Assembly: GCA_963664225.1 (NCBI GenBank)
Contig: OY760937.1
Span: 3,232,001 to 3,296,000, forward strand
DNA from: Verrucomicrobiia bacterium
GTDB taxonomy: Bacteria; Verrucomicrobiota; Verrucomicrobiia; Limisphaerales; UBA1319
Direction: 5' to 3'
Length of the DNA stretch: 64,000 bases
Shown piece by piece: positions 1 to 64,000 of this stretch (positions are counted from its first letter, which is position 1; each line of letters starts with the position of its first letter). Position numbers and translations under genes: made by a program. A model generated the notes under the pieces. The model saw only the letters and a list, made by a program, of their open reading frames with translations, ran no database searches and was not told the DNA's origin.

Positions 1-736
1 CTAACGCCTCATCGAAGAACCCGCTGTCGGCACGCACGCACCGAATCCACGTTCCCTCGGGCAACAGGGCCAATGCCTCCTGCAAAAACGGCACCACCCC
101 GCGCGCGGCTCCGGTGTTGCCGCTGCGCAACCATCCATGCAGGATAAACGGCGCTTCGGCCAGCACCGCCAGGAGCGGATGATGGCTCTTGCGCCCCTTG
201 CGGCGTGGATTGTACCCCTTGGCAGCCCCCTCCTGCGAACCCTCCCGGCAGAACACGGTCGAATCCAGATCCAACGAGAAGCCTGCCTTGGGGCAGGCCA
301 GCAGATTGAGCAGCCATCGCCAGAGCGGTCGCCAGAACGCTTCGATGTGGCCCTGGCCAAAGTGCAGGAAGAAGTTGCGGATGGTGTCATCGCCCGGGAA
401 ACGTTCCATCCCCAGCATGGCGTGCAGAACATGATCGGCACGCAGCCACTGACAGTGGGCAAAGCGGCGTGCTCCCGCCACCACAGATACGATAAAACTG
501 GTCAGCGTATGGGCTAGAGGAATGGCATTAGGTGAAGTGGGCGCGGCAAACGGCAAGCACCGCTGCACCGCCTGCGCATAGCCGATCTGACCCAAAAAGG
601 TTATGAATGAAGCCAGACCGCCGAAGGGGGTTATGGCCTTGGGAGTCTCATCCAGATAGAGCTTGGCTTGGCCGAAAAGAGCGCTAATTTCGACTGGGGT
701 CGTTTTGTGCGAGTCTGAAGCGGGCTTGTTTAGCAT
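1..736 (-). CDS. IS1380-family DDE transposase, N-terminal part (runs off the left edge of the window)
   Basis: Manual translation from ATG 736 gives MLNKPASDS...TPFGGLA...LDLDSTVF...GAAKGYNPRRKGRKSHHPLLA...LRSGN...VRADSGFF, which are IS1380 (DDE_Tnp_1_4) motifs. There is no stop in the window, so the ORF track omits it. Confidence 0.88.
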   Translation of the reverse strand, partial: MLNKPASDSHKTTPVEISALFGQAKLYLDETPKAITPFGGLASFITFLGQIGYAQAVQRCLPFAAPTSPNAIPLAHTLTSFIVSVVAGARRFAHCQWLRADHVLHAMLGMERFPGDDTIRNFFLHFGQGHIEAFWRPLWRWLLNLLACPKAGFSLDLDSTVFCREGSQEGAAKGYNPRRKGRKSHHPLLAVLAEAPFILHGWLRSGNTGAARGVVPFLQEALALLPEGTWIRCVRADSGFFDEAL

Positions 737-797
737 CAAACCCTATTGCCTCAGAAGGTTGCGCATTGCGACCTCTTTTTCTATCTCGGAGTTCGGG
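1..797 (-). mobile_element. IS1380-family insertion sequence, left end probably at about 797
   Basis: The transposase plus a putative terminus (CCCGAACTCCGAGATAG on the minus strand) followed by AT-rich TTAA. The partner end lies outside the window. Confidence 0.6.
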
Positions 798-1006
798 TTA
801 AAACAACCTCTGAATCTCAAATGATGCCTCACAACGACGCTCCTTATCCCGTCCCATCCTGCAATCCTGTCCTTTTTATCTTCTTCGCGCCTTTGTCTGA
901 ATCGGTTCATATTCACGATCCCGTATATTTCCATTGCCAGAATTAGACGGCGGAGCATGATGTGAATACGCATTGTTCGCCGGGAGTCAATGACTCAGGA
1001 GTTATT

Positions 1007-1687
1007 ATGAAATATTCCATCCACATGGCGGTCGTTTTGTTGCTGGCAATGTCCGCATGGACGCACGGGCAAAATCAAATCGTTATCAGAATGCCAAAAG
1101 CTCCGGTCGATCAGGTGTTTGCATTCTATCGAGATTTTAACACGAACACCGCCTTGGTCCTTTCTTCGCAATGGGCCGGAAAGCCTCCCAAAACGGTTAC
1201 TCTGGTGACCGATAAACCGGTCGAGCGGGCGAGCGCCACCCGGTTGGTTGAGGACGCATTGGAAAAGCAGCACGGCATTAAGTTCCGCCACGTCAGTCTG
1301 GAGGAGGCACTGGCCTTGGACATGATCGCTCTGAGTGGAAAGGACACGGTTCTGGCCGTGTCGCTGCCCCCGTTTCCGAAACATTCATCGGCTGACGCAA
1401 GCAATGAAGTCCGCTCCATTTCTTTTTCCCGCGCATCCCTGGAGCAGGTCGGTAATTTCTACGAAACCCTATCTGGCACACGGGTGATTTATGACGAGTA
1501 TTTAGCCCCACACAATGGATCCATGGTAATCGATCTGAAGGTCACTGGCCCCATGACGAAGGAGACCGCTCGGAAGCTCCTGGATATGACTCTGGCCATG
1601 CAAGCCGCCATCAAGGTGAGTCACGATCAGTCCGGCCAAACGCTATGGTCATGGGATGTGCTTTGCCGCGCGCCGAAGGCAAAATGA
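1007..1687 (+). CDS. Exported protein with two tandem domains resembling the secretin (GspD) N0 domain; paralog 1
   Basis: SD caggag before ATG 1007, an N-terminal signal peptide, and internal repeats such as 'ISFSRASLEQVGNFYETLSGTRVIYD...GPMTKETARKLLD'. Close paralog at 2322. Confidence 0.7.
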   Translation: MKYSIHMAVVLLLAMSAWTHGQNQIVIRMPKAPVDQVFAFYRDFNTNTALVLSSQWAGKPPKTVTLVTDKPVERASATRLVEDALEKQHGIKFRHVSLEEALALDMIALSGKDTVLAVSLPPFPKHSSADASNEVRSISFSRASLEQVGNFYETLSGTRVIYDEYLAPHNGSMVIDLKVTGPMTKETARKLLDMTLAMQAAIKVSHDQSGQTLWSWDVLCRAPKAK

Positions 1688-2031
1688 TTCCCAGTGAACC
1701 TGTGAAAGTCCTTATCGTCTGCGCTCAAAATAAGATTCGGAGCGTCACCGCCGAGAAGATGTTTTCGGGCTCGCCGCATTATCAAGTCCGGTCGCGCGGC
1801 GTCTCCAGGAACGCGCGTGTGAAGCTGACCGCAGGAGATATCGGCTGGGCGGATATCATTTTCGTGATGGAGAAGGATCATAAGACCAGGATCGTGAACG
1901 ATTTCAGGGAAGAGGTGGTTGGCAAAAAGATCGTTTGTCTGTTCATCGAGGACATTTACGTGCCCATGGAAAACGCGTTGATCGAGGAGTTGCGATGCAA
2001 GCTCGCGCCTTATCTTCAGGTGCCTGAATGA
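1684..2031 (+). CDS. Low-molecular-weight protein-tyrosine-phosphatase-like protein
   Basis: P-loop VLIVCAQNKIRS (CX5RS) and WADIIFVME. ATGA overlap with the upstream stop. Confidence 0.85.
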   Translation: MIPSEPVKVLIVCAQNKIRSVTAEKMFSGSPHYQVRSRGVSRNARVKLTAGDIGWADIIFVMEKDHKTRIVNDFREEVVGKKIVCLFIEDIYVPMENALIEELRCKLAPYLQVPE

Positions 2032-2321
2032 CGGAAAGCTATCACGGAACCGATTCTCACGCGAAGACACGCAGGGGATAAAAAGGACAGGATGACAGGA
2101 TGGGAACAGGATAGGAGGTCCATCCGCAGATGAACGCGGATTAGCGCACAGACGAAACCGCGATCGAATGCGAAATCGTCGGCTTCGCGTGATACAAAAT
2201 CATTTCCTTCGAGCAAATCGCTCAAACCCGTGATCTTCGATATTTCCATTGCCAGAAGTGGATGACGGTGCAGTATGTGAACACACATTGTTCGCCGGGA
2301 ATCAAAGTCTCAGGAGTTATT

Positions 2322-3014
2322 ATGAAGTATTCGATCCATATTGCGGTCATTTTGTTGTTGGCATCGTCCGCGTGTGCAAAGAGGGACGTTCAAATGTCCA
2401 TCCGATTCCCAAATACTCCCGTCGATCAGGTGTTTGCATTCTATCGAGACTGCAACCCGAACACCGTCCTGGTCCTTTCGTCGCAATGCGCCACAATGGA
2501 GAAAAAAACCGTTAATATAATGCCCGACAAGCCGATGGACCGTTCCAGCGTTATCCGGTTGATCGAGGACGAATTGGATAAGCAGCATGGCATTAAATTC
2601 CGCCACGTCAGCCTGAAGAAGGCACTGGCCTTGGATACAATCGATTTGGGAAGAAAGGAAACAGTTCTGATCGTATCTCTGCCCCCGCCTCCGAAACAAT
2701 CATCGGCTGGCATGAGCAATGAAGTCCGCTCCATAAGGTTCCCCTCCACTACTCTGACGGAGATCAAAAAATACTATGAAGGCCTATCGGGGACCACGGT
2801 GCTTAATCTGGGGAGTGGCATGCAACCGCTATCGATCATGCAGTTTAAGCTGAATGCCGATGGCCCCATGACGAAGGACACGGCTTTGAAGATACTGGAC
2901 ATCGCCCTGGCCGTGCAGTCGCGCATCAAGGTGAGTCACGATCAACCCGGCCAGACGGTGTGGTTGTGGAGTTACATCCCGCCACTCAAAGTAAAATGGT
3001 TCTTCTGGAATTAG
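2322..3014 (+). CDS. Exported protein with tandem secretin-N0-like domains; paralog 2
   Basis: SD caggag, a signal peptide, and long near-identical stretches with 1007-1687 (PVDQVFAFYRD, KQHGIKFRHVSL, SNEVRSI, GPMTK, IKVSHDQ). Confidence 0.7.
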   Translation: MKYSIHIAVILLLASSACAKRDVQMSIRFPNTPVDQVFAFYRDCNPNTVLVLSSQCATMEKKTVNIMPDKPMDRSSVIRLIEDELDKQHGIKFRHVSLKKALALDTIDLGRKETVLIVSLPPPPKQSSAGMSNEVRSIRFPSTTLTEIKKYYEGLSGTTVLNLGSGMQPLSIMQFKLNADGPMTKDTALKILDIALAVQSRIKVSHDQPGQTVWLWSYIPPLKVKWFFWN

Positions 3015-3168
3015 CGGGGGGGGGTATTTTGCAGTCAATCGAGGGCAAATGGGGAAAGAACCAATGAGAATGGGATTTCCGACAGCAGGGGCGTGAGTGC
3101 TGGGGCGCAGAGCTCGCAGCCCTGCCCATTTAATTTCGTTTTGATAAACCAGTGGTTGCGGCATGGCC

Positions 3169-3573
3169 TTAAATGACCGGCAACAAATTGACCCATTTGG
3201 GATGGAGCGCGGCGAAGGCGGCGTCCAGCGTGGCCACTTTGCCGCCGCGACGGCGGGCCAGTTCCGCCAGCCAGGCATCCGTGATCTGCCTGGGTCCGGT
3301 AAGCAAATGGTGCGGAACATCAAGATAGTTGAAACCATCGTCCCAGAAATGGTGTTTGGGGTGGTTGACAACCGCCTTGAGAGTGGCCCAGGCCGCCTGC
3401 GCCGAGCCGTCAACGGCCATTTGCATGTGCAATCGCAGGAGCGTGCCCTGGGTCACGGCGCAGGTTGCAAAAGGTGCCGACCTCCCGCCAAACCAGTTGC
3501 AGCAGCGTTCATGGTGAACATGATTTCTCAAAACCAGCGCGACCAGCACATTCCCATCCAATAGCTCAGTCAT
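3169..3573 (-). CDS. vapC: VapC-family PIN-domain toxin
   Basis: LLDGNVLVAL N-terminal PIN motif and QITDAWLAELA...ATLD. Overlaps the antitoxin stop. Confidence 0.9.
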   Translation of the reverse strand: MTELLDGNVLVALVLRNHVHHERCCNWFGGRSAPFATCAVTQGTLLRLHMQMAVDGSAQAAWATLKAVVNHPKHHFWDDGFNYLDVPHHLLTGPRQITDAWLAELARRRGGKVATLDAAFAALHPKWVNLLPVI

Positions 3574-3824
3574 GATTTCCAGTGGCGCAGGGTTTCCGCT
3601 TCTTCAGCCTGGGCAACGTCTTCATCGGTAACCTTCTGTTTGCAGTCCACCACCGGGAGTCCCGTCCTGGAACTCCGTTTGCCACCCGTGCCGGGTCCGC
3701 TGCGGGCTTCATTAACCCGATGCAGCAACTTGTTCACGGCGGCGCTGATGGAGCAATCCTCGGCAATGGCCAGCGACTTGGCCATCCGGTGCAGGTCATC
3801 ATCCAGATTGATCGTCAGTCTCAT
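3570..3824 (-). CDS. VapB-like ribbon-helix-helix antitoxin
   Basis: MRLTINLDDDLHRMAKSLA...SISAAVNKLL; lies upstream of and overlaps the PIN gene. TTGACA (3854-3859, minus strand) lies upstream. Confidence 0.85.
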   Translation of the reverse strand: MRLTINLDDDLHRMAKSLAIAEDCSISAAVNKLLHRVNEARSGPGTGGKRSSRTGLPVVDCKQKVTDEDVAQAEEAETLRHWKS

Positions 3825-3895
3825 GGGGATAATATGGTGCGTTGGTGCGTTGGTGTCAATGTGGAGACAGGGAACGGGTGGGTCCATTCCGATTT

Positions 3896-4105
3896 GGGTG
3901 CATGACAGAATTTCTCGATAAAAAAAGAACTCTTGATGAACCCCCTCTCTCCGGCTCTCTCCCCCCTCGTGCCAATTCAGGTTTTGGGGCGAGAGTGACG
4001 AATCGCGCGATCGGTATTTTGGACAGGCTGTGTTCATTCGCCCCAAGCACTTCCATGTCGTTTTTAACGCCTCTTTCCATTCCTGAAGAATTTTGTCCTG
4101 CCCCT
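3896..4105 (-). mobile_element. MITE-like element, copy A (~210 bp)
   Basis: Left TIR gggtgcatgacagaatt and right TIR aattttgtcctgcccct. Flanks tccgattt / tccaattt resemble a decayed TSD. The right end matches the family leader (acaaaattcttcag on the minus strand). Confidence 0.7.
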
Positions 4106-4173
4106 CCAATTTTTCCTCCTCCAATTTGGCCATTGACGCCGCCGGTGGTTTCTGGGGATTTTAGTGCTGACTT

Positions 4174-5772
4174 ATGGCTAAAATGCAACGAGCGCTGCTT
4201 TCCGTATTTGATAAAACCGGATTGATCCCGTTCGCCCAGGCGCTGGCGGAAGAGGGCATCGAATTGATTTCCACCGGCGGCACGGCCAAGGCCCTGCGCG
4301 AGCACGGATTGACGTGCACGGACCTGAGCGATTACACCGGGTTCCCGGAGATGCTGGATGGACGTGTCAAGACGTTGCATCCCAAGGTTCACGGCGGCCT
4401 GCTGTTCATCCGCAACAATCCGTCCCACGAGGCGGCTGTGGCCAAACACGGCATCAAACCCATCGACCTGGTGGTGGTGAACTTGTATCCCTTTGAGCAA
4501 ACGGTTTCCAGGCCGGGCGTGACCCTGGCGGAGGCCATTGAGAATATTGACATCGGCGGCCCCTCGATGCTCCGCAGCGCCAGCAAGAATCATGAGAGCG
4601 TGACGGTGCTGATGGATCCGGCGGATTACCCCACCGTGCTGGCCCAGATCAAGGCCACGGGTAACACGACCCTCGAACTGCGCCGCAAACTCGCCGCGCG
4701 CGTTTTCGCCCGCACCTCGGCCTACGACGCCGCCATTGCGGCTCACTTGATCAAGGTGTTCGGTGCGCAAAGTGCCGTTCCCGCCGCCACCGCCCCAGAA
4801 GCCGTCGCGGTCAAGCCGGTCAGCGTGATGCCCGCCAGTCTGGTTCTGGATATTCCCCAGGCCCAGGAATTGCGTTACGGGGAAAATCCGCATCAAAAAG
4901 CGGCGCTCTACGGCAATTTCCAACAGTATTTCCAGCAGATCCACGGCAAGGAACTTTCTTACAACAACATCCTGGACCTGACGTCTGCCGCGCAGCTCAT
5001 TGCCGAGTTCACGGGCGAGTTGCCCACGCTGGCCATTCTCAAGCACACCAATCCCTGCGGCATGGGGCAGGGGCCCACGCTCAAGGACGCGTGGGACAAA
5101 GCCTTCGCCACGGATCGCCAGGCGCCCTTTGGCGGGATCATCGCGGTCAATCAGGTGCTCGACGGACCCTGTGCCGCCGTGATTGCCGAGATTTTCAGCG
5201 AGGTCATCATCGCTCCCGATTTCAGCACCGAGGCCCTGGACATTTTGCAGAAGAAGAAAAACCTGCGCCTCATCCGCATCATCAAGGATATCCGCACCTC
5301 CCGTCCCTTCGATCTGCGCAGCGTGGGCGCGGATTCGTATCTGATGCAGGAGCGGGATTTGAAGACCGTCAAGGAATCCGAGCTGACCGTCGTGACCCGG
5401 CGCGCGCCGACCGCCGCCGAACTGCGCGCGCTGCTCTTTGGCTGGCGCGTGGTCAAGCATGTCAAATCCAACGCCATCGTGTATGCGGCCGCGGACCGGA
5501 CGCTGGGCATTGGCGCGGGTCAGATGAGCCGGGTGGATTCCAGCCGCATCGCGGTGTGGAAGGCCGGTGAAGCCAAACTCTCGCTCAAGGGCAGCGTGAT
5601 TTGCAGCGACGCCTTTTTCCCATTCCCCGATGGTTTGATCGCCGCCGGAGAAGCGGGAGCCACGGCGGCCATTCAGCCCGGCGGTTCCAAGGGCGACAAG
5701 GATGTCATTGCCGCCGCCGACGCACGGGACATGGCCATGGTCTTTACCGGTTGCCGCCATTTCCGGCACTAA
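4174..5772 (+). CDS. purH: Bifunctional AICAR formyltransferase / IMP cyclohydrolase
   Basis: RALLSVFDKTG, GRVKTLHPKVHGG, IDIGGPSM, LRYGENPHQ, SDAFFPF, C-terminal RHFRH. Confidence 0.98.
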   Translation: MAKMQRALLSVFDKTGLIPFAQALAEEGIELISTGGTAKALREHGLTCTDLSDYTGFPEMLDGRVKTLHPKVHGGLLFIRNNPSHEAAVAKHGIKPIDLVVVNLYPFEQTVSRPGVTLAEAIENIDIGGPSMLRSASKNHESVTVLMDPADYPTVLAQIKATGNTTLELRRKLAARVFARTSAYDAAIAAHLIKVFGAQSAVPAATAPEAVAVKPVSVMPASLVLDIPQAQELRYGENPHQKAALYGNFQQYFQQIHGKELSYNNILDLTSAAQLIAEFTGELPTLAILKHTNPCGMGQGPTLKDAWDKAFATDRQAPFGGIIAVNQVLDGPCAAVIAEIFSEVIIAPDFSTEALDILQKKKNLRLIRIIKDIRTSRPFDLRSVGADSYLMQERDLKTVKESELTVVTRRAPTAAELRALLFGWRVVKHVKSNAIVYAAADRTLGIGAGQMSRVDSSRIAVWKAGEAKLSLKGSVICSDAFFPFPDGLIAAGEAGATAAIQPGGSKGDKDVIAAADARDMAMVFTGCRHFRH

Positions 5773-5798
5773 TACAACCAAAGCCGCTTTCGAAATAC

Positions 5799-5878
5799 CG
5801 GTAGGGCGAGGCTCCCGCCGAGCCATCATATTATGTCGGCTTGTCGAAGAAAGGCTCGGCGGGAGCCTCGCCCTACCG
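5799..5878. repeat. GTAG-type REP doublet (REPIN-like), perfect 26-bp inverted repeat
   Basis: cggtagggcgaggctcccgccgagcc (5799-5824) and ggctcggcgggagcctcgccctaccg (5853-5878). Confidence 0.85.
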
Positions 5879-6002
5879 TGCTCATGCGCCGATAACAGGC
5901 GGGTGCGGATGAGTCCGTCGCGTGCTTTTCGCGTTGCAGGCCCCGCGTCCACTTGCGGCTTGTATAAATGGCTTCAATGTATTATTCTCCAAGGCAGGAT
6001 AT

Positions 6003-7175
6003 ATGAATTACAGCATTTCGCACCGCTCGGCGGCGCTTTCACCTTCATTGACACTGGCCATCGATGCAAAGGCCAAGCAGATGAAGGCCGATGGTTTGGA
6101 TGTGGTCGGCTTTGGCGCCGGCGAACCTGATTTTGAAACCCCGCAACACATCAAGGACGCGGCGGCGGCGGCTTTGGCCGCAGGATTCACCCGTTACACG
6201 CCCAGCAGCGGAATACCGGAGCTGCGCCAGGCCGTGGTGGACAAGTTAAAGCGGGATAACGGCCTGACTTACAAAGCCTCCCAGGTGATCATTTCCTGCG
6301 GCGGCAAGCATTCCTGTTACAACACGATCCTGGCCACCTGCGAGGAAGGGGACGAGGTCATCATTCCATCCCCCTACTGGCTGAGTTATCCGGAGATGGT
6401 GAAGCTGGCCGGGGCCACCCCGGTGATTGTGCCCACCACCGACAAGACGGAGTTCAAGGTCACGCCGGACCAGCTCCGCGCGGCGATCACGCCCCGGACG
6501 AAGCTCTTCATTTTCAATTCACCCAGCAACCCCACCGGCTCGCTCTATTCCGCCGCGGAAGCCAGGGCGCTGGGGGATGTCTGTGTCGAAAAAGGCATCT
6601 ACATCATGAGCGACGAGATCTACGAGAAGCTCGTCTATGATGGAGCCACGCATACCAGCATGGGCTCGTTTTCGCAGGCGCATTTCGAGCACACCATTCT
6701 GGTGCATGGCCTGGCGAAGGCTTACGCCATGACCGGCTGGCGCCTGGGTTACCTGGCCGCGCCGGAGCCGATCGCCAAAGCCATCGACGCCATTCAGAGT
6801 CACAGCACGAGCAATCCCTGCTCCTTCGCGCAAAAAGGCGGCGTGGCCGCGCTCAACGGTCCGCAGGATCACATGCCCGTGTGGCTCGCCGAGTATTCGC
6901 GCCGGCGCAGTTACACCCACAAGCGGCTCAACACCATTCCCGGCATCAGTTGCGTGAATGCCAAGGGCGCGTTCTATCTGTTTCCGAACATTTCCAAACT
7001 GGGGCTTTCATCGACCGAATTTTGCGCAAAATTGCTCGAGCAGGAGAAGGTGGCCGCCGTTCCCGGTATTGCGTTTGGCGCGGATGAATACCTGCGTCTC
7101 AGCTACGCGACGAGCATGGCGAACATCGAAAAAGGCCTGGACCGCCTCGAAAAATTCGCGCGCGCGCTGGCCTGA
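6003..7175 (+). CDS. PLP-dependent class I/II (aspartate) aminotransferase
   Basis: GEPDF, NSPSNPTG, SDEIYE, KAYAMTGWRLGY; ATG 6003 follows gcagga. Confidence 0.95.
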   Translation: MNYSISHRSAALSPSLTLAIDAKAKQMKADGLDVVGFGAGEPDFETPQHIKDAAAAALAAGFTRYTPSSGIPELRQAVVDKLKRDNGLTYKASQVIISCGGKHSCYNTILATCEEGDEVIIPSPYWLSYPEMVKLAGATPVIVPTTDKTEFKVTPDQLRAAITPRTKLFIFNSPSNPTGSLYSAAEARALGDVCVEKGIYIMSDEIYEKLVYDGATHTSMGSFSQAHFEHTILVHGLAKAYAMTGWRLGYLAAPEPIAKAIDAIQSHSTSNPCSFAQKGGVAALNGPQDHMPVWLAEYSRRRSYTHKRLNTIPGISCVNAKGAFYLFPNISKLGLSSTEFCAKLLEQEKVAAVPGIAFGADEYLRLSYATSMANIEKGLDRLEKFARALA

Positions 7176-7199
7176 CCGAAGGCTTGACCGTCCGGCGAT

Positions 7200-8222
7200 T
7201 TACAGCGCCCAACTCGGGAGGACCTCCGCGTCCAACGGGGTGGGCGCTTCGCCTTTCAAACATTTGCGCTCCGCCAGGACGCCGATCATCGCCGCGTTAT
7301 CCGTGCAGAAACTCCCCGAGGCCAGACGCAATTTGATACCCTCCTTGCGGCAGGCGAGATCCAGATCCGCACGAAGACTGCGGTTGCAGGAAACCCCGCC
7401 GGACACCGTGACGCACCCGACCTTTAAACGGCGCGCGGCCTGGAGGGTTTTGGCCACGAGGGTATCCACAATCGCAGCCTGCGCGCTGGCGCACAAGTCG
7501 AAGAGACGCGCGTGATCCTCCATGATCTCCGGGTGATCCCGGAGAAAATAGCGCACCGAGGTCTTCAATCCGCTGAAGCTGAAATCATCCTTGCCATCAC
7601 GAATCATGGGGCGCGGGAAATCATACGCATCGCGGTTTCCCTTTGCGGCCAAACGATCCATTTGCGGCCCGCCGGGATAGGGCAGGCCGATCATTTTCGC
7701 GATTTTATCGAAGCACTCGCCTGCCGCATCGTCCACCGTCGATCCCAGCACCAAATGGTCCAGTTCGGCCCGAACATGCACGAGGAGCGTGTGTCCGCCG
7801 CTGACAATCAGGGAAACGGAGGGTTCGAATGCGGAGAAATCCGAGTGCGGTGGATCGCCGGTGATCCAGGCCGAATAAAGATGCGCTTCGTGGTGATTGA
7901 CGCCGAAGAGCGGTTTATTCAGGACGAAAGCCATGGATTGCGCGGCCTTGAACCCGGTCATCAGCGCATTGGGCAGACCCGGCCCGCGCGTGACCGCAAT
8001 GGCGTCGAGGTCCTCCACGGAGGTGTCTGCGGATTTGAGCGCCGCCCGGGCCACGGGCATGAGGTTGCGCAGATGCTCCCGCGCCGCCAGTTCTGGAACC
8101 ACCCCTCCGTATTCCGCGTGAAGGGCGATTTGGGACGAGATCACGTTCGAGACGACCCACCCGTCCCGGATCACTGCGGCGCTGGTTTCGTCACACGATG
8201 TTTCCAGGGCCAGCAGCCTCAT
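7200..8222 (-). CDS. tsaD: tRNA N6-adenosine threonylcarbamoyltransferase
   Basis: ETSCDETS, GGVVPELAAREH, HHEAH, VSGGHT, DDAAGECFDK, FSFSGLKT, CTDNAAMI. Confidence 0.97.
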   Translation of the reverse strand: MRLLALETSCDETSAAVIRDGWVVSNVISSQIALHAEYGGVVPELAAREHLRNLMPVARAALKSADTSVEDLDAIAVTRGPGLPNALMTGFKAAQSMAFVLNKPLFGVNHHEAHLYSAWITGDPPHSDFSAFEPSVSLIVSGGHTLLVHVRAELDHLVLGSTVDDAAGECFDKIAKMIGLPYPGGPQMDRLAAKGNRDAYDFPRPMIRDGKDDFSFSGLKTSVRYFLRDHPEIMEDHARLFDLCASAQAAIVDTLVAKTLQAARRLKVGCVTVSGGVSCNRSLRADLDLACRKEGIKLRLASGSFCTDNAAMIGVLAERKCLKGEAPTPLDAEVLPSWAL

Positions 8223-9550
8223 TTGGAGGCCACTTTTTTGGTCATGCCCGTCGAGCGTTCGGAGTAGATCAAAATGCCCTTGAGCAATTCCTCGGCCCGG
8301 TCCAGTTGGACATCGCGGAGCTCGCGCACCGCCGCGCGCCGTTTATCGTCGAATCCCTCGTAAGCATCCACGCCGCCGGGCAGCCGCTTGATGATCAACG
8401 CCTCTTCGTCCTCGGGCGTAATGGGAATCTCGATATCCGGCGTGATGCCGCGTTCATGAATGACGCGATGGCTCGGGGTGTAATACTTCGCCGTGGTCAA
8501 CCGCAGGGCCGAACCATCGGGCATGGGCAGGATGCTTTGCACCGAACCTTTGCCAAAGGATTGTTCGCCCACGATGATGGCGCGCTGGGGCTTCACGTCC
8601 TGAAGGCAGCCGGCCACGATTTCCGAGGCGCTGGCGCTGCCGCCATTGACCAATACCACCATCGCCAGGGAGGCGGCCGGGTAATCCCCATTGCTCCGGG
8701 CGCGATATTCGGATTTGCGGGGCGCCATGCGGCCCTCAGTGGTCACCACCAGTTCGCCCCGCGGCAGGAAAAATTCGCACACCTTGACCGCCTGATCGAG
8801 CAGGCCGCCCGGGTTGTTCCGCAGGTCCAGCACCAATCCCCGCATTCCGTGGGCCTGGAGCTTCTTCAGCGCGGCCTCCAATTCGGTCGCGGTCGGCTCG
8901 TTGAACTGGGTCAGCCGGATATAGCCGATTTTATTTTCGTCCACCGGGAATTCGCGTCTCCCGTTGATGTCCTTGACGGTATCCACCTTGATGACCGCCC
9001 GGTTTAATTTGTAATCCTTGGTGACACCCGAGCTGGGCCGGAAAATCGAGATCGTGACCTCGGTGCCCGGTTCACCGCGCAATTTCTTGACCACATCCTG
9101 CATCGATAGTTTCTCTGTGCTTTTGCCTTCGATCTTGACCAGCCGGTCCCCGGATAGAATTCCCGCATTGAAGGCGGGGGTCTCATCCATGGGCGTGATG
9201 ACGGTCAGGAAACCATCCCGCAAACCAATCTGAATGCCCACGCCGCCGAAAGCGCCTTCGGTGTCTTTCTTCAACTCGTCGAATTTCACCGGCTCCATGA
9301 ATTCGCTGTGCGGATCCAGCGTGCTGATCATTCCCCGCAGCGCGCCGTAAATCAGGTCCTGGTAGCTCGTCTTGTCTCCGTCCACATAATCGTCGCGCAC
9401 GCGTTCCAATACGCGTGTAAACAGCTCCAGATTATCGTAAACGGCATTTTTGTCCGCCGCCTGGGCCGAGCCATAATAGAGATGCGCGCCCCAGAACAGG
9501 TTCAGCCCGAGGACCGTCATGACGACGACGTAAAGAATTCGTTTTTTCAT
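8219..9550 (-). CDS. ctpA: S41 carboxy-terminal processing protease (PDZ + S41)
   Basis: LDPHS, LDLRNNPGGLL, SASASEIVAG, GEQSFGKGSVQ, GITPD; N-terminal signal or anchor. Confidence 0.93.
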   Translation of the reverse strand: MKKRILYVVVMTVLGLNLFWGAHLYYGSAQAADKNAVYDNLELFTRVLERVRDDYVDGDKTSYQDLIYGALRGMISTLDPHSEFMEPVKFDELKKDTEGAFGGVGIQIGLRDGFLTVITPMDETPAFNAGILSGDRLVKIEGKSTEKLSMQDVVKKLRGEPGTEVTISIFRPSSGVTKDYKLNRAVIKVDTVKDINGRREFPVDENKIGYIRLTQFNEPTATELEAALKKLQAHGMRGLVLDLRNNPGGLLDQAVKVCEFFLPRGELVVTTEGRMAPRKSEYRARSNGDYPAASLAMVVLVNGGSASASEIVAGCLQDVKPQRAIIVGEQSFGKGSVQSILPMPDGSALRLTTAKYYTPSHRVIHERGITPDIEIPITPEDEEALIIKRLPGGVDAYEGFDDKRRAAVRELRDVQLDRAEELLKGILIYSERSTGMTKKVASK

Positions 9551-9632
9551 ACCACTTCCGTCGCAGCCCATTGAGCCATATCTCAAGGCTGCCACCGCGC
9601 GAAACCCTATTGCGATCCCGCACTCTTCCCTG

Positions 9633-9661
9633 ACATTAAAGGCCCCCCTTCAGTTATTCAA
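9633..9661 (-). promoter_or_regulatory. Putative sigma70 promoter of ctpA-tsaD
   Basis: TTGAAT-N17-TAATGT on the minus strand. Confidence 0.55.
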
Positions 9662-9688
9662 GGGCAGGATTCGTTCCGCGCGCTGAAA

Positions 9689-10691
9689 GGGCTCAGGACA
9701 AAGTTCTCCAGCAACCAGAAAAAGACCAAAAAATGTCAATGGAGTATATAGGGTGACCGGTGTCTTCGGAGCGCCGGTCTCCTGACCGGCTTACGGTGTT
9801 CTCGAACCCAACGTTTTCAAATGCCCCGCGATTCCCGCACGCCGGTGTCTTCGGAGCGCCGGTCTCCTGACCGGCTTACGGTGTTCTCGAACCCAACGTT
9901 TTCAAATGCCCCGCGAACCCCGCACGCCGGTGTCTTCGGAGCGCCGGTCTCCTGACCGGCTTACGGTGCTCTCAAACCCAACGTTTTCAAATGCCCCGCG
10001 AACCCCGCACGCCGGTGTCTTCGGAGCGCCGGTCTCCTGACCGGCTTACGGTGCTCTCAAACCCAACGTTTTTAAATGCCCCGCGAACCCCGCACGCCGG
10101 TGTCTTCGGAGCGCCGGTCTCCTGACCGGCTTACGGTGTTCTCAAACCCAACGTTTTCAAATGCCCCGCGAACCCCGCACGCCGGTGTCTTCGGAGCGCC
10201 GGTCTCCAGACCGGCTTACGGTGTTCTCAAACCCAACGTTTTCAATGCCCCGCGAACCCCGCACGCCGGTGTCTTCGGAGCGCCGGTCTCCTGACCGGCT
10301 TACGGTGCTCTCAAACCCAACGTTTTTAAATGCCCCGCGAACCCCGCACGCCGGTGTCTTCGGAGCGCCGGTCTCCTGACCGGCTTACGGTGCTCTCAAA
10401 CCCAACGTTTTTAAATGCCCCGCGAACCCCGCACGCCGGTGTCTTCGGAGCGCCGGTCTCCTGACCGGCTTACGGTGTTCTCGAACCCAACGTTTTCAAA
10501 TGCCCCGCGAACCCCGCACGCCGGTGTCTTCGGAGCGCCGGTCTCCTGACCGGCTTACGGTGTTCTCGAACCCAACGTTTTCAAATGCCCCGCGATTTCC
10601 GCATGCTGGTTCAGTCGTTGCCGCAAAACCGATTTAAATTCAGCGCACGGCCATGGCTCTTTTCCACACTCCTGGATTTTGTCATGCTCCC
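9689..10691 (+). mobile_element. MITE-like element, copy B, carrying 85-bp array 1
   Basis: Left TIR gggctcaggacaaa plus leader (aagaccaaaaaat...ggagtatata); trailer ttttccacactcctg...tttgtcatgctccc. No matching TSD was seen. Confidence 0.7.
9756..10604 (+). repeat. Tandem array 1: 10 copies of an 85-bp hairpin-rich unit
   Basis: Unit gccggtgtcttcggagcgccggtctcctgaccggcttacggtgttctcgaacccaacgttttcaaatgccccgcgaaccccgcac; starts at 9756, 9841, 9926...10520. Confidence 0.97.
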
Positions 10692-11542
10692 TTGACCCAC
10701 CGCGCGCGGATTTTCTGCTCCACGTCCTCCTGGAACTTGCGAATGTAACCGGTGACGTATTGAGCCGGATCCAGGCTGGCGTCACTGACCAGGGGCGTGA
10801 GGTCCATGGCAAACGTCAGGTGCGTGGCCTGGTCCACACCATGGGGTTCCAGGAAGGTGGCGTTGGCGCGTCGCCGGCCCAGAACGGCCAGATCATAACG
10901 TTTGCCGCCGGAGATTTGCGAATCGAACACCCCGGAAAGCGCGGCCGAGAGATTCTCCCGCGCGCTGACATCGAGCAGGACCTTGTCGGCATCGTGCAGC
11001 CAGTCGAGCGCGCGCCAGATTTCGCAGCCATATACTTTCCCCGGGCGCTGCCCGGCGGGAAGCGCGCGCAGGGCCTGAACCACGGCGGCGGCCACGGCCA
11101 CATGCGTTTCGTGCTTGTCGGCCAGGTTATGCGTATAGACCACGGAGGGACGGGCTGCGGAGAAAATCGCGATGAGATCGTTCTTCAAGGCGGCATTGGT
11201 GGCGTCCTTCAATTCCGCGCTGGAGTAGTCGAGCTGGAGCATCGCCGCGTAATCGCCGATCTGGGCGGCGTCCCGCTGCTCCCGGCGTCGCACCACCTGC
11301 ATCTGCGCGTCGGTAAAATCCGCATACGGCCCGATGCGGGAACTGCCCGCGCCATTGGTGCAGGTGACCCCCGCGAAACGGGCTTCCGTCTTGCGGTAGC
11401 AGGCCAGAATGCCGTGAATCGCCATGAACTCGAGATCGTCCTGGTGGGCTCCCACGCCAAGATGCGTGGCGCGGTTCAGCGCCTGGGGAAACGGAGCGCC
11501 GTCCGGCGCGTAAAGATCCGCTGTCGCATGATATAATTTCAT
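10682..11542 (-). CDS. PIG-L/LmbE-family deacetylase
   Basis: GAHQDDLE, RRREQRDAA, VYTHNLADKHETH. Confidence 0.88.
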   Translation of the reverse strand: MKLYHATADLYAPDGAPFPQALNRATHLGVGAHQDDLEFMAIHGILACYRKTEARFAGVTCTNGAGSSRIGPYADFTDAQMQVVRRREQRDAAQIGDYAAMLQLDYSSAELKDATNAALKNDLIAIFSAARPSVVYTHNLADKHETHVAVAAAVVQALRALPAGQRPGKVYGCEIWRALDWLHDADKVLLDVSARENLSAALSGVFDSQISGGKRYDLAVLGRRRANATFLEPHGVDQATHLTFAMDLTPLVSDASLDPAQYVTGYIRKFQEDVEQKIRARWVKGA

Positions 11543-12981
11543 GATTTTAAAATTCTCGGATTTCCATTCTGATGGCTGATGGGCGGGAGGCTCGCGGCGG
11601 CGAAGGCCTGGCCCACGCGCCTGCTGCGTTCATCGGGCACCACCAGCGCCACGCGATCCTTAAACTCGGGAAACGCCTTGTCAAGCACCGCTCTCGCCTT
11701 GGCGATGATGACGTCCCCGCCGGCCCCGGAGGTCACCCGGCCCAGAACCAGCAGATTGTCGAATTCATAGAATCCGGCGTAAAGCGGGATCGTGTAGCCA
11801 AGATACACGCCGATGGTTTCGTAGATTTTTTGCGCCGCCGGATTTCCCCGCTCCATCAGTTGCTGCACCTCCTTGAGGCGTTCGGGCAATCCCATTTCCG
11901 CCGGGAACGTGAGTCCTGCGGCCGGCGCGAGCTTGTTGACCGCCTGCTGGGAGAAATACTGCGCCCCCACCCCCGCGTCGCCGGACCATTCGTCCACAGC
12001 CGCCCCGGGATTCAAATCCACGGGCGCAAAGGCCAGTTCGGTGAGCCGGCCCGTCAGATAGCCCCGGCGGTCCAGGTATCCGGCGGCCTCGCTCGATCCC
12101 ATCGCCACGCCAAGCACGCCGTGTTTTTCCAGCGACATCGCCCCGGCCAGCGCCGTGACATCGCCGTCATTGAGCACTTCCAGGGGGACATTCCACTGCT
12201 TCCGCAATTGCAGAAACATGGGGCGCACGCTGCGGTCGAATTCGGTCTGCGGCACCGCACGGAAAAGGGAGGCCGCCATGATCTGGTTGTCGATGATCAC
12301 GCCGGCGGAACTCCCGCCAATGGCATCGACGCGGGGAAGGTGCTCCGCGGCGGTTTTCAGCCCCTGGTTGATGAGCTTGTAGTGGTATTGGGGATCGGCC
12401 TGATCACGCGGATTCCATGGAATTTCAGCGCTGAACACCAATTCGCCATTCTTCACGGCAGCCAGTTTGTAATCGCTGGCCCCAAGATCGAAACCGATGC
12501 GGCATCCGTCCAGATGACCGCCGAGCAAAAGCCCGGATTCCCTGGCTTCGGGCACGTCGTGCGGCGCCACCAGGGCGGTGGTAAACACCCGCTGGTAGGC
12601 CCGGGACATGAATTCCGCGTCGAACCCCCGCGCGCCCCCGATGCGGTAGGCCGCCAGGATGGGATCGCAATAGGCTGCGGGACCGGACAGGGTCAGACTC
12701 CAGCCGCCCCAGGCCCAGAGGAGGAATTTGACAACCCGTTCAATGAGGCGCGCCACTTCCGCGTCGTTCGCGGTTCCCGGAGGCGGGGTTTCCAATTCGT
12801 AACGGCTGACCATTTCCCCGGCGCGCTCGACAGCGATGATGACACGCTCGCGGCCCGGCAGGTCGCGAACCGCGTTGCGGAGGTTGTTCAACCCCAAAAT
12901 CATGGGTCGAAACCCGGCATCCAGCGGAGCGCCAACGGCGGGCGTCCCCAATTTTATATATGGCAAATGCGATTTATCCAT
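11539..12981 (-). CDS. ROK-family protein (sugar kinase or regulator) with N-terminal extension
   Basis: IGFDLGASDYK, IGGSSAG, LNDGDVTALAG, GSSEAAGY; translationally coupled to the PIG-L gene. Start inferred. Confidence 0.85.
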   Translation of the reverse strand: MDKSHLPYIKLGTPAVGAPLDAGFRPMILGLNNLRNAVRDLPGRERVIIAVERAGEMVSRYELETPPPGTANDAEVARLIERVVKFLLWAWGGWSLTLSGPAAYCDPILAAYRIGGARGFDAEFMSRAYQRVFTTALVAPHDVPEARESGLLLGGHLDGCRIGFDLGASDYKLAAVKNGELVFSAEIPWNPRDQADPQYHYKLINQGLKTAAEHLPRVDAIGGSSAGVIIDNQIMAASLFRAVPQTEFDRSVRPMFLQLRKQWNVPLEVLNDGDVTALAGAMSLEKHGVLGVAMGSSEAAGYLDRRGYLTGRLTELAFAPVDLNPGAAVDEWSGDAGVGAQYFSQQAVNKLAPAAGLTFPAEMGLPERLKEVQQLMERGNPAAQKIYETIGVYLGYTIPLYAGFYEFDNLLVLGRVTSGAGGDVIIAKARAVLDKAFPEFKDRVALVVPDERSRRVGQAFAAASLPPISHQNGNPRILKS

Positions 12982-13264
12982 GGTGGATTTAATCCTTGAA
13001 GGCCTCGCATCGCGGCAATGTCCATGCGCATGAACATCCGCATGCAAGGCTTTCAATTCTCACACTTACCCTTTGAAACTTCTTTTGGCGAGAAAGAAAA
13101 AATGACTTCCGACAGGCCTGTCTGCGGGTTCCATTCGGGGCCGGGTTGACACGCCCGATCAAGTCATTAAAGTCGGCGTTGACGCCTGCGGTTTTGAGGG
13201 CGGCGCCGCAGTGCGGAAACCTTGGAATGTTTGAAAACACCAAAGCAGGAACAGGAGCCATGAA

Positions 13265-13816
13265 ATGAACGATTTACCGGCCAAACCCGGCAACCAGGCC
13301 CGCGGGACGGACTTGGGCAATTCCGCCGCGTTATGGAAGCTGCTCTGGGATTTCGATCCCAATGGATTGCTCGTGCTCGATGACGCGATGCGCATCATCC
13401 TGGTCAATCCCGCCATGTGCCAGATGTTGAAAACGAAGCGCGAACGGCTTGTGGGCGAGCTGGCCATCGATTTCCTGGACGACATTTCCGATTTCGAGCA
13501 CGCCTTTGTCACGCAGGAGGAAGTGGTGGGACCGGAGGCGTCCTATCCCCGTTTCGATCTCTACGCCCGGAAGGTGATTTTTCCCGTTCCGAACGAGAAG
13601 GTGGTTGCCGGCATTTTTGTCGATCTGACACACGAATGGAAACAACAGAGCCAGCTCGAGGTGTTGCGCTCCCGGACGGCGCAGGAAGTCCGCAATGTGG
13701 TCGATAAGCAAATGCGGGTGGCCCAGGAGATCGCCGGCCTGCTGGGCGAAACGACCGCGGAGACCAAGGTAAGTCTGCTCCGCCTGCTGGACCTGCTGCG
13801 CCCGGATCATGAGTGA
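13265..13816 (+). CDS. Stand-alone PAS-domain protein with a HydS/HfsB-like C-terminal helix
   Basis: PNGLLVLD...VNPAMCQM (PAS) and tail VVDKQMRVAQEIAGLLGETTAETKVSL. Confidence 0.8.
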   Translation: MNDLPAKPGNQARGTDLGNSAALWKLLWDFDPNGLLVLDDAMRIILVNPAMCQMLKTKRERLVGELAIDFLDDISDFEHAFVTQEEVVGPEASYPRFDLYARKVIFPVPNEKVVAGIFVDLTHEWKQQSQLEVLRSRTAQEVRNVVDKQMRVAQEIAGLLGETTAETKVSLLRLLDLLRPDHE

Positions 13817-14978
13817 GAAACCCATATTTTACGAGGTTTTTCCCCTCAGCCTGAAGCGCCAGGGAGAGGAAGTCTGCGGGGACCAGGTCAAGCTGTTCCG
13901 CACGCGCGAAAAGACCATCATGGTTTTATCGGACGGCCTGGGCAGCGGCATCAAGGCGACCATTCTGGCCCGGCTCACCACTGAAATCATCGTCACCATG
14001 CTGCGGGCCGGGGCTCCGTTGGACGAGGTCATTCAAACGATCGTGGGCACCCTGCCGACCTGTCGCGAGCGCGGTCTCGCCTACGCCACGTTTGTCATTC
14101 TTCAAATCCAGCACGCGAATGGGCGGTTCACCCTCGTCAGTTTCGACAGCCCGCCGCCCATACTCTTGCGCCGCCGCCAGCCGCGGCTCCTGGAATCCCG
14201 ATGCGAAACGTTGTCCGGCAAATCCCTGTGCTTCAGCGAAGGGGTTCTGGAGAGCGGGGACTTCCTGGGATTAATGAGCGACGGTGTCTTGTACGCCGAT
14301 AAAGTCCCCACGATGAACCAGGGCTGGGGCTGGTTCGAAATCGCGGCCTGCCTTTCAAAAACGGCCCGCAACGGCATGAGCTCCGCCGAACGCCTCGTGC
14401 AGGCGGTGATGAATGAGACCCAAAAACGATACGGCGCGGCCGTTGGGGACGATGCCACTTTCGTTGGCGTTCTGGCCCGGAAACCCCGTCGGCTCGCCGT
14501 TTTCACTGGTCCGCCCACCGATAAAAGCCGGGACGCGGCCTGTGTGGAAAGGCTGTTGCAGTTTGAGGGCCGGCGCGTGGTCTGCGGCGGAACCACCGGC
14601 AATATCGTCGCGGAATATTTGGGCGAGGTCATTCACACCGATGAAAGCACCGCGCGGGAGGGCATTCCACCCGTGGGCGATCTGCCCGAAGTTGACTTGA
14701 TCACGGAAGGCATCCTCACCATGGCCCGGACTCTGGAACTGCTTAAAGACAGCGGCGGCAGCGCGAGCCATCTCCCCGTGGACCGCAATGGTGCCGTCCT
14801 CCTGGCGCGCAAACTTCTCCAGGCGGATTCGATTCTGTTCCTGGCGGGTGAAAGCGTGAATCCCTTTTATCAGAACCCGCAGTTGCCCCGCAGCATTTCC
14901 ATCCGGCGAAGCCTGGTGACCCAGTTGGCGGAGGCGCTCATTCGCTTCCAAAAAGAGGTGACGGTCGAGTGGCTGTAG
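13809..14978 (+). CDS. SpoIIE/PP2C-type Ser/Thr phosphatase (HfsC-like)
   Basis: CGD, VLSDGLGSG, LMSDGV, GDDATF, FTGPP, VVCGGTT; overlaps the PAS gene. Confidence 0.88.
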   Translation: MSEKPIFYEVFPLSLKRQGEEVCGDQVKLFRTREKTIMVLSDGLGSGIKATILARLTTEIIVTMLRAGAPLDEVIQTIVGTLPTCRERGLAYATFVILQIQHANGRFTLVSFDSPPPILLRRRQPRLLESRCETLSGKSLCFSEGVLESGDFLGLMSDGVLYADKVPTMNQGWGWFEIAACLSKTARNGMSSAERLVQAVMNETQKRYGAAVGDDATFVGVLARKPRRLAVFTGPPTDKSRDAACVERLLQFEGRRVVCGGTTGNIVAEYLGEVIHTDESTAREGIPPVGDLPEVDLITEGILTMARTLELLKDSGGSASHLPVDRNGAVLLARKLLQADSILFLAGESVNPFYQNPQLPRSISIRRSLVTQLAEALIRFQKEVTVEWL

Positions 14979-15166
14979 AAATCCGCTCGCCGCATTGTCA
15001 CTGCGAATGGGACAGACATTTCACCGCATGAACCTTTGAAAACGACTGCTATAAATATCGCAAACCAGCAGGCTCGACTCGTGTTCGACGCAAAGGTGAA
15101 CCCGAGTCGGCCGCAGGGATAATCCAACGACTTTCATTCCATGGAAGATCGAGGGATCGCAAAACT

Positions 15167-16603
15167 GGGGCTGTAAAAATAATTGTGTAAGTGGCCTGAG
15201 AGAGATGAAAGGATTAACGACATGGCCATTACCGATGAAGTGCTAAACGAACTGCTTAAAGATTATCAGAAGCCCGAAGATTTATTGGGCAAGGATGGGA
15301 TCTTCAAGCAACTGCAGAAGCGGCTGCTGGAGAAGGCAATGGGAGCGGAGTTGACGGTACATTTGGGTTACGACAAGCATGACCCGGCGGGCCGCAACTC
15401 GGGCAACTCGCGCAACGGCACCAGTCCCAAGACCCTCAAGGGAGAGTTTGGTCACCTGGAGCTGGCGACGCCCCGGGATCGCAACGGAACCTTTGAGCCG
15501 CTGATCGTGGCCAAGGGGCAACGCCGGTTCGAGGGATTTGACCAAGCGATCCTCAGTCTGTATTCGCGTGGCATGACGACGCGGGAGATTGAAGGGCACC
15601 TGTTGGACATATACGGGGTGGAGGTGTCGCCGACTCTGGTCTCGCAAGTGACCGAGGCGGTGTGCGCTGATGTGAAGGTCTGGCAGGACCGACCACTGGA
15701 GGAAGTTTACCCCATTGTCTATTTTGATGCGCTCTGGGGCAAGGTGCGGCAGGACGGTCAGGTGGCCAAGGTGGCGGTGTATCTGGCGCTGGGGATCACG
15801 ATGACCGGGCAGAAGGAGGTTCTGGGCATGTGGGCGGCTCACAGTGAGGGGGCCAAGTTTTGGCTGCATGTGCTGACGGAGCTTAAAAACCGGGGAGTAA
15901 AGGACATCTTTATTGGCTGCGTGGATGGGATTAAAGGCTTCCCTGAAGCGATGGAAACGGTCTTTCCGGCGACCCAGGTGCAGCTCTGCCTGGTGCACAT
16001 GGTGCGTAATTCGCTCAGCTACGTGGGATGGAAGGAGCGCAAAGCGGTGGCCGCCGATTTGAAGGCGATTTATCGGGCGGCGACGGTGGCCCAGGCCGAG
16101 CAGGCGCTGGAGGCTTTTGCCCAAAAGTGGGACAAAAAATACCCATCGATCAGCAAGAGTTGGCGGGCGCACTGGCCGGAACTGATCACGTTTTTGAAGT
16201 ATCCTGAAGAGATCCGCAAAGCCATTTATACGACCAATGCGATTGAGTCGGTGAACCGATCGCTGCGTAAAATCACCAAGAATCGGGGCGTTTTTCCAAA
16301 CGAGGAATCCCTGCTCAAACTCTATTATCTGGCGCTGGAACGGGCGGCCAAAAAGTGGACCATGCCCATCCACAATTGGGGCCAGGCGCTGAACCGATTT
16401 GCCATTGAATTTGGGGACCGGATGCCCCAGTTGGCTTGAGCCGCCATGAAAACTGGATACGCAAGCCCATTTAACCGCAGGGGGCGCGAGCTAAGGCTCA
16501 AAGCTCGCCCCCTGCTGGTTCTATCTCGCTGCGAAAACGCAGGGAGTCATAACAACAAAAAACAAAACTAAAAAATCACTTACACAGTTTTCTTTACAAA
16601 ACC
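15167..16603 (+). mobile_element. Complete IS256-family element with 27-bp imperfect TIRs and an 8-bp TSD (GCAAAACT)
   Basis: IRL ggggctgtaaaaataattgtgtaagtg; IRR cacttacacagttttctttacaaaacc; gcaaaact at 15159-15166 and 16604-16611. Confidence 0.93.
15222..16439 (+). CDS. IS256-family (Mutator-like) transposase
   Basis: NSRNG, PRDRNGTFEP, YPIVYFDA, ELKNRGVKDI, QLCLVHMVRNS, IYTTNAIES. Confidence 0.97.
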   Translation: MAITDEVLNELLKDYQKPEDLLGKDGIFKQLQKRLLEKAMGAELTVHLGYDKHDPAGRNSGNSRNGTSPKTLKGEFGHLELATPRDRNGTFEPLIVAKGQRRFEGFDQAILSLYSRGMTTREIEGHLLDIYGVEVSPTLVSQVTEAVCADVKVWQDRPLEEVYPIVYFDALWGKVRQDGQVAKVAVYLALGITMTGQKEVLGMWAAHSEGAKFWLHVLTELKNRGVKDIFIGCVDGIKGFPEAMETVFPATQVQLCLVHMVRNSLSYVGWKERKAVAADLKAIYRAATVAQAEQALEAFAQKWDKKYPSISKSWRAHWPELITFLKYPEEIRKAIYTTNAIESVNRSLRKITKNRGVFPNEESLLKLYYLALERAAKKWTMPIHNWGQALNRFAIEFGDRMPQLA

Positions 16604-16657
16604 GCAAAACTGGATTAAACTGGCAAAATCGTCCAGTTTGTGATACTGATTTCCACT

Positions 16658-19468
16658 GTGAAGCCACCAGGTGAAGTACCCCCGGCCAACCTTGGGCCAC
16701 CTTATCGGCGGCCGTTTGAAGAGGTGCTCGCCTCATTTGGCACGGACCCGCAGCGCGGGCTGAGCGATGCCGAGGCCCGGGCCCGACTCGGGCAATATGG
16801 GCGCAACGAGTTGGCTACCGAAAAACGGGTGCCGGGCTGGAGGAAATTCCTCGCGCAGTTCGGCGATGTGCTTGTCATCCTGCTGCTCGTAGCCGCCGCC
16901 ATCTCCGCCGCCCTCTGGCTGGCGGAACGCAAATCATCCCTGCCCTACGAATCGATCGCCATCATGGCCGTCGTGCTCCTCAACGCGATCATGGGCTACA
17001 TTCAGGAATCCCGCGCGGAATCGGCCCTGGCTGCGTTGCGCCAGATGGCCGCGGCGCGCGCGAACGTCATGCGCGATGGCGAGCGGCGCAGTATTCCGGC
17101 CGCTGAGATTGTCCCCGGCGACCTCATCCTCATCGAGGAAGGGGACACCGTTCCAGCCGATGCGCGCCTGATCCAATCTTCAGTGCTCCAGACGGCGGAA
17201 TCAGCTCTGACGGGTGAAAGCCTGCCCGTTTTCAAGGAGATCGATCCTGTGCCTGGCGAGGCCGGGGTGGGGGACCGCCTCAACATGGTCTTCAGCGGCA
17301 CGGCGGCGACTTACGGGCGCGGCAGTGCGGTGGTCACGGCCACCGGAATGCAAACCGAAATGGGGCGCATCGCCGTCATGTTGAAATCGGCTCCCAACGA
17401 AACCACACCCCTGCAAAAGGAGCTCGCCAGGGTCGGCAGGCGGCTGGGCCTTGTCGTCATTGCCATCGCCGCGGTGATGAGCGTCACAATAATTCTCGTG
17501 GAACACGTCCGCGGCCTTTCCGCCCTGTTCGATGTCCTCATCCTCGGGGTCGCGCTGGCCGTCGCAGCCGTCCCGGAAGGCTTGCCGGCGGTGGTGACCG
17601 CCGTGCTGGCCCTGGGTGTCCAGCGCATGGCCAGGCGCAAGGCCATCGTGCGCCACCTCGCGGCGGTCGAAACCCTCGGTTCGGCCAGTGTCATCGCCTC
17701 CGATAAAACCGGCACCCTCACCAAAAACGAAATGACCGTGCGCGCCGCGGTCACCGCCAGCGGGCGCGTGAGCTTCTCGGGCACGGGTTACACCCCGGAG
17801 GGTGAAATCCAGGTGGAAGGCGGTTCCCCGTTGGAAGGCGCGCTCCGCGTGGAATTGCGCCGCGTGCTGACCGTGGCGGACCGCGCCAGCAACGCCGTGC
17901 TCCAGGAGCACGACGGACGCTGGTCCGTCCAGGGCGACCCCACCGAGGGCGCTCTCCTGGTCGCAGCCCGCAAAGCCGGGCTTGAGGATGAAACACTCGA
18001 CGCGCGTTTCGAACGCGTCGCCGAAATCCCTTTCTCCTCAGCGCGGAAGCTCATGAGCACCATCCACACGGACTCCGACCAGCAGGAGCGTTTGCTCGTC
18101 TTTACCAAGGGCGCGCCGGATGTGCTCGTTTCGCGCTGTTCCCAGGAATTTGCAGGCGAGGAGGTCCGGCCTTTGAGCGACCAGCGGCGCGCGGAGATTT
18201 TGCAGGCCAATGACGATCTTGCCGGCCAGGCGCTGCGCACGCTGGGCGTTGCCGCGCGCATTTTGCCCGCCAATGCCCTCGAACACGAGCAGGCGGATGA
18301 GCATCTGGAACACAAGCTGATCTTCCTGGGCCTGATCGGCATGATCGATCCGCCTCGCGAGGAGGCGAAAATCGCCGTCGCTCGCGCCAAAAGCGCTGGC
18401 ATTCGCCCGATTATGATCACCGGCGATCATCCCAAAACCGCCGCGATCATTGCCACCGAACTGGGCATCTGCTCGGACGGGCGTGTCATTACGGGCGCAG
18501 AGTTGGAGAAAATGTCGGATGAGGCCCTCGCCTTGAAGGTGCCGGATGTCTCGGTTTTCGCCAGGGTCAATCCCGAACACAAGCTGCGCATTGTCAAGGC
18601 CCTGCAAGCCAGCGGCGCGGTCGTGGCGATGACCGGAGACGGGGTCAACGACGCCCCGGCCCTTAAAACTGCGGACATCGGCATCGCCATGGGCATTACG
18701 GGCACCGATGTCTCGAAAGAAGCCGCTGACGTGGTGCTGATGGACGACAACTTCGCAACAATCGTGGCGGCGGTTGAGGAAGGACGCGCCATCTTTGACA
18801 ACATCCGCAAGTTTCTCCGCTATCTGCTCTCTTCGAACATGGGCGAAGTTTTGACCATGTTCTTTGGCGTCCTCCTGGCAAATAAAATCGGTCTGCACGC
18901 CGAAAGCGGCAAGCTGATGCTTCCGCTCCTGGCCACGCAGCTTCTGTGGATCAACCTGGTGACGGACGGCGCGCCGGCACTCGCCCTGGGCGTCGATCCC
19001 GCGGACGACGGACTGATGAACCGCCCGCCGCGCCCGCCGGGTCAGGGTGTCATCACAGGCCGGATGTGGGCGGAAATCTTTTTCATTGGCGCGATTATTG
19101 CCACAGGCGCGCTGCTGGTGCTTGATGCCTCCCTGCCCGGGGGCGCGATCGAAGGTACGGGCAGCGTGCGCTACGCCCAGACAATGGTTTTTACCACCCT
19201 GGTATTCTCTTCGCTCCTCACTGTGTTCGTGGTGCGCACTCCGGAGAAAAGCGCGTTCCACGGTTTCTTCCGAAATCGCTGGTTGTGGGCCACGCTTGGC
19301 CTGTCCCTCGCGCTTCAGGTGGCCGTGATTTACGTTCCTTTTCTTCAAAAGGGTTTTTCGACCGTCAGTCTGAGTCTTGCGGATTGGTCCCTATGCGCCC
19401 TGGTCTCCAGTTCGTTGTTGTGGCTGAGCGAATTGGCCAAGATCATCCTCCGCAAAACCGCGAAATAA
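16658..19468 (+). CDS. Cation-transporting P-type ATPase (Ca2+-type, P2A-like)
   Basis: LTGES, VPEGL, SDKTGTLT, KGAPD, MITGDH, MTGDGVNDAPAL. Start uncertain (16640 or 16658). Confidence 0.95.
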   Translation: MKPPGEVPPANLGPPYRRPFEEVLASFGTDPQRGLSDAEARARLGQYGRNELATEKRVPGWRKFLAQFGDVLVILLLVAAAISAALWLAERKSSLPYESIAIMAVVLLNAIMGYIQESRAESALAALRQMAAARANVMRDGERRSIPAAEIVPGDLILIEEGDTVPADARLIQSSVLQTAESALTGESLPVFKEIDPVPGEAGVGDRLNMVFSGTAATYGRGSAVVTATGMQTEMGRIAVMLKSAPNETTPLQKELARVGRRLGLVVIAIAAVMSVTIILVEHVRGLSALFDVLILGVALAVAAVPEGLPAVVTAVLALGVQRMARRKAIVRHLAAVETLGSASVIASDKTGTLTKNEMTVRAAVTASGRVSFSGTGYTPEGEIQVEGGSPLEGALRVELRRVLTVADRASNAVLQEHDGRWSVQGDPTEGALLVAARKAGLEDETLDARFERVAEIPFSSARKLMSTIHTDSDQQERLLVFTKGAPDVLVSRCSQEFAGEEVRPLSDQRRAEILQANDDLAGQALRTLGVAARILPANALEHEQADEHLEHKLIFLGLIGMIDPPREEAKIAVARAKSAGIRPIMITGDHPKTAAIIATELGICSDGRVITGAELEKMSDEALALKVPDVSVFARVNPEHKLRIVKALQASGAVVAMTGDGVNDAPALKTADIGIAMGITGTDVSKEAADVVLMDDNFATIVAAVEEGRAIFDNIRKFLRYLLSSNMGEVLTMFFGVLLANKIGLHAESGKLMLPLLATQLLWINLVTDGAPALALGVDPADDGLMNRPPRPPGQGVITGRMWAEIFFIGAIIATGALLVLDASLPGGAIEGTGSVRYAQTMVFTTLVFSSLLTVFVVRTPEKSAFHGFFRNRWLWATLGLSLALQVAVIYVPFLQKGFSTVSLSLADWSLCALVSSSLLWLSELAKIILRKTAK

Positions 19469-19785
19469 AAACCGTCCCCTCCGGGACGCCGCTTCCGGGC
19501 GCCATTGTTTCCGAAAATCCGCCATCCGCCTCCTGTTTCATGCCTCCACGCCATCCCTGCTTTAGGGGATACCGCCAGTCCGCACTTTCAGGCTATCCTG
19601 ACGAGAATAGATATGATAATCAGGCTCCGAACGATGAATCGCATTCCAAAGTCCGCCTGGCTGATTCGAATTGGAGATTGGATGGCCAATACCGCCAATA
19701 CCGCCAATACCGGCGTCATTGAATGGCGCGGGTAATAGCGAATCCATGCTCCGGCCCGGTGGACGAATGCAATAATCAAGGAACC

Positions 19786-21198
19786 ATGCAGACAATAGCC
19801 GGATCAGCAGAAAGTAAGACAGAGAATCGCACAGGCGCCGGCCAGACCCAGCGCGGGCCCTTGGCGATCATGACGATTTTATTCTTCATGTGGGGATTCA
19901 TGACCGTCTGGAATGACGTGCTCATCCCCCGGTTCAAGGAGGCCTTCACTCTCAGTTATTTCCAGGCGATGCTCGTCCAATTCGCCTTTTTCGGGGCCTA
20001 CGGCATCGGTTCGCTCATTTACTATGTCATTTCGATGGCCTCCGGCGACCCGATCAACCGGATTGGCTATAAAAACGGCGTCATCATTGGTCTTCTCATA
20101 TCGGCCTTTGGCAGCGCGCTATTTTATCCGGCCGCAGTCCTGACCTCGTATCCGTTCTTCCTGATCGCGTTATTCATTGTCGGGCTTGGGTTTGCAATGC
20201 TGCAAATTGCCGCCAACCCCTACGTCACGATCCTCGGCCCGGAACGCACCGCGTCGAGCCGGCTGAACCTTTCTCAAGCGTTCAATTCCTTCGGCACAAC
20301 CATCGGTCCCATCATTGGCGGCTGGCTCATTTTCACTTTTTTCATGACCAAGGACTCGCACGGGGCCGACTCGGTGAAGGTGCCCTATCTCTGCTTTGCG
20401 GGAGTCCTGGCGATGCTGGCGGTGTTCTTCAAATTCATGCATCTGCCCAATTTCGTTAACACGGACAAAATCGAACGCGGCGGCTCCGCCCTCAAGCACC
20501 CCCATACGATGCTCGGCATGGTGGCCATCTTCATGTATGTCGGCGGCGAGGTCACGGTCGGCAGCGCCCTCATCAATTATCTGGCCCTGCCCAAGCTCGG
20601 CAGTCTGGACCACACGGCGGCCAGCAAGTTCCTGGCGTTTTATTGGGGTGGTCTGATGATCGGCCGGTTCATGGGATCCTTTGCATTGAGCGACATGCGC
20701 AAATCGCTCAAGAATACTTTCGTGGCACTGGTGCCGGTGGTGGCCTTTGCCACCGTCTGGGTGGTTTCGGGCAGGGAAAACGCGATGCACATGGGACCCG
20801 CACTGGCCGTTTTGCTGGTCGCCTTTTTCCTCGGTGAAGCCAGCGCCCACCGCATGCTTGCCTTGTTCAGCAGCATCATTATCGGTTTGCTGCTGACCAG
20901 TATGGCCACGTCCGGCGAAACCGCCAAATGGGCCATTCTGGCCGTCGGTCTGTTCTGCTCCGTGATGTGGTCGAACATTTTCTCTCTGGCCATCGAAGGG
21001 CTTGGGCCGATGAAGAGCCAGGCCTCGTCGCTCCTGGTGATGGCGATTATTGGAGGCGCGGTTCTGCCGCCGTTGCAGGGGGCCATTGCCGATCATTATG
21101 GCATCCAGACCTCTTTTATCGTGCCGATGCTGGCTTTTGCTTACGTCGCTTTTTACGGGATTTACGGGTATCGGGCGGGGCGGACAGTGACAACCTGA
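19786..21198 (+). CDS. Sugar MFS transporter (FucP/GluP family)
   Basis: FFMWGF, LQIAANPY, ASSRLNLSQAFNSFG, YVGGEV, MAIIGGAVLPPLQG. Confidence 0.93.
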   Translation: MQTIAGSAESKTENRTGAGQTQRGPLAIMTILFFMWGFMTVWNDVLIPRFKEAFTLSYFQAMLVQFAFFGAYGIGSLIYYVISMASGDPINRIGYKNGVIIGLLISAFGSALFYPAAVLTSYPFFLIALFIVGLGFAMLQIAANPYVTILGPERTASSRLNLSQAFNSFGTTIGPIIGGWLIFTFFMTKDSHGADSVKVPYLCFAGVLAMLAVFFKFMHLPNFVNTDKIERGGSALKHPHTMLGMVAIFMYVGGEVTVGSALINYLALPKLGSLDHTAASKFLAFYWGGLMIGRFMGSFALSDMRKSLKNTFVALVPVVAFATVWVVSGRENAMHMGPALAVLLVAFFLGEASAHRMLALFSSIIIGLLLTSMATSGETAKWAILAVGLFCSVMWSNIFSLAIEGLGPMKSQASSLLVMAIIGGAVLPPLQGAIADHYGIQTSFIVPMLAFAYVAFYGIYGYRAGRTVTT

Positions 21199-21304
21199 CC
21201 GGTTTTAGCTGGATACCAGTATCTGGGAAAAGTAAATGCCGCCCGACGCGGCGTCAGGGAAGCACTGTGCGGATAGCGAATCGTTGTCCGGGAATTTTTA
21301 ACGC

Positions 21305-22600
21305 ATGAAAAAGCACTTATTATCAATCCTCTGTTACGGCTTTTGCCTGGCCTCGCTGATGGGCCAGAGTAAACACAGTCCGTCCTCGCAATATCCCACC
21401 TACGAGGGCCGTGTCATGTGCGGCTATCAAGGCTGGTTCCGCGCGCCCGATGACGGCGCGAAGGAAGGCTGGGGGCATTACAGTCTGCGCGGCAAATTCG
21501 ATTCCACCAACGTCCATCTGGATTTCTGGCCGGACGTCTCGGAATATGAAAAGACCCACGCCACGTCCCTCACGAATCAGGACGGCACCACCGCCCGGGT
21601 CTTCAGTTCCTGGGATGCCAGCACGACCGATCTCCATTTCCGCTGGATGCAGCAATATGGAATCGACGGTGCCTTCATGCAGCGGTTTTTCGGCGTCACA
21701 CGCAACGAGCAGGAACGCCGCAAGAATCGCGTGATCCTCGGGAACGCCCTGGCCTCTTCCAAAAAATACGGCCGCGCGATTGCCGTGATGTATGACCTCT
21801 CCGGTCTCCGCACCGAGGGCGAGGATTGCTCCTCGATCATCCAGGACTGGAAGGAACTCGTCGATGAGTTGAAAATCACTTCCCAGGGCGCCAACCAGAC
21901 CTACCTTTACCACAAGGGCAAACCACTGGTGGCCATCTGGGGATTGGGTTTTCCCGATCGCTCCTACAACATCCGCCATATTGGAATGGATAAGCTGATC
22001 GACTTCCTCAAGAACGATCCTCAATACGGCGGTTGCGCCGTCATGCTCGGCGTCCCCAATTATTTTCGCGACTTGAATGTCGATTGCCTCCCCGATCCTT
22101 ATCTCCACGAATTGATCGCGTCGGCGGATATCGTCATGCCCTGGACCGTCCAGCGCTTCACGCCGCTGGTGCATGCTGAACCCGCACGCTATGCGGCGCA
22201 GGTAGAGGCCGACCTGGCCTGGTGCGCCACCAAAAAAGTGGACTACGCGCCCTGTGTTTATCCCGGCTTTAGCTGGCACAATCTGGGCAAGGCCGAGTTT
22301 GCCGGCGGCCCGATCCTCAATCAAATCCCCCGCCAGAAAGGTGCCTTTTATTGGAACCTGATGAGCGGAGCCATTCAATCCGGCGCGAAAATGATCTACG
22401 TGGCCATGTTCGACGAGATGGATGAGGGAACGGCCATTTTCAAATGCACCAACAAACCGCCGCTCGGCCCCAAGCTATGCGACTATGAAGGCATGCCCTC
22501 CGACCACTATCTGTGGTTGACCGGCATGGCTGGAAAAACTCTGCGCGGCGAGATTCCTCTTTCAACCAAATTGCCAGTTCGGGACGCTCAATCCAAATAG
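21305..22600 (+). CDS. Secreted GH71/GH99-like glycoside hydrolase
   Basis: Signal peptide; VMCGYQGWF, HFRWMQQYGIDG, PGFSWHNL, YVAMFDEMDEGTAI. Confidence 0.8.
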   Translation: MKKHLLSILCYGFCLASLMGQSKHSPSSQYPTYEGRVMCGYQGWFRAPDDGAKEGWGHYSLRGKFDSTNVHLDFWPDVSEYEKTHATSLTNQDGTTARVFSSWDASTTDLHFRWMQQYGIDGAFMQRFFGVTRNEQERRKNRVILGNALASSKKYGRAIAVMYDLSGLRTEGEDCSSIIQDWKELVDELKITSQGANQTYLYHKGKPLVAIWGLGFPDRSYNIRHIGMDKLIDFLKNDPQYGGCAVMLGVPNYFRDLNVDCLPDPYLHELIASADIVMPWTVQRFTPLVHAEPARYAAQVEADLAWCATKKVDYAPCVYPGFSWHNLGKAEFAGGPILNQIPRQKGAFYWNLMSGAIQSGAKMIYVAMFDEMDEGTAIFKCTNKPPLGPKLCDYEGMPSDHYLWLTGMAGKTLRGEIPLSTKLPVRDAQSK

Positions 22601-22608
22601 ACACTTCC

Positions 22609-23886
22609 ATGAAACTACTCACTCACTCACTCGCGGCGCTCTTTGCCGCCACTCTCTTCGTCGCGGCCGCGCCAACCCCGGACCAGTATTCCGTGCGTGA
22701 TTTCGGGGCCGTCGGAGACGGAACCACCGACGACACCGCCGCGTTCCAGAAGGCGCTCGACGCCGCACGACAGGCCGGTGGCGGCGTGGTCTATGCCCCG
22801 CGCGGCAATTACTTCTTCGCCGGTCATCTCAATGTCCCCGCTGCGGTGACCTTGAAAGGCGTCTGGGAATCGGTTCCCTCACACGTAGGGTTGCGCGATC
22901 GTGGCGCGGCCAAGCCCACCGATGATGGCACCACATTCCTGGTCACCGAAAACGAGGGCAAGGAAGACGGCCCGGCGTTCATCACTTTAAATAACAACAG
23001 CACTCTCAAAGGCGTGGTCCTCTACTATCCGAAACAGGACACCGATGCCGAACCGAAGGCCTATCCATGGGCCATTGCGATGCGCGGCAAAAATCCCGCA
23101 GTCCTTGCCGTCGAGTTGCTCAATCCTTACAACGGCATCGATGCCGCCCACAACGAGCGCCACCTGATTCGCGATGTCTCCGGTCAACCCCTGCGCCGGG
23201 GCATTTTCGTCGATGACATCTACGACATCGGCCGCATCGAAAACGTCCACTTCAATCCCTGGTGGAGCATGAAACCCGTTCTCTTCAAATGGCAGCAGGA
23301 GCACGGTGAGGCCTTCATCTTTGGCCGCAGCGACTGGCAATACGTTTTCAACACCTTCTGCTTCGGTTACCAGGTCGGTTATCATTTCATCAAAACGACG
23401 GCGGGCGTCTGCAACGGAAACTTCCTGGGCATTGGCGCGGATGATTGCTTCACCGCCATCAATGTCGAAGCCAGCGCGCCCTTTGGCCTGCTGATCTCGA
23501 ATGGCGAGTTTGTCTCCTTCCACGGTCCCGACCCCACAATGGTCGAGGTCGGCACGAACCACACCGGCACCGTCCGCTTCGCGAACTGCGCCTTCTGGGG
23601 TCCCTGCAATCAAATCGCCAAAATCGCCGGACGCGGCACGGTGGGCTTCAGCGATTGCACCTTTGTTCAATGGGACACCAAAAAAGAAGGCCGTCACGCC
23701 ATTGAAGCCGTCAGCGGCACTGTGCTGGTCCGTGGATGCGAATTCCGCGAGGACAAGCCCCAGATTCGACTCGGCGAAGGCGTCCGTCGTGCCGTCATTT
23801 CCGACAACGTGGTCATGGGAACACTGCGCCTGACCAACAACAGCAAACACACCGTGACGGTCAACGGCAATGCCGGCGATCAATGA
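22609..23886 (+). CDS. Secreted pectin-lyase-fold (right-handed beta-helix) carbohydrate-active protein
   Basis: Signal peptide; SVRDFGAVGDGTTDDTAAFQKALD...GGGVVYAPRGNY (Pectate_lyase_3-type N-terminus). Confidence 0.8.
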   Translation: MKLLTHSLAALFAATLFVAAAPTPDQYSVRDFGAVGDGTTDDTAAFQKALDAARQAGGGVVYAPRGNYFFAGHLNVPAAVTLKGVWESVPSHVGLRDRGAAKPTDDGTTFLVTENEGKEDGPAFITLNNNSTLKGVVLYYPKQDTDAEPKAYPWAIAMRGKNPAVLAVELLNPYNGIDAAHNERHLIRDVSGQPLRRGIFVDDIYDIGRIENVHFNPWWSMKPVLFKWQQEHGEAFIFGRSDWQYVFNTFCFGYQVGYHFIKTTAGVCNGNFLGIGADDCFTAINVEASAPFGLLISNGEFVSFHGPDPTMVEVGTNHTGTVRFANCAFWGPCNQIAKIAGRGTVGFSDCTFVQWDTKKEGRHAIEAVSGTVLVRGCEFREDKPQIRLGEGVRRAVISDNVVMGTLRLTNNSKHTVTVNGNAGDQ

Positions 23887-23918
23887 CAAGTTGACCCATC
23901 GAACCCGATTCCAGCGTT

Positions 23919-25487
23919 ATGAAGAATCCATCCAATCCCACCTTGCGGAAAGCGTTCGCCCCAGCCCTGGCGCGGACCGCCCTCGTCGCTCTGGCCTCGC
24001 TCACTCTTTGCGTGACCGGCCTCGTCGAAACGCTGCATGCCGCGGAGCAATCCGCGCAGACCGTGGCATCCGCGAACTTCGCAGGCGCAAAGTCGGACTG
24101 GCATGGATTCGATCGCTACGACTATCTGATGGATGAGGCGGACCTGAGCATCAAGCCCGCCGATGAAAAGGTCACGGGCGAGGTTGCGGGCCAGCGCCGC
24201 TGCATTGTGGTCACTCCGAAAGTGGCGGAGCCCGGCAATCCCTGGTCCTGGCGCGGTTGTTACTGGGACCACGAACCGCAGACGGAAATCGAGTTGCTCA
24301 AGCGCGGTTTTCACATTGCCTACATCACGGCCAACACCAATCTGCGACCGGATAAAAAATGGGACGCCTGGTATGCGTTCCTCACGGAGAAGCACGGGCT
24401 CTCCCGCAAGCCAGCCTTCATTGGCATGAGCCGGGGCGGCGAATTCGGTTACACATGGGCCACCGCCAATCCCGACAAGGTCACCTGCATTTACGCCGAT
24501 AACCCGGGCGCCAACCGCGAAGTCTTCTCCAGACTCGTTGACCTGGCCACGAACGATGTGCCTCTGCTGATGGTCTGCGGCAGCATCGATCCGATATTGG
24601 GACTCGTCGCGTTGCCTGTTGAGAGAATCTACCAACAGTTCGGCGGCAGGGTTTCCATGATGATCAAGGAAGGCGAGGGTCATCATCCGCACAGTCTGCG
24701 CGATCCCATGCCCATCGCGGACTTCATCACGCAGAGTTTTCAAGCGACCCCCGTCACGCCGCCCGACTTCGTGGGCGCAAAGTTCAGAAGGACCTCTTTC
24801 TACAGCACCGAGAGCTCCTATCGCCATTATCCGAAGGAAGGCAACTACATCACCTGCCGCGGACCGTTGTTCTCGGAATGTTACAACCGTTACGCCTTCG
24901 AGCTGAACGGTGTCGAGGGAACCATCAATGTCATCGCGCCCCGCAAGGCTGCCGCAGGCAATCCCTGGGTGTTCCGCACCGGTTTCGTGAGTTCGAGTGC
25001 GATGGTGGATCTGGCTCTCCTGGCCAATGGCTATCACATCGTCACCGGCCCGGTTCCCTACAATGCCGACGGCCCGATCCCCGCGCATTGGGACGCCGTT
25101 TATAAACACCTCACCGACCACGGTTTCTCCAGCAAGCCCGTGATGGAAGGCGCTGGCGGAGCCGCTGGCGACGCATACGCCTGGGCCATCGAGAACCCCG
25201 ACAAGGTCTCCTGCATCTACGCCGAGAATCCTGTGATGCGCAGCAAAATGTCGAAATCGGTCCTGCTCGATAACCTCGCCCCATTGGCCAAGGTCGGCGT
25301 TCCCATCATGCACGTTTGCGGCAGCCTCGATCCCTGGCTTCGCGACAACACGCTCGTGGTTGAGAAACGCTACAAGGAGCTCGGGGGTCAGATCAGCGTC
25401 ATCGTCAAGGAAGGCGAGGGGCATCTGCCCACCGGTCGCAGCGATCCCATGCAGGCCGTCGAATTCATCACCGGCAAGGCCAGGTAA
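23919..25487 (+). CDS. Secreted protein with two tandem alpha/beta-hydrolase-like domains
   Basis: Internal duplication (NPDKVTCIYADNP / NPDKVSCIYAENP; KEGEGHHP / KEGEGHLP); G-M-S-R-G-G elbow in domain 1. Confidence 0.78.
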   Translation: MKNPSNPTLRKAFAPALARTALVALASLTLCVTGLVETLHAAEQSAQTVASANFAGAKSDWHGFDRYDYLMDEADLSIKPADEKVTGEVAGQRRCIVVTPKVAEPGNPWSWRGCYWDHEPQTEIELLKRGFHIAYITANTNLRPDKKWDAWYAFLTEKHGLSRKPAFIGMSRGGEFGYTWATANPDKVTCIYADNPGANREVFSRLVDLATNDVPLLMVCGSIDPILGLVALPVERIYQQFGGRVSMMIKEGEGHHPHSLRDPMPIADFITQSFQATPVTPPDFVGAKFRRTSFYSTESSYRHYPKEGNYITCRGPLFSECYNRYAFELNGVEGTINVIAPRKAAAGNPWVFRTGFVSSSAMVDLALLANGYHIVTGPVPYNADGPIPAHWDAVYKHLTDHGFSSKPVMEGAGGAAGDAYAWAIENPDKVSCIYAENPVMRSKMSKSVLLDNLAPLAKVGVPIMHVCGSLDPWLRDNTLVVEKRYKELGGQISVIVKEGEGHLPTGRSDPMQAVEFITGKAR

Positions 25488-25536
25488 ACAAGTTCGAGGC
25501 TTGATGTTTCATGCCCATTAGAATGAGAATCCGAAA

Positions 25537-26766
25537 ATGATAACCCTGACTACATTGGTTGCGAGTAATGCGATTTTCGGAACACACTATTTTAAGCGGT
25601 TCGTTGCGCTGGCGTCAGTCTGTACTTTTATTCTAGTTGGCGCGGAAACCATTCGCGCCGACGGGCAATATGTGAAAGCGGAACCACCCCGGCCCAGATG
25701 GGGTGGAAATGCGGTTCGCGCGCAGAAGTCCTGCATTCCAAAAGTTGCTGATATCGAAGCGGTCAAGGAAGTCAAAAACATCATCTTCATGATTGGCGAC
25801 GGCATGGGTATTGCGACCACTTACGCCGCCATGTCCTCGGTCGATCATCCGCTCAATTTCGAGCGTTTTCCTGTGACTGGTTTGCAGAAGACCTTCTCGG
25901 CGGATAATTTCATCACCGATTCCGCCGCGGCCGGGACGGCTCTGGCCAATGGCAAAAAGACTCAAAATGGCGTGATCGGTTTGGATGCGAAGAAAAATCG
26001 CACGAAGTCCATTCTCAAGCTCGCGCAGGAGCACAACCTGGCAACGGGCCTGATCGCGGTGACGTCCATCACGGACGCCACGCCCGCAGCCTTTGTGGCG
26101 CATGTGTCCAACCGGACCAATCAGGAGGCCATTGCCATGGACATCATGTATTCAGGCGTGGATGTCTTTGTCGGCGGCGGTTACAACTATTTCGCCAAGC
26201 GTTCCGACAAGCTCAACCTGCTGGATGGTCTTGTGGCCCGCGGATACGAGGTGCACACCAACATGGCGAAGGTCGGCAAATCCCATGCAACGAAACTCGC
26301 CGCGCTGGTCGCTCCCACACAGTGTGCCTACCGCCTGAAAGGCAGGGGGGACATGCTCCCGGTCGCCTCCGCCAAGGCCATCGAGATTCTGAATAAGAAC
26401 ACCAACGGTTTTTTTCTCATGATCGAGGGATCGCATATCGATCACGGCGGCCATGACAACGATGCAAAGGTGCTCGTGGATGAAGTCCTCGATTTTGACG
26501 AAGCCCTCGGCGTTGCGCTTGATTTTGCGAAGGCGGACGGCCACACCCTCGTGGTGGTCACGGCCGATCACGAAACCGGTGGGGTGACCATTATAGGCGG
26601 GGATATGAAGAAGCATACCGTTAAATTGAATTTCTCCACCAAGGGCCACACGGCCGTCATGGTTCCCGTCTATGCCTTTGGACCGGGCGCGGACAAGTTC
26701 ACGGGCATTTATGACAACACTGCGTTGATTGGAAAACTGTCGAATAGTTACGGATTCAGCCAGTAA
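25537..26766 (+). CDS. Alkaline phosphatase (PhoA family)
   Basis: IFMIGDGMG, TDSAAAGTA, DATPAAF, FLMIEGSHIDHGGH, TADHETGG. Confidence 0.93.
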   Translation: MITLTTLVASNAIFGTHYFKRFVALASVCTFILVGAETIRADGQYVKAEPPRPRWGGNAVRAQKSCIPKVADIEAVKEVKNIIFMIGDGMGIATTYAAMSSVDHPLNFERFPVTGLQKTFSADNFITDSAAAGTALANGKKTQNGVIGLDAKKNRTKSILKLAQEHNLATGLIAVTSITDATPAAFVAHVSNRTNQEAIAMDIMYSGVDVFVGGGYNYFAKRSDKLNLLDGLVARGYEVHTNMAKVGKSHATKLAALVAPTQCAYRLKGRGDMLPVASAKAIEILNKNTNGFFLMIEGSHIDHGGHDNDAKVLVDEVLDFDEALGVALDFAKADGHTLVVVTADHETGGVTIIGGDMKKHTVKLNFSTKGHTAVMVPVYAFGPGADKFTGIYDNTALIGKLSNSYGFSQ

Positions 26767-26857
26767 TGCATTTGTAGTATGGAGGGGTCCGCTTATGCGA
26801 TGTGCATGGTCAGGCCCCAATGACCGCCGACTATCCGGATGTATATAGCTCATTCCT

Positions 26858-28609
26858 ATGAATACCTGGACAAATCACCTCCGGCTCGAAAATAGATCCC
26901 GCACAACAGGGCGTGCGCGTCTCCTCACGCTGATGGCACTGGCGGTTTGCGCCTGTGGTTTTGTCGCCTCTCTTTACGGCGCTGAATCCCCCGCGCAGGA
27001 CAACGCCGCCGCTGCGGTCGAAGGCGTGAAAACGCAATGGCCGGGCGGTTTCGATCGTTACGACTACGTGATGGATGCGCAGTCTCTGGCCGTCAAGCCG
27101 TTCGGCGACGGCAATGCCAAAGGTCTTGCCCGCTGCGTGGTCGTGGTTCCAAAGAAGGCCATTACCGGCAAGCCATGGTCCTGGCGCGAGTTCTACCCGG
27201 AGCACCCGTCCCAAGCGGAGATGGAACTGCTGGAGCGAGGTTTTCACGTTGTCTATACTACTGCAGCCTCGCCTGAGCAGCACGAGGCGTGGCGCGCGTT
27301 TATAACGAATAAATACGGATTGGCAAAGAAGCCGGTCGTCATGGGCACGAGCCGGGGGGAGCTTAAAGCCGGCACCGCAAAGGTGAACCTGACCCCGGAG
27401 GATACGAAGCAGCCTGTCCATGACAAGGTCTTCGGGCGTGTCCTGGTTCTGGAGGTCAACGGCGAGCGCGTGGCGTTTGTCTCGGTCGATCTGGGCATCT
27501 ACACCAGCCCGCATCTGGTCGCGTCCTGCAAGGAGAAGTATGGCATTTCACAGATGGTTCTCAGTTCCTCCCATACGCATTCGGACCCGGGCGGCAGCTA
27601 TAAGGCCTTTTACGAGGAACAGATCACGCAGGCGGTGGAGGCGGCGGTCAATAACATGTTCCCCGCAAGGATTTCCGCCGGCCACCGGAGTTTTCCCCAA
27701 CTGGGTTTCAATCGTTTGATCGTGCGTGAAGACGGCCACGCCAGGGAATCCTGGTTCTCCGACGATCACTACACCTCCGAAAATCCCGAGCGCATTCCCT
27801 TCGGTCCGGTCGATCCGGAAGTCGGCGTCATCAAAGTCGAGGACCTGTCCGGCCAGCCCCGCGCCATCATCATGAATTACGCATGCCACGCCGATGTGGT
27901 TTGCCAGAACTACGCCATCTCAGCGGACTACCCGGGAGCCGCCGCAAAGTATGTGGAGGAGGCCTTCGGGAACAACCTGAACTGCCTCTTCGTTCAGGGC
28001 GGCGCGGGTAATATCGAATCCTTGATCATCAGCTCGCGCCGTACCGGTCCCGACGATCCGTTCCAAACGGACTACTCAACCATCGATAGAGTGGGCAAGC
28101 TATTGGCTCATGAGACGATTAAGCTGGCGAAGACGTTGAGCCCGAAATCGACAAATGAAACAAATGTCCGGTTCATGAATGACTCGCTCAAGTTTACCGG
28201 CCGTTACGACAAGGATGCGGAATACGATATCCATATCTCCACCCTTGTGATCAATGACGATATCGCCATTGCCACTTTCCCCGGCGAGCCATTCATCCAG
28301 CTCCAGCTCGAATGGAAGAAGAAGATGGAGGGGTTCCATCCATTCCTCTTCGGCTACACATGGTATGAGGGCACATGGCCCAATTATGTGCCGGACATCA
28401 AATCCGCCGCCGCCGGAGGTTATGGAGCCGATATCGACGGCCCCAAAATGATCGAGGTCGGTTCCGGCGAGGCCATCATGAACAAGCATTTCGAGAATGT
28501 GTTCAGGCTCACCGGATTCATGCGCGAGGCCTCGGGACCGTCGGGTTTTGTCCCCGGTGTCCGTTGGAATGTCACGCCGGTTCCACGCGAGACAATCAAT
28601 CCTCAATAA
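26858..28609 (+). CDS. Secreted chimeric protein: partial alpha/beta-hydrolase-like N-terminus plus neutral/alkaline ceramidase-like domain
   Basis: N-terminus similar to the 23919 gene up to GTSRG, then LKAGTAKVNLTP, SSHTHSDP, NYACHA, ISADYPG, QGGAGN, FPGEPF. Confidence 0.75.
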   Translation: MNTWTNHLRLENRSRTTGRARLLTLMALAVCACGFVASLYGAESPAQDNAAAAVEGVKTQWPGGFDRYDYVMDAQSLAVKPFGDGNAKGLARCVVVVPKKAITGKPWSWREFYPEHPSQAEMELLERGFHVVYTTAASPEQHEAWRAFITNKYGLAKKPVVMGTSRGELKAGTAKVNLTPEDTKQPVHDKVFGRVLVLEVNGERVAFVSVDLGIYTSPHLVASCKEKYGISQMVLSSSHTHSDPGGSYKAFYEEQITQAVEAAVNNMFPARISAGHRSFPQLGFNRLIVREDGHARESWFSDDHYTSENPERIPFGPVDPEVGVIKVEDLSGQPRAIIMNYACHADVVCQNYAISADYPGAAAKYVEEAFGNNLNCLFVQGGAGNIESLIISSRRTGPDDPFQTDYSTIDRVGKLLAHETIKLAKTLSPKSTNETNVRFMNDSLKFTGRYDKDAEYDIHISTLVINDDIAIATFPGEPFIQLQLEWKKKMEGFHPFLFGYTWYEGTWPNYVPDIKSAAAGGYGADIDGPKMIEVGSGEAIMNKHFENVFRLTGFMREASGPSGFVPGVRWNVTPVPRETINPQ

Positions 28610-28881
28610 CATTCACTCAAGGCAGGTAATATTATGAAAAGCGATAGTATTCTTCTGGCCGGACTTTTGATGTTCAGCGCCAGAGCAACCGCCGTGACGT
28701 TCGTGGTGGGGCGTGCAGTCCTCTGCGCGCCGCCCATCCAACCCCACGCATCCAACAAATCCACGCGCGCGCAAATGATCCCCCCTCACCATCGCCAGAA
28801 GGGGAATTTCCCCGGGCTCTACTGGCCAACGGATGATTACCCGTGCAAACCCTATCAGGGAGGCGCCATTAGATGACCTTT

Positions 28882-29304
28882 CTATGCGGCATCACATTTG
28901 TCCCCGCCCGGCTTCACGTATTTCGCCAGATAAAGAATCCCCGCTCCGCCGATCAAGCAGGCGGCGGTGTCGGCGTAAAAGGGAAATGGCGGCAGGGACA
29001 ACCTCACACCATGAACCAATAAAATGGCCCCCTCAACCAACATCAGAGCGCCGAACCAGGGAATGGCTGCGTAATATTTCTGAGGTTTCAGCATCAGAAT
29101 AAAATACCAGCAACCCACAAGCGCGAATGCCCCGGAAGCCATGCGGAGCCAATAATCCAGCATCCGGTCATATTCAATCGGCTTTGCACCCAAGCCTTCT
29201 AATGCCTGCGAAGCCGCCGACCAACTCAGGAAGACGCCAAAGATTGACACCCCCCACGCAAAGGCTGAAAAACCAAGAAATAACCTCAGCAATCGAACGT
29301 GCAT
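28882..29304 (-). CDS. Hypothetical membrane protein (~4 TM helices)
   Basis: 140-aa ORF with four hydrophobic segments and lower GC than its neighbours. Confidence 0.7.
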   Translation of the reverse strand: MHVRLLRLFLGFSAFAWGVSIFGVFLSWSAASQALEGLGAKPIEYDRMLDYWLRMASGAFALVGCWYFILMLKPQKYYAAIPWFGALMLVEGAILLVHGVRLSLPPFPFYADTAACLIGGAGILYLAKYVKPGGDKCDAA

Positions 29305-29435
29305 AACGTCAGTATTCGGAAGTCCACATTATTCGACTCGGTATGGGTCACGGAGAAAAAATGCCAGACATTTCGGTTGCGTGACAACATAAAAAGCCGG
29401 GATTGCACCAGCCCGAGAATTCGGCGCGCCCATTC

Positions 29436-29572
29436 GGGTGCAAATCAGTTTTCTTCAGAATACTCAAAAAGGATAAATGCCAGTGGAGTATGGAGGGTTA
29501 ATGCTGTCTTCGGAGTGCCGGTCTCCTGACCGGCTTAACGCGCTCTTGAATCCAACGGTTCCAAACGCGCCG
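29436..29572 (+). mobile_element. Degenerate MITE-like left end (copy C) with one diverged 85-bp-type unit
   Basis: gggtgca...ttcttcagaa...ccagtggagtat leader, then tgtcttcggagtgccggtctcctgaccggctt (29505-29572). No trailer. Confidence 0.7.
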
Positions 29573-29669
29573 CCCTCCGAGCCATCGTCCCCCTGCCAGG
29601 AATGCCCTTCCCGGTTGCCCCCATGATAAGAGGCTTTCCTTATCGGCCCGCAGGCACTAAATATCTGGC

Positions 29670-30851
29670 ATGACGATTTCCGAATTACTGTCGGACGAGG
29701 CGCTGAGGCAGCGTGAATTTCCGGTGACACGCGAGAAAGTCTTTCTGGCGCATGCCGGGGTTTGCCCATTGCCGGCGCGGGTGGCGGGCGCCATCAGCGC
29801 CTACGCCGGCCAATGCACGCTGGGCGATCAGGAGACGCTGGTCCCGGCGTTTCGCATGAACACCACGCGGGAACTGGCCGCGCGGCTGCTTCATGCGAAA
29901 GCCTCGGAAATCGCCTTCGTCGGGCCCACATCGCTGGCGCTGAGCTTCGTGGCCACAGGCCTGCAATTCAAGCGGCACAACAATGTGGTGGTCTATTACG
30001 ACGATTACCCCTCGAACGTTTACCCCTGGATGGCGCTGTTCCATAAGGGCGTGGAAGTGCGTTTCCTCAACATTCGCGAGGTGGGCAAGATTCGTCCCGC
30101 CGATATCATCGGACAGGTGGACGAACAGACCCGCGTGGTGGCCCTGGCCTCGAATCATTTTGTGACGGGATACCGTCCCGACTTGAATGCCATTGGCGCG
30201 GCGCTGCACGACCGGGGAATTCTGTTTTGCGTGGACGGCATCCAGACCCTGGGCGCTTTTCCGACCACGGTGGAGAACATCGATTTTCTGGCGGCGGACG
30301 CCCACAAATGGATGCTGGGGCCTTGCGGCGCGGGCATTCTCTACGTGCGCGAGTCGTTGCAGGACTCGCTGAAACCGCAGGTCCACGGTTGGAATAATGT
30401 CCAATGCCCGGATTTCATTGCGCAACCGGAATTGGCGTATCAGCCGGGCGCCCGGCGCTACGAGGCCGGTTCCACGAACATCCTGGGCCTGGTGGGACTG
30501 CATGCGGCTCTGGAATTAATCGAGGAAATCGGGGTCGATAACATTGCGGCCGAACTTCTGCGCAAACGGGAGTGGCTGGTGCCCGCGATTCTGGAAACCG
30601 GGTTCAAGGTTCTCAACACGAACACCCCGCCGTCGGCCATGAGCGCCATCATCGCCCTTTATAATCCGGATCAGGACATGGCGGCGCTGCATCGCAAACT
30701 CGAGGAGGCCAGGATCATCACCTCGCTGCGTTCGACGCGAAATGGCCACAAGTATGTGCGCCTCTCGCCGCATTACTACAACACGGATGAGGAATTGCAC
30801 CGCCTGATCGCAGCCCTCAAAGAATTCAACGCCCAGCCTCCAAAAACCTGA
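29670..30851 (+). CDS. Class V PLP-dependent aminotransferase (cysteine desulfurase-like)
   Basis: FLAHAGVCP, DYPSNVYPW, VDGIQTLG, ADAHKWMLGPCGAG, RLSPHYYN. Confidence 0.9.
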   Translation: MTISELLSDEALRQREFPVTREKVFLAHAGVCPLPARVAGAISAYAGQCTLGDQETLVPAFRMNTTRELAARLLHAKASEIAFVGPTSLALSFVATGLQFKRHNNVVVYYDDYPSNVYPWMALFHKGVEVRFLNIREVGKIRPADIIGQVDEQTRVVALASNHFVTGYRPDLNAIGAALHDRGILFCVDGIQTLGAFPTTVENIDFLAADAHKWMLGPCGAGILYVRESLQDSLKPQVHGWNNVQCPDFIAQPELAYQPGARRYEAGSTNILGLVGLHAALELIEEIGVDNIAAELLRKREWLVPAILETGFKVLNTNTPPSAMSAIIALYNPDQDMAALHRKLEEARIITSLRSTRNGHKYVRLSPHYYNTDEELHRLIAALKEFNAQPPKT

Positions 30852-30860
30852 TCACGCCAC

Positions 30861-31931
30861 ATGCGCGTTGTCCTCGAAAATGTGAGCCACGCCCTCGGCG
30901 CCACTCCGGTGCTCGACGGGGTTTCGTTTGCGATCGAGGATCACGAATTGTTTTTTCTCCTGGGCCCATCGGGTTGCGGCAAGACCACCCTGCTCCGACT
31001 GGTGGCCGGATTTTATCAGCCTGACAAGGGCCGCATTCTTTTTGGCGACCGCGAGATGAACGGTGTTCCCCCGCACCATCGCAACACGGGAATGGTGTTC
31101 CAAAACTACGCGCTGTGGCCGCATTTGACCGTGGCCCAAAACGTGGCCTACGGGCTGGAGGTCCGCGGCATGAGCGCCGCGCAAAAACAGGAGCGCGTGG
31201 CCGATGCGCTGGGCATTGTGCAGATGGAGGCCTATGCGGAGCGCTCGCCCAACCAGCTCTCCGGTGGCCAGCAGCAAAGGGTGGCCCTGGCGCGGGCGCT
31301 GGTGGTTCAGCCGGATGTGCTCCTGCTGGACGAACCGCTCTCGAACCTCGACGCCAAGCTGCGCCTGGAGATGCGCGAGGAAATCCGGCGCATTCACGCC
31401 CGCACCCGCATCACCACGCTCTATGTGACGCACGACCAGAAGGAAGCCCTCTCGATGGCCGGGCGCATGGCGGTGATGCGCGCCGGACGCATCGAACAAA
31501 TCGGCCCGCCGCGCCAGCTCTACCGTTCGCCTGCGAACCGGTTCGTGGCGGATTTCATGGGGGAAACCAATTGGCTGTCCGGCACCGTGACCCAGGCGGA
31601 CGCAAATGGTTTGTCCATACAAACGGGGGCCGGGATATGGAGGGCATCCGCACGGGATGGCATTCAAAAGGGCCAGAAGGTATGGATGGGATTTCGCCCG
31701 GAAGCAGCCCGTCTGGTTGAACCGGGGAATGGCAGCGCGAGTGCCGTCATTGAGGAAACCACGTTTCTGGGCGAGATCGATCAATACCAATTAACCCTTG
31801 CTCCAGACACGCGGATCAAGGTCTTTGAGCAAAACGCCCCCGAGGGCCGCCAGCCGGGCGCCACGGTTTGTGTCCATGTCGCCCCCGAGCATCTCATGAT
31901 CTTCGCGGCGGAAGAACAATGTAAGGTTTGA
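30861..31931 (+). CDS. ABC transporter ATP-binding subunit (PotA/FbpC-like, with TOBE domain)
   Basis: GPSGCGKTT, LSGGQQQRVALARAL, LLLDEPLSNLD, YVTHDQ. Confidence 0.95.
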   Translation: MRVVLENVSHALGATPVLDGVSFAIEDHELFFLLGPSGCGKTTLLRLVAGFYQPDKGRILFGDREMNGVPPHHRNTGMVFQNYALWPHLTVAQNVAYGLEVRGMSAAQKQERVADALGIVQMEAYAERSPNQLSGGQQQRVALARALVVQPDVLLLDEPLSNLDAKLRLEMREEIRRIHARTRITTLYVTHDQKEALSMAGRMAVMRAGRIEQIGPPRQLYRSPANRFVADFMGETNWLSGTVTQADANGLSIQTGAGIWRASARDGIQKGQKVWMGFRPEAARLVEPGNGSASAVIEETTFLGEIDQYQLTLAPDTRIKVFEQNAPEGRQPGATVCVHVAPEHLMIFAAEEQCKV

Positions 31932-31947
31932 TGACCACATCGAAACA

Positions 31948-32607
31948 ACAAACCCGGAGGGTTTGGAGAAATTAGCCGGTGGTTGAGCGAAGCGACACCA
32001 CCGGTTTGCAAATAAAAAACAACCGCATCCCGGAGGGATGCCAGATTTTGCGCTATGTCTTCGACATACCTGAGTTTGCATTATCATATCGTGTTCTCCA
32101 CCAAGAATCGGGAGAATCTGATCGCGCCGACTTGGAACTCACGGCTTCACGAATACCTTGGCGGGACGATTCGCGGGCTTGGAGGTTATCCCCAGTGCAT
32201 TGGAGGTGTGAGGGATCATGTTCATATCCTTGCGGGTTTTAATGCCGTGCATTCTCTGGCTGAAATAATGCGCGAATTAAAAAAAGCATCTTCAATGTGG
32301 ATTTATCAGGAGATGGCTTTGAAATCGTTCGCATGGCAGGAAGGTTACGCCGCCTTTACTGTAAGCGCTCCCGCCAGCGATGCAGTGCGGAACTACATTT
32401 CCAATCAGGAAGAACACCATCGGATCAAAACATTTCGAGAAGAGTTGTTGGAGATGCTGAAAAGATCAGGTGTCGAATATGATGTGAAATACCTCGATTG
32501 AATCTTCTGCGACCCCTGCCGGGGTCGCGTCCGATAACGTTGGTATCCGGGGGTGTCGGTCGAGGACGACTTAACCCCCGGCTAATCGCTGGCATCCCTC
32601 CGGGATG
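31948..32607 (+). mobile_element. IS200-like / REP-associated Y1 transposase unit with palindromic flanks
   Basis: Flanking hairpins aaacccggagggttt, ccggtggt...accaccgg, catcccggagggatg, cgacccctgccggggtcg and catccctccgggatg. Confidence 0.75.
32055..32501 (+). CDS. tnpA: IS200/IS605-family HUH (Y1) transposase
   Basis: LHYHIVFSTKNR, HUH motif DHVHIL, FAWQEGY, YISNQEEHH. Confidence 0.93.
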   Translation: MSSTYLSLHYHIVFSTKNRENLIAPTWNSRLHEYLGGTIRGLGGYPQCIGGVRDHVHILAGFNAVHSLAEIMRELKKASSMWIYQEMALKSFAWQEGYAAFTVSAPASDAVRNYISNQEEHHRIKTFREELLEMLKRSGVEYDVKYLD

Positions 32608-32730
32608 ATGGGTAAATCCAGAACAGTGCATTTTTACCATTACCGGCCAGATTGATGGCCTGAAAGTCGAATGTTTTGTCTGCCGTAACAGCGCAATCAC
32701 CCCGCAGTATTTGACGGCCGGATCGGAAGA

Positions 32731-32827
32731 ACAAACCCGGCGGGTTTGAAGAAATTAGCCGGTGGCGAGCGAAGCCACACCACCGGTTGACGAATATAAA
32801 AACAAGCTGCATCGCGGAGGATGCCAG
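32731..32827 (+). repeat. Solo diverged copy of the tnpA left flank
   Basis: acaaacccggcgggtttgaagaaattagccggtgg...ggaggatgccag closely matches 31948-32044. Confidence 0.85.
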
Positions 32828-32830
32828 TTA

Positions 32831-34054
32831 TCAGACCTCGTCGAGAAGGTGGGAGAACATGCCGTCGCGCAGCTTGGGTTCAAACCAGGTGCTCTTGGGG
32901 GGCATGATGCCGCCGCCATCGGCGATGGCCATCAATTCCTCGATGCCCGTCGGATACATGGAAAAGGCGCACGCGCACGCGCCACTATTGACCAGCTTCT
33001 CCAATTCCGCAGTGCCACGAATGCCGCCAACGAATTGAATGCGCTGGCTGGTGCGCGGATCGTCGATGCCCAGCATGGGGGCCAGCACATGCCGCTGCAA
33101 AAGACTCACATCGAGACGGTCAATGGGATCGGGCGCCTGGGTCAAAGCTTCGCGGAAGACCAGTCCGTGCCATTTTCGCTGAATGAACAGGCCCACCTGA
33201 TGCGTGCGCGTGGGAGATGGAGCCGCCGTTTTCTGAAATTCAAACACCGTTTCCAATTCCTTTAGAAACGCCTCCGGGGGGCGGCCATTCAAATCCTTCA
33301 ACACCCGGTTGTAGGGGAGGATTTGCATCTGGTTATGCGGAAAGATCACGCTCAGAAACCATCCGCTGGAGCCCGCGCCGTGTCGCGCCTGCCACACCCG
33401 CCAGGCAGCCGCGCTGCGATGATGGCCATCGGCGATATAGAGGGGATTGATGCCCGCGAACTCTTTTTCAACGTGCTCGATCACCGCCGGTTCCTTGATG
33501 ACCCACGCCTGATGACGCACCCCGTCCGGGGCGACAAAATCGATGTCCGCCTGGTCCGTGGCGATCTTCGCGAAAAGCGCGTCGAGCGCGGGCCGCGCGC
33601 GATAGGTCAGGAAGACGGGTCCGGTCTGGGCGTCCAGGGCGTCGATGTGATTGACGCGGTCCTGCTCCTTGTCGGGGCGGGTCAGCTCGTGTTTTTTGAT
33701 CACGTTCGCGCCGTAGTCCTCGCAACTGGCCACGGCCACCAGTCCCAGTTGGGAATGCGCGCCCATGACCTGGCGGTACAGGTAGAAACAGGGCGTTTCC
33801 TCGCGCCGCAATGCGCCGGTGACGGATAGTTTTCGGAAATTCTCGCGACCCTTGGAATACACCAACGGATCATGCACATCGATTGTGGCGGGCAGGTCGA
33901 TCTCCGGTTTGCTGACGTGCAGGAAACTGAGCGGATTGCCTGCGGCCATGACGCGGGCCTCGTCCGAGGACATCACGTCATAGGGCAATTCACAAATCCT
34001 GGCGGCCAATCCGGGATTGGGCCGCAACGCGCGAAATGGTCTGATGTGCGACAT
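32831..34054 (-). CDS. DUF1015-family protein
   Basis: IRPFRALRP, LPYDVM, IKKHELTRPDKEQDR, YIADGHHRSAAA, MPPKSTWFEPKLRDG. Confidence 0.92.
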   Translation of the reverse strand: MSHIRPFRALRPNPGLAARICELPYDVMSSDEARVMAAGNPLSFLHVSKPEIDLPATIDVHDPLVYSKGRENFRKLSVTGALRREETPCFYLYRQVMGAHSQLGLVAVASCEDYGANVIKKHELTRPDKEQDRVNHIDALDAQTGPVFLTYRARPALDALFAKIATDQADIDFVAPDGVRHQAWVIKEPAVIEHVEKEFAGINPLYIADGHHRSAAAWRVWQARHGAGSSGWFLSVIFPHNQMQILPYNRVLKDLNGRPPEAFLKELETVFEFQKTAAPSPTRTHQVGLFIQRKWHGLVFREALTQAPDPIDRLDVSLLQRHVLAPMLGIDDPRTSQRIQFVGGIRGTAELEKLVNSGACACAFSMYPTGIEELMAIADGGGIMPPKSTWFEPKLRDGMFSHLLDEV

Positions 34055-34123
34055 AAATTCGGGGACAACCCTACGCGGAAATGTTGAGCCGCGCATCAGG
34101 AAAATACGGGCTTAAAATGTTGA

Positions 34124-34138
34124 GGGTGCAGGACAAAA
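34124..34138 (+). repeat. Solo MITE-family TIR (copy D)
   Basis: gggtgcaggacaaaa is identical to the TIR at 56160-56174. Confidence 0.65.
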
Positions 34139-34218
34139 CTCCATCGCTCCATTTGGACGTTGAAAAATCCGGGTCTTCGCCTAAGGGTATGGGGATTGTA
34201 ACAACACGAGGTGTGATT

Positions 34219-35364
34219 ATGGATAATTTTGAATATCAGAATCCGGTAAAAATTGTTTTTGGAAAAGAGGCCATTGCCAAACTCGGCGAATTGGTTCCCG
34301 CGCGGCGCAAGATCCTCATGACCTACGGCGGCGGGTCGATCAAGAGCAACGGCGTCTTTGCCCAGGTTAAACAGGCCCTGGCTGGCCGCACGCTGATCGA
34401 ATTCGGCGGGATCGAGCCGAATCCCCGTTACGAGACCCTGATGAAGGCGGTGGAAATCTGTCGCGAGAAAAAGGTGACCTACCTGCTGTCCGTGGGCGGA
34501 GGGTCGGTGCTGGACGGCACGAAATTCATCGCGCTGGCGGCTCAATACACCGCGGGCGATCCCTGGGACATCCTGGCCAAAAACGCGCCGGCCACGGAGG
34601 CCCTGCCCATCGGCTGCGTTTTGACGCTGCCCGCCACCGGCTCGGAAATGAATTGTTTCTCGGTGGTCTCCCGGGAATCGACCCATGAGAAACTCGCGTT
34701 TGCCAATCCGCTGGTGTTCCCGCAATTTTCGGTGCTCGATCCAGAGACCACGTTCACGCTGCCGGTGCAGCAGACGCGCAACGGTGTGGTGGACGCCTTC
34801 GCGCATGTGATGGAGCAATACATGACGCGTCCGGCGAGCGCGCCGCTGCAGGACCGCCAGGCTGAGGCCATCCTGCACACGCTGGTGGAGGAAGGCCCCA
34901 AAGTGCTCGCCACTCCCGAGGATTACGCGGCCCGCGCGAATATCATGTGGTGCGCCACGCAGGCTCTCAACGGGCTGATTTCCTGCGGCTTGCCCCAGGA
35001 TTGGACCACGCACATGATCGGCCACGAAATCACCGCGCTGCACGGGCTGGACCATGCGCAGACGCTCGCCGTGGTCATGCCCGCGGTTTGGAAGCATCAG
35101 AAGCAGGTGAAATCCGCCAAGCTCGCGCAGTACGGCAAACGCATTTGGGGTGTGGATGGCGCCAACGCCGCAGACCTCGCCATCGAAAAAACCGAGGGCT
35201 TCTTCCGCTCGCTGGGCGTGAAGACCCGCCTCTCGGAATATGGCGTGGACGGGAAGAACTTCGAGGAGATCGGCAACCGCATCGAGAAGCGCGGTCTCAA
35301 GCTGGGCGAGAACCAGGCGATCGGCAAAAAGGAAATCATCGAGATTCTCGAGCTCTGCAAATAA
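34219..35364 (+). CDS. Iron-containing alcohol dehydrogenase (YqhD/BdhA-like)
   Basis: YGGGSIK, GGIEPNP, GGGSVLDGTK, TLPATGSE, THMIGHEITALHGLDHAQTL. Confidence 0.94.
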   Translation: MDNFEYQNPVKIVFGKEAIAKLGELVPARRKILMTYGGGSIKSNGVFAQVKQALAGRTLIEFGGIEPNPRYETLMKAVEICREKKVTYLLSVGGGSVLDGTKFIALAAQYTAGDPWDILAKNAPATEALPIGCVLTLPATGSEMNCFSVVSRESTHEKLAFANPLVFPQFSVLDPETTFTLPVQQTRNGVVDAFAHVMEQYMTRPASAPLQDRQAEAILHTLVEEGPKVLATPEDYAARANIMWCATQALNGLISCGLPQDWTTHMIGHEITALHGLDHAQTLAVVMPAVWKHQKQVKSAKLAQYGKRIWGVDGANAADLAIEKTEGFFRSLGVKTRLSEYGVDGKNFEEIGNRIEKRGLKLGENQAIGKKEIIEILELCK

Positions 35365-35409
35365 ACAATTCGCATGTCCAGGAACCATCGGGATAAGCCC
35401 GCGTAAAAT

Positions 35410-36387
35410 ATGAAAATTCAAGGTCTCTTCGTGGCGTTGGTTTTTTGCGCGCCGATGGTTCCCGCGCAGGAGGAGACCCTGGATCTCAATAACCTTATTA
35501 CCGCGGGCAAGGAATGGGCGCAGGACAATCTGGATGATCGCGTGCTGGGCGCGCTGGGCAATGTCGATGAGGCGAAAGTGGGTGAATTCCTCAATGTCTT
35601 TCAGAAGGAACTGGCGGGGGATCGCGTTCTGGACCTCGCGGCGCTCCGAACAAAGGCCACCCTGTTTTTGCCGCTGTTGGAGTCCCATCCCCAGACGCAG
35701 CCCTATGCCAAATGGCTCAAGACCCGCATGGATTATTTCACGGCGGCGGAAACTCTGAAACAACGCAGCGCGGCGGTGACACCCGCCAAACCCACCACGC
35801 CCTCCACCAAGCCCACAAAACCGACCAAGCCCGTCACTCCTTCACTGCCGGTGGCGAATCCATCCGCGGAAGCCCAGCGGCAGGTCTGGCGCGAGCAACT
35901 GGCCAAACGCCCCGCGCCCGTTGAAGCCCAGCCGATGGTTCCCCGGCTCAAGACCGTGTTCAACGCGGAGAAGACGCCGTCACAATTGGTCTGGCTGGCG
36001 GAAGTGGAGTCCTCGTTCAATCCCTCGGCACGGAGCCCATCGGGCGCCACCGGTCTTTTCCAGATGATGCCCGCCACCGCACAACGCCTGGGCCTGTCGT
36101 TACGACCGCAGGACGAGCGGGTGAATCCCGAGAAAAGCGCCCACGCCGCCGCCCGCTATCTGAATTATCTGCATGGCAAGTTCAAGAACTGGCCGCTGGC
36201 CCTGGCCGCCTACAATGCCGGGGAGGGCAATGTTCAGAAATTGTTGACCAAACATAACGCCAAAACATTTGATGGCATCGCCACGCATCTGCCCGCTGAA
36301 ACGCAGATGTATGTCCCCAAAATCGATGCCACGCTGCAAAAACGGGAGGGCGTGAGCCTGGCCCAATTGCGCGCGCCCCGGGCCTAA
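35410..36387 (+). CDS. Lytic transglycosylase (SLT / MltD-like catalytic domain)
   Basis: Signal peptide; EVESSFNPSARS, GATGLFQMMPATA, ALAAYNAGEG, ETQMYVPK. Confidence 0.92.
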   Translation: MKIQGLFVALVFCAPMVPAQEETLDLNNLITAGKEWAQDNLDDRVLGALGNVDEAKVGEFLNVFQKELAGDRVLDLAALRTKATLFLPLLESHPQTQPYAKWLKTRMDYFTAAETLKQRSAAVTPAKPTTPSTKPTKPTKPVTPSLPVANPSAEAQRQVWREQLAKRPAPVEAQPMVPRLKTVFNAEKTPSQLVWLAEVESSFNPSARSPSGATGLFQMMPATAQRLGLSLRPQDERVNPEKSAHAAARYLNYLHGKFKNWPLALAAYNAGEGNVQKLLTKHNAKTFDGIATHLPAETQMYVPKIDATLQKREGVSLAQLRAPRA

Positions 36388-36404
36388 GCAATGACCTGCG
36401 TACC

Positions 36405-37568
36405 ATGACCTCGAACCCGCAAAAACCGCTGCGCGTTCTGATCGTCCCCGACAAATTCAAGGGCACACTGACCGCGTCGGAAGCGGCCGAAGCCATCGCG
36501 CGCGGCTGGCGGCGCATTCGCCCGAAGGACCACCTGACACTGTGCCCGATGAGCGATGGCGGGGACGGATTCGGGAGCGTGACCGGGCAGGCCCTTCACG
36601 CGGAAAAGCGAACCACCATCACCGTGGATGCCGCGCATCGGCCCCTCAAAGCCACCTGGTGGTGGTCGGCGAAAACCCGCACGGCGATTGTCGAATCCGC
36701 CCGGGTCATCGGCCTGGCGCAGTTGCCGCCGGGGCGTTATCACCCTTTTGATTTGGACACCGCAGGCCTGGCCGCTGTGTTTCAGGATGCGGTGAAACTG
36801 GGAGCCCGGAAGTGCTGGATCGGCATCGGCGGCAGCGCCACGAACGACGCCGGCTTCGGTCTGGCGCGCGCGCTGGGCTGGAGTTTCTGGACGCGACAGG
36901 GCGCGCCCATCGAACGCTGGACCGATCTGCATCGGCTGACGTGGGTCGAATCCCCTGAGTCCCTCCGACTGCCCGAGCTGCATGTGGCGGTGGACGTGCG
37001 CAACACCCTGCTGGGAGTGCATGGCGCGTCGCGGGTCTATGGACCGCAGAAGGGGCTGACCCCTGCCGATTTTCCGCTCGCCGAGAGCTGTTTTAAACGT
37101 CTGCGCAAGGTGATGCGGGATTACCATGGCGCGGACCTGGCGCGGGAACCCGGAACCGGTGCGGCGGGAGGTTTGGGCTTCGGATTGCGCGCATTCCTGA
37201 ACGCGAAGCTGGAGTCGGGATTCGAGGTGTTTGCGAGTGCGACCAATTTGCGCGCGGCTGTGAAATCGGCGGACCTGGTGCTGACCGGCGAAGGTGCAAT
37301 CGATGCCTCCACGGTGATGGGCAAGGGCGTGGGGGAAGTGGCGCGGCTGTGCCGGAAAAGCGGCGTGCCGTGTTTTGGCCTCGGGGGCGGCACCGAGAGA
37401 ATTCCGAAAGTGGAGAAGGCGTTCACCTCCGTGTTTGGAATCGTCCCCGATTTGACCAGCCTGCAGGAGGCGAAAAAACGGCCTGCCCATTGGTTGGAAA
37501 AACTGGCTGGAGAAGTTGGCGGCGCAGGTGGCAATCCGTGTGCGATGACGAAAAAAAAGACCCTGTAA
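36405..37568 (+). CDS. Glycerate kinase (GlxK family)
   Basis: PDKFKGTL, PMSDGGDG, GIGGSATNDAG, GTGAAGGLG, LTGEGAID. Confidence 0.93.
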   Translation: MTSNPQKPLRVLIVPDKFKGTLTASEAAEAIARGWRRIRPKDHLTLCPMSDGGDGFGSVTGQALHAEKRTTITVDAAHRPLKATWWWSAKTRTAIVESARVIGLAQLPPGRYHPFDLDTAGLAAVFQDAVKLGARKCWIGIGGSATNDAGFGLARALGWSFWTRQGAPIERWTDLHRLTWVESPESLRLPELHVAVDVRNTLLGVHGASRVYGPQKGLTPADFPLAESCFKRLRKVMRDYHGADLAREPGTGAAGGLGFGLRAFLNAKLESGFEVFASATNLRAAVKSADLVLTGEGAIDASTVMGKGVGEVARLCRKSGVPCFGLGGGTERIPKVEKAFTSVFGIVPDLTSLQEAKKRPAHWLEKLAGEVGGAGGNPCAMTKKKTL

Positions 37569-37582
37569 AAACAGGGTCTCTC
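37551..37582 (-). terminator. Rho-independent terminator after clpX (possibly bidirectional)
   Basis: aaaaaaaagaccctgt-aaaa-acagggtct hairpin with a U tract on the minus strand. Confidence 0.8.
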
Positions 37583-37603
37583 GTTAAATCATTAAAACAG
37601 GTT

Positions 37604-38896
37604 TTACGCCGCAGCCTGGTCCTGCTTGAGATGCATGATCGGCTTGCTTTCGCCGGTGACGGCCTGGCGCGTGATGGTCACCGAGACCACGTTCTTGTTG
37701 CTGGGCACCTCGTACATCACCTCGAGCATCAAGCGCTCGATCAGACCACGCAGGGCGCGGGCGCCGGTTCCCTTCTTGATCGCCTGGGCGGCGAGTTCCT
37801 TCAAGGCGTCCGTTGAAAATTCCAATTCCACATCCTCCAGCGACATCAGCTTGATGTACTGCTTGGTGAGCGCGTTCTTGGTGTCGGTAAGAATGGTGAC
37901 CAACTGTTCCTCGGTCAGTTCATCCAGAACGGTGATCATGGGCAGGCGGCCGATGAACTCGGGAATGAACCCGTAGTTGAGGAGATCCTCCGGCTCGACC
38001 TTGTGCATGATTTTATGCGTGTCCAGCGCGGCGGTCGCCACACCCTGTTCCGCTGCGGAAAATCCCATCACGCGATTGCCCAGCCGCCGCTGAATGATCT
38101 TGTCCAGACCGACAAACGCGCCCCCGCAGATGAAAAGGATGTTCGTGGTATCGACGCGAATGTATTCCTGCTGCGGATGCTTGCGTCCGCCCTGGGGCGG
38201 CACGTTGCAAATGGTCCCCTCGAGGATCTTGAGCAACGCCTGCTGCACGCCCTCGCCCGAGACATCCCGCGTGATGGAGACGTTCTCGGTTTTGCGGGCG
38301 ATCTTGTCAATTTCATCGATGTAAACGATGCCCATCTGGGCGCGTTTGACATCGTAATCGGCATTCTGGAGCAGCCGGAGCACGATATTCTCCACATCCT
38401 CGCCCACGTAGCCGGCCTCGGTGAGTGTGGTGGCATCGGCAATGGCAAAGGGTACATCCAGGGCCTTGGCCAGGGTGCGCGCCAAAAGCGTCTTGCCCGA
38501 GCCTGTGGGGCCGATCATCAGGATGTTGCTCTTCTCGATATCCACGCCGTCATGACGCGTCGGAGCCGGAGCTTCCGCACCCTCCGGCACCGCCGGGGGC
38601 TGGATCGACTGGATGCGCTTGTAATGATTATGAACCGCCACCGCGAGGGTCTTCTTGGAGAAATCCTGACCCACGCAGAAATCGTCCAGCCGATGCTTGA
38701 TGTCCGCGGGCCGCGTGAGCTTCAGCTTGAAGGCCGGTTTCTTGGTGTCGGCGGCGGCCTCCTTGTCGAGGATGGTCTTGCAATAAACAATGCACGCGTC
38801 GCAGATGAAAACGCCCGGGCCGGAGATCAGTTTTTTGACCTCGGCGTGCGACTTGCCGCAGAAACTGCACAGCGTAAGATTGGTGGGACGAGCCAT
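37604..38896 (-). CDS. clpX: ATP-dependent Clp protease ATP-binding subunit
   Basis: CSFCGK zinc finger, [31 protein letters not shown]. Confidence 0.98.
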
Positions 38897-39597
38897 TATC
38901 GTGACGTGGTTGAGCCGGAGGAGGAACCGGCGGCTGGTCCGTTATCCACCTGGGGGGCTGGGCCGCCGCTCAGGTCCGTGGCGCGGGCGTCCGCCAAAGC
39001 GGGGATTTCCTTGCGCGATTTCACCACTTCATCCACCAGGCCGTAATCGCGGGCCTCTTCCGGGGACATGAAATTATCGCGATCGCAATCCTTCTCCACC
39101 TGCTCAATCGGCCGTCCGCAGTGGTGGGCGATGATCTGGTTCAGGCGCTGCTTGAGCCGCAGCATGTATTTGACGCGGATTTCCACATCGCTGGCGGGGC
39201 CTTCCGCGCCGCCCAGGATCTGGTGGATCATGATGTTCGAGTTGGGCAGGGAGAACCGCTTGCCCTTGGTGCCGCCGCACAGCAGCACCGCCCCCATGCT
39301 CGCGGCCTGGCCGATGCAATAGGTGTTCACATCGCAGGTGAGGAACTGCATGGTGTCGTAAATGGCCAGTCCGGCGGTGACGCTGCCGCCCGGGGAGTTG
39401 ATGTAAAGATGAATATCCTTCTTGGGATCGGTCATCTGCAGGAACAACAACTGGGCAATGACCACATTGGCCACCATGTCGTCCACAGGCGTGCCCAAAA
39501 AGACAATACGGTCCACCAACAGCCGGGAATAAATATCATAACCGCGTTCTCCGCGGCCCGTCTGCTCCACCACCATGGGTACGAGAAAATTTTGCAT
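38896..39597 (-). CDS. clpP: ATP-dependent Clp protease proteolytic subunit
   Basis: [33 protein letters not shown]. Confidence 0.98.
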
Positions 39598-39623
39598 CGT
39601 GCGTTAATTATTAACTGAGAACA

Positions 39624-39652
39624 AAACTACTGGAGGGGGTCCGAAGCGTCAA
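39624..39652 (-). promoter_or_regulatory. Putative sigma70 promoter of clpPX
   Basis: TTGACG-N17-TAGTTT on the minus strand. Confidence 0.6.
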
Positions 39653-39679
39653 GCGCGGCACAAGGCGCCCAAATGGGTT

Positions 39680-41349
39680 GGGCGCACGACAAAATTCTTC
39701 AGAAAACCGAATAAGACCAAAAAATCCAGTGGAGTATATAAGGCGACCGGTGTCTTCGGAGCGCCGGTCTCCTGACCGGCTTACGGTGTTCTCGAACCCA
39801 ACGTTTTCAAACACACCGTGATCCCCGCATGCCGGTGTCTTCGGAGCGCCGGTCTCCTGACCGGCTTACGGTGTTATTGAACCCAACGTTTTCAAACACA
39901 CCGTGATCCCCGCACGCCGGTGTCTTCGGTGCGCCGGTCTCCTGACCGGCTTGCGGTGTTCTCGAACCCAACGCTTTCAAACACACCGTGATCCCCGCAT
40001 GCCGGTGTCTTCGGTGCGCCGGTCTCCTGACCGGCTTACGGTGTTCTCGAGCCCATCGTTTTCAAATACACCGTGATCCCCGCACGCCGGTGTCTTCGGA
40101 GCGCCGGTCTCCTGACCGGCTTACGGTGTTCTCGAGCCCAACGTTTTCAAATACACCGTGATCCCCGCACGCCGGTGTCTTCGGTGCGCCGGTCTCCTGA
40201 CCGGCTTACGGTGTTATTGAACCCAACGTTTTCAAACACACCGTGATCCCCGCATGCCGGTGTCTTCGGTGCGCCGGTCTCCTGACCGGCTTAGCGTGTT
40301 CTCGAACCCAACGTTTTCAAACACACCGTGATCCCCGCATGCCGGTGTCTTCGGAGCGCCGGTCTCCTGACCGGCTTACGGTGTTCTCGAGCCCAACGTT
40401 TTCAAACACACCGTGATCTCCGCACACCGGTGTCATCGGTGCGCCGGTCTCCTGACCGGCTTACGGTGTTCTCGAACCCAACGTTTTCAAATACACCGTG
40501 ATCCCCGCATGCCGGTGTCTTCGGAGCGCCGGTCTCCTGACCGGCTTACGGTGTTATTGAACCCAACGTTTTCAAACACACCGTGATCCCCGCATGCCGG
40601 TGTCTTCGGAGCGCCGGTCTCCTGACCGGCTTACGGTGTTCTCGAACCCAACGTTTTCAAATACACCGTGATCCCCGCATGCCGGTGTCTTCGGTGCGCC
40701 GGTCTCCTGACCGGCTTACGGTGTTCTCGAGCCCAACGTTTTCAAACACACCGTGATCCCCGCATGCCAGTCTTCGGAGCGCCGGTCTCCTGACCGGCTT
40801 ACGGTGTTCTCGAGCCCAACGTTTTCAAACACACCGTAATCCTCGCATGCCGGTGTCTTCGGAGCGCCGGTCTCCTGACCGGCTTACGGTGTTCTCGAGC
40901 CCAACGTTTTCAAACACACCGTGATCCCCGCACGCCGGTGTCATCGGAGCGCCGGTCTCCTGACCGGCTTACGGTGTTCTCGAGCCCAACGTTTTCAAAC
41001 ACACCGTGATCCCCGCACGCCGGTGTCATCGGAGCGCCGGTCTCCTGACCGGCTTAGCGTGTTCTCGAACCCAACGTTTTCAAACACACCGTGATCCCCG
41101 CACGCCGGTGTCATCGGTGCGCCGGTCTCCTGACCGGCTTACGGTGTTCTCGAACCCAACGTTTTCAAACACACCGTGATCCCCGCACGCCGGTGTCTTC
41201 GGTGCGCCGGTCTCCTGACCGGCTTACGGTGTTCTCGAACCCAACGTTTTCAAACACACCGTGATCCCCGCACGCCGGTTTTGCCGTTGCCTCAACGCCG
41301 TTAAAGAATCAGCCCACCTTTCCACACTCCTGATGTTTGTCATGCGCCC
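39680..41349 (+). mobile_element. MITE-like element, copy E, carrying 85-bp array 2
   Basis: TIRs gggcgcacgacaaa / tttgtcatgcgccc; flanks aaatgggtt / aattcggtt (7/9, decayed TSD); leader and trailer both present. Confidence 0.82.
39746..41273 (+). repeat. Tandem array 2: 18 copies of the 85-bp unit
   Basis: Unit gccggtgtcttcggagcgccggtctcctgaccggcttacggtgttctcgaacccaacgttttcaaacacaccgtgatccccgcat with 85-bp period; one unit is 83 bp. Confidence 0.97.
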
Positions 41350-41535
41350 AATTCGGTTTCAACGGGCTTGCAAGGCTCACGCGGCGCTTTACACTCCAGC
41401 CAGGTCAATCAGCATAATACGCAGTTCATCCATTGAGCGCCGGAGCGGGGTCTGAGGCGAAACCGGAAAACCAGCCTTGTCATTTCAGTGCCAATGGTTT
41501 GAATACACCTTGTACTGCACTTGCGATGCAAAAAC

Positions 41536-43347
41536 ATGGCAGAGGATAAATTTATGAGCGAGACGTTCCGAAAAATGACCGCCGGCGAATTCACCCGGCG
41601 ACTGAAGAAAATGTGCGAACACCCCGACAGCCGGTTCGCCTTCTTTTTGGGCGCGGGCTGCTCGGTCTCCTCGGGGATTCCCGACGCCGCCCGGCTCGTC
41701 CGCCAGCACTGGCTGCCGCGCCTGCGCGACCTGCGGGATCCCGCCCGCAAGGATGTGGACAAATGGGCCGCGGAGAACTTCTCCGGTTACGAGCCTGGGA
41801 CTGCCGCCGCTTTTTACGGCGAGGTCATGGAGGAGCTTTTCCTGCTGCCCGAGGAACGCCAGCGCGAAATCGAACTCCTGTGCGACGCCCGTTTTCCCGG
41901 CTTCGGATACGCGGCCCTGGCCAGCCTCATGACCCAGTCCGACGGCCGGTTCAATGTGGCCCTGACCACCAATTTCGACGATCTGATGGCCGACGCCCTC
42001 TACCTGTTCACCAAGGTCCGTCCGCTGGTGGCCCCGCACGAGTCCCTGGGCAATTACCTGCGTCCCACCCGGACCCGTCCGCTCATTGTCAAACTGCACG
42101 GGGATCATCGCCTCGCCCCGCTCAACACCGTTCGTAGCACGGACGACATCCGCAAGGACGTCGAGAAACGCGTTCGCTCCGTCATTCGCGACCGGGGCCT
42201 GATTTTCATGGGCTACGGCGGCAATGACGAATCGATCGTCGAACTGCTCTCGGAATTCACCGAGGAGGCCCTGCCGCTGGGCGTTTATTGGTTTGGCTCG
42301 GAACCGCCGGCCGGGGCCTTGCGCACCTGGCTGGAAAGCCGCCAGGCCGTCTGGGTGGACCAGGCCGATTTCGACGAGTCCATGCTCCTGTTGCGCGACA
42401 TCTTTGCCACGCCGCATCCCGAGAGCAAACGGTTCGACCACGTTTTTGCCAAATACACCTCCACCTACCAGGCCCTGACCTCGCGCGTGGGGCAGAAGGC
42501 CGGCAACGCGCCCGATGCCGCCGCCCTCAAGGAAGCCGTCAAACGCACCGACGGGTCGTTCCCGGACTGGTGGTCCGTCGAGCTGGAAACCGAGCGCCTC
42601 AAGCAGAACGATCCGCTCAAGGCGGACGCCGTTTACGCCAAAGGTATCGAGCAATTCCCCAACTCGAGCGAGTTGCTCGGCAGCTACGCCAATTTCCTGC
42701 GCGACGTGCGCAAGGACAATGTGCGCGCCGAGGACTTGTATCAGCGTGCGCTCACCCTGGACGCCAACAATGTCGAACTGCTCCAGAATTATGCCTTCTT
42801 CCTGGCCCGCATCCGCAAGGATTTCGACAAGGCCGAGGAGTTCTACAGCCACGCGCTGAGTCTGGAACCCAACAACGCCCGCCTCCTGGCCACCTTCGCC
42901 AGTTTCCTCGCGAAGATGCGCAAGGATCCCAAGCGCGCCGAGGAAGCCTATCGCCGCGCCCTGGCCATGGACGAGGCCGATCCTTATCTGCTGGCCAGCT
43001 ACGCGGGCTTCCTCCTGGCCCAGGGCCGCGACGAGGATGGCATGGCCGTGCTCGCACGGTTGATGCCCCAATCCGGCGCTGAGGAAACCCCCAATCTCAC
43101 CCTCGAGACCGGATTCTACTTGCTGGCGCATGGCCCTGCCGAAGGCCGCACCCATACGATTGCGCAACTTAAAAAGGCCCTCAAGGCCGGTCGCCGCCGT
43201 CCCGGCCTGATCCTCGCGCCCAATATCGTCAAAGCCCGCCAGAGCGGTCATCCGGATTCGACCTGGCTTGAGAAGCTCGCCTCCGTCATCACCGACGAGG
43301 CCAATATCAGCGTCCTGGACGATTGGGCCGCCTGGAAATCGGCATAG
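41536..43347 (+). CDS. SIR2-like domain + TPR-repeat protein (candidate NADase defence effector)
   Basis: FFLGAGCSVSSGIP, TTNFDDL, KLHGD, FMGYGGND, followed by about four TPR-like repeats (YANFL...AEDLYQRAL). Alternative start at 41554. Confidence 0.88.
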   Translation: MAEDKFMSETFRKMTAGEFTRRLKKMCEHPDSRFAFFLGAGCSVSSGIPDAARLVRQHWLPRLRDLRDPARKDVDKWAAENFSGYEPGTAAAFYGEVMEELFLLPEERQREIELLCDARFPGFGYAALASLMTQSDGRFNVALTTNFDDLMADALYLFTKVRPLVAPHESLGNYLRPTRTRPLIVKLHGDHRLAPLNTVRSTDDIRKDVEKRVRSVIRDRGLIFMGYGGNDESIVELLSEFTEEALPLGVYWFGSEPPAGALRTWLESRQAVWVDQADFDESMLLLRDIFATPHPESKRFDHVFAKYTSTYQALTSRVGQKAGNAPDAAALKEAVKRTDGSFPDWWSVELETERLKQNDPLKADAVYAKGIEQFPNSSELLGSYANFLRDVRKDNVRAEDLYQRALTLDANNVELLQNYAFFLARIRKDFDKAEEFYSHALSLEPNNARLLATFASFLAKMRKDPKRAEEAYRRALAMDEADPYLLASYAGFLLAQGRDEDGMAVLARLMPQSGAEETPNLTLETGFYLLAHGPAEGRTHTIAQLKKALKAGRRRPGLILAPNIVKARQSGHPDSTWLEKLASVITDEANISVLDDWAAWKSA

Positions 43348-43368
43348 CCCCGGATTTTTTCAGACACG

Positions 43369-43403
43369 AAAAAAGGCGCGTTCGGAAGAACGCGCCTTTT
43401 TTA
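43369..43403. terminator. Bidirectional Rho-independent terminator (duplicate of the rne terminator)
   Basis: aaaaaaggcgcgttc-ggaa-gaacgcgcctttttt. Confidence 0.88.
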
Positions 43404-43454
43404 TTACGTTGCAGGCGGTCAGGCCGCCCGCAGGAGATCAGGAAGAAGTTTTGG

Positions 43455-43598
43455 TTACTTGCCAGATTCAAGCCAAAGCCTGATTATCCAGGCAACAAGA
43501 AGAATAACAATCATCGCACCGATGAGTATCGCCCATTTTGATGTTCGCTCGTTAAAACGATGAAATTCTTTCGGGTTATGGATAATGGGCGCGGACAT
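43455..43598 (-). CDS. Small single-TM membrane protein (47 aa), not in the ORF track
   Basis: MSAPIIHNPKEFHRFNERTSKWAILIGAMIVILLVAWIIRLWLESGK; ends just before the terminator. Confidence 0.55.
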   Translation of the reverse strand: MSAPIIHNPKEFHRFNERTSKWAILIGAMIVILLVAWIIRLWLESGK

Positions 43599-43957
43599 AG
43601 TTTCAAGGTGTCGAATCCATCTCAAGACATGGATTAAGCTAAACCAGGGAATTTAAGGCGTAAATTGATTATTCACATACCACCAGACGCGCGAACGATT
43701 GGGCGGAGAAGGAGCGATCAAATGCCTCGAATCAACGGGTGCAGCGAACGGGAGACAGCTTGTTGTGCATAAAACAAGGTATGCTATTTTAAGCCGTCTG
43801 CCCTTTCTGTTGCGCTGAACTTAAAGGTGAGTGCTTCGGCGATAGTCCTTGATAAATAACCACATCTCTGGTTTCATATCAGCATGGCAGAAGGACAGGT
43901 CACCGGTTCTTCCTGTGCATGGACTCACGCATTATTACGATGATCAGCTGATTACGC

Positions 43958-44386
43958 ATGAGAATTCGATCCTATAAATGGATTTCAGTTTTCCTTCTAG
44001 CCCTCGTAATTGTGAGCGGAATCGGTTTTGTGGTTGTTATTAGAGGCTACTTCGAACTTACGCTGGAACTTGGGGCAGTACGAGGCGAATGCGAGCTTAT
44101 TGAGTCATTGTGGGTTCCTTCCAAGCTTTCAGATCCACATGCTGCGGCCGAAGCATTGCTACGGCTGAAGGAATATCACCAATCCATTTCGCCGAAGCAG
44201 GGTTCAAATGCCGATAAAATACTTAAACTTCACAAACGATCCGTCGAGCGTGAAATCATCCAGTTTCTTAGAAACAAGACCGGTCAAGACCTTGGTGATG
44301 AGCCAGATAAATGGATCAAGAATTACGCCACCTTGGGGGCGAACCCAACAGGTCAAGCACACCGGAGCCTTCCTGTTGGCCATTAA
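43958..44386 (+). CDS. Hypothetical protein with N-terminal membrane anchor
   Basis: 142-aa ORF in an AT-rich insert, with a TM segment and a C-terminal helical motif (LRNKTGQDLGDEPDKWI). Confidence 0.7.
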   Translation: MRIRSYKWISVFLLALVIVSGIGFVVVIRGYFELTLELGAVRGECELIESLWVPSKLSDPHAAAEALLRLKEYHQSISPKQGSNADKILKLHKRSVEREIIQFLRNKTGQDLGDEPDKWIKNYATLGANPTGQAHRSLPVGH

Positions 44387-44429
44387 ACACCCAAACACAT
44401 GATGGGGAAAGGGAAGTTGGTTTTTGGAC

Positions 44430-44465
44430 AAAAAAAGGCGCGCTCTTTCGAACGCGCCTTTTTTA
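44430..44465. terminator. Bidirectional Rho-independent terminator after rne/rng
   Basis: aaaaaaaggcgcg-ctctttcgaa-cgcgcctttttt. Confidence 0.85.
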
Positions 44466-44499
44466 TTACGTTGCAGGCGGTCAGGCCGCCCGGGAAACA

Positions 44500-46464
44500 T
44501 CAGGAATGCACGTTGGCCAATTCCTCGTTGGTCACGACGTTGACGATCTTGAATTGCTCGACGTGGAGGGTGGGTTCCGCGCGGAATGAGAGTTTCCCAT
44601 AGAATTTCTTCTCCAGGGCGATGAACAATTGTTCATCCTCACCACGCAACCGTTCCAGCACCGCGCTGTTGACCACGATGCGCAACTGGAAGTCCGACTC
44701 GTCGCGCTGGCGCTTCTTGAGGATTTCAGAAAGCTTGCGCTGGATTTCCACACTCATGGTGACGGGGCTCTTCACCTTCGCCCGGCCCTTGCAATACGGG
44801 CAGTCGTCATAGCTCGAGGCGCGGACGCTCTCGGAATGGCGCTGGCGGGTCATCTCCATGAGGCCGAGCTGGGAGATGGGCAGGATGTGGGTCTTGGCCT
44901 TGTCCCGCTTGAGCCCGTCCTTGACCTTCTGATAAACCGCCTGCTGATCCCGGCGCGACTTCATGTCGATGAAATCAAGCACCACCAGTCCGCCGATGTT
45001 GCGCAGGCGCAGTTGGCGGCAGATTTCCTCGGCGGCCTCGATGTTGACCTTGAGGATCGTCGATTCCTGATCCTTGTTGCCCTTGTGGCTGCCGGTGTTG
45101 ACGTCGATGGCCACGAGCGCCTCGGTTTCGTCGATCACGATGTAGCCGCCGCTCTTGAGATGAACCTGGCGGGCGAAGGCGTTGTCGAGCTGGCGGCTGA
45201 TGTTGAACCGGTCGAACACCGGCTGCGATTCGTTGTAGAGCTTGATCTTGAATGCGGACCGCTTGGAAATCCGGTCCGTGGTCTCGCGCATCCGGTTGTA
45301 TTGCTCCTGGGAATCGATGATCACGCGCTCGACGTCCTCGGTGAGAAAGTCACGCACAGCCCGTTCGATCAGGTCCGGCTCCTGGAACACGCAGGACGGG
45401 ATTTTCTTGTTCGTGATGTTGTCCTGGATGCGATTCCACTCCTCGAGCAACAGCGCGAGGTCGCGGACAAAATAGCGCGCCTGCTGGTCTTCGCCCGCGG
45501 TGCGGATGATGACCCCCATGCCGTCCGGGATGGCGAGGCCGCGGAGGATTTTTTTCAAACGCTGGCGCTCCTCCTGCTGGTCGATCTTACGGGAAATGCC
45601 GCTCTGATCGGAGTTGGGCAGCAACACCAGAAAACGTCCCGGCAGGGCCAGGTTGGTGGTGACGCGGGGGCCCTTGGTGCCGATCGGCCCCTTGGTCACC
45701 TGGACGACGATTTCGCTGCCCGGCGGGTAGATGCGGGGAATGTCCCGCTGTGTGATGCGGGGTTTGTCGCGTTTGCGGTTCTCGCGCTCCACGATTTCCA
45801 CGGTGCTGTCGAAATTATTGGGGACGATGTCCCAGTAGTGCAGAAAGGCGTTTTTCTCAAAACCGATATCCACAAACGCGGCCTTGAGGCCATCCTCGAG
45901 ATTGCGGACCTTGCCCTTGTAAATGCTGCCCACCAGGCGATCCTCGCCCGTGCGCTCCACGGTGTATTCCTCGAGCCGTCCATCCTCGAGCACCGCCACG
46001 CGGGTCTCCAGGGATTCGGTGTTGATGATGATCTCCTTGTGCAGCTTTTTCTTGGGATGAATCAGCCGCTGGACCTTCTGGATCACCTTGCTGGCCGCGG
46101 CCCGCAGGGTATCGACAAAGCTTTGGGGCGCGGCATCCGCCACGGGCACCGGCTCGTAGGAGGCTTCCATCCTGACTTCCGCAGGCGGCTCCTGCCGGGT
46201 CTGGCGGTATTCGCGCCGGGTGCGCGTGGGGGCCTGCTCCGCGGGTGTCTCGGGAGGCAATCCGGCGGCCGTGTTTTCCGCACGTTCGATCTCGCGCGCA
46301 TGGCGGGCGTTGTCGAAAACCACCACTTCAGCGGCTTTGCCGCCCACGGCCTCGGCCCGGGCTTCGACTGAGGCGCGCTCCGGAGGCAGGTTCGGAGTCA
46401 GGCCTCCGGTGGGACGGAATCTCATGGTGTTGCGACGTCGTTTAGAAAAAGTTCTTTCGCTCAT
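44500..46464 (-). CDS. Ribonuclease E/G family (Rne/Rng)
   Basis: GSIYKGKV, AAFVDIG, VQVTKGP, SGGYIVIDETEALVAIDVNTG, RLRNIGGLVVLDFIDM, CPYCKG. Confidence 0.95.
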   Translation of the reverse strand: MSERTFSKRRRNTMRFRPTGGLTPNLPPERASVEARAEAVGGKAAEVVVFDNARHAREIERAENTAAGLPPETPAEQAPTRTRREYRQTRQEPPAEVRMEASYEPVPVADAAPQSFVDTLRAAASKVIQKVQRLIHPKKKLHKEIIINTESLETRVAVLEDGRLEEYTVERTGEDRLVGSIYKGKVRNLEDGLKAAFVDIGFEKNAFLHYWDIVPNNFDSTVEIVERENRKRDKPRITQRDIPRIYPPGSEIVVQVTKGPIGTKGPRVTTNLALPGRFLVLLPNSDQSGISRKIDQQEERQRLKKILRGLAIPDGMGVIIRTAGEDQQARYFVRDLALLLEEWNRIQDNITNKKIPSCVFQEPDLIERAVRDFLTEDVERVIIDSQEQYNRMRETTDRISKRSAFKIKLYNESQPVFDRFNISRQLDNAFARQVHLKSGGYIVIDETEALVAIDVNTGSHKGNKDQESTILKVNIEAAEEICRQLRLRNIGGLVVLDFIDMKSRRDQQAVYQKVKDGLKRDKAKTHILPISQLGLMEMTRQRHSESVRASSYDDCPYCKGRAKVKSPVTMSVEIQRKLSEILKKRQRDESDFQLRIVVNSAVLERLRGEDEQLFIALEKKFYGKLSFRAEPTLHVEQFKIVNVVTNEELANVHS

Positions 46465-46465
46465 G

Positions 46466-47674
46466 TTAATAGGCTTTCCGATAATAATAGATGTTTTGCA
46501 GCATGCCGGCGGCGATCAACGAGCATAACACCGAGGATCCGCCATAGCTGAGCAGCGGCAGTGGTATTCCCGTCACGGGCATAATGCGTATGTTCATGCC
46601 GATATTAATAAAGACATGGCTCAGGAATAGTGTCACCACTCCCACGGCCAATAGTTTCCCCAGGCGATCGCGCGCCTGGCCGGCGGTTCTCAGTCCGGCA
46701 AATAGAACCACGGTGTACAGCGCGATCACGACCACGCTGCCCACAAATCCTTTCTCCTCGGCAATGACGGAGAAAATGAAATCGTTGTGCGCCACTCCCC
46801 GTGGCAAAAAACCCAGGCGGATCTGGTCGCCCTTGCACCAGCCCTTGCCAAAAAATCCTCCGGATCCCACGGATATGAGCGCCTGGCGCACATTATAGGA
46901 ATCGTTGAATTGCTGGATGCGCGCCAGACGCCGGACCTCGGGGCTGGCGTCCGCCGGGGCGTATTCCTGCCCAAAATAAACGAGCAGGCGGCGCTTCTGG
47001 TAATTCTCCAGCTTGATCTGCCAGCCCACCGGCGCATACAGGATGTCCACCAGGATCAACCCCACCAGCAGCGCCGAGCCGCCGATGAACCGCCGCAGGA
47101 AACGCACGGGCACCCCGGCCACATACATCATGATCATGCCCACCGGCAGCAGCACCAGCGCGGAACCCAGGTCCGGCTCCTTGAGGATGAGCACGAACGG
47201 CAGCAGGGTCAGACCCAGGCCCTTCCAGAAAACCCCCGACTGCCGCAATTCCTCCACAGGTCGGCTCAGGAAATGGGCCTGTGCAAAGATGAAGGCCAGC
47301 TTGGCGAATTCCGATGGCTGGAACTGGAATAAGCCCATGTTGATCCATCGGCGCGCCCCCCATCGGATCGTCCCGATGCCCGGAATCAGGACCGCTATGA
47401 GAAGCAGAATCATGATCCAGTAGTAAACTAGCGCCCATCGCGCCCAGACCCGGTAATCCATGATGCAGAAGAAAAACGCCATCAATGTTCCCAGCCCGAA
47501 CCAGACGACCTGTTGAAAGGCCAGTTGCCGGTACCAGGGCACGTCGGAAAACGTGTCGCGCGCGCTGGTGGCACTGTAAATAAAGGTCACCCCCACCAGG
47601 AACAATCCCAGCAAGGCCAGACCCAGCGGCCAGTCCACCCGCGATTCGCGTTCGTTGAGGGTTCTCTCGTACAT
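46466..47674 (-). CDS. rodA: Rod shape-determining SEDS protein
   Basis: GARRWI, QPSEFAK, EPDLGSAL, HNDFIFSVIAEEKG, PVTGIPLPLLSYGGSS; downstream of mrdA. Confidence 0.95.
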   Translation of the reverse strand: MYERTLNERESRVDWPLGLALLGLFLVGVTFIYSATSARDTFSDVPWYRQLAFQQVVWFGLGTLMAFFFCIMDYRVWARWALVYYWIMILLLIAVLIPGIGTIRWGARRWINMGLFQFQPSEFAKLAFIFAQAHFLSRPVEELRQSGVFWKGLGLTLLPFVLILKEPDLGSALVLLPVGMIMMYVAGVPVRFLRRFIGGSALLVGLILVDILYAPVGWQIKLENYQKRRLLVYFGQEYAPADASPEVRRLARIQQFNDSYNVRQALISVGSGGFFGKGWCKGDQIRLGFLPRGVAHNDFIFSVIAEEKGFVGSVVVIALYTVVLFAGLRTAGQARDRLGKLLAVGVVTLFLSHVFINIGMNIRIMPVTGIPLPLLSYGGSSVLCSLIAAGMLQNIYYYRKAY

Positions 47675-47700
47675 CGCTCAGGTGCTCATTCGACGCATGC

Positions 47701-49671
47701 TCATCGGGCGGCCTCCGGGAACGGTGACACCTGCGCCACGAGGCGTGGACCGGCGCTTCCCGTTGTCGCCTGGTCCTCGATCCGTTTGAGGGCCTGGTAA
47801 ATATTATGGGCCACCGGAGCGCAGGTGCCGCCGCCCGACCCGCCCCCTTCGGCCACCACGACCACCACGTAGCGCGGGGTTTCGTAGGGGGCATACGAGA
47901 CAAACCAGGTGTCCTTGCGCACGACCGCGCTGCCCCGGGTCACCTGCGCCGTGCCGGTCTTTCCGCACACGCGCATACCCGTCACAGCCGCCTCTTTTCC
48001 GGTGCCATCGCTGTCCTCCACATCCGCCAGCATCGCTTCACGTATCAGCTGCAAATTCCGGGGGCTCACATGCAGATCCCCGCGAATCTGGCCCGCCGGG
48101 GCCACCTTCACCGGGTTGCCCGACCGGGGCTCGATCCGCTGCACCAGGCGCGGCCAGAAAACCTTGCCCCCGTTGGCGATCGCGGCGGTCATCAAGGCCA
48201 TTTGCAGCGGGGTCACCGTGATATAGCCCTGTCCGATGCTCAGGTTGGCAACGTCTCCCTGTGTTATCGGACTGCCCTGGTCAGCCTGTTTGGCCGCCCA
48301 ATCGGGCGTTGGGAAAAAGCCGCTCACTTCCTGCATCAGGGGAACCTGCGCCTTCTGGCCAAGGAAAAAGCGGCGCCCCATCTCCATGATATTCGTCAGC
48401 CCGACGTCCAATCCGTGAAAGATAAAATAGGAGTTGCTCGACAATTTGAACGCGCGCCTGAAATCGTAATCTCCCGCCGGCGCGGTATCGCGGATATTCT
48501 TCCGGCCCAATGAAAAATAACCTTTGCTGTGATAAACCTCCGCCGGATCCAGATCCCCGGCCTCCAGGCAGGCGAGCGCCACGATGATCTTGAAAATGGA
48601 TCCCGGCGCGTAGGAGCCAAAGGTGGCCCGGTTGAGCATCGGCTTGCCTTCGGGATCGCTCAATTCCTCCCATTGTTTGGCGCTCATTCGCGGAATGAAG
48701 GAATTGGGATCGAACGTCGGCGCGGAGGCCACGGCGATGAGGTCTCCATTGCGCGCGTCCAGCACTACGGCCGCTCCCTTCCCAGCGGCGGTCATTCCAC
48801 GCAGGGCCTGCTCGGTCGCGCGCTGCACCCGCGCGTCGATGGTCAGTACGACGTTGTTGCCCGGAACGGCAGGCGTCAAAATATTCTCGCTCTGCCGGTA
48901 ACCCTTGTTATTGATCACCACCGCCTTGACGCCCGCGCGCCCGCCCAGGTCCTCCTCGAATGCCCCTTCGATGCCCACCCGGCCTTCGTAATCAGGCAGG
49001 CCCGGCAGGCAATTGGCGGAGAATTCGTCGTCGTCGTCCGCGGTGGTTTTTTCCACGCGCTGCAACTGGCCCAGGAGATGGGCCGCCAGATTGCCGTTGG
49101 TATAGACGCGCAAGGGCTGAATATCCAGGTTCAGGCCCGGCGGTTTGTAGGGGCTTTCCTGGAAGATGGCGATGTGCTGCGGCGAGAGATTCTCGAGAAT
49201 GGGCAGCGGCAGGACCAGCCGGTTGGTGTAGTGCCCCAAAAACCGGTCTTCATCCAGGATCAACGGCTGATGAAACATCTCGCCCACCTCGAACACGGCG
49301 TTGCTGACCACTTGATAACGGGTGCGCCGACCCAGCGCGTCCAGCTCGGTCCGGCTGAGTTTGCGGCCCTCGCGCGCTTTTGCAAAGGCCTCCTGAAACT
49401 GGTTTGAGAACTCCTCGAGATAGAGGTTTACGTTGTAACTGGGCTGGTTCTCCGCCAGCGCCGTGCCATTGCGGTCCAGGATATTTCCGCGCAATGCCGG
49501 ATAACGCACCCGCCGCGAAGACTGGTTCTTCTGACTCCGCTCGTACTCCTTGCTCGACACCACCTGCAAATACCACAAGCCCGCCAGCAGGATGCCCATG
49601 GCCACCGACACCATCAGGGTCAAAACCCAGACGGGCCGGTCGTTTCTTTTCAGTTGGTCAAAAACCAGCAT
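47701..49671 (-). CDS. mrdA: Penicillin-binding protein 2
   Basis: RGNILDRNG, PGSIFK (SxxK), SSN, GKTGTAQ; in the mre operon. Confidence 0.95.
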   Translation of the reverse strand: MLVFDQLKRNDRPVWVLTLMVSVAMGILLAGLWYLQVVSSKEYERSQKNQSSRRVRYPALRGNILDRNGTALAENQPSYNVNLYLEEFSNQFQEAFAKAREGRKLSRTELDALGRRTRYQVVSNAVFEVGEMFHQPLILDEDRFLGHYTNRLVLPLPILENLSPQHIAIFQESPYKPPGLNLDIQPLRVYTNGNLAAHLLGQLQRVEKTTADDDDEFSANCLPGLPDYEGRVGIEGAFEEDLGGRAGVKAVVINNKGYRQSENILTPAVPGNNVVLTIDARVQRATEQALRGMTAAGKGAAVVLDARNGDLIAVASAPTFDPNSFIPRMSAKQWEELSDPEGKPMLNRATFGSYAPGSIFKIIVALACLEAGDLDPAEVYHSKGYFSLGRKNIRDTAPAGDYDFRRAFKLSSNSYFIFHGLDVGLTNIMEMGRRFFLGQKAQVPLMQEVSGFFPTPDWAAKQADQGSPITQGDVANLSIGQGYITVTPLQMALMTAAIANGGKVFWPRLVQRIEPRSGNPVKVAPAGQIRGDLHVSPRNLQLIREAMLADVEDSDGTGKEAAVTGMRVCGKTGTAQVTRGSAVVRKDTWFVSYAPYETPRYVVVVVAEGGGSGGGTCAPVAHNIYQALKRIEDQATTGSAGPRLVAQVSPFPEAAR

Positions 49672-49676
49672 GGCTC

Positions 49677-50324
49677 TCAGGTGCGTCCGCGCACAATCTC
49701 GCGGTCTTTGCGAAAGGTCGATTCCGTGACCACGGCGTAATTAAACATAATCCCCAGTCGGTCGAACAAACCGAACACCACCGGCCCGGCCAGTGCCCCC
49801 CCAAACGCCATCACCAGCAGGGTCCACCAGGAACCCCAACCGGCCAGCGGCCCCAGGTCCCGCAGGCCCGGTGCGATGGGATTCAATTCGATCGGTTGGG
49901 CCAGATCGGGATTGCCTTCAGCCCAAAGCGTGGAGACTTCGGGGCGATTCAGATTCAGCGTTGAAAGCAGGAACAGGCCGATCAGGGCCGCGCCCAGACA
50001 GGCCGCGCCGCTGATGATGAACTGGGCCACCCATTGATCGCGCAACACCAGTTCCCGGAAATGATAGGCCGCAAATCCCACCAGCCAGAGCGGCAGAATA
50101 CTCGCCCCCAATGGATTGCGGGAAAGGGTGTCGAAGACCAGCCCGCCGGCAATGGAAAGAATGGCCAGGGTCTTCAGGTTCAAGCGCAGCGCCGCATAAA
50201 TCGCCAGCACGGGCAGCAAATCCACCTGCACTCCCAGCCAGCGGCGCGGGACATTGATCACGGATTCCAAAAAAACCACCACAATGGCGGCCAGCACGAG
50301 CAATGCGGTGTTGGTCCAGTTCAT
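49677..50324 (-). CDS. mreD: Rod shape-determining protein MreD
   Basis: Hydrophobic protein between mreC and mrdA (DLLPVLAIY...GGLVFDTLS). Confidence 0.85.
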   Translation of the reverse strand: MNWTNTALLVLAAIVVVFLESVINVPRRWLGVQVDLLPVLAIYAALRLNLKTLAILSIAGGLVFDTLSRNPLGASILPLWLVGFAAYHFRELVLRDQWVAQFIISGAACLGAALIGLFLLSTLNLNRPEVSTLWAEGNPDLAQPIELNPIAPGLRDLGPLAGWGSWWTLLVMAFGGALAGPVVFGLFDRLGIMFNYAVVTESTFRKDREIVRGRT

Positions 50325-51130
50325 GGAAGCAGCACCCACACTTCCTCCAGCGAATTGAAATTCACCGCCAGCTTCACCCGCGCCTCGGCATACAGGCCAA
50401 ATTCGACCATGCGGTAATCGAGGATTTTCCCAATGACGATGCCCGGAGGAAACACGCCGCCCTGGCCGCTGGTCAGGACCGACTGTCCGGGTTTAAGAGC
50501 GCTGTTGCGGGATAAAAAGGTTAAATCGACGATGCTGTTATCCGTCGGATCCGCCGGATTTGGAACGATCACGCCGGTATTATCCCGGGATTCGAGGATT
50601 CGCGCCGCCACGCGGCAGGAGGGATCCCCCGCCAGCACCACCTGGGAATGCGCCGAACCGACCTCCGAAATCCGGCCCACCAGTCCATCCGGGCAGAGAA
50701 CGGTCAGGTTGGGCCGCATTCCGTCCTTGAGACCCGCGTCGATCTGGACCGCGCGCCACCAATTGGCCGGATCGCGTCCCACGACACGGGCGAATTTGAC
50801 CTTCCATGCCGTCGGTTTTGGAGCGCCCAGAAATTCGCGCAACCGGGTGTTTTCGCGAAGCAATTCCTCCCCCTGTGCCGCCAGAATGCGCAATCGCTGG
50901 TTTTCCTGGCGCAATTCCGCCGTCTCGGCCAAAAGGGTGCTGCGGGAAACGGCGGCGTCCGCCGTTTTTTGGGTTAGGTTATGGGAGACGCCGGCCAGAC
51001 CGAAGAGGGGCAGAAAAATGCCGCCCAAAGTCACCTTCAGTCGCGCAGTCGCCCTGCCGGGCAGGCTGGCCATTGCCAGCGCCATCAGCAAAACGACAAT
51101 TGTTATTATAAAAGACGGCCGTTTCAACAT
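50321..51130 (-). CDS. mreC: Rod shape-determining protein MreC
   Basis: TM plus coiled coil (LRQENQRLR), ARVVGRDP, GLVGRI, TSGQGGVFPPGIVIG. Confidence 0.93.
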   Translation of the reverse strand: MLKRPSFIITIVVLLMALAMASLPGRATARLKVTLGGIFLPLFGLAGVSHNLTQKTADAAVSRSTLLAETAELRQENQRLRILAAQGEELLRENTRLREFLGAPKPTAWKVKFARVVGRDPANWWRAVQIDAGLKDGMRPNLTVLCPDGLVGRISEVGSAHSQVVLAGDPSCRVAARILESRDNTGVIVPNPADPTDNSIVDLTFLSRNSALKPGQSVLTSGQGGVFPPGIVIGKILDYRMVEFGLYAEARVKLAVNFNSLEEVWVLLP

Positions 51131-51181
51131 CGCCTCACCCATGCGTCATGGGGGTGAACGCGAGAAGAAATCAAAGACGGA

Positions 51182-52207
51182 TCAGGTTTTCGAAAAGGCA
51201 AGCCGTTTCAAAAATTGGAGCTCTTGCAGCACGCGGCCCGTGCCTTCGGCCACCGCGCTCATCGGATCGTCCGCAATATGCACGGGCAGACCGGTTTCCT
51301 CGGCCACCAGTCTCTCAATCCCGCGCAACAAGGCGCCGCCTCCAGCCAGAATAATGCCCCGATCCACCAGATCGGAGGCCAATTCAGGGGGGCATCGCTC
51401 CAAAGTCAGACGAACGGATTCCAATATGCTCGAAAGGGGTTCTTTAAGGGCTTCCCGAATTTCTTCAGAACGGACGGTTAAAGTCTTTGGAAGACCGGCG
51501 CTTAAATCGCGCCCCTTCACTTCCAAGGTCAATTCCTGTTCCAATGGATACGCTGATCCAATACGAATCTTGATTTCTTCTGCGGTGCGTTCACCGATCA
51601 TTAAATTGTAGGCTCGTTTCATGTGAGCCACGATCGTCTCGTCGAACTCGTCTCCCCCCACCCTCAAGCTCCGGCTAAAGACTATGCCCGCCAGAGAGAT
51701 GATGGCGATCTCACAAGTTCCACCGCCAATATCGACGATCATGTTGCCCGCCGGTTCATGGACAGGCAGGCCAACGCCAATGGCCGAAGCCATGGGTTGT
51801 TCGATTAAATAGACTTCCCGGGCACCCGCGTGGGTGGCCGAATCCTTCACAGCCCGTTTCTCGACTTCGGTGATTCCCGAGGGAACGGCTATCACCACCC
51901 GGGGCGCAATCAGCTTTCGATGATGCACTTTCTGGATGAAATAGCGAAGCATGGACTCGGTCACTTCGAAATCCGCGATGACTCCGTCCTTCATCGGCCG
52001 AATGGCGACGATGTTTCCCGGAGTGCGCCCCAACATGCGTTTGGCTTCCGTGCCCACAGCCAGAACGTTGGTCGTCCCGGCCTCGATGGCCACCACGGAA
52101 GGTTCCCGCAAGACGATCCCCTGGTCACGCACATACACCAGGGAGTTTGCGGTCCCGAGATCGATCCCAATATCGTTGGAAAACAGGCCTTTTAATTGTG
52201 CGAACAT
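51182..52207 (-). CDS. mreB: Actin-like rod shape-determining protein
   Basis: [38 protein letters not shown]. Confidence 0.98.
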
Positions 52208-52376
52208 GAACTGTGCCTAAAACATCGCCAACTTATGGAAGTTCGCACGCCAGGGTCAAGTTAATAAGCAAAACAAATGCAAAACTTTCGCAACCCTGCC
52301 TTTTAACCCGAAATCCGAAATAAGAAGAGTTCAGATGATTGCGTCAGATGGGCCGTTCCTGTTTCCGAAATCGGTT

Positions 52377-55247
52377 TTAACGCTCCCGCGCAGCCGTTCC
52401 CCACACGTCCACTCGCTGGCCCAAGGTGTCGCCGGGCAAAATCACGCCAAACCAGGGTTCGTTGATGTTGGACACACGCCCCTTCCATGTCACCGTGCGC
52501 GTCTCGATGGGGTTCAAATCCAACGACTTGGTCTCGCCATCGACGATCAGATTGGTCGTCCGCAGATGGAATTGATGATTGCCGTGGCCTCGGGTGTTAA
52601 CGTTAATGGTCACTTCTCCGGCTTGCGAGGTGGTGCTGGTGGCTTCGACCGTGAAGGTTTCCCTCAAATCCAGATAGCGTCGGCTGCCCGGTAGCACCGT
52701 AATCGTCTGGCTGCGTTCGCCATGCGTGATCCGGTAGCGGCCCTGGGGCACTTCAATGACAAATTCCCCCGATTTTTGATTGGCGGCGGTCGAATAAACC
52801 CGCCCGGTCTCCACTTCGGTGAATTCGACCATCCGGTTGATGTCGGACCGACCCACGCCCGAAACGACCGCCGGACCGTTCAGGTCGATCATCAGCGAGA
52901 GCCATCGACTCGAGGGATGCACCCAAACCTCCTTATAATTGTAGCAATTTGCCGCCGGCCAGTAAGGTTTATCGTTATTGGCCCGCGTTTCGATGCCTAC
53001 CGGCAGGGAACCGGCCATATCGCCGGACAGCGCGGTGTATTGGGGCGCATAATCGTAACCTTCGCCGTACATGGTGCTCTGGGCGAATGGATTGCGACCC
53101 ACAACCCATTGCAATTCCAACTGGGCCAGCGCGCCCGAATCCAGATCGCGCCGGAGTTGCGCCGCTGTGGAAAGCGCCTTGGTTTGGGAAAGGGTCGTGC
53201 CGTGGTTGCCCCGGAAGGAGGTCCAGGCGGGGAACATTTTCAAATAATACCGGCTGCTCAACGAAAAGCCGTTGCGCACTTGTTCCTGATACCAGGGTTC
53301 CTTGTTTTCCTCCAAATCGTAAATCCCGCTGGGAATCATTCCGTAAGGATCGGTGTAACGCGCGGTGGCCTTCAGGTATTCCGAATACAGGGCCACGGCG
53401 GAATACCATTGCATCCATTGGGCTTCATTGGGAAAGGTCAGGCAAAGATCCGAAAGGGCGGTGATGGCCGCCTGGTCGTGTCCCCGATGGGTGTAATGCA
53501 GGAGATGGTCCCGCTGGGGTGTGGTGTAAAAATAACCCGCCAGCGGCACGCGCCAGGGTTGGTATTCCCGTTGCTGGCATTTAAGAATCACCTCGGCCAG
53601 TTCCATCGCCTTGGCGGCATATTTTTTCTCCTGCGTGGCGTGATAAAGTTCCATCGACGCCCCGGCTCCGGCGGCCGCCAGTTCAAGATTGGGCGCCCCC
53701 AGTTTTTTCAACGCAAATTCCCAATCCTCCTGCGCGGCCTGAAGGCAACGGGCGGACAGCGCGGGATCGCGATCCCGGAAAAAGGCCGCCGCCAGGGCTT
53801 CGGTGGAGGCGCCGGTAAAACTCTCGAACGGGCTGTCGTGAACATCCCCCTGCGTATCGTCCACGGTGCCCATGATGCCGTCCGTCCAGTAATCCATCGT
53901 GGCCCAGGTGACGCGCGACCCATCGCCAAACCGGGTCTTCAACACCCAGTCCAGGCCCCAGCGCGCTTCCTCCACCAATCGCCGGGCCAGTGGATCCTGA
54001 TTTGCGGCAACGCGCTCGGCGGCAGTTTGTTTTGCGTCTTTCTTCAGTGCCGGTCTTTGGAGCAATGCCGCGTTTTGATTGAGTTGATCGGCCAGGGCCA
54101 GCATGGCGTAAGTGGCTTCAGCGGTGTTGATCAAACCCTGGGAAAGGTCTCCGGCATCGTGCCAGCCGCCATTGATGCCGATGTTCTTTCCATTATGCGC
54201 GGCCTGCCAGTCCTTGTGGCAGACATCGTGAATGCCCGCAATCGCGGCGCCGCAGCGTTCGCAGTAGAAAAAGTTAATCGTCTTCCAGATGGTCTCGCGC
54301 CAGACGTCGGCGCTGATGCGAAACTCGGAGGTCACCACCGAACCGGCCTTGATGACATATCGGCCCGGCTCGCGGATGTCGGAGAAATCCAGCTTCTGAT
54401 GCGTGCCCACAGCCGTGGCCACCGTGCGCACCGGACGCCTGGCCACGGTGACGCCCGTGTCCAGATTGATGACCTCGAAGTATTCGGATTTCAAATCACT
54501 GCCCAAAGCGCTCTTGGGCCCGCCCGCCTCGTATCCCGTGGTGCTGAAGGCGATGGCGCCGGGCTGAACAGTCCACCCCTCATAATGATCCTCCACCACC
54601 TGCTGGAGTTCCAGCCGGTCGATGTCGTAGCAAACCTGCGTGGCCGCACCCGGCTCATTGCCTTGCAGGCGGTAAATGAAACTCACCCCCGTGACCCTGT
54701 CCCGGGACAAATGCGGAATTTCCCAGAGCACCTGGTTCCATTGGTTGGGCTTGAGGAGGAAGAAATTCAGGCCTTCGCGACCATAGGCATCGGGCACTTT
54801 GACCTCCCCGTCGTTATGCAACACGACCAGCATGGAGATGACCTTGAACCCCGGCAGTGTGGGATAAACCCAGAAAGAAAGGCGGTTGTAGGCGCTCCAG
54901 TCCTCGTTGTCCACATTGCGCCGGACCTCCGCCTCGCCGAAGGGACGGCCGGTGACGGTGCTGGGCTTTGGGCCGACGGTTGGGGAGGTCAGCCGGATGG
55001 ATTGCGCGCCGTCGCGAGTGCGCTCCGTGGTGAAACTTATCGCCCCAAATCCGTTGTGGATCCAGTGGGCCGGGGTTTCCATATCGTCCACCAGACGCGA
55101 GGCGATCACGCCCTTGGCTTCCATCCAGCGGGTGGGCGCGGCGTTGGATTCGTTGATTTGCATGGGCATGGCGGGCGGCATCTCCCATTCCCGTGCCTGC
55201 ACCCCCCATACACACAACCCCAATAAAAAAACCAAAATACTTGCCAT
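52377..55247 (-). CDS. Secreted GH9-like glycoside hydrolase with accessory beta-sandwich domains
   Basis: Signal peptide; FFYCERCG, GGWHDAGDL, LVEEARWGLDWVLK, WVVGRNPF. Confidence 0.85.
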   Translation of the reverse strand: MASILVFLLGLCVWGVQAREWEMPPAMPMQINESNAAPTRWMEAKGVIASRLVDDMETPAHWIHNGFGAISFTTERTRDGAQSIRLTSPTVGPKPSTVTGRPFGEAEVRRNVDNEDWSAYNRLSFWVYPTLPGFKVISMLVVLHNDGEVKVPDAYGREGLNFFLLKPNQWNQVLWEIPHLSRDRVTGVSFIYRLQGNEPGAATQVCYDIDRLELQQVVEDHYEGWTVQPGAIAFSTTGYEAGGPKSALGSDLKSEYFEVINLDTGVTVARRPVRTVATAVGTHQKLDFSDIREPGRYVIKAGSVVTSEFRISADVWRETIWKTINFFYCERCGAAIAGIHDVCHKDWQAAHNGKNIGINGGWHDAGDLSQGLINTAEATYAMLALADQLNQNAALLQRPALKKDAKQTAAERVAANQDPLARRLVEEARWGLDWVLKTRFGDGSRVTWATMDYWTDGIMGTVDDTQGDVHDSPFESFTGASTEALAAAFFRDRDPALSARCLQAAQEDWEFALKKLGAPNLELAAAGAGASMELYHATQEKKYAAKAMELAEVILKCQQREYQPWRVPLAGYFYTTPQRDHLLHYTHRGHDQAAITALSDLCLTFPNEAQWMQWYSAVALYSEYLKATARYTDPYGMIPSGIYDLEENKEPWYQEQVRNGFSLSSRYYLKMFPAWTSFRGNHGTTLSQTKALSTAAQLRRDLDSGALAQLELQWVVGRNPFAQSTMYGEGYDYAPQYTALSGDMAGSLPVGIETRANNDKPYWPAANCYNYKEVWVHPSSRWLSLMIDLNGPAVVSGVGRSDINRMVEFTEVETGRVYSTAANQKSGEFVIEVPQGRYRITHGERSQTITVLPGSRRYLDLRETFTVEATSTTSQAGEVTINVNTRGHGNHQFHLRTTNLIVDGETKSLDLNPIETRTVTWKGRVSNINEPWFGVILPGDTLGQRVDVWGTAARER

Positions 55248-55311
55248 ATACCAATCAATTGTAACTAAAGAAAATTAATCCGCATTTCCATTATAGCACA
55301 AACCGGGGAAC

Positions 55312-56088
55312 TCAGGAAGGAAGGTTGTGTGCGGAAGCTCCGCGCACCTCGTCCGCCCAGTCGCTCACCGCCGCGCGCATTTGCACTCCGGCGTTCAATT
55401 TGGGCTTCACGAAACGCGGGGTGAACCAGGGGAAAGTGCCCACCAAATCCTGCGTCACCAGAATCTGCCCGTCGCAGTCCGGCCCCGATCCGATGCCGAT
55501 CGTGGGAATGGAAATCGCCCGGGTGATGTCCCGCGCCACAGGCGGCGTCACCAGTTCCAGCACAATGGCAAACGCCCCGGCATCCGTCAAAATCCGCGCA
55601 TCCTCGAGGAGGGCGTCCCGTTCCCGGTCCACCTTGCCTTTGATGTGATAACCGCCTTCCAGAAGCACGCTCTGGGGCAGCATTCCCAGATGGCCCAGGA
55701 AGGGAATGCCCGCTGTCACAATCGCGCGCACCTGTTTCTCAATCGTTTTGCCGCCCTCGGCCTTCACCGCCTCCGCCCCGGCCGCCACCAGACGCCGGGC
55801 ATTGGCCACCGCATCCTCCACGGTGTCGTAACTGTGAAACGGAAAGTCCGCCGCCAGCAGCGCCTGCGGCTTGGCCCGCGCCGCCGCTCGCACATGATGC
55901 TCCATCTCCGCCATCGTCACCCAGGTGGTGTCCGGATAGCCCAGCACCACCATTCCCAGGGAATCCCCCACCAAAATCAGGGGAATGCCCGCCTCGTCCA
56001 GCAACCGGGTCATGGGATAATCATAAGCGGTCAGGGACGCAATGCCCTGGCCCTTCATCTTCCGAATTATTTCCGCCGTAATCTTCAT
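55312..56088 (-). CDS. panB: 3-methyl-2-oxobutanoate hydroxymethyltransferase
   Basis: LTAYD, ILVGDSLGM, GHLGMLPQS, PTIGIGSG..CDGQILV. Confidence 0.97.
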   Translation of the reverse strand: MKITAEIIRKMKGQGIASLTAYDYPMTRLLDEAGIPLILVGDSLGMVVLGYPDTTWVTMAEMEHHVRAAARAKPQALLAADFPFHSYDTVEDAVANARRLVAAGAEAVKAEGGKTIEKQVRAIVTAGIPFLGHLGMLPQSVLLEGGYHIKGKVDRERDALLEDARILTDAGAFAIVLELVTPPVARDITRAISIPTIGIGSGPDCDGQILVTQDLVGTFPWFTPRFVKPKLNAGVQMRAAVSDWADEVRGASAHNLPS

Positions 56089-56159
56089 TACATTAACCGA
56101 CCAAGCATCCTACCGTGCAGCGGTTGAAACAAGAGGAAAGTGGAGGGGGACCCTTTGTT

Positions 56160-56479
56160 GGGTGCAGGACAAAATTCAGGAATCTGCTAAAAGCCTAAAC
56201 CGTATGAACCCAGCCAGAACGCCAGTCGGCGGTGTGGGGCATTAAGTCCGGCGCGGTGGCAGCTCCTAAAGCGTGCAAAAAATCCAGGGCTCGCAATACT
56301 CCTCCTTCTCCTGGGGGAGAAGGTGGGGATGAGGGCGGTCGTCCTTTCATATCTGACTTTTGCCGGACCCTCAATCGGCTCCCGTCCATTCCCGAAACTC
56401 TAGCTGTTTTTGTTTCGTATATACTCAAATGCCCTTTTAAAGGTCTTTTTCGCTTGCCGAAGAATTCTGTCATGCACCC
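56160..56479 (-). mobile_element. MITE-like element, copy F (320 bp), with a perfect 9-bp TSD CCCTTTGTT
   Basis: TIRs gggtgcaggacaaaattc / gaattctgtcatgcaccc; ccctttgtt at 56151-56159 and 56480-56488. The minus strand starts with the family leader (aattcttc...aaaaagacc...gagtatata). Internal REP-like ctccttctcctgggggagaaggtggggatgaggg (56302-56335). Confidence 0.88.
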
Positions 56480-56499
56480 CCCTTTGTTCCATCAGGTTT

Positions 56500-57423
56500 T
56501 TATCGTGCGCCCCCCACTGCAAGCGCATCACGCAGCGCGCCTTCGAGTGTCGGATGCAAAAACTCGAAACCGCCCTGAAGCAATCGCGCCGGTTGCGCCC
56601 TCTGGCTCGCCAGCAGAAGCCCATCGGCCATCTCGCCCAACACCAGTCGCAAAGCAAAAGCCGGTGCCGGAATCAATGCGGGCCGGTGCATCACCCCCGC
56701 AAGTATCCGGGTGAACTCCCGGTTGGTCACCGGCTCAGGCGCGCAGGCGTTAACTGGCCCCTGGTATCGATCAGACTCCACCAGCCGCAGAATCACCCGC
56801 GGCACATCCTCCAGCGCGATCCAGCTCCAGTATTGACGGCCATGGCCCATGCGTCCGCCCAGACCGAGCCGAAATGGCGTCAGCATCTGCGGCAGCGCGC
56901 CGCCCCGGCCATCGAGCACCATCCCCAGCCGCATGCGCGCCACGCGAATCCCCGCCGCACTCGCCGGTGCGGTCGCATCTTCCCACGCCTGCGCCACCTC
57001 CGCCAGAAATCCAGTCCCTTGAGAACTTTCCTCGGTCAACACCTCCGCCCCGCGGTCCCCGTAATATCCCAGACCTGATGCGCTCACGAGGACCTTTGGC
57101 GGGCGGCTCCATTCAACCATTTTCTCGCACAAAAACCGCGTGCCCACACGGCGGCTTTCGAGGATTTGTCGTTTCTTCGTCTCCGTCCATCGACCCGCGA
57201 TATTTTCCCCCGCCAGGTGAATGACCGCGTCAAAAGAAGAGTCGGAATCGATCCTGCATTGGCCTTGCTCCGGATCCCACCAGCAACCCGCAAGCGTCTG
57301 CCCTCCCTTGGTGCGCCGCAACGGCGTGACGCGATGTCCCAGCGACTCCAGATGAGCCGTTGCCGCCCGTCCGATGAACCCGCTCGCGCCGGTCATTAAA
57401 ATATGAAGCGATTGCTCCGCCAT
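56500..57423 (-). CDS. TIGR01777-family NAD-dependent epimerase/oxidoreductase (YfcH-like)
   Basis: MTGASGFIG, VIHLAGENIA.RWT, GYYGDRG, GLGGRMGHGRQYWSWI. Confidence 0.93.
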   Translation of the reverse strand: MAEQSLHILMTGASGFIGRAATAHLESLGHRVTPLRRTKGGQTLAGCWWDPEQGQCRIDSDSSFDAVIHLAGENIAGRWTETKKRQILESRRVGTRFLCEKMVEWSRPPKVLVSASGLGYYGDRGAEVLTEESSQGTGFLAEVAQAWEDATAPASAAGIRVARMRLGMVLDGRGGALPQMLTPFRLGLGGRMGHGRQYWSWIALEDVPRVILRLVESDRYQGPVNACAPEPVTNREFTRILAGVMHRPALIPAPAFALRLVLGEMADGLLLASQRAQPARLLQGGFEFLHPTLEGALRDALAVGGAR

Positions 57424-57461
57424 GACACTTTGCCAATCCCTTGCCTCCTGCGCCGTCACCG

Positions 57462-57638
57462 CCACTCGTAGCGCCGACTTCCAGTCGGCCACAACCCATA
57501 TTTTCCTACGTCAGAATCGCAAATTTGCAATCGACCGCCCACTCGTAGCGCAGGCTTCCAGCCTGCCGTATCGCCGACTTCCAGTCGGCACCAGCCCACC
57601 TTTTCCTACGTCAGAATCCCAGATTTGCAATCGACCGC
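57462..57638 (+). repeat. Cluster of GTAG-type REP hairpins within a ~100-bp imperfect direct repeat
   Basis: gtagcgccgacttccagtcggc, gtagcgcaggcttccagcctgc and cgccgacttccagtcggc; ttttcctacgtcagaatc...atttgcaatcgaccgc at 57501 and 57601. Confidence 0.8.
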
Positions 57639-57710
57639 TCGTTCGTGAATTCGCCGTTTACCCGCGGAGTTTTGTTCCCACCCGCGAATATCACGCCCAC
57701 TAGCCCCAAC

Positions 57711-58784
57711 TCACGGAACCATTCCCGAGAACTTGAGCACTTGCAGGCCCACGTAGCCCAGAAATCCGGTGACAGGCAGTGTGAGCACCCAGGTCCACAC
57801 CATGCGCTCGACAATGCCCCACTTGACCGCGCTGAAGCGTTTGGTGGCTCCCACGCCCATGATGGAGGAGGAGATGACGTGCGTGGTGGAGAGTGGAATG
57901 CCCATGTGGCTGGCCACTTGAATGACCGTGGCGGCCGTCGTTTCCGCGGCGAAACCATGGATCGGCTGCAGCTTGACCATTCTATGGCCCAGCGTGGCAA
58001 TGATGCGCCACCCGCCCACCGCGGTTCCTGCCGCCATGGTCAGGGCGCAGATCACTTTCACCCAGCCATGCACCTCGAACTTGGGGGTTTTGAGAAAATC
58101 GAGCCATGCGGGCAATTGATCGAAGGTTCCCGCGTTGGTGGCGGTAAAAAGGCCCAGCGCGATGATCCCCATGGTTTTTTGGGCGTCGTTGCCGCCATGG
58201 CTGAACCCCATGAAACAGGCGCTCACAATCTGCAGTTTGCCAAACAACATGGTGATCGTATGGGGCGCCCACTTGCGCAGGAGCAGGATGAGAAATCCCA
58301 TCAGGACGAACCCAAGCACAATGCCGCACAAGGGCGAGGTGATCATGGGAATGACCACCTTGGTCCACAGGCCCTCGGTTTTATGGGTCGTGGCGTTATA
58401 GACCGACCAGTGGATCACCGACCAGTTGCCTCTCGCCGAGGCCAGCGTCGCCCCGCACAGCCCGCCGATCAGCGCGTGGCTCGAGCTGGAGGGCATTCCA
58501 AGCCACCAGTTGAGCACTCCCCAGATGATGGCCGCCATCAAGGCGCAAAGGATCGTGGGCAACGTGACAAACTGGGTGTCCACCATTCCCTTTCCAATCG
58601 TCGTGGCCACCGCCGTGCCGGTGAACGCGCCCAGCATGTTGAATAGGGCCGCCATGATCACCGCCTGCCGCGGCGTCAGAACCTTGGTGGAAACAACCGT
58701 GGCGATGGAATTGCCCGTATCGTTCGAGCCGTTGATGTACTCGAACACCAGCGCCACTACCAGAACGCACAAGATGAGTATCAT
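57711..58784 (-). CDS. PiT-family inorganic phosphate transporter
   Basis: NGSNDTGNSIATVV, GMPSSSSHALIGG, HGGNDAQK, GIPLSTTH. Confidence 0.95.
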   Translation of the reverse strand: MILILCVLVVALVFEYINGSNDTGNSIATVVSTKVLTPRQAVIMAALFNMLGAFTGTAVATTIGKGMVDTQFVTLPTILCALMAAIIWGVLNWWLGMPSSSSHALIGGLCGATLASARGNWSVIHWSVYNATTHKTEGLWTKVVIPMITSPLCGIVLGFVLMGFLILLLRKWAPHTITMLFGKLQIVSACFMGFSHGGNDAQKTMGIIALGLFTATNAGTFDQLPAWLDFLKTPKFEVHGWVKVICALTMAAGTAVGGWRIIATLGHRMVKLQPIHGFAAETTAATVIQVASHMGIPLSTTHVISSSIMGVGATKRFSAVKWGIVERMVWTWVLTLPVTGFLGYVGLQVLKFSGMVP

Positions 58785-58802
58785 GGCTGATGGTGGCTTG
58801 CC

Positions 58803-59432
58803 TTAGGAGTGCTTCAACACGATATGAAAAACGATGTTGCCCGCGTCCCGGCAGCGGTCGATGACTTTCTCCAGCAGTTCGTACAGGTTCCGCAGGATGA
58901 TCACGCGCATCGGCTCATATTTCCCGCTGTAAAGCTCCTTCAGCAGTTCCAGCATCAGATTGTCGGCCTCGCCCTCGAGGAATTGCAGCCTCTCGTTTTG
59001 GTCCTTCGTCGTTTCCAGCTTGGGCTGCTTGCGCAGATCCTTCACCATTTGATGCACCGCGCTGGTGCATTGGGCCAGCAGTCGGGTCTGGCGTCCGAAA
59101 TCCTCCCCTTTGAGCCATTGCTGGCACAGCAGCAGCCGCTCGCCAAATTTCTCGACCGTCTTCGGTATCTTGTAAAGGGCGCTGGAAAGGGCTTCGATGT
59201 CTTCCCGCTCCAGCGGGGTCACAAACGTCTTGCACAGTTTCTCGGCAATCTCCTCCGTGATCTTTTTGTCTTTGCGGCGGGCCTGGATGAAATCGGCGAG
59301 GCCCTTCTCCACATCCTGACTCTTCAACATCTCCGTCAGCGCTTCGACGCTCCGGCACGACTGTTCGGCGCTCGCTTCGAGCATGTCGAAGAATTTGCCA
59401 TCCGAACCTAACAAGTGTTGCAGGGAAAACAT
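58803..59432 (-). CDS. DUF47 (PhoU-like) phosphate transport regulator
   Basis: TFVTPLEREDI, LEGEAD, LEKVIDRCRD; adjacent to the PiT gene. Confidence 0.92.
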   Translation of the reverse strand: MFSLQHLLGSDGKFFDMLEASAEQSCRSVEALTEMLKSQDVEKGLADFIQARRKDKKITEEIAEKLCKTFVTPLEREDIEALSSALYKIPKTVEKFGERLLLCQQWLKGEDFGRQTRLLAQCTSAVHQMVKDLRKQPKLETTKDQNERLQFLEGEADNLMLELLKELYSGKYEPMRVIILRNLYELLEKVIDRCRDAGNIVFHIVLKHS

Positions 59433-59632
59433 ATTCCCTCTTTTGTCACCGAATCGTAACAATAAAGCACGCAAATTCTGACTCTTCAGGCACCGTTCTT
59501 GCTGGCATGCCCGTTCTCCAAGTCTTCACCAAGGCCCGTTCCTGACCCAGGCGGTCCCTTTGGGCATGGATCTTCTTTCGGGATTGGTGTGTGAGAAATG
59601 CGCCTTGATGAAAGTTATTCTTAACGAAGAAC

Positions 59633-59662
59633 AAAAAAAGCACCGGGATGAAGCCCGGTGCT
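59633..59662 (-). terminator. Rho-independent terminator after ferritin
   Basis: aaaaaaagcaccggg-atgaag-cccggtgct. Confidence 0.85.
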
Positions 59663-59697
59663 AATCCGAGACCGTAAGCTCTCAGCAGAGCGGAGCC

Positions 59698-60195
59698 TTA
59701 GCTCTGCCCGCGTTTGCCGGCGTGATGGTCGAGTTGGAAAAGGCCGTTGCGGTTGTCGCCCACAAGTTCCAGTTTGACGACCAGATCCCCGACATTCTTT
59801 TCCTCTTCCACCTGTTCGTCCAGGAACCACTTCAGGAAGGACTGCGTGGCGAAATCCTTCTCCTCGCCCGCCAGTTCAAAAAGCGCGGAAATCGAGGCCG
59901 AAACCTTCTGCTCGTGGGCCAGGCTCGTCTGGAAGGCCTCCAGCACCGACTTGTATTCGCTCTTGGGTTCGGCTACCGCCTGGAGCTTGATCTTGCCGTT
60001 GCGCTCGGCGATGTATTTGAAGAATTTTTTGGCGTGCTCCAGCTCCTCCGAGTATTGGACTTCCATCCACTTCGCGAAGCCGGAGAACGGGGTCTGTTCG
60101 AAATAGGCTCCCATGCCCAGATAAACATAGGCCGAGGAGAATTCGAGGTTGAATTGGTTGTTCAGCGCCTTTTCTATTTTAGGAGATAATTTCAT
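59698..60195 (-). CDS. ftnA: Non-heme ferritin
   Basis: LNNQFNLEFSSAYVYL, EELEHA, HEQKV, FLKWFLDEQVEEE. Confidence 0.94.
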   Translation of the reverse strand: MKLSPKIEKALNNQFNLEFSSAYVYLGMGAYFEQTPFSGFAKWMEVQYSEELEHAKKFFKYIAERNGKIKLQAVAEPKSEYKSVLEAFQTSLAHEQKVSASISALFELAGEEKDFATQSFLKWFLDEQVEEEKNVGDLVVKLELVGDNRNGLFQLDHHAGKRGQS

Positions 60196-60202
60196 TCGCC
60201 GA

Positions 60203-60231
60203 AGCCTATCACAAAAAGCGGTTTTTTGCAA
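60203..60231 (-). promoter_or_regulatory. Putative sigma70 promoter of the ferritin gene
   Basis: TTGCAA-N17-TAGGCT with an extended -10 TG on the minus strand. Confidence 0.6.
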
Positions 60232-60296
60232 GGAGACAGAGATGATTAAGACCCGGTATTTTCTGGCCATAAAAGCACAATAAACCGGCGCTGGCC

Positions 60297-61057
60297 GCAT
60301 GTGTCTTCGGTGCGCCGGTCTCCAGACCGGCTTACGGTGTTCTCGAGCCCAATGTTTTCAAACACACCGTGATCCCCGCACGCCGGTGTCTTCGGTGCGC
60401 CGGTCTCCTGACCGGCTTAGCGTGTTCTCGAACCCAACGTTTTCAAACACATCGTGATCCCCGCATGCCGGTCTTCGGAGCGCCGGTCTCCTGACCGGCT
60501 TACGGTGTTCTCGAACCCAACGTTTTCAAACACACCGTGATCCCCGCATGCCAGTCTTCGGAGCGCCGGTCTCCTGACCGGCTTACGGTGTTCTCGAATC
60601 CAACGTTTTCAAACACACCGTGATCCCCGCATGCCGGTGTCTTCGGTGCGCCGGTCTCCAGACCGGCTTACGGTGTTCTCGAACCCAACGCTTTCAAACA
60701 CATCGTGATCCCCGCATGCCGGTGTCTTCGGTGCGCCGGTCTCCAGACCGGCTTACGGTGTTCTCGAACCCAACGCTTTCAAACACATCGTGATCCCCGC
60801 ATGCCGGTGTCTTCGGAGCGCCGGTCTCCTGACCGGCTTACGGTGTTCTCGAACCCAACGTTTTCAAATACACCGTGATCCGCGCATGCCGGTGTCATCG
60901 GAGCGCCGGTCTCCAGACCGGCTTACGGTGTTATTGAACCCAACGTTTTCAAACACACCGTGATCCCCGCACGCCGGTGTCTTCGGTGCGCCGGTCTCCT
61001 GACCGGCTTAGCGTGTTCTCGAACCCAACGTTTTCAAACACATCGTGATCCCCGCAT
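60297..61057 (+). repeat. Tandem array 3: 9 copies of the 85-bp unit (array-2 subtype)
   Basis: Unit starts at about 60297, 60382, 60467, 60550, 60633, 60718, 60803, 60888 and 60973. Confidence 0.96.
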
Positions 61058-61144
61058 GCTAGTTCTGCCGTTGCCTCAACGCCGTTTAAGAATCAGCCCA
61101 CTGCCATGGCTGTTTTCCACACTCCTGATTTTTGTCATGCACCC
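61058..61144 (+). mobile_element. MITE-family trailer and right TIR (copy G; left end missing)
   Basis: gccgttgcctcaacgccgtt...aatcagcccac...ttccacactcctgatttttgtcatgcaccc matches the array 1 and array 2 trailers. Confidence 0.8.
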
Positions 61145-61284
61145 GCATCTGTCTTCTGGCCGAAAAAAGCCGCCAAAACGCCGCTGGCCACACGTGTATG
61201 TGTCTCACATGGTTACAAAACCGTAACATTTCACTTTCGTCGAACGTGTATTTTCCAGGGATGTCTCTATAATGACCGCGACGA

Positions 61285-63264
61285 ATGAACACTCCCCGGC
61301 GTAACCGCAAGCCCACATTCCTCTGGCAGGGGATGTTGATTGTGCTGCCAGCCCTGATGATGGCCGGTTTCGGGCTATGGTCGCTGCGTCAGGACCGCAT
61401 GCTCGCAAAGATGGAGGTGGTGGAGCAGGCGCAGAAGATCGCCAAAGACTTGGAGGGCATATACTTGCCAACGGCATTTCAGGTTGGAACCCCCTCGGAA
61501 AACACCAGGGAAGTGCATGGGGAACCGGCCATTGTCTGTCTGTTGAATTCCCAGGGGCAACTTCTCTATCCTGCTGAATGGAAAGACTTTCCAGCTCCAG
61601 AGCCGCTGCCGATGGAACAGTTGACCGAAAGCCAATCCGATTTATGGGCGGCAGCGCAGGAAGCCCTGTTTGCGTTAACGGATACCAATACCGTACTGAC
61701 ACAGGCGTTTCTGACGCGTGTGATGGACGAGGACTTCCCCGGTTCATTCCCCGCGCTGGCCGCCTATCAACGCGGTGTTTTATATCAATCCGCCGGAAAC
61801 GCGGCGGAGGCGCAACGTTGCTTTGAGTGGGTGGTCGCCTTCAACAAAATGGAGCGCCCGGTCAGCGAGGGCGGTCTGCCCTTGAAGGTTCAGGCGGGTC
61901 TGCGCCTGCTGCAAATGCCGGATTACGCCAATCCAAAGGCGGCAAAAACCCGCACCCTGATCGCCTTGATCGCGAACGAGGCCATCCGCCATCCCACGAC
62001 GTTGTCCGCCGGATGGCTTGCGGCGCTGCCTGAGAATGAGCCCTGGATGGAACTCTGGCAGGATCAGGAGAGCGGACGCCTGCTGGCGGAGCATTGGCGG
62101 CTCTGGGAGGCGGAATGGAATTTCCACACCAATGAGCCATCCCGGAAAACGGCGTTTAAAATGGCCTGGCATTGGCTGCCGCTGTCTGGAGACCGGGAAC
62201 TGCTCGTCATGCCCTCGCAGACGGATGGCGGTGTGGCGTGTGTGGCCATCACGGATGAAAGCGCGGCGCGCATCGTTCTGGAGTCCGTGCGCTCGCTGCA
62301 AACCCCCGCTTATTTTGGCCTGCAGATCGATGTGGCTGGAAAATCGTTGCTTTCTGTAACGAACGATTCCCCCGTGATTGCGGATTCCTCGTTGGGTCAG
62401 GCCGCCTCCGCTTTCCGCGTCCAGGTGCGCCTGGTGGATCCCGATGCCTTTTACTCCCGGCAACGCACGCGCACCCTCTGGATGGGGGCGCTGATCGGGC
62501 TTTCCATGGCGGCGGTGCTGGTCGGATTTGCCACCGCGTGGCGGGCCTTCCGGCGTCAGCAGCAGTTGAGCGAGATGAAGACCAATTTCGTTTCCAGCGT
62601 CTCCCACGAATTGCGCGCGCCCATCGCCTCGGTGCGTCTCATGGCCGAGGAGTTGACGCATCAGGACCGTCCGGACCCGGCCAAAGTGCGGGAATACCAC
62701 AATTTCATCTCGCAGGAATGCCGGCGCCTCTCAGGCCTGATCGAGAACGTCCTCGATTTCTCCCGTCACGAACAGGGACGCAAGGAATACACGTTTGAAT
62801 CCACCGACCTGGAGGCCTTGCTCACGGAGACCTCGAAGCTGATGCAGTCCTACGCCTCCGCAAAAAACATCACCATCCGCCCCGTGGTTCAGGGCACGCC
62901 CGAACCCTTCGAGGCCGATGGCCGCGCGCTCCAGCAGGTGCTCGTGAACCTGATCGACAACGCGATCAAGCATTCGCCGCAGGACGCCGAGGTGGAGGCG
63001 GGTGTTGGCTTCGAGGCCCGTCAGGTTTCGCTTTGGGTGGAAGACCACGGCGAGGGCATTCCGCCCGGCGAGCAGCAACGTATTTTCGAGCGCTTCTACC
63101 GTCGCGGCAGCGAACTACGCCGCGAAACCCAGGGGGTCGGCCTCGGCCTGGCCATCGTGAAAAACGTAGTCGAGGCGCACAACGGTTCCGTGACGGTTCG
63201 CAGCGCCCTGGGCAAGGGCAGCCGCTTCACCGTCACGCTCCCCATTCACAATCACGCATCATGA
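61285..63264 (+). CDS. Membrane sensor histidine kinase
   Basis: Two TM segments; H-box VSHELRAP, NLIDNAIKHS, DHGEGI, GVGLGLAIV. Confidence 0.95.
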   Translation: MNTPRRNRKPTFLWQGMLIVLPALMMAGFGLWSLRQDRMLAKMEVVEQAQKIAKDLEGIYLPTAFQVGTPSENTREVHGEPAIVCLLNSQGQLLYPAEWKDFPAPEPLPMEQLTESQSDLWAAAQEALFALTDTNTVLTQAFLTRVMDEDFPGSFPALAAYQRGVLYQSAGNAAEAQRCFEWVVAFNKMERPVSEGGLPLKVQAGLRLLQMPDYANPKAAKTRTLIALIANEAIRHPTTLSAGWLAALPENEPWMELWQDQESGRLLAEHWRLWEAEWNFHTNEPSRKTAFKMAWHWLPLSGDRELLVMPSQTDGGVACVAITDESAARIVLESVRSLQTPAYFGLQIDVAGKSLLSVTNDSPVIADSSLGQAASAFRVQVRLVDPDAFYSRQRTRTLWMGALIGLSMAAVLVGFATAWRAFRRQQQLSEMKTNFVSSVSHELRAPIASVRLMAEELTHQDRPDPAKVREYHNFISQECRRLSGLIENVLDFSRHEQGRKEYTFESTDLEALLTETSKLMQSYASAKNITIRPVVQGTPEPFEADGRALQQVLVNLIDNAIKHSPQDAEVEAGVGFEARQVSLWVEDHGEGIPPGEQQRIFERFYRRGSELRRETQGVGLGLAIVKNVVEAHNGSVTVRSALGKGSRFTVTLPIHNHAS

Positions 63265-64000
63265 ACACTTCCGCCCGAATACTCGTTGTCGAGGACGAAT
63301 TGCCCATGCGCACCGCCCTGCGCGATTGCCTGGAAGGGCAGGGTCACCGCGTGTTGCTGGCCGCCGATGGCGAAACCGGCCTCGACAAGGCCATCCACGA
63401 AAAGCCCGATCTCGTCGTGCTGGACATCATGATGCCCAGGCTGGACGGCTTTGCCCTGTGCGCCGAGCTGCGCCGCCTGGCCCTGTCCACGCCCGTGCTC
63501 ATGCTCACCGCCAAGGACCGCGTGGAGGATCGGGTCAGCGGCCTGGACGCCGGGGCGGACGATTACCTGGCCAAGCCCTTCAGCCGCGACGAATTCCTGG
63601 CCCGCGTGCGCGCCCTGTTGCGTCGCGCGCAGCGTCAGGCCCAGTCGGCTCGCACGCTGGAACTGGGGACGGTGCGCATCGATTTCGTCCGTCAGCAGGC
63701 CACCAAGAACGGCGCTCTGCTGCATCTGACCGCGCGCGAGTTCGCCATGCTCCGGCTCCTGGCGGAGGCTCCCGGCGAGCCGGTGTCGCGCGACCGTTTT
63801 CTGGACGCGGTCTGGGGTTACACCGCATTCCCCACCACGCGCACGGTGGATAAACACATGGCCGGATTGCGCGCGAAAATCGAGGACGACTCCGAGAATC
63901 CCCGCTGGCTGAAGACGGTTCACGCCGTGGGCTACCGCCTCGATTGCGCGCCCGCTGAGTCAGCGCCCAACCCCGCTCAAAACAACCCGTCCGAAGTTAC
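63261..64000 (+). CDS. OmpR-family response regulator (no stop before the window end)
   Basis: Manual translation gives MNTSARILVVEDE...LDIMMPRLDG...LTAKD...GADDYLAKPF...RTVDKH...TVHAVGY; ATGA overlap with the kinase. Confidence 0.94.
   Translation, partial: MNTSARILVVEDELPMRTALRDCLEGQGHRVLLAADGETGLDKAIHEKPDLVVLDIMMPRLDGFALCAELRRLALSTPVLMLTAKDRVEDRVSGLDAGADDYLAKPFSRDEFLARVRALLRRAQRQAQSARTLELGTVRIDFVRQQATKNGALLHLTAREFAMLRLLAEAPGEPVSRDRFLDAVWGYTAFPTTRTVDKHMAGLRAKIEDDSENPRWLKTVHAVGYRLDCAPAESAPNPAQNNPSEV

Follow-up and report, generated by a model that had tools for sequence, protein, structure and literature searches.

Results

A recurring end motif bounds a family of MITEs

The 64-kb stretch of the Verrucomicrobiia genome analysed here (64,000 nucleotides, hereafter the window) contains the same terminal motif around segments with different interiors, which raises the question of whether these segments are mobile, which transposase moves them and how the tandem arrays inside some of them arose. 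How REPs spread and how ordered tandem arrays form are open questions that bear on these elements; in Pseudomonas fluorescens, ordered REP arrays indicate a second cluster-forming mechanism, according to PMC3116915.

The strict motif GGGYGCABGACARA has seven matches in the window, at 3896(+), 34124(+), 39680(+), 41349(-), 56160(+), 56479(-) and 61144(-), compared with 0.01 expected from shuffles, which bears out the recurrence noted in a preliminary description of this DNA. The genome-wide scan and pairing of ends proposed there yielded 159 ends deviating at no more than 2 of 18 positions, compared with 2 when the reversed genome served as control, and 53 paired elements of 165-3254 bp, mostly 200-330 bp. 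Target duplications matched at 9/9 positions in 13 of these pairs, at 8/9 in five and at 7/9 in ten, the chance of a match of at least 7/9 being about 0.0013 per pair by a binomial estimate. Common terminal inverted repeats on many short non-coding copies, a duplication of fixed length and a full-length, transposase-bearing partner (see below) identify the family as MITEs and support the earlier proposal of non-autonomous transposons with a 9-bp target duplication. The motif could also be unrelated to mobility, a binding half-site for a transcription factor, as the preliminary description allowed, or for another protein. Paired ends do form an operator-like inverted repeat, but the perfect 9-bp duplications around 13 pairs and the occurrence of the same ends around a transposase-bearing element, in this genome as in many others, contradict this reading, which we regard as exceedingly improbable.

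The family comprises at least three subfamilies, and the differing interiors described earlier sort accordingly. Type I (320 bp) and type II (about 205 bp) carry CCCTC-rich hairpins, and type III consists of a leader, an 85-bp module and a trailer. The type I copy in the window (56160..56479, minus strand, 320 bp; hereafter copy F) has the perfect 9-bp direct repeat previously reported, with CCCTTTGTT on both sides (9/9), and is 99% identical to a copy at genome 3870300-3870619. The 210-bp element at 3896..4105 (minus strand), assigned to type II by BLAST match, has a CCCTC-rich hairpin interior, its leader-type end at the right, and terminal repeats that are 1 and 2 (end 4105) of 18 positions off. 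Its direct repeat, earlier given as about 7/8, is indeed seen by eye as seven of eight bases abutting both ends but drops to 3/9 in strict register.

Three type III elements in the window carry arrays. The element at 9689..10691 (plus strand) consists of a leader (9689-9756, E 1.7e-16), ten 85-bp REP units (9757-10605) and a trailer (10606-10691, E 2.3e-24); both ends are decayed, 2 of 18 positions off each, and no duplication is left (2/9). At 39680..41349 (plus strand), a leader (39680-39746), eighteen units and a trailer (approximately 41278-41349) lie between the target duplications AAATGGGTT and AATTCGGTT, which match at 7/9 positions, as first described. The element at 60301..61144 (plus strand) is without leader and has nine units followed by a trailer (61059-61144, profile E 9.5e-25) that ends in the terminal repeat. 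Tandem Repeats Finder gave 9.9 units at 9757-10595, 18.1 at 39747-41279 and 9.0 at 60301-61059, in agreement with the 10, 18 and 9 units counted before, and the conserved leader (with AAGACC and GAGTATATA) and trailer (with TCCTGA and TTTGTCATGCACCC) are both present. The end at 29436 fails the strict motif and belongs to a decayed type III leader (profile match at genome 3261437-3261499, E 3.6e-12) with a single REP unit (REP at genome 3261517) and no trailer, together spanning 29436..29572 (plus strand). A solo terminal repeat, 1 of 18 positions off, lies at 34124..34141 (plus strand) upstream of an iron-type alcohol dehydrogenase gene; the motif scan found no partner end for it.

Type III elements are MITEs themselves, whole copies having duplications of 8/9 (a single-unit copy of 239 bp), 7/9 (a 12-unit copy) and 7/9 (the 18-unit copy). 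A metagenome contig carries a single-unit copy of 226 bp with a perfect 9/9 duplication, and a 3-unit array that keeps its trailer and end lies on a second contig from this metagenome. In a profile search the leader was kept at only six loci and the trailer at 17 or more, so most type III loci are one-ended today.

An ISKra4-family insertion sequence has the same ends

The terminal repeats differ from those of the IS256 in the window (approximately 15167-16603), whose ends begin GGGGCTGTAAAAATAATTG and whose duplication is 8 bp; the helper transposase had therefore been placed elsewhere. The search for a copy enclosing a transposase located it: a 1,755-bp ISKra4-family insertion sequence at genome 5219103-5220857, 1.99 Mb downstream of the window, single-copy in the genome and with the terminal repeats of the MITEs at both ends. 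Its transposase matches NF033572 (ISKra4) with an E value of 6e-73, scoring 246.3 bits where the cut-off is 205; a search of the whole genome gave 244.9 bits. This DDE transposase is encoded in two overlapping frames, with an A AAA AAG slippery run at their junction. A slippery A8-9(G) run was found in 17/17 copies examined, most with the two-frame layout and three with a fused frame, and a programmed frameshift in the parent insertion sequence of the MITEs is likely.

From other genomes, 80 loci were kept, most of them titled Verrucomicrobiota, and one or more candidate end pairs were present at 49. About two dozen of these 49 are elements of 1.72-1.81 kb with like ends and perfect 9/9 duplications. 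The terminal repeats of these relatives are GGG-initial; such ends and a 9-bp duplication we take to be typical of the ISKra4 family, going by ISfinder values.

A GTATATA box lies at offset 56 of the insertion sequence, and the MITE leaders have it at that offset too. The resident copy has no target duplication (2/9), and its left end is otherwise unlike the MITE leaders except for the terminal repeat, suggesting that the MITE ancestor may be a variant now absent from the genome. This left end contains a promoter-like TTGCCA-17-TACAGT immediately ahead of the start codon.

Larger elements bounded by the terminal repeats were also considered as autonomous copies and rejected. Inside the 2,400-bp element, a type I MITE, sits a DDE_Tnp_1 insertion sequence that has ends of its own (CGCACTTTACCCC) and a 6-bp duplication, ATATGA; the elements of 1,873 bp and 1,849 bp have IS110-family genes inside. 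The larger elements (1.8-2.4 kb) thus represent nested insertions of other insertion sequences rather than cargo.

The 85-bp module and the RAYT locus

The 85-bp unit contains a REP, i.e., an invariant hairpin with a 7-bp stem and fixed flanks, CGGAG and TTAC. Its 18-nt hairpin core occurs in 105 genome copies at 26 loci and is absent (0 copies) from the control. In most copies the TTAC flank of the unit strand, GTAA on the other strand, is one base off GTAG. A gene for a 275-aa protein, at genome 3015629-3016456, matches the REP-associated tyrosine transposase (RAYT) model NF047646 with 98.9 bits against a cut-off of 80 and is the only match above cut-off in the genome. The same REP hairpin stands on both sides of this gene, at genome 3015560 and 3016502. 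Directly to the left of the gene lies a decayed type III leader (profile E 4e-15); at the right of the locus there is only a weak likeness to the trailer. The closest RAYT homologue found, at 60% identity and from another family of the same order, also adjoins a like hairpin, and leader, trailer and terminal repeat are absent from all 13 RAYT-homologue loci of other genomes. Judged by hairpin and gene context, the 85-bp module is the REP of an unrelated second (HUH) transposase. No REPIN-like inverted doublets of the hairpin were found among its copies, the multi-copy loci being all head-to-tail on one strand; inverted doublets of a like hairpin were seen only in other genomes.

The idea that the MITE shells capture and spread REP-like modules stands to the extent that the 85-bp unit holds a genuine REP. 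It does not extend to a general capture of interchangeable cargo, since only one REP class is MITE-borne: for two other REP families with RAYT-like genes, paired elements enclose 1/41 and 0/87 copies. No RAYT link emerged for the CCCTC-rich type I and type II hairpins in the flanks of nine Y1-transposase or two RAYT-like genes. In another REP class of this genome, 35-bp tandem arrays lie next to the RAYT-like gene of that class, without a MITE.

Array growth and orientation

In a tree of the units, arrays 2584k and 1997k form single clades, and 505k and 1978k nearly so. A 49-unit clade (support 95/96) unites four large arrays, three of them with both terminal repeats and one retaining just the trailer end. 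Two or three of these four arrays have intermixed units, and the units of 60301..61144 are interspersed among those from the 39680 array. The tree suggests that the arrays mostly expanded in place and that some were copied between loci. The preliminary description had the arrays carried in as cargo; most of them would instead have grown after insertion.

Type III REP loci are aligned with the inferred direction of replication in 24/26 cases, where origin and terminus were deduced from dnaA, the strand bias of the genes and a GC skew that is atypical. The sibling types I and II have no orientation bias (14/30 and 8/17). Because these are unbiased, the bias of type III is unlike what a DDE transposase would be expected to produce and leaves room for a RAYT-driven route.

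A probable origin of the arrays, and its rivals

We consider it probable that the family consists of ISKra4-derived MITEs, of which type III carries a RAYT REP that was amplified in place after a MITE end had fused with the RAYT locus. From the anatomy of the elements, the ISKra4 transposase would act in trans by binding the 18-21-bp terminal repeats (GGGYGCAKGACAAAATTC) and insert the elements with a 9-bp duplication; the MITE leader would correspond to approximately the first 65 bp at the left of the insertion sequence. The joining of an ISKra4 MITE end to the RAYT/REP locus would have been the first step. Loss of the RAYT gene would then have left a single-unit MITE of about 230 bp, dispersed by the DDE transposase, and the REP would subsequently have multiplied head-to-tail in place, up to 18 copies, some arrays being copied between loci. 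Amplification and the replication-linked orientation of type III point to a putative mechanism linked with either the REP hairpin or RAYT. It is tempting to speculate further that the REP/RAYT system was taken over by a DDE transposon, with the REP as passenger of the ISKra4 MITE and the hairpin or RAYT driving amplification and orientation; we hold this extended version only tentatively and find it rather doubtful. If true, two unrelated transposition chemistries would work in relay on one element, and the REP would no longer spread as REPINs.

The ISKra4 ends could also be incidental, the 85-bp arrays being ordinary REP/BIME-type clusters that RAYT alone made and dispersed on single-stranded DNA at the replication fork, with MITEs landing beside REPs or REPs inserting into MITEs. 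The orientation of type III with the fork, not shared by types I and II, would suit this account, as would the many type III loci without leader, the 35-bp tandem REPs beside their own RAYT-like gene, and the replichore-oriented tandem REP arrays that PMC3116915 describes for P. fluorescens SBW25. We nevertheless think it unlikely, given that the leader-REP junction is identical at six loci and the unit-trailer junction recurs at no fewer than 17, and that duplications of 7-9/9 bracket three of the four complete type III copies and 9/9 the metagenome copy. Still less credible, and in our judgement very unlikely, is a reading in which the arrays encode a repetitive structured RNA, such as a multi-unit small RNA or a sponge, with transcription from the leader and the MITE as vehicle. 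Two units do fold better than shuffles (z -4.5 on the plus strand, -4.1 on the minus strand), and the leader goes back to the left end of the insertion sequence, which bears a promoter. However, no Rfam match reached the gathering score, promoter- or terminator-like sites were not found in type III or type I leaders, and among 20 diverged units conservation is confined to the invariant hairpin, with no pair showing a compensatory change. A search of the MITE leaders for a sigma-70-type promoter likewise returned none. With a permissive threshold the unit gave a cobalamin riboswitch at 18.8 bits, below the gathering score of 31.5, and ARAGORN found no tRNA; both assignments were rejected. Of the public RNA runs screened, none contained more than a 0.27 share of the sampled words.

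Discussion

The probable ISKra4 origin places these elements beside the ISKra4 insertion sequences and the DDE-derived MITEs Nezha, Correia/NEMIS and RUP, with which they share terminal inverted repeats and a fixed-length duplication (here 9 bp). Like those MITEs, they are non-coding, present in many copies and accompanied by a full-length DDE partner with the same ends; unlike them, one subfamily carries the hairpin of a HUH transposase, repeated up to 18 times. No ISKra4-derived MITE family appeared among the literature matches listed, which were resistance-plasmid and survey papers. The present work documents such a family in a phylum that has received little study, and its parent insertion sequence has a likely programmed frameshift.

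Streptococcus pneumoniae BOX elements have a modular boxA-boxB(n)-boxC structure and are alike in their miniature build, with fixed end modules and variable tandem middle modules. In contrast to BOX, the middle module here is an 85-bp RAYT-type REP, and a partner transposase has been identified.

As in the REP/BIME/REPIN systems with RAYT (TnpA_REP) and in REPtrons (PMC3733652), a G+C-rich hairpin with fixed flanks, here in about 105 copies, brackets a single RAYT gene; on the other strand the hairpin reads GTAA plus stem, which comes near the GTAG tag. Head-to-tail arrays, here of up to 12-18 units, with an orientation that switches between replichores are a further feature in common with the tandem REP arrays of SBW25 (PMC3116915). 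REPINs are inverted doublets, whereas only head-to-tail copies occur here. The elements also depart from REP/RAYT systems in that nearly all copies lie in frames with DDE-type terminal repeats and 9-bp duplications, most of them one-ended today, and one such frame opens the RAYT locus itself. Since the mechanism that moves the frame can be read from ends and duplications, insertion and amplification are separable on the same element. The REP-free sibling MITEs, which have no orientation bias, provide a built-in control, and the roles of the DDE transposase, RAYT and replication thereby become separately testable.

Relatives and public sequencing runs

The MITEs are absent from the 40 relatives searched, all of them distant. 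In four genomes from the same family, one of them congeneric, the coding flanks are 67-75% identical, and the flanks of copy F lie on different contigs. Four public runs contain the locus, and their contigs were compared over 41500-60250. Among the matches listed, none of the four runs has a joint across copy F, i.e., an empty site; all four have the junctions of copy F. The run contigs stop 30 bases inside both of its ends, and sequencing depth inside copy F is approximately 14-18 times that of its flanks.

Terminal Repeats, Target Duplications, and an ISKra4 Partner

The strict end motif GGGYGCABGACARA has seven matches in the window against 0.01 expected, at the coordinates where the preliminary description had placed the element ends. 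The window spans positions 3,232,001-3,296,000 of one 5.78-Mb contig, in which the strict motif occurs 70 times, and the 18-base end GGGYGCABGACARAATTC, with up to two mismatches, was found 159 times in the genome versus 2 in the reversed genome. The preliminary description had proposed such a genome-wide scan with tabulation of the duplications; we paired neighboring plus and minus ends into 53 elements, whose 9-bp flanks match at 9/9 positions in 13, 8/9 in 5, and 7/9 in 10. Copy F (window 56160-56479) and copy E (39680-41349) have the 9/9 and 7/9 duplications originally reported for them, while the element at 9689-10691 has decayed ends and its duplication is gone. No empty sites for the MITEs were found in the relatives' genomes and public runs searched. 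An IS256-family element in the window (about 15167-16603, one of four genome copies) is flanked by the 8-bp duplication GCAAAACT, and its ends are indeed unlike those of the MITEs.

The search for a copy enclosing a transposase, likewise proposed earlier, led to a 1,755-bp element at genome positions 5,219,103-5,220,857, which carries the MITE terminal repeat at both ends and encodes a protein scoring 246 bits against the ISKra4 transposase model (cut-off 205). This transposase gene is present as a single copy in the genome. The MITE leader corresponds to roughly the first 65 bases of the ISKra4 left end, with a GTATATA box at offset 56 in both. As end sequence, duplication length, and partner all agree, the segments fit a MITE family of this ISKra4 insertion sequence. 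Among ISKra4-related loci from other genomes (80 kept, most titled Verrucomicrobiota), 49 contain at least one candidate end pair, and roughly two dozen of these hold elements of 1.72-1.81 kb whose ends are of the same kind and whose 9-bp duplications are exact. In the resident ISKra4 element, the transposase frame is preceded by a DUF6788 frame, the two overlapping at an A AAA AAG run. All 17 copies examined from this and other genomes have an A8-9(G) run some 345-370 bases in from the left end, and most of them have two frames (fused in three), arguing that the layout probably reflects programmed frameshifting or slippage rather than damage.

MITE Subfamilies and Nested Insertions

Both type I MITEs (320 bp, 30 loci by BLAST) and type II MITEs (about 205 bp, 17 loci by BLAST) contain CCCTC-rich hairpins; type III MITEs consist of the leader, at least one 85-bp unit, and the trailer. 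Elements of 1.8-2.4 kb bounded by the terminal repeats are MITEs enclosing another, nested insertion sequence. Inside one type I MITE (genome 2347449-2349848) lies a DDE_Tnp_1 insertion sequence with CGCACTTTACCCC ends and the 6-bp duplication ATATGA. IS110-family elements occupy two type II MITEs (genome 3179237-3181085 and 5568799) with a common junction, CCCCT followed by GATACGGTTTCCACAGG, within the CCCTC hairpin, and the recurrence of this junction in two different MITEs suggests that the hairpin is targeted site-specifically. MITE leaders at genome positions 797421, 3668873, and 5025420 are all broken at one point, just before the GTATATA box, by an element terminating in a GTAGGCCGGGTGCC-type hairpin.

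The 85-bp Unit and Its RAYT Gene

Arrays of the 85-bp unit lie at window positions 9757-10595 (9.9 copies), 39747-41279 (18.1 copies), and 60301-61059 (9.0 copies). The core of the unit is a 7-bp-stem hairpin with fixed flanks, cGGAGyGCCGGTCTCCwGACCGGCTTA, of which the genome holds 105 copies at 26 loci versus none in the control. When 20 diverged units were compared, the invariant hairpin was the sole conserved part and compensatory pair changes were absent, so that the unit fits a protein-recognized DNA site better than an RNA.

This hairpin also stands on either side of a 275-aa gene (genome 3,015,629-3,016,456), which scores 98.9 bits against the REP-associated tyrosine transposase (RAYT) model (cut-off 80) and is the sole gene in the genome above that cut-off. 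Alignment revealed a decayed type III leader with terminal repeat to the left of the first hairpin of the locus (profile E 4e-15), and further 85-bp units follow on the right. The closest RAYT homolog among 60 relatives, from another family, has 60% identity and adjoins a like hairpin. Leader, trailer, and terminal repeat were absent from all 13 RAYT-homolog loci of other genomes, so that, within the scope of this search, the REP/RAYT pair would predate its joining to the MITE end, a junction specific to this lineage.

MITEs, ISKra4 elements, REP/RAYT systems, and tandem REP arrays are each already known (for REP/RAYT, we compared with excerpts of PMC3116915 and PMC3733652). In the literature outside subscription journals, we found neither an ISKra4-derived MITE nor a MITE bearing a RAYT-type REP array.

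Type III Elements and the History of Their Arrays

Four type III copies keep both ends: a 239-bp single-unit copy with an 8/9 duplication, and copies of 12, 18, and 10 units with duplications of 7/9, 7/9, and 2/9, respectively. Related type III elements (80%-87% identity to the queries) occur in one metagenome; among them are a single-unit copy of 226 bp whose 9-bp duplication is exact and an array of three units that retains trailer and end. The type III leader is kept at 6 loci versus at least 17 for the trailer.

In a tree of the 105 units, the arrays near genome positions 2584k and 1997k each form a single clade, and those near 505k and 1978k almost do, a pattern indicative of in situ growth. 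The four large arrays fall within a 49-unit clade (support 95/96) and keep both terminal repeats, except for one with the trailer end only. The tree does not separate the units of the arrays at window 39680 and 60301 from one another, and three units from the 1989k array are mixed in as well, indicating that some arrays were copied or exchanged between loci.

Orientation Relative to Replication

Both gene-strand bias and GC skew switch sign at two places, around 3.0 Mb and around 1.25-1.4 Mb, and dnaA lies at 2.99 Mb, from which we infer an origin near 3.0 Mb and a terminus near 1.25-1.4 Mb. The cumulative GC skew of the whole genome does not close, with a net G excess on the plus strand and a flat stretch from 1.4 to 3.6 Mb, and from the gene-strand bias the two replichores would differ greatly in length, at about 4.0 and 1.75 Mb. 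Read manually rather than by script against this origin and terminus, 24 of 26 REP loci run leader-to-trailer with the inferred fork, as do 14 of 16 after merging loci within 25 kb and 18 of 19 trailer matches with E up to 1e-8; the fork-aligned counts are 14/30 for type I and 8/17 for type II. IS200/IS605 elements have a lagging-strand bias. A DDE transposase does not predict the type III orientation bias. For P. fluorescens SBW25, tandem REP arrays with replichore-dependent orientation are described in an excerpt of PMC3116915. Type III units at genome positions 2134342 and 3175510, one of which is among the two loci of opposite orientation, share an upstream stretch of about 100 bp that takes the place of the unit start.

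Other REP Families

Besides the 85-bp unit, the genome has two REP families that come with RAYT-like genes and are not MITE-borne, so the capture of REP modules, which the preliminary description had inferred, does not hold for these MITEs in general. The two RAYT-like genes (genome 172268-172648 and 4676460-4676822) score 70-74 bits, slightly below the cut-off, and a separate GTAG-tagged REP family belongs to each, with 41 and 87 copies, respectively; on both flanks of the second gene are tandem arrays that repeat about every 35 bp. Within the window, an element of about 70 bp is present in two direct copies (31940-32010 and 32720-32790) that bracket an IS200-type TnpA gene (32055-32501), and small GGATGCC-type hairpins also occur within 31940-32830.
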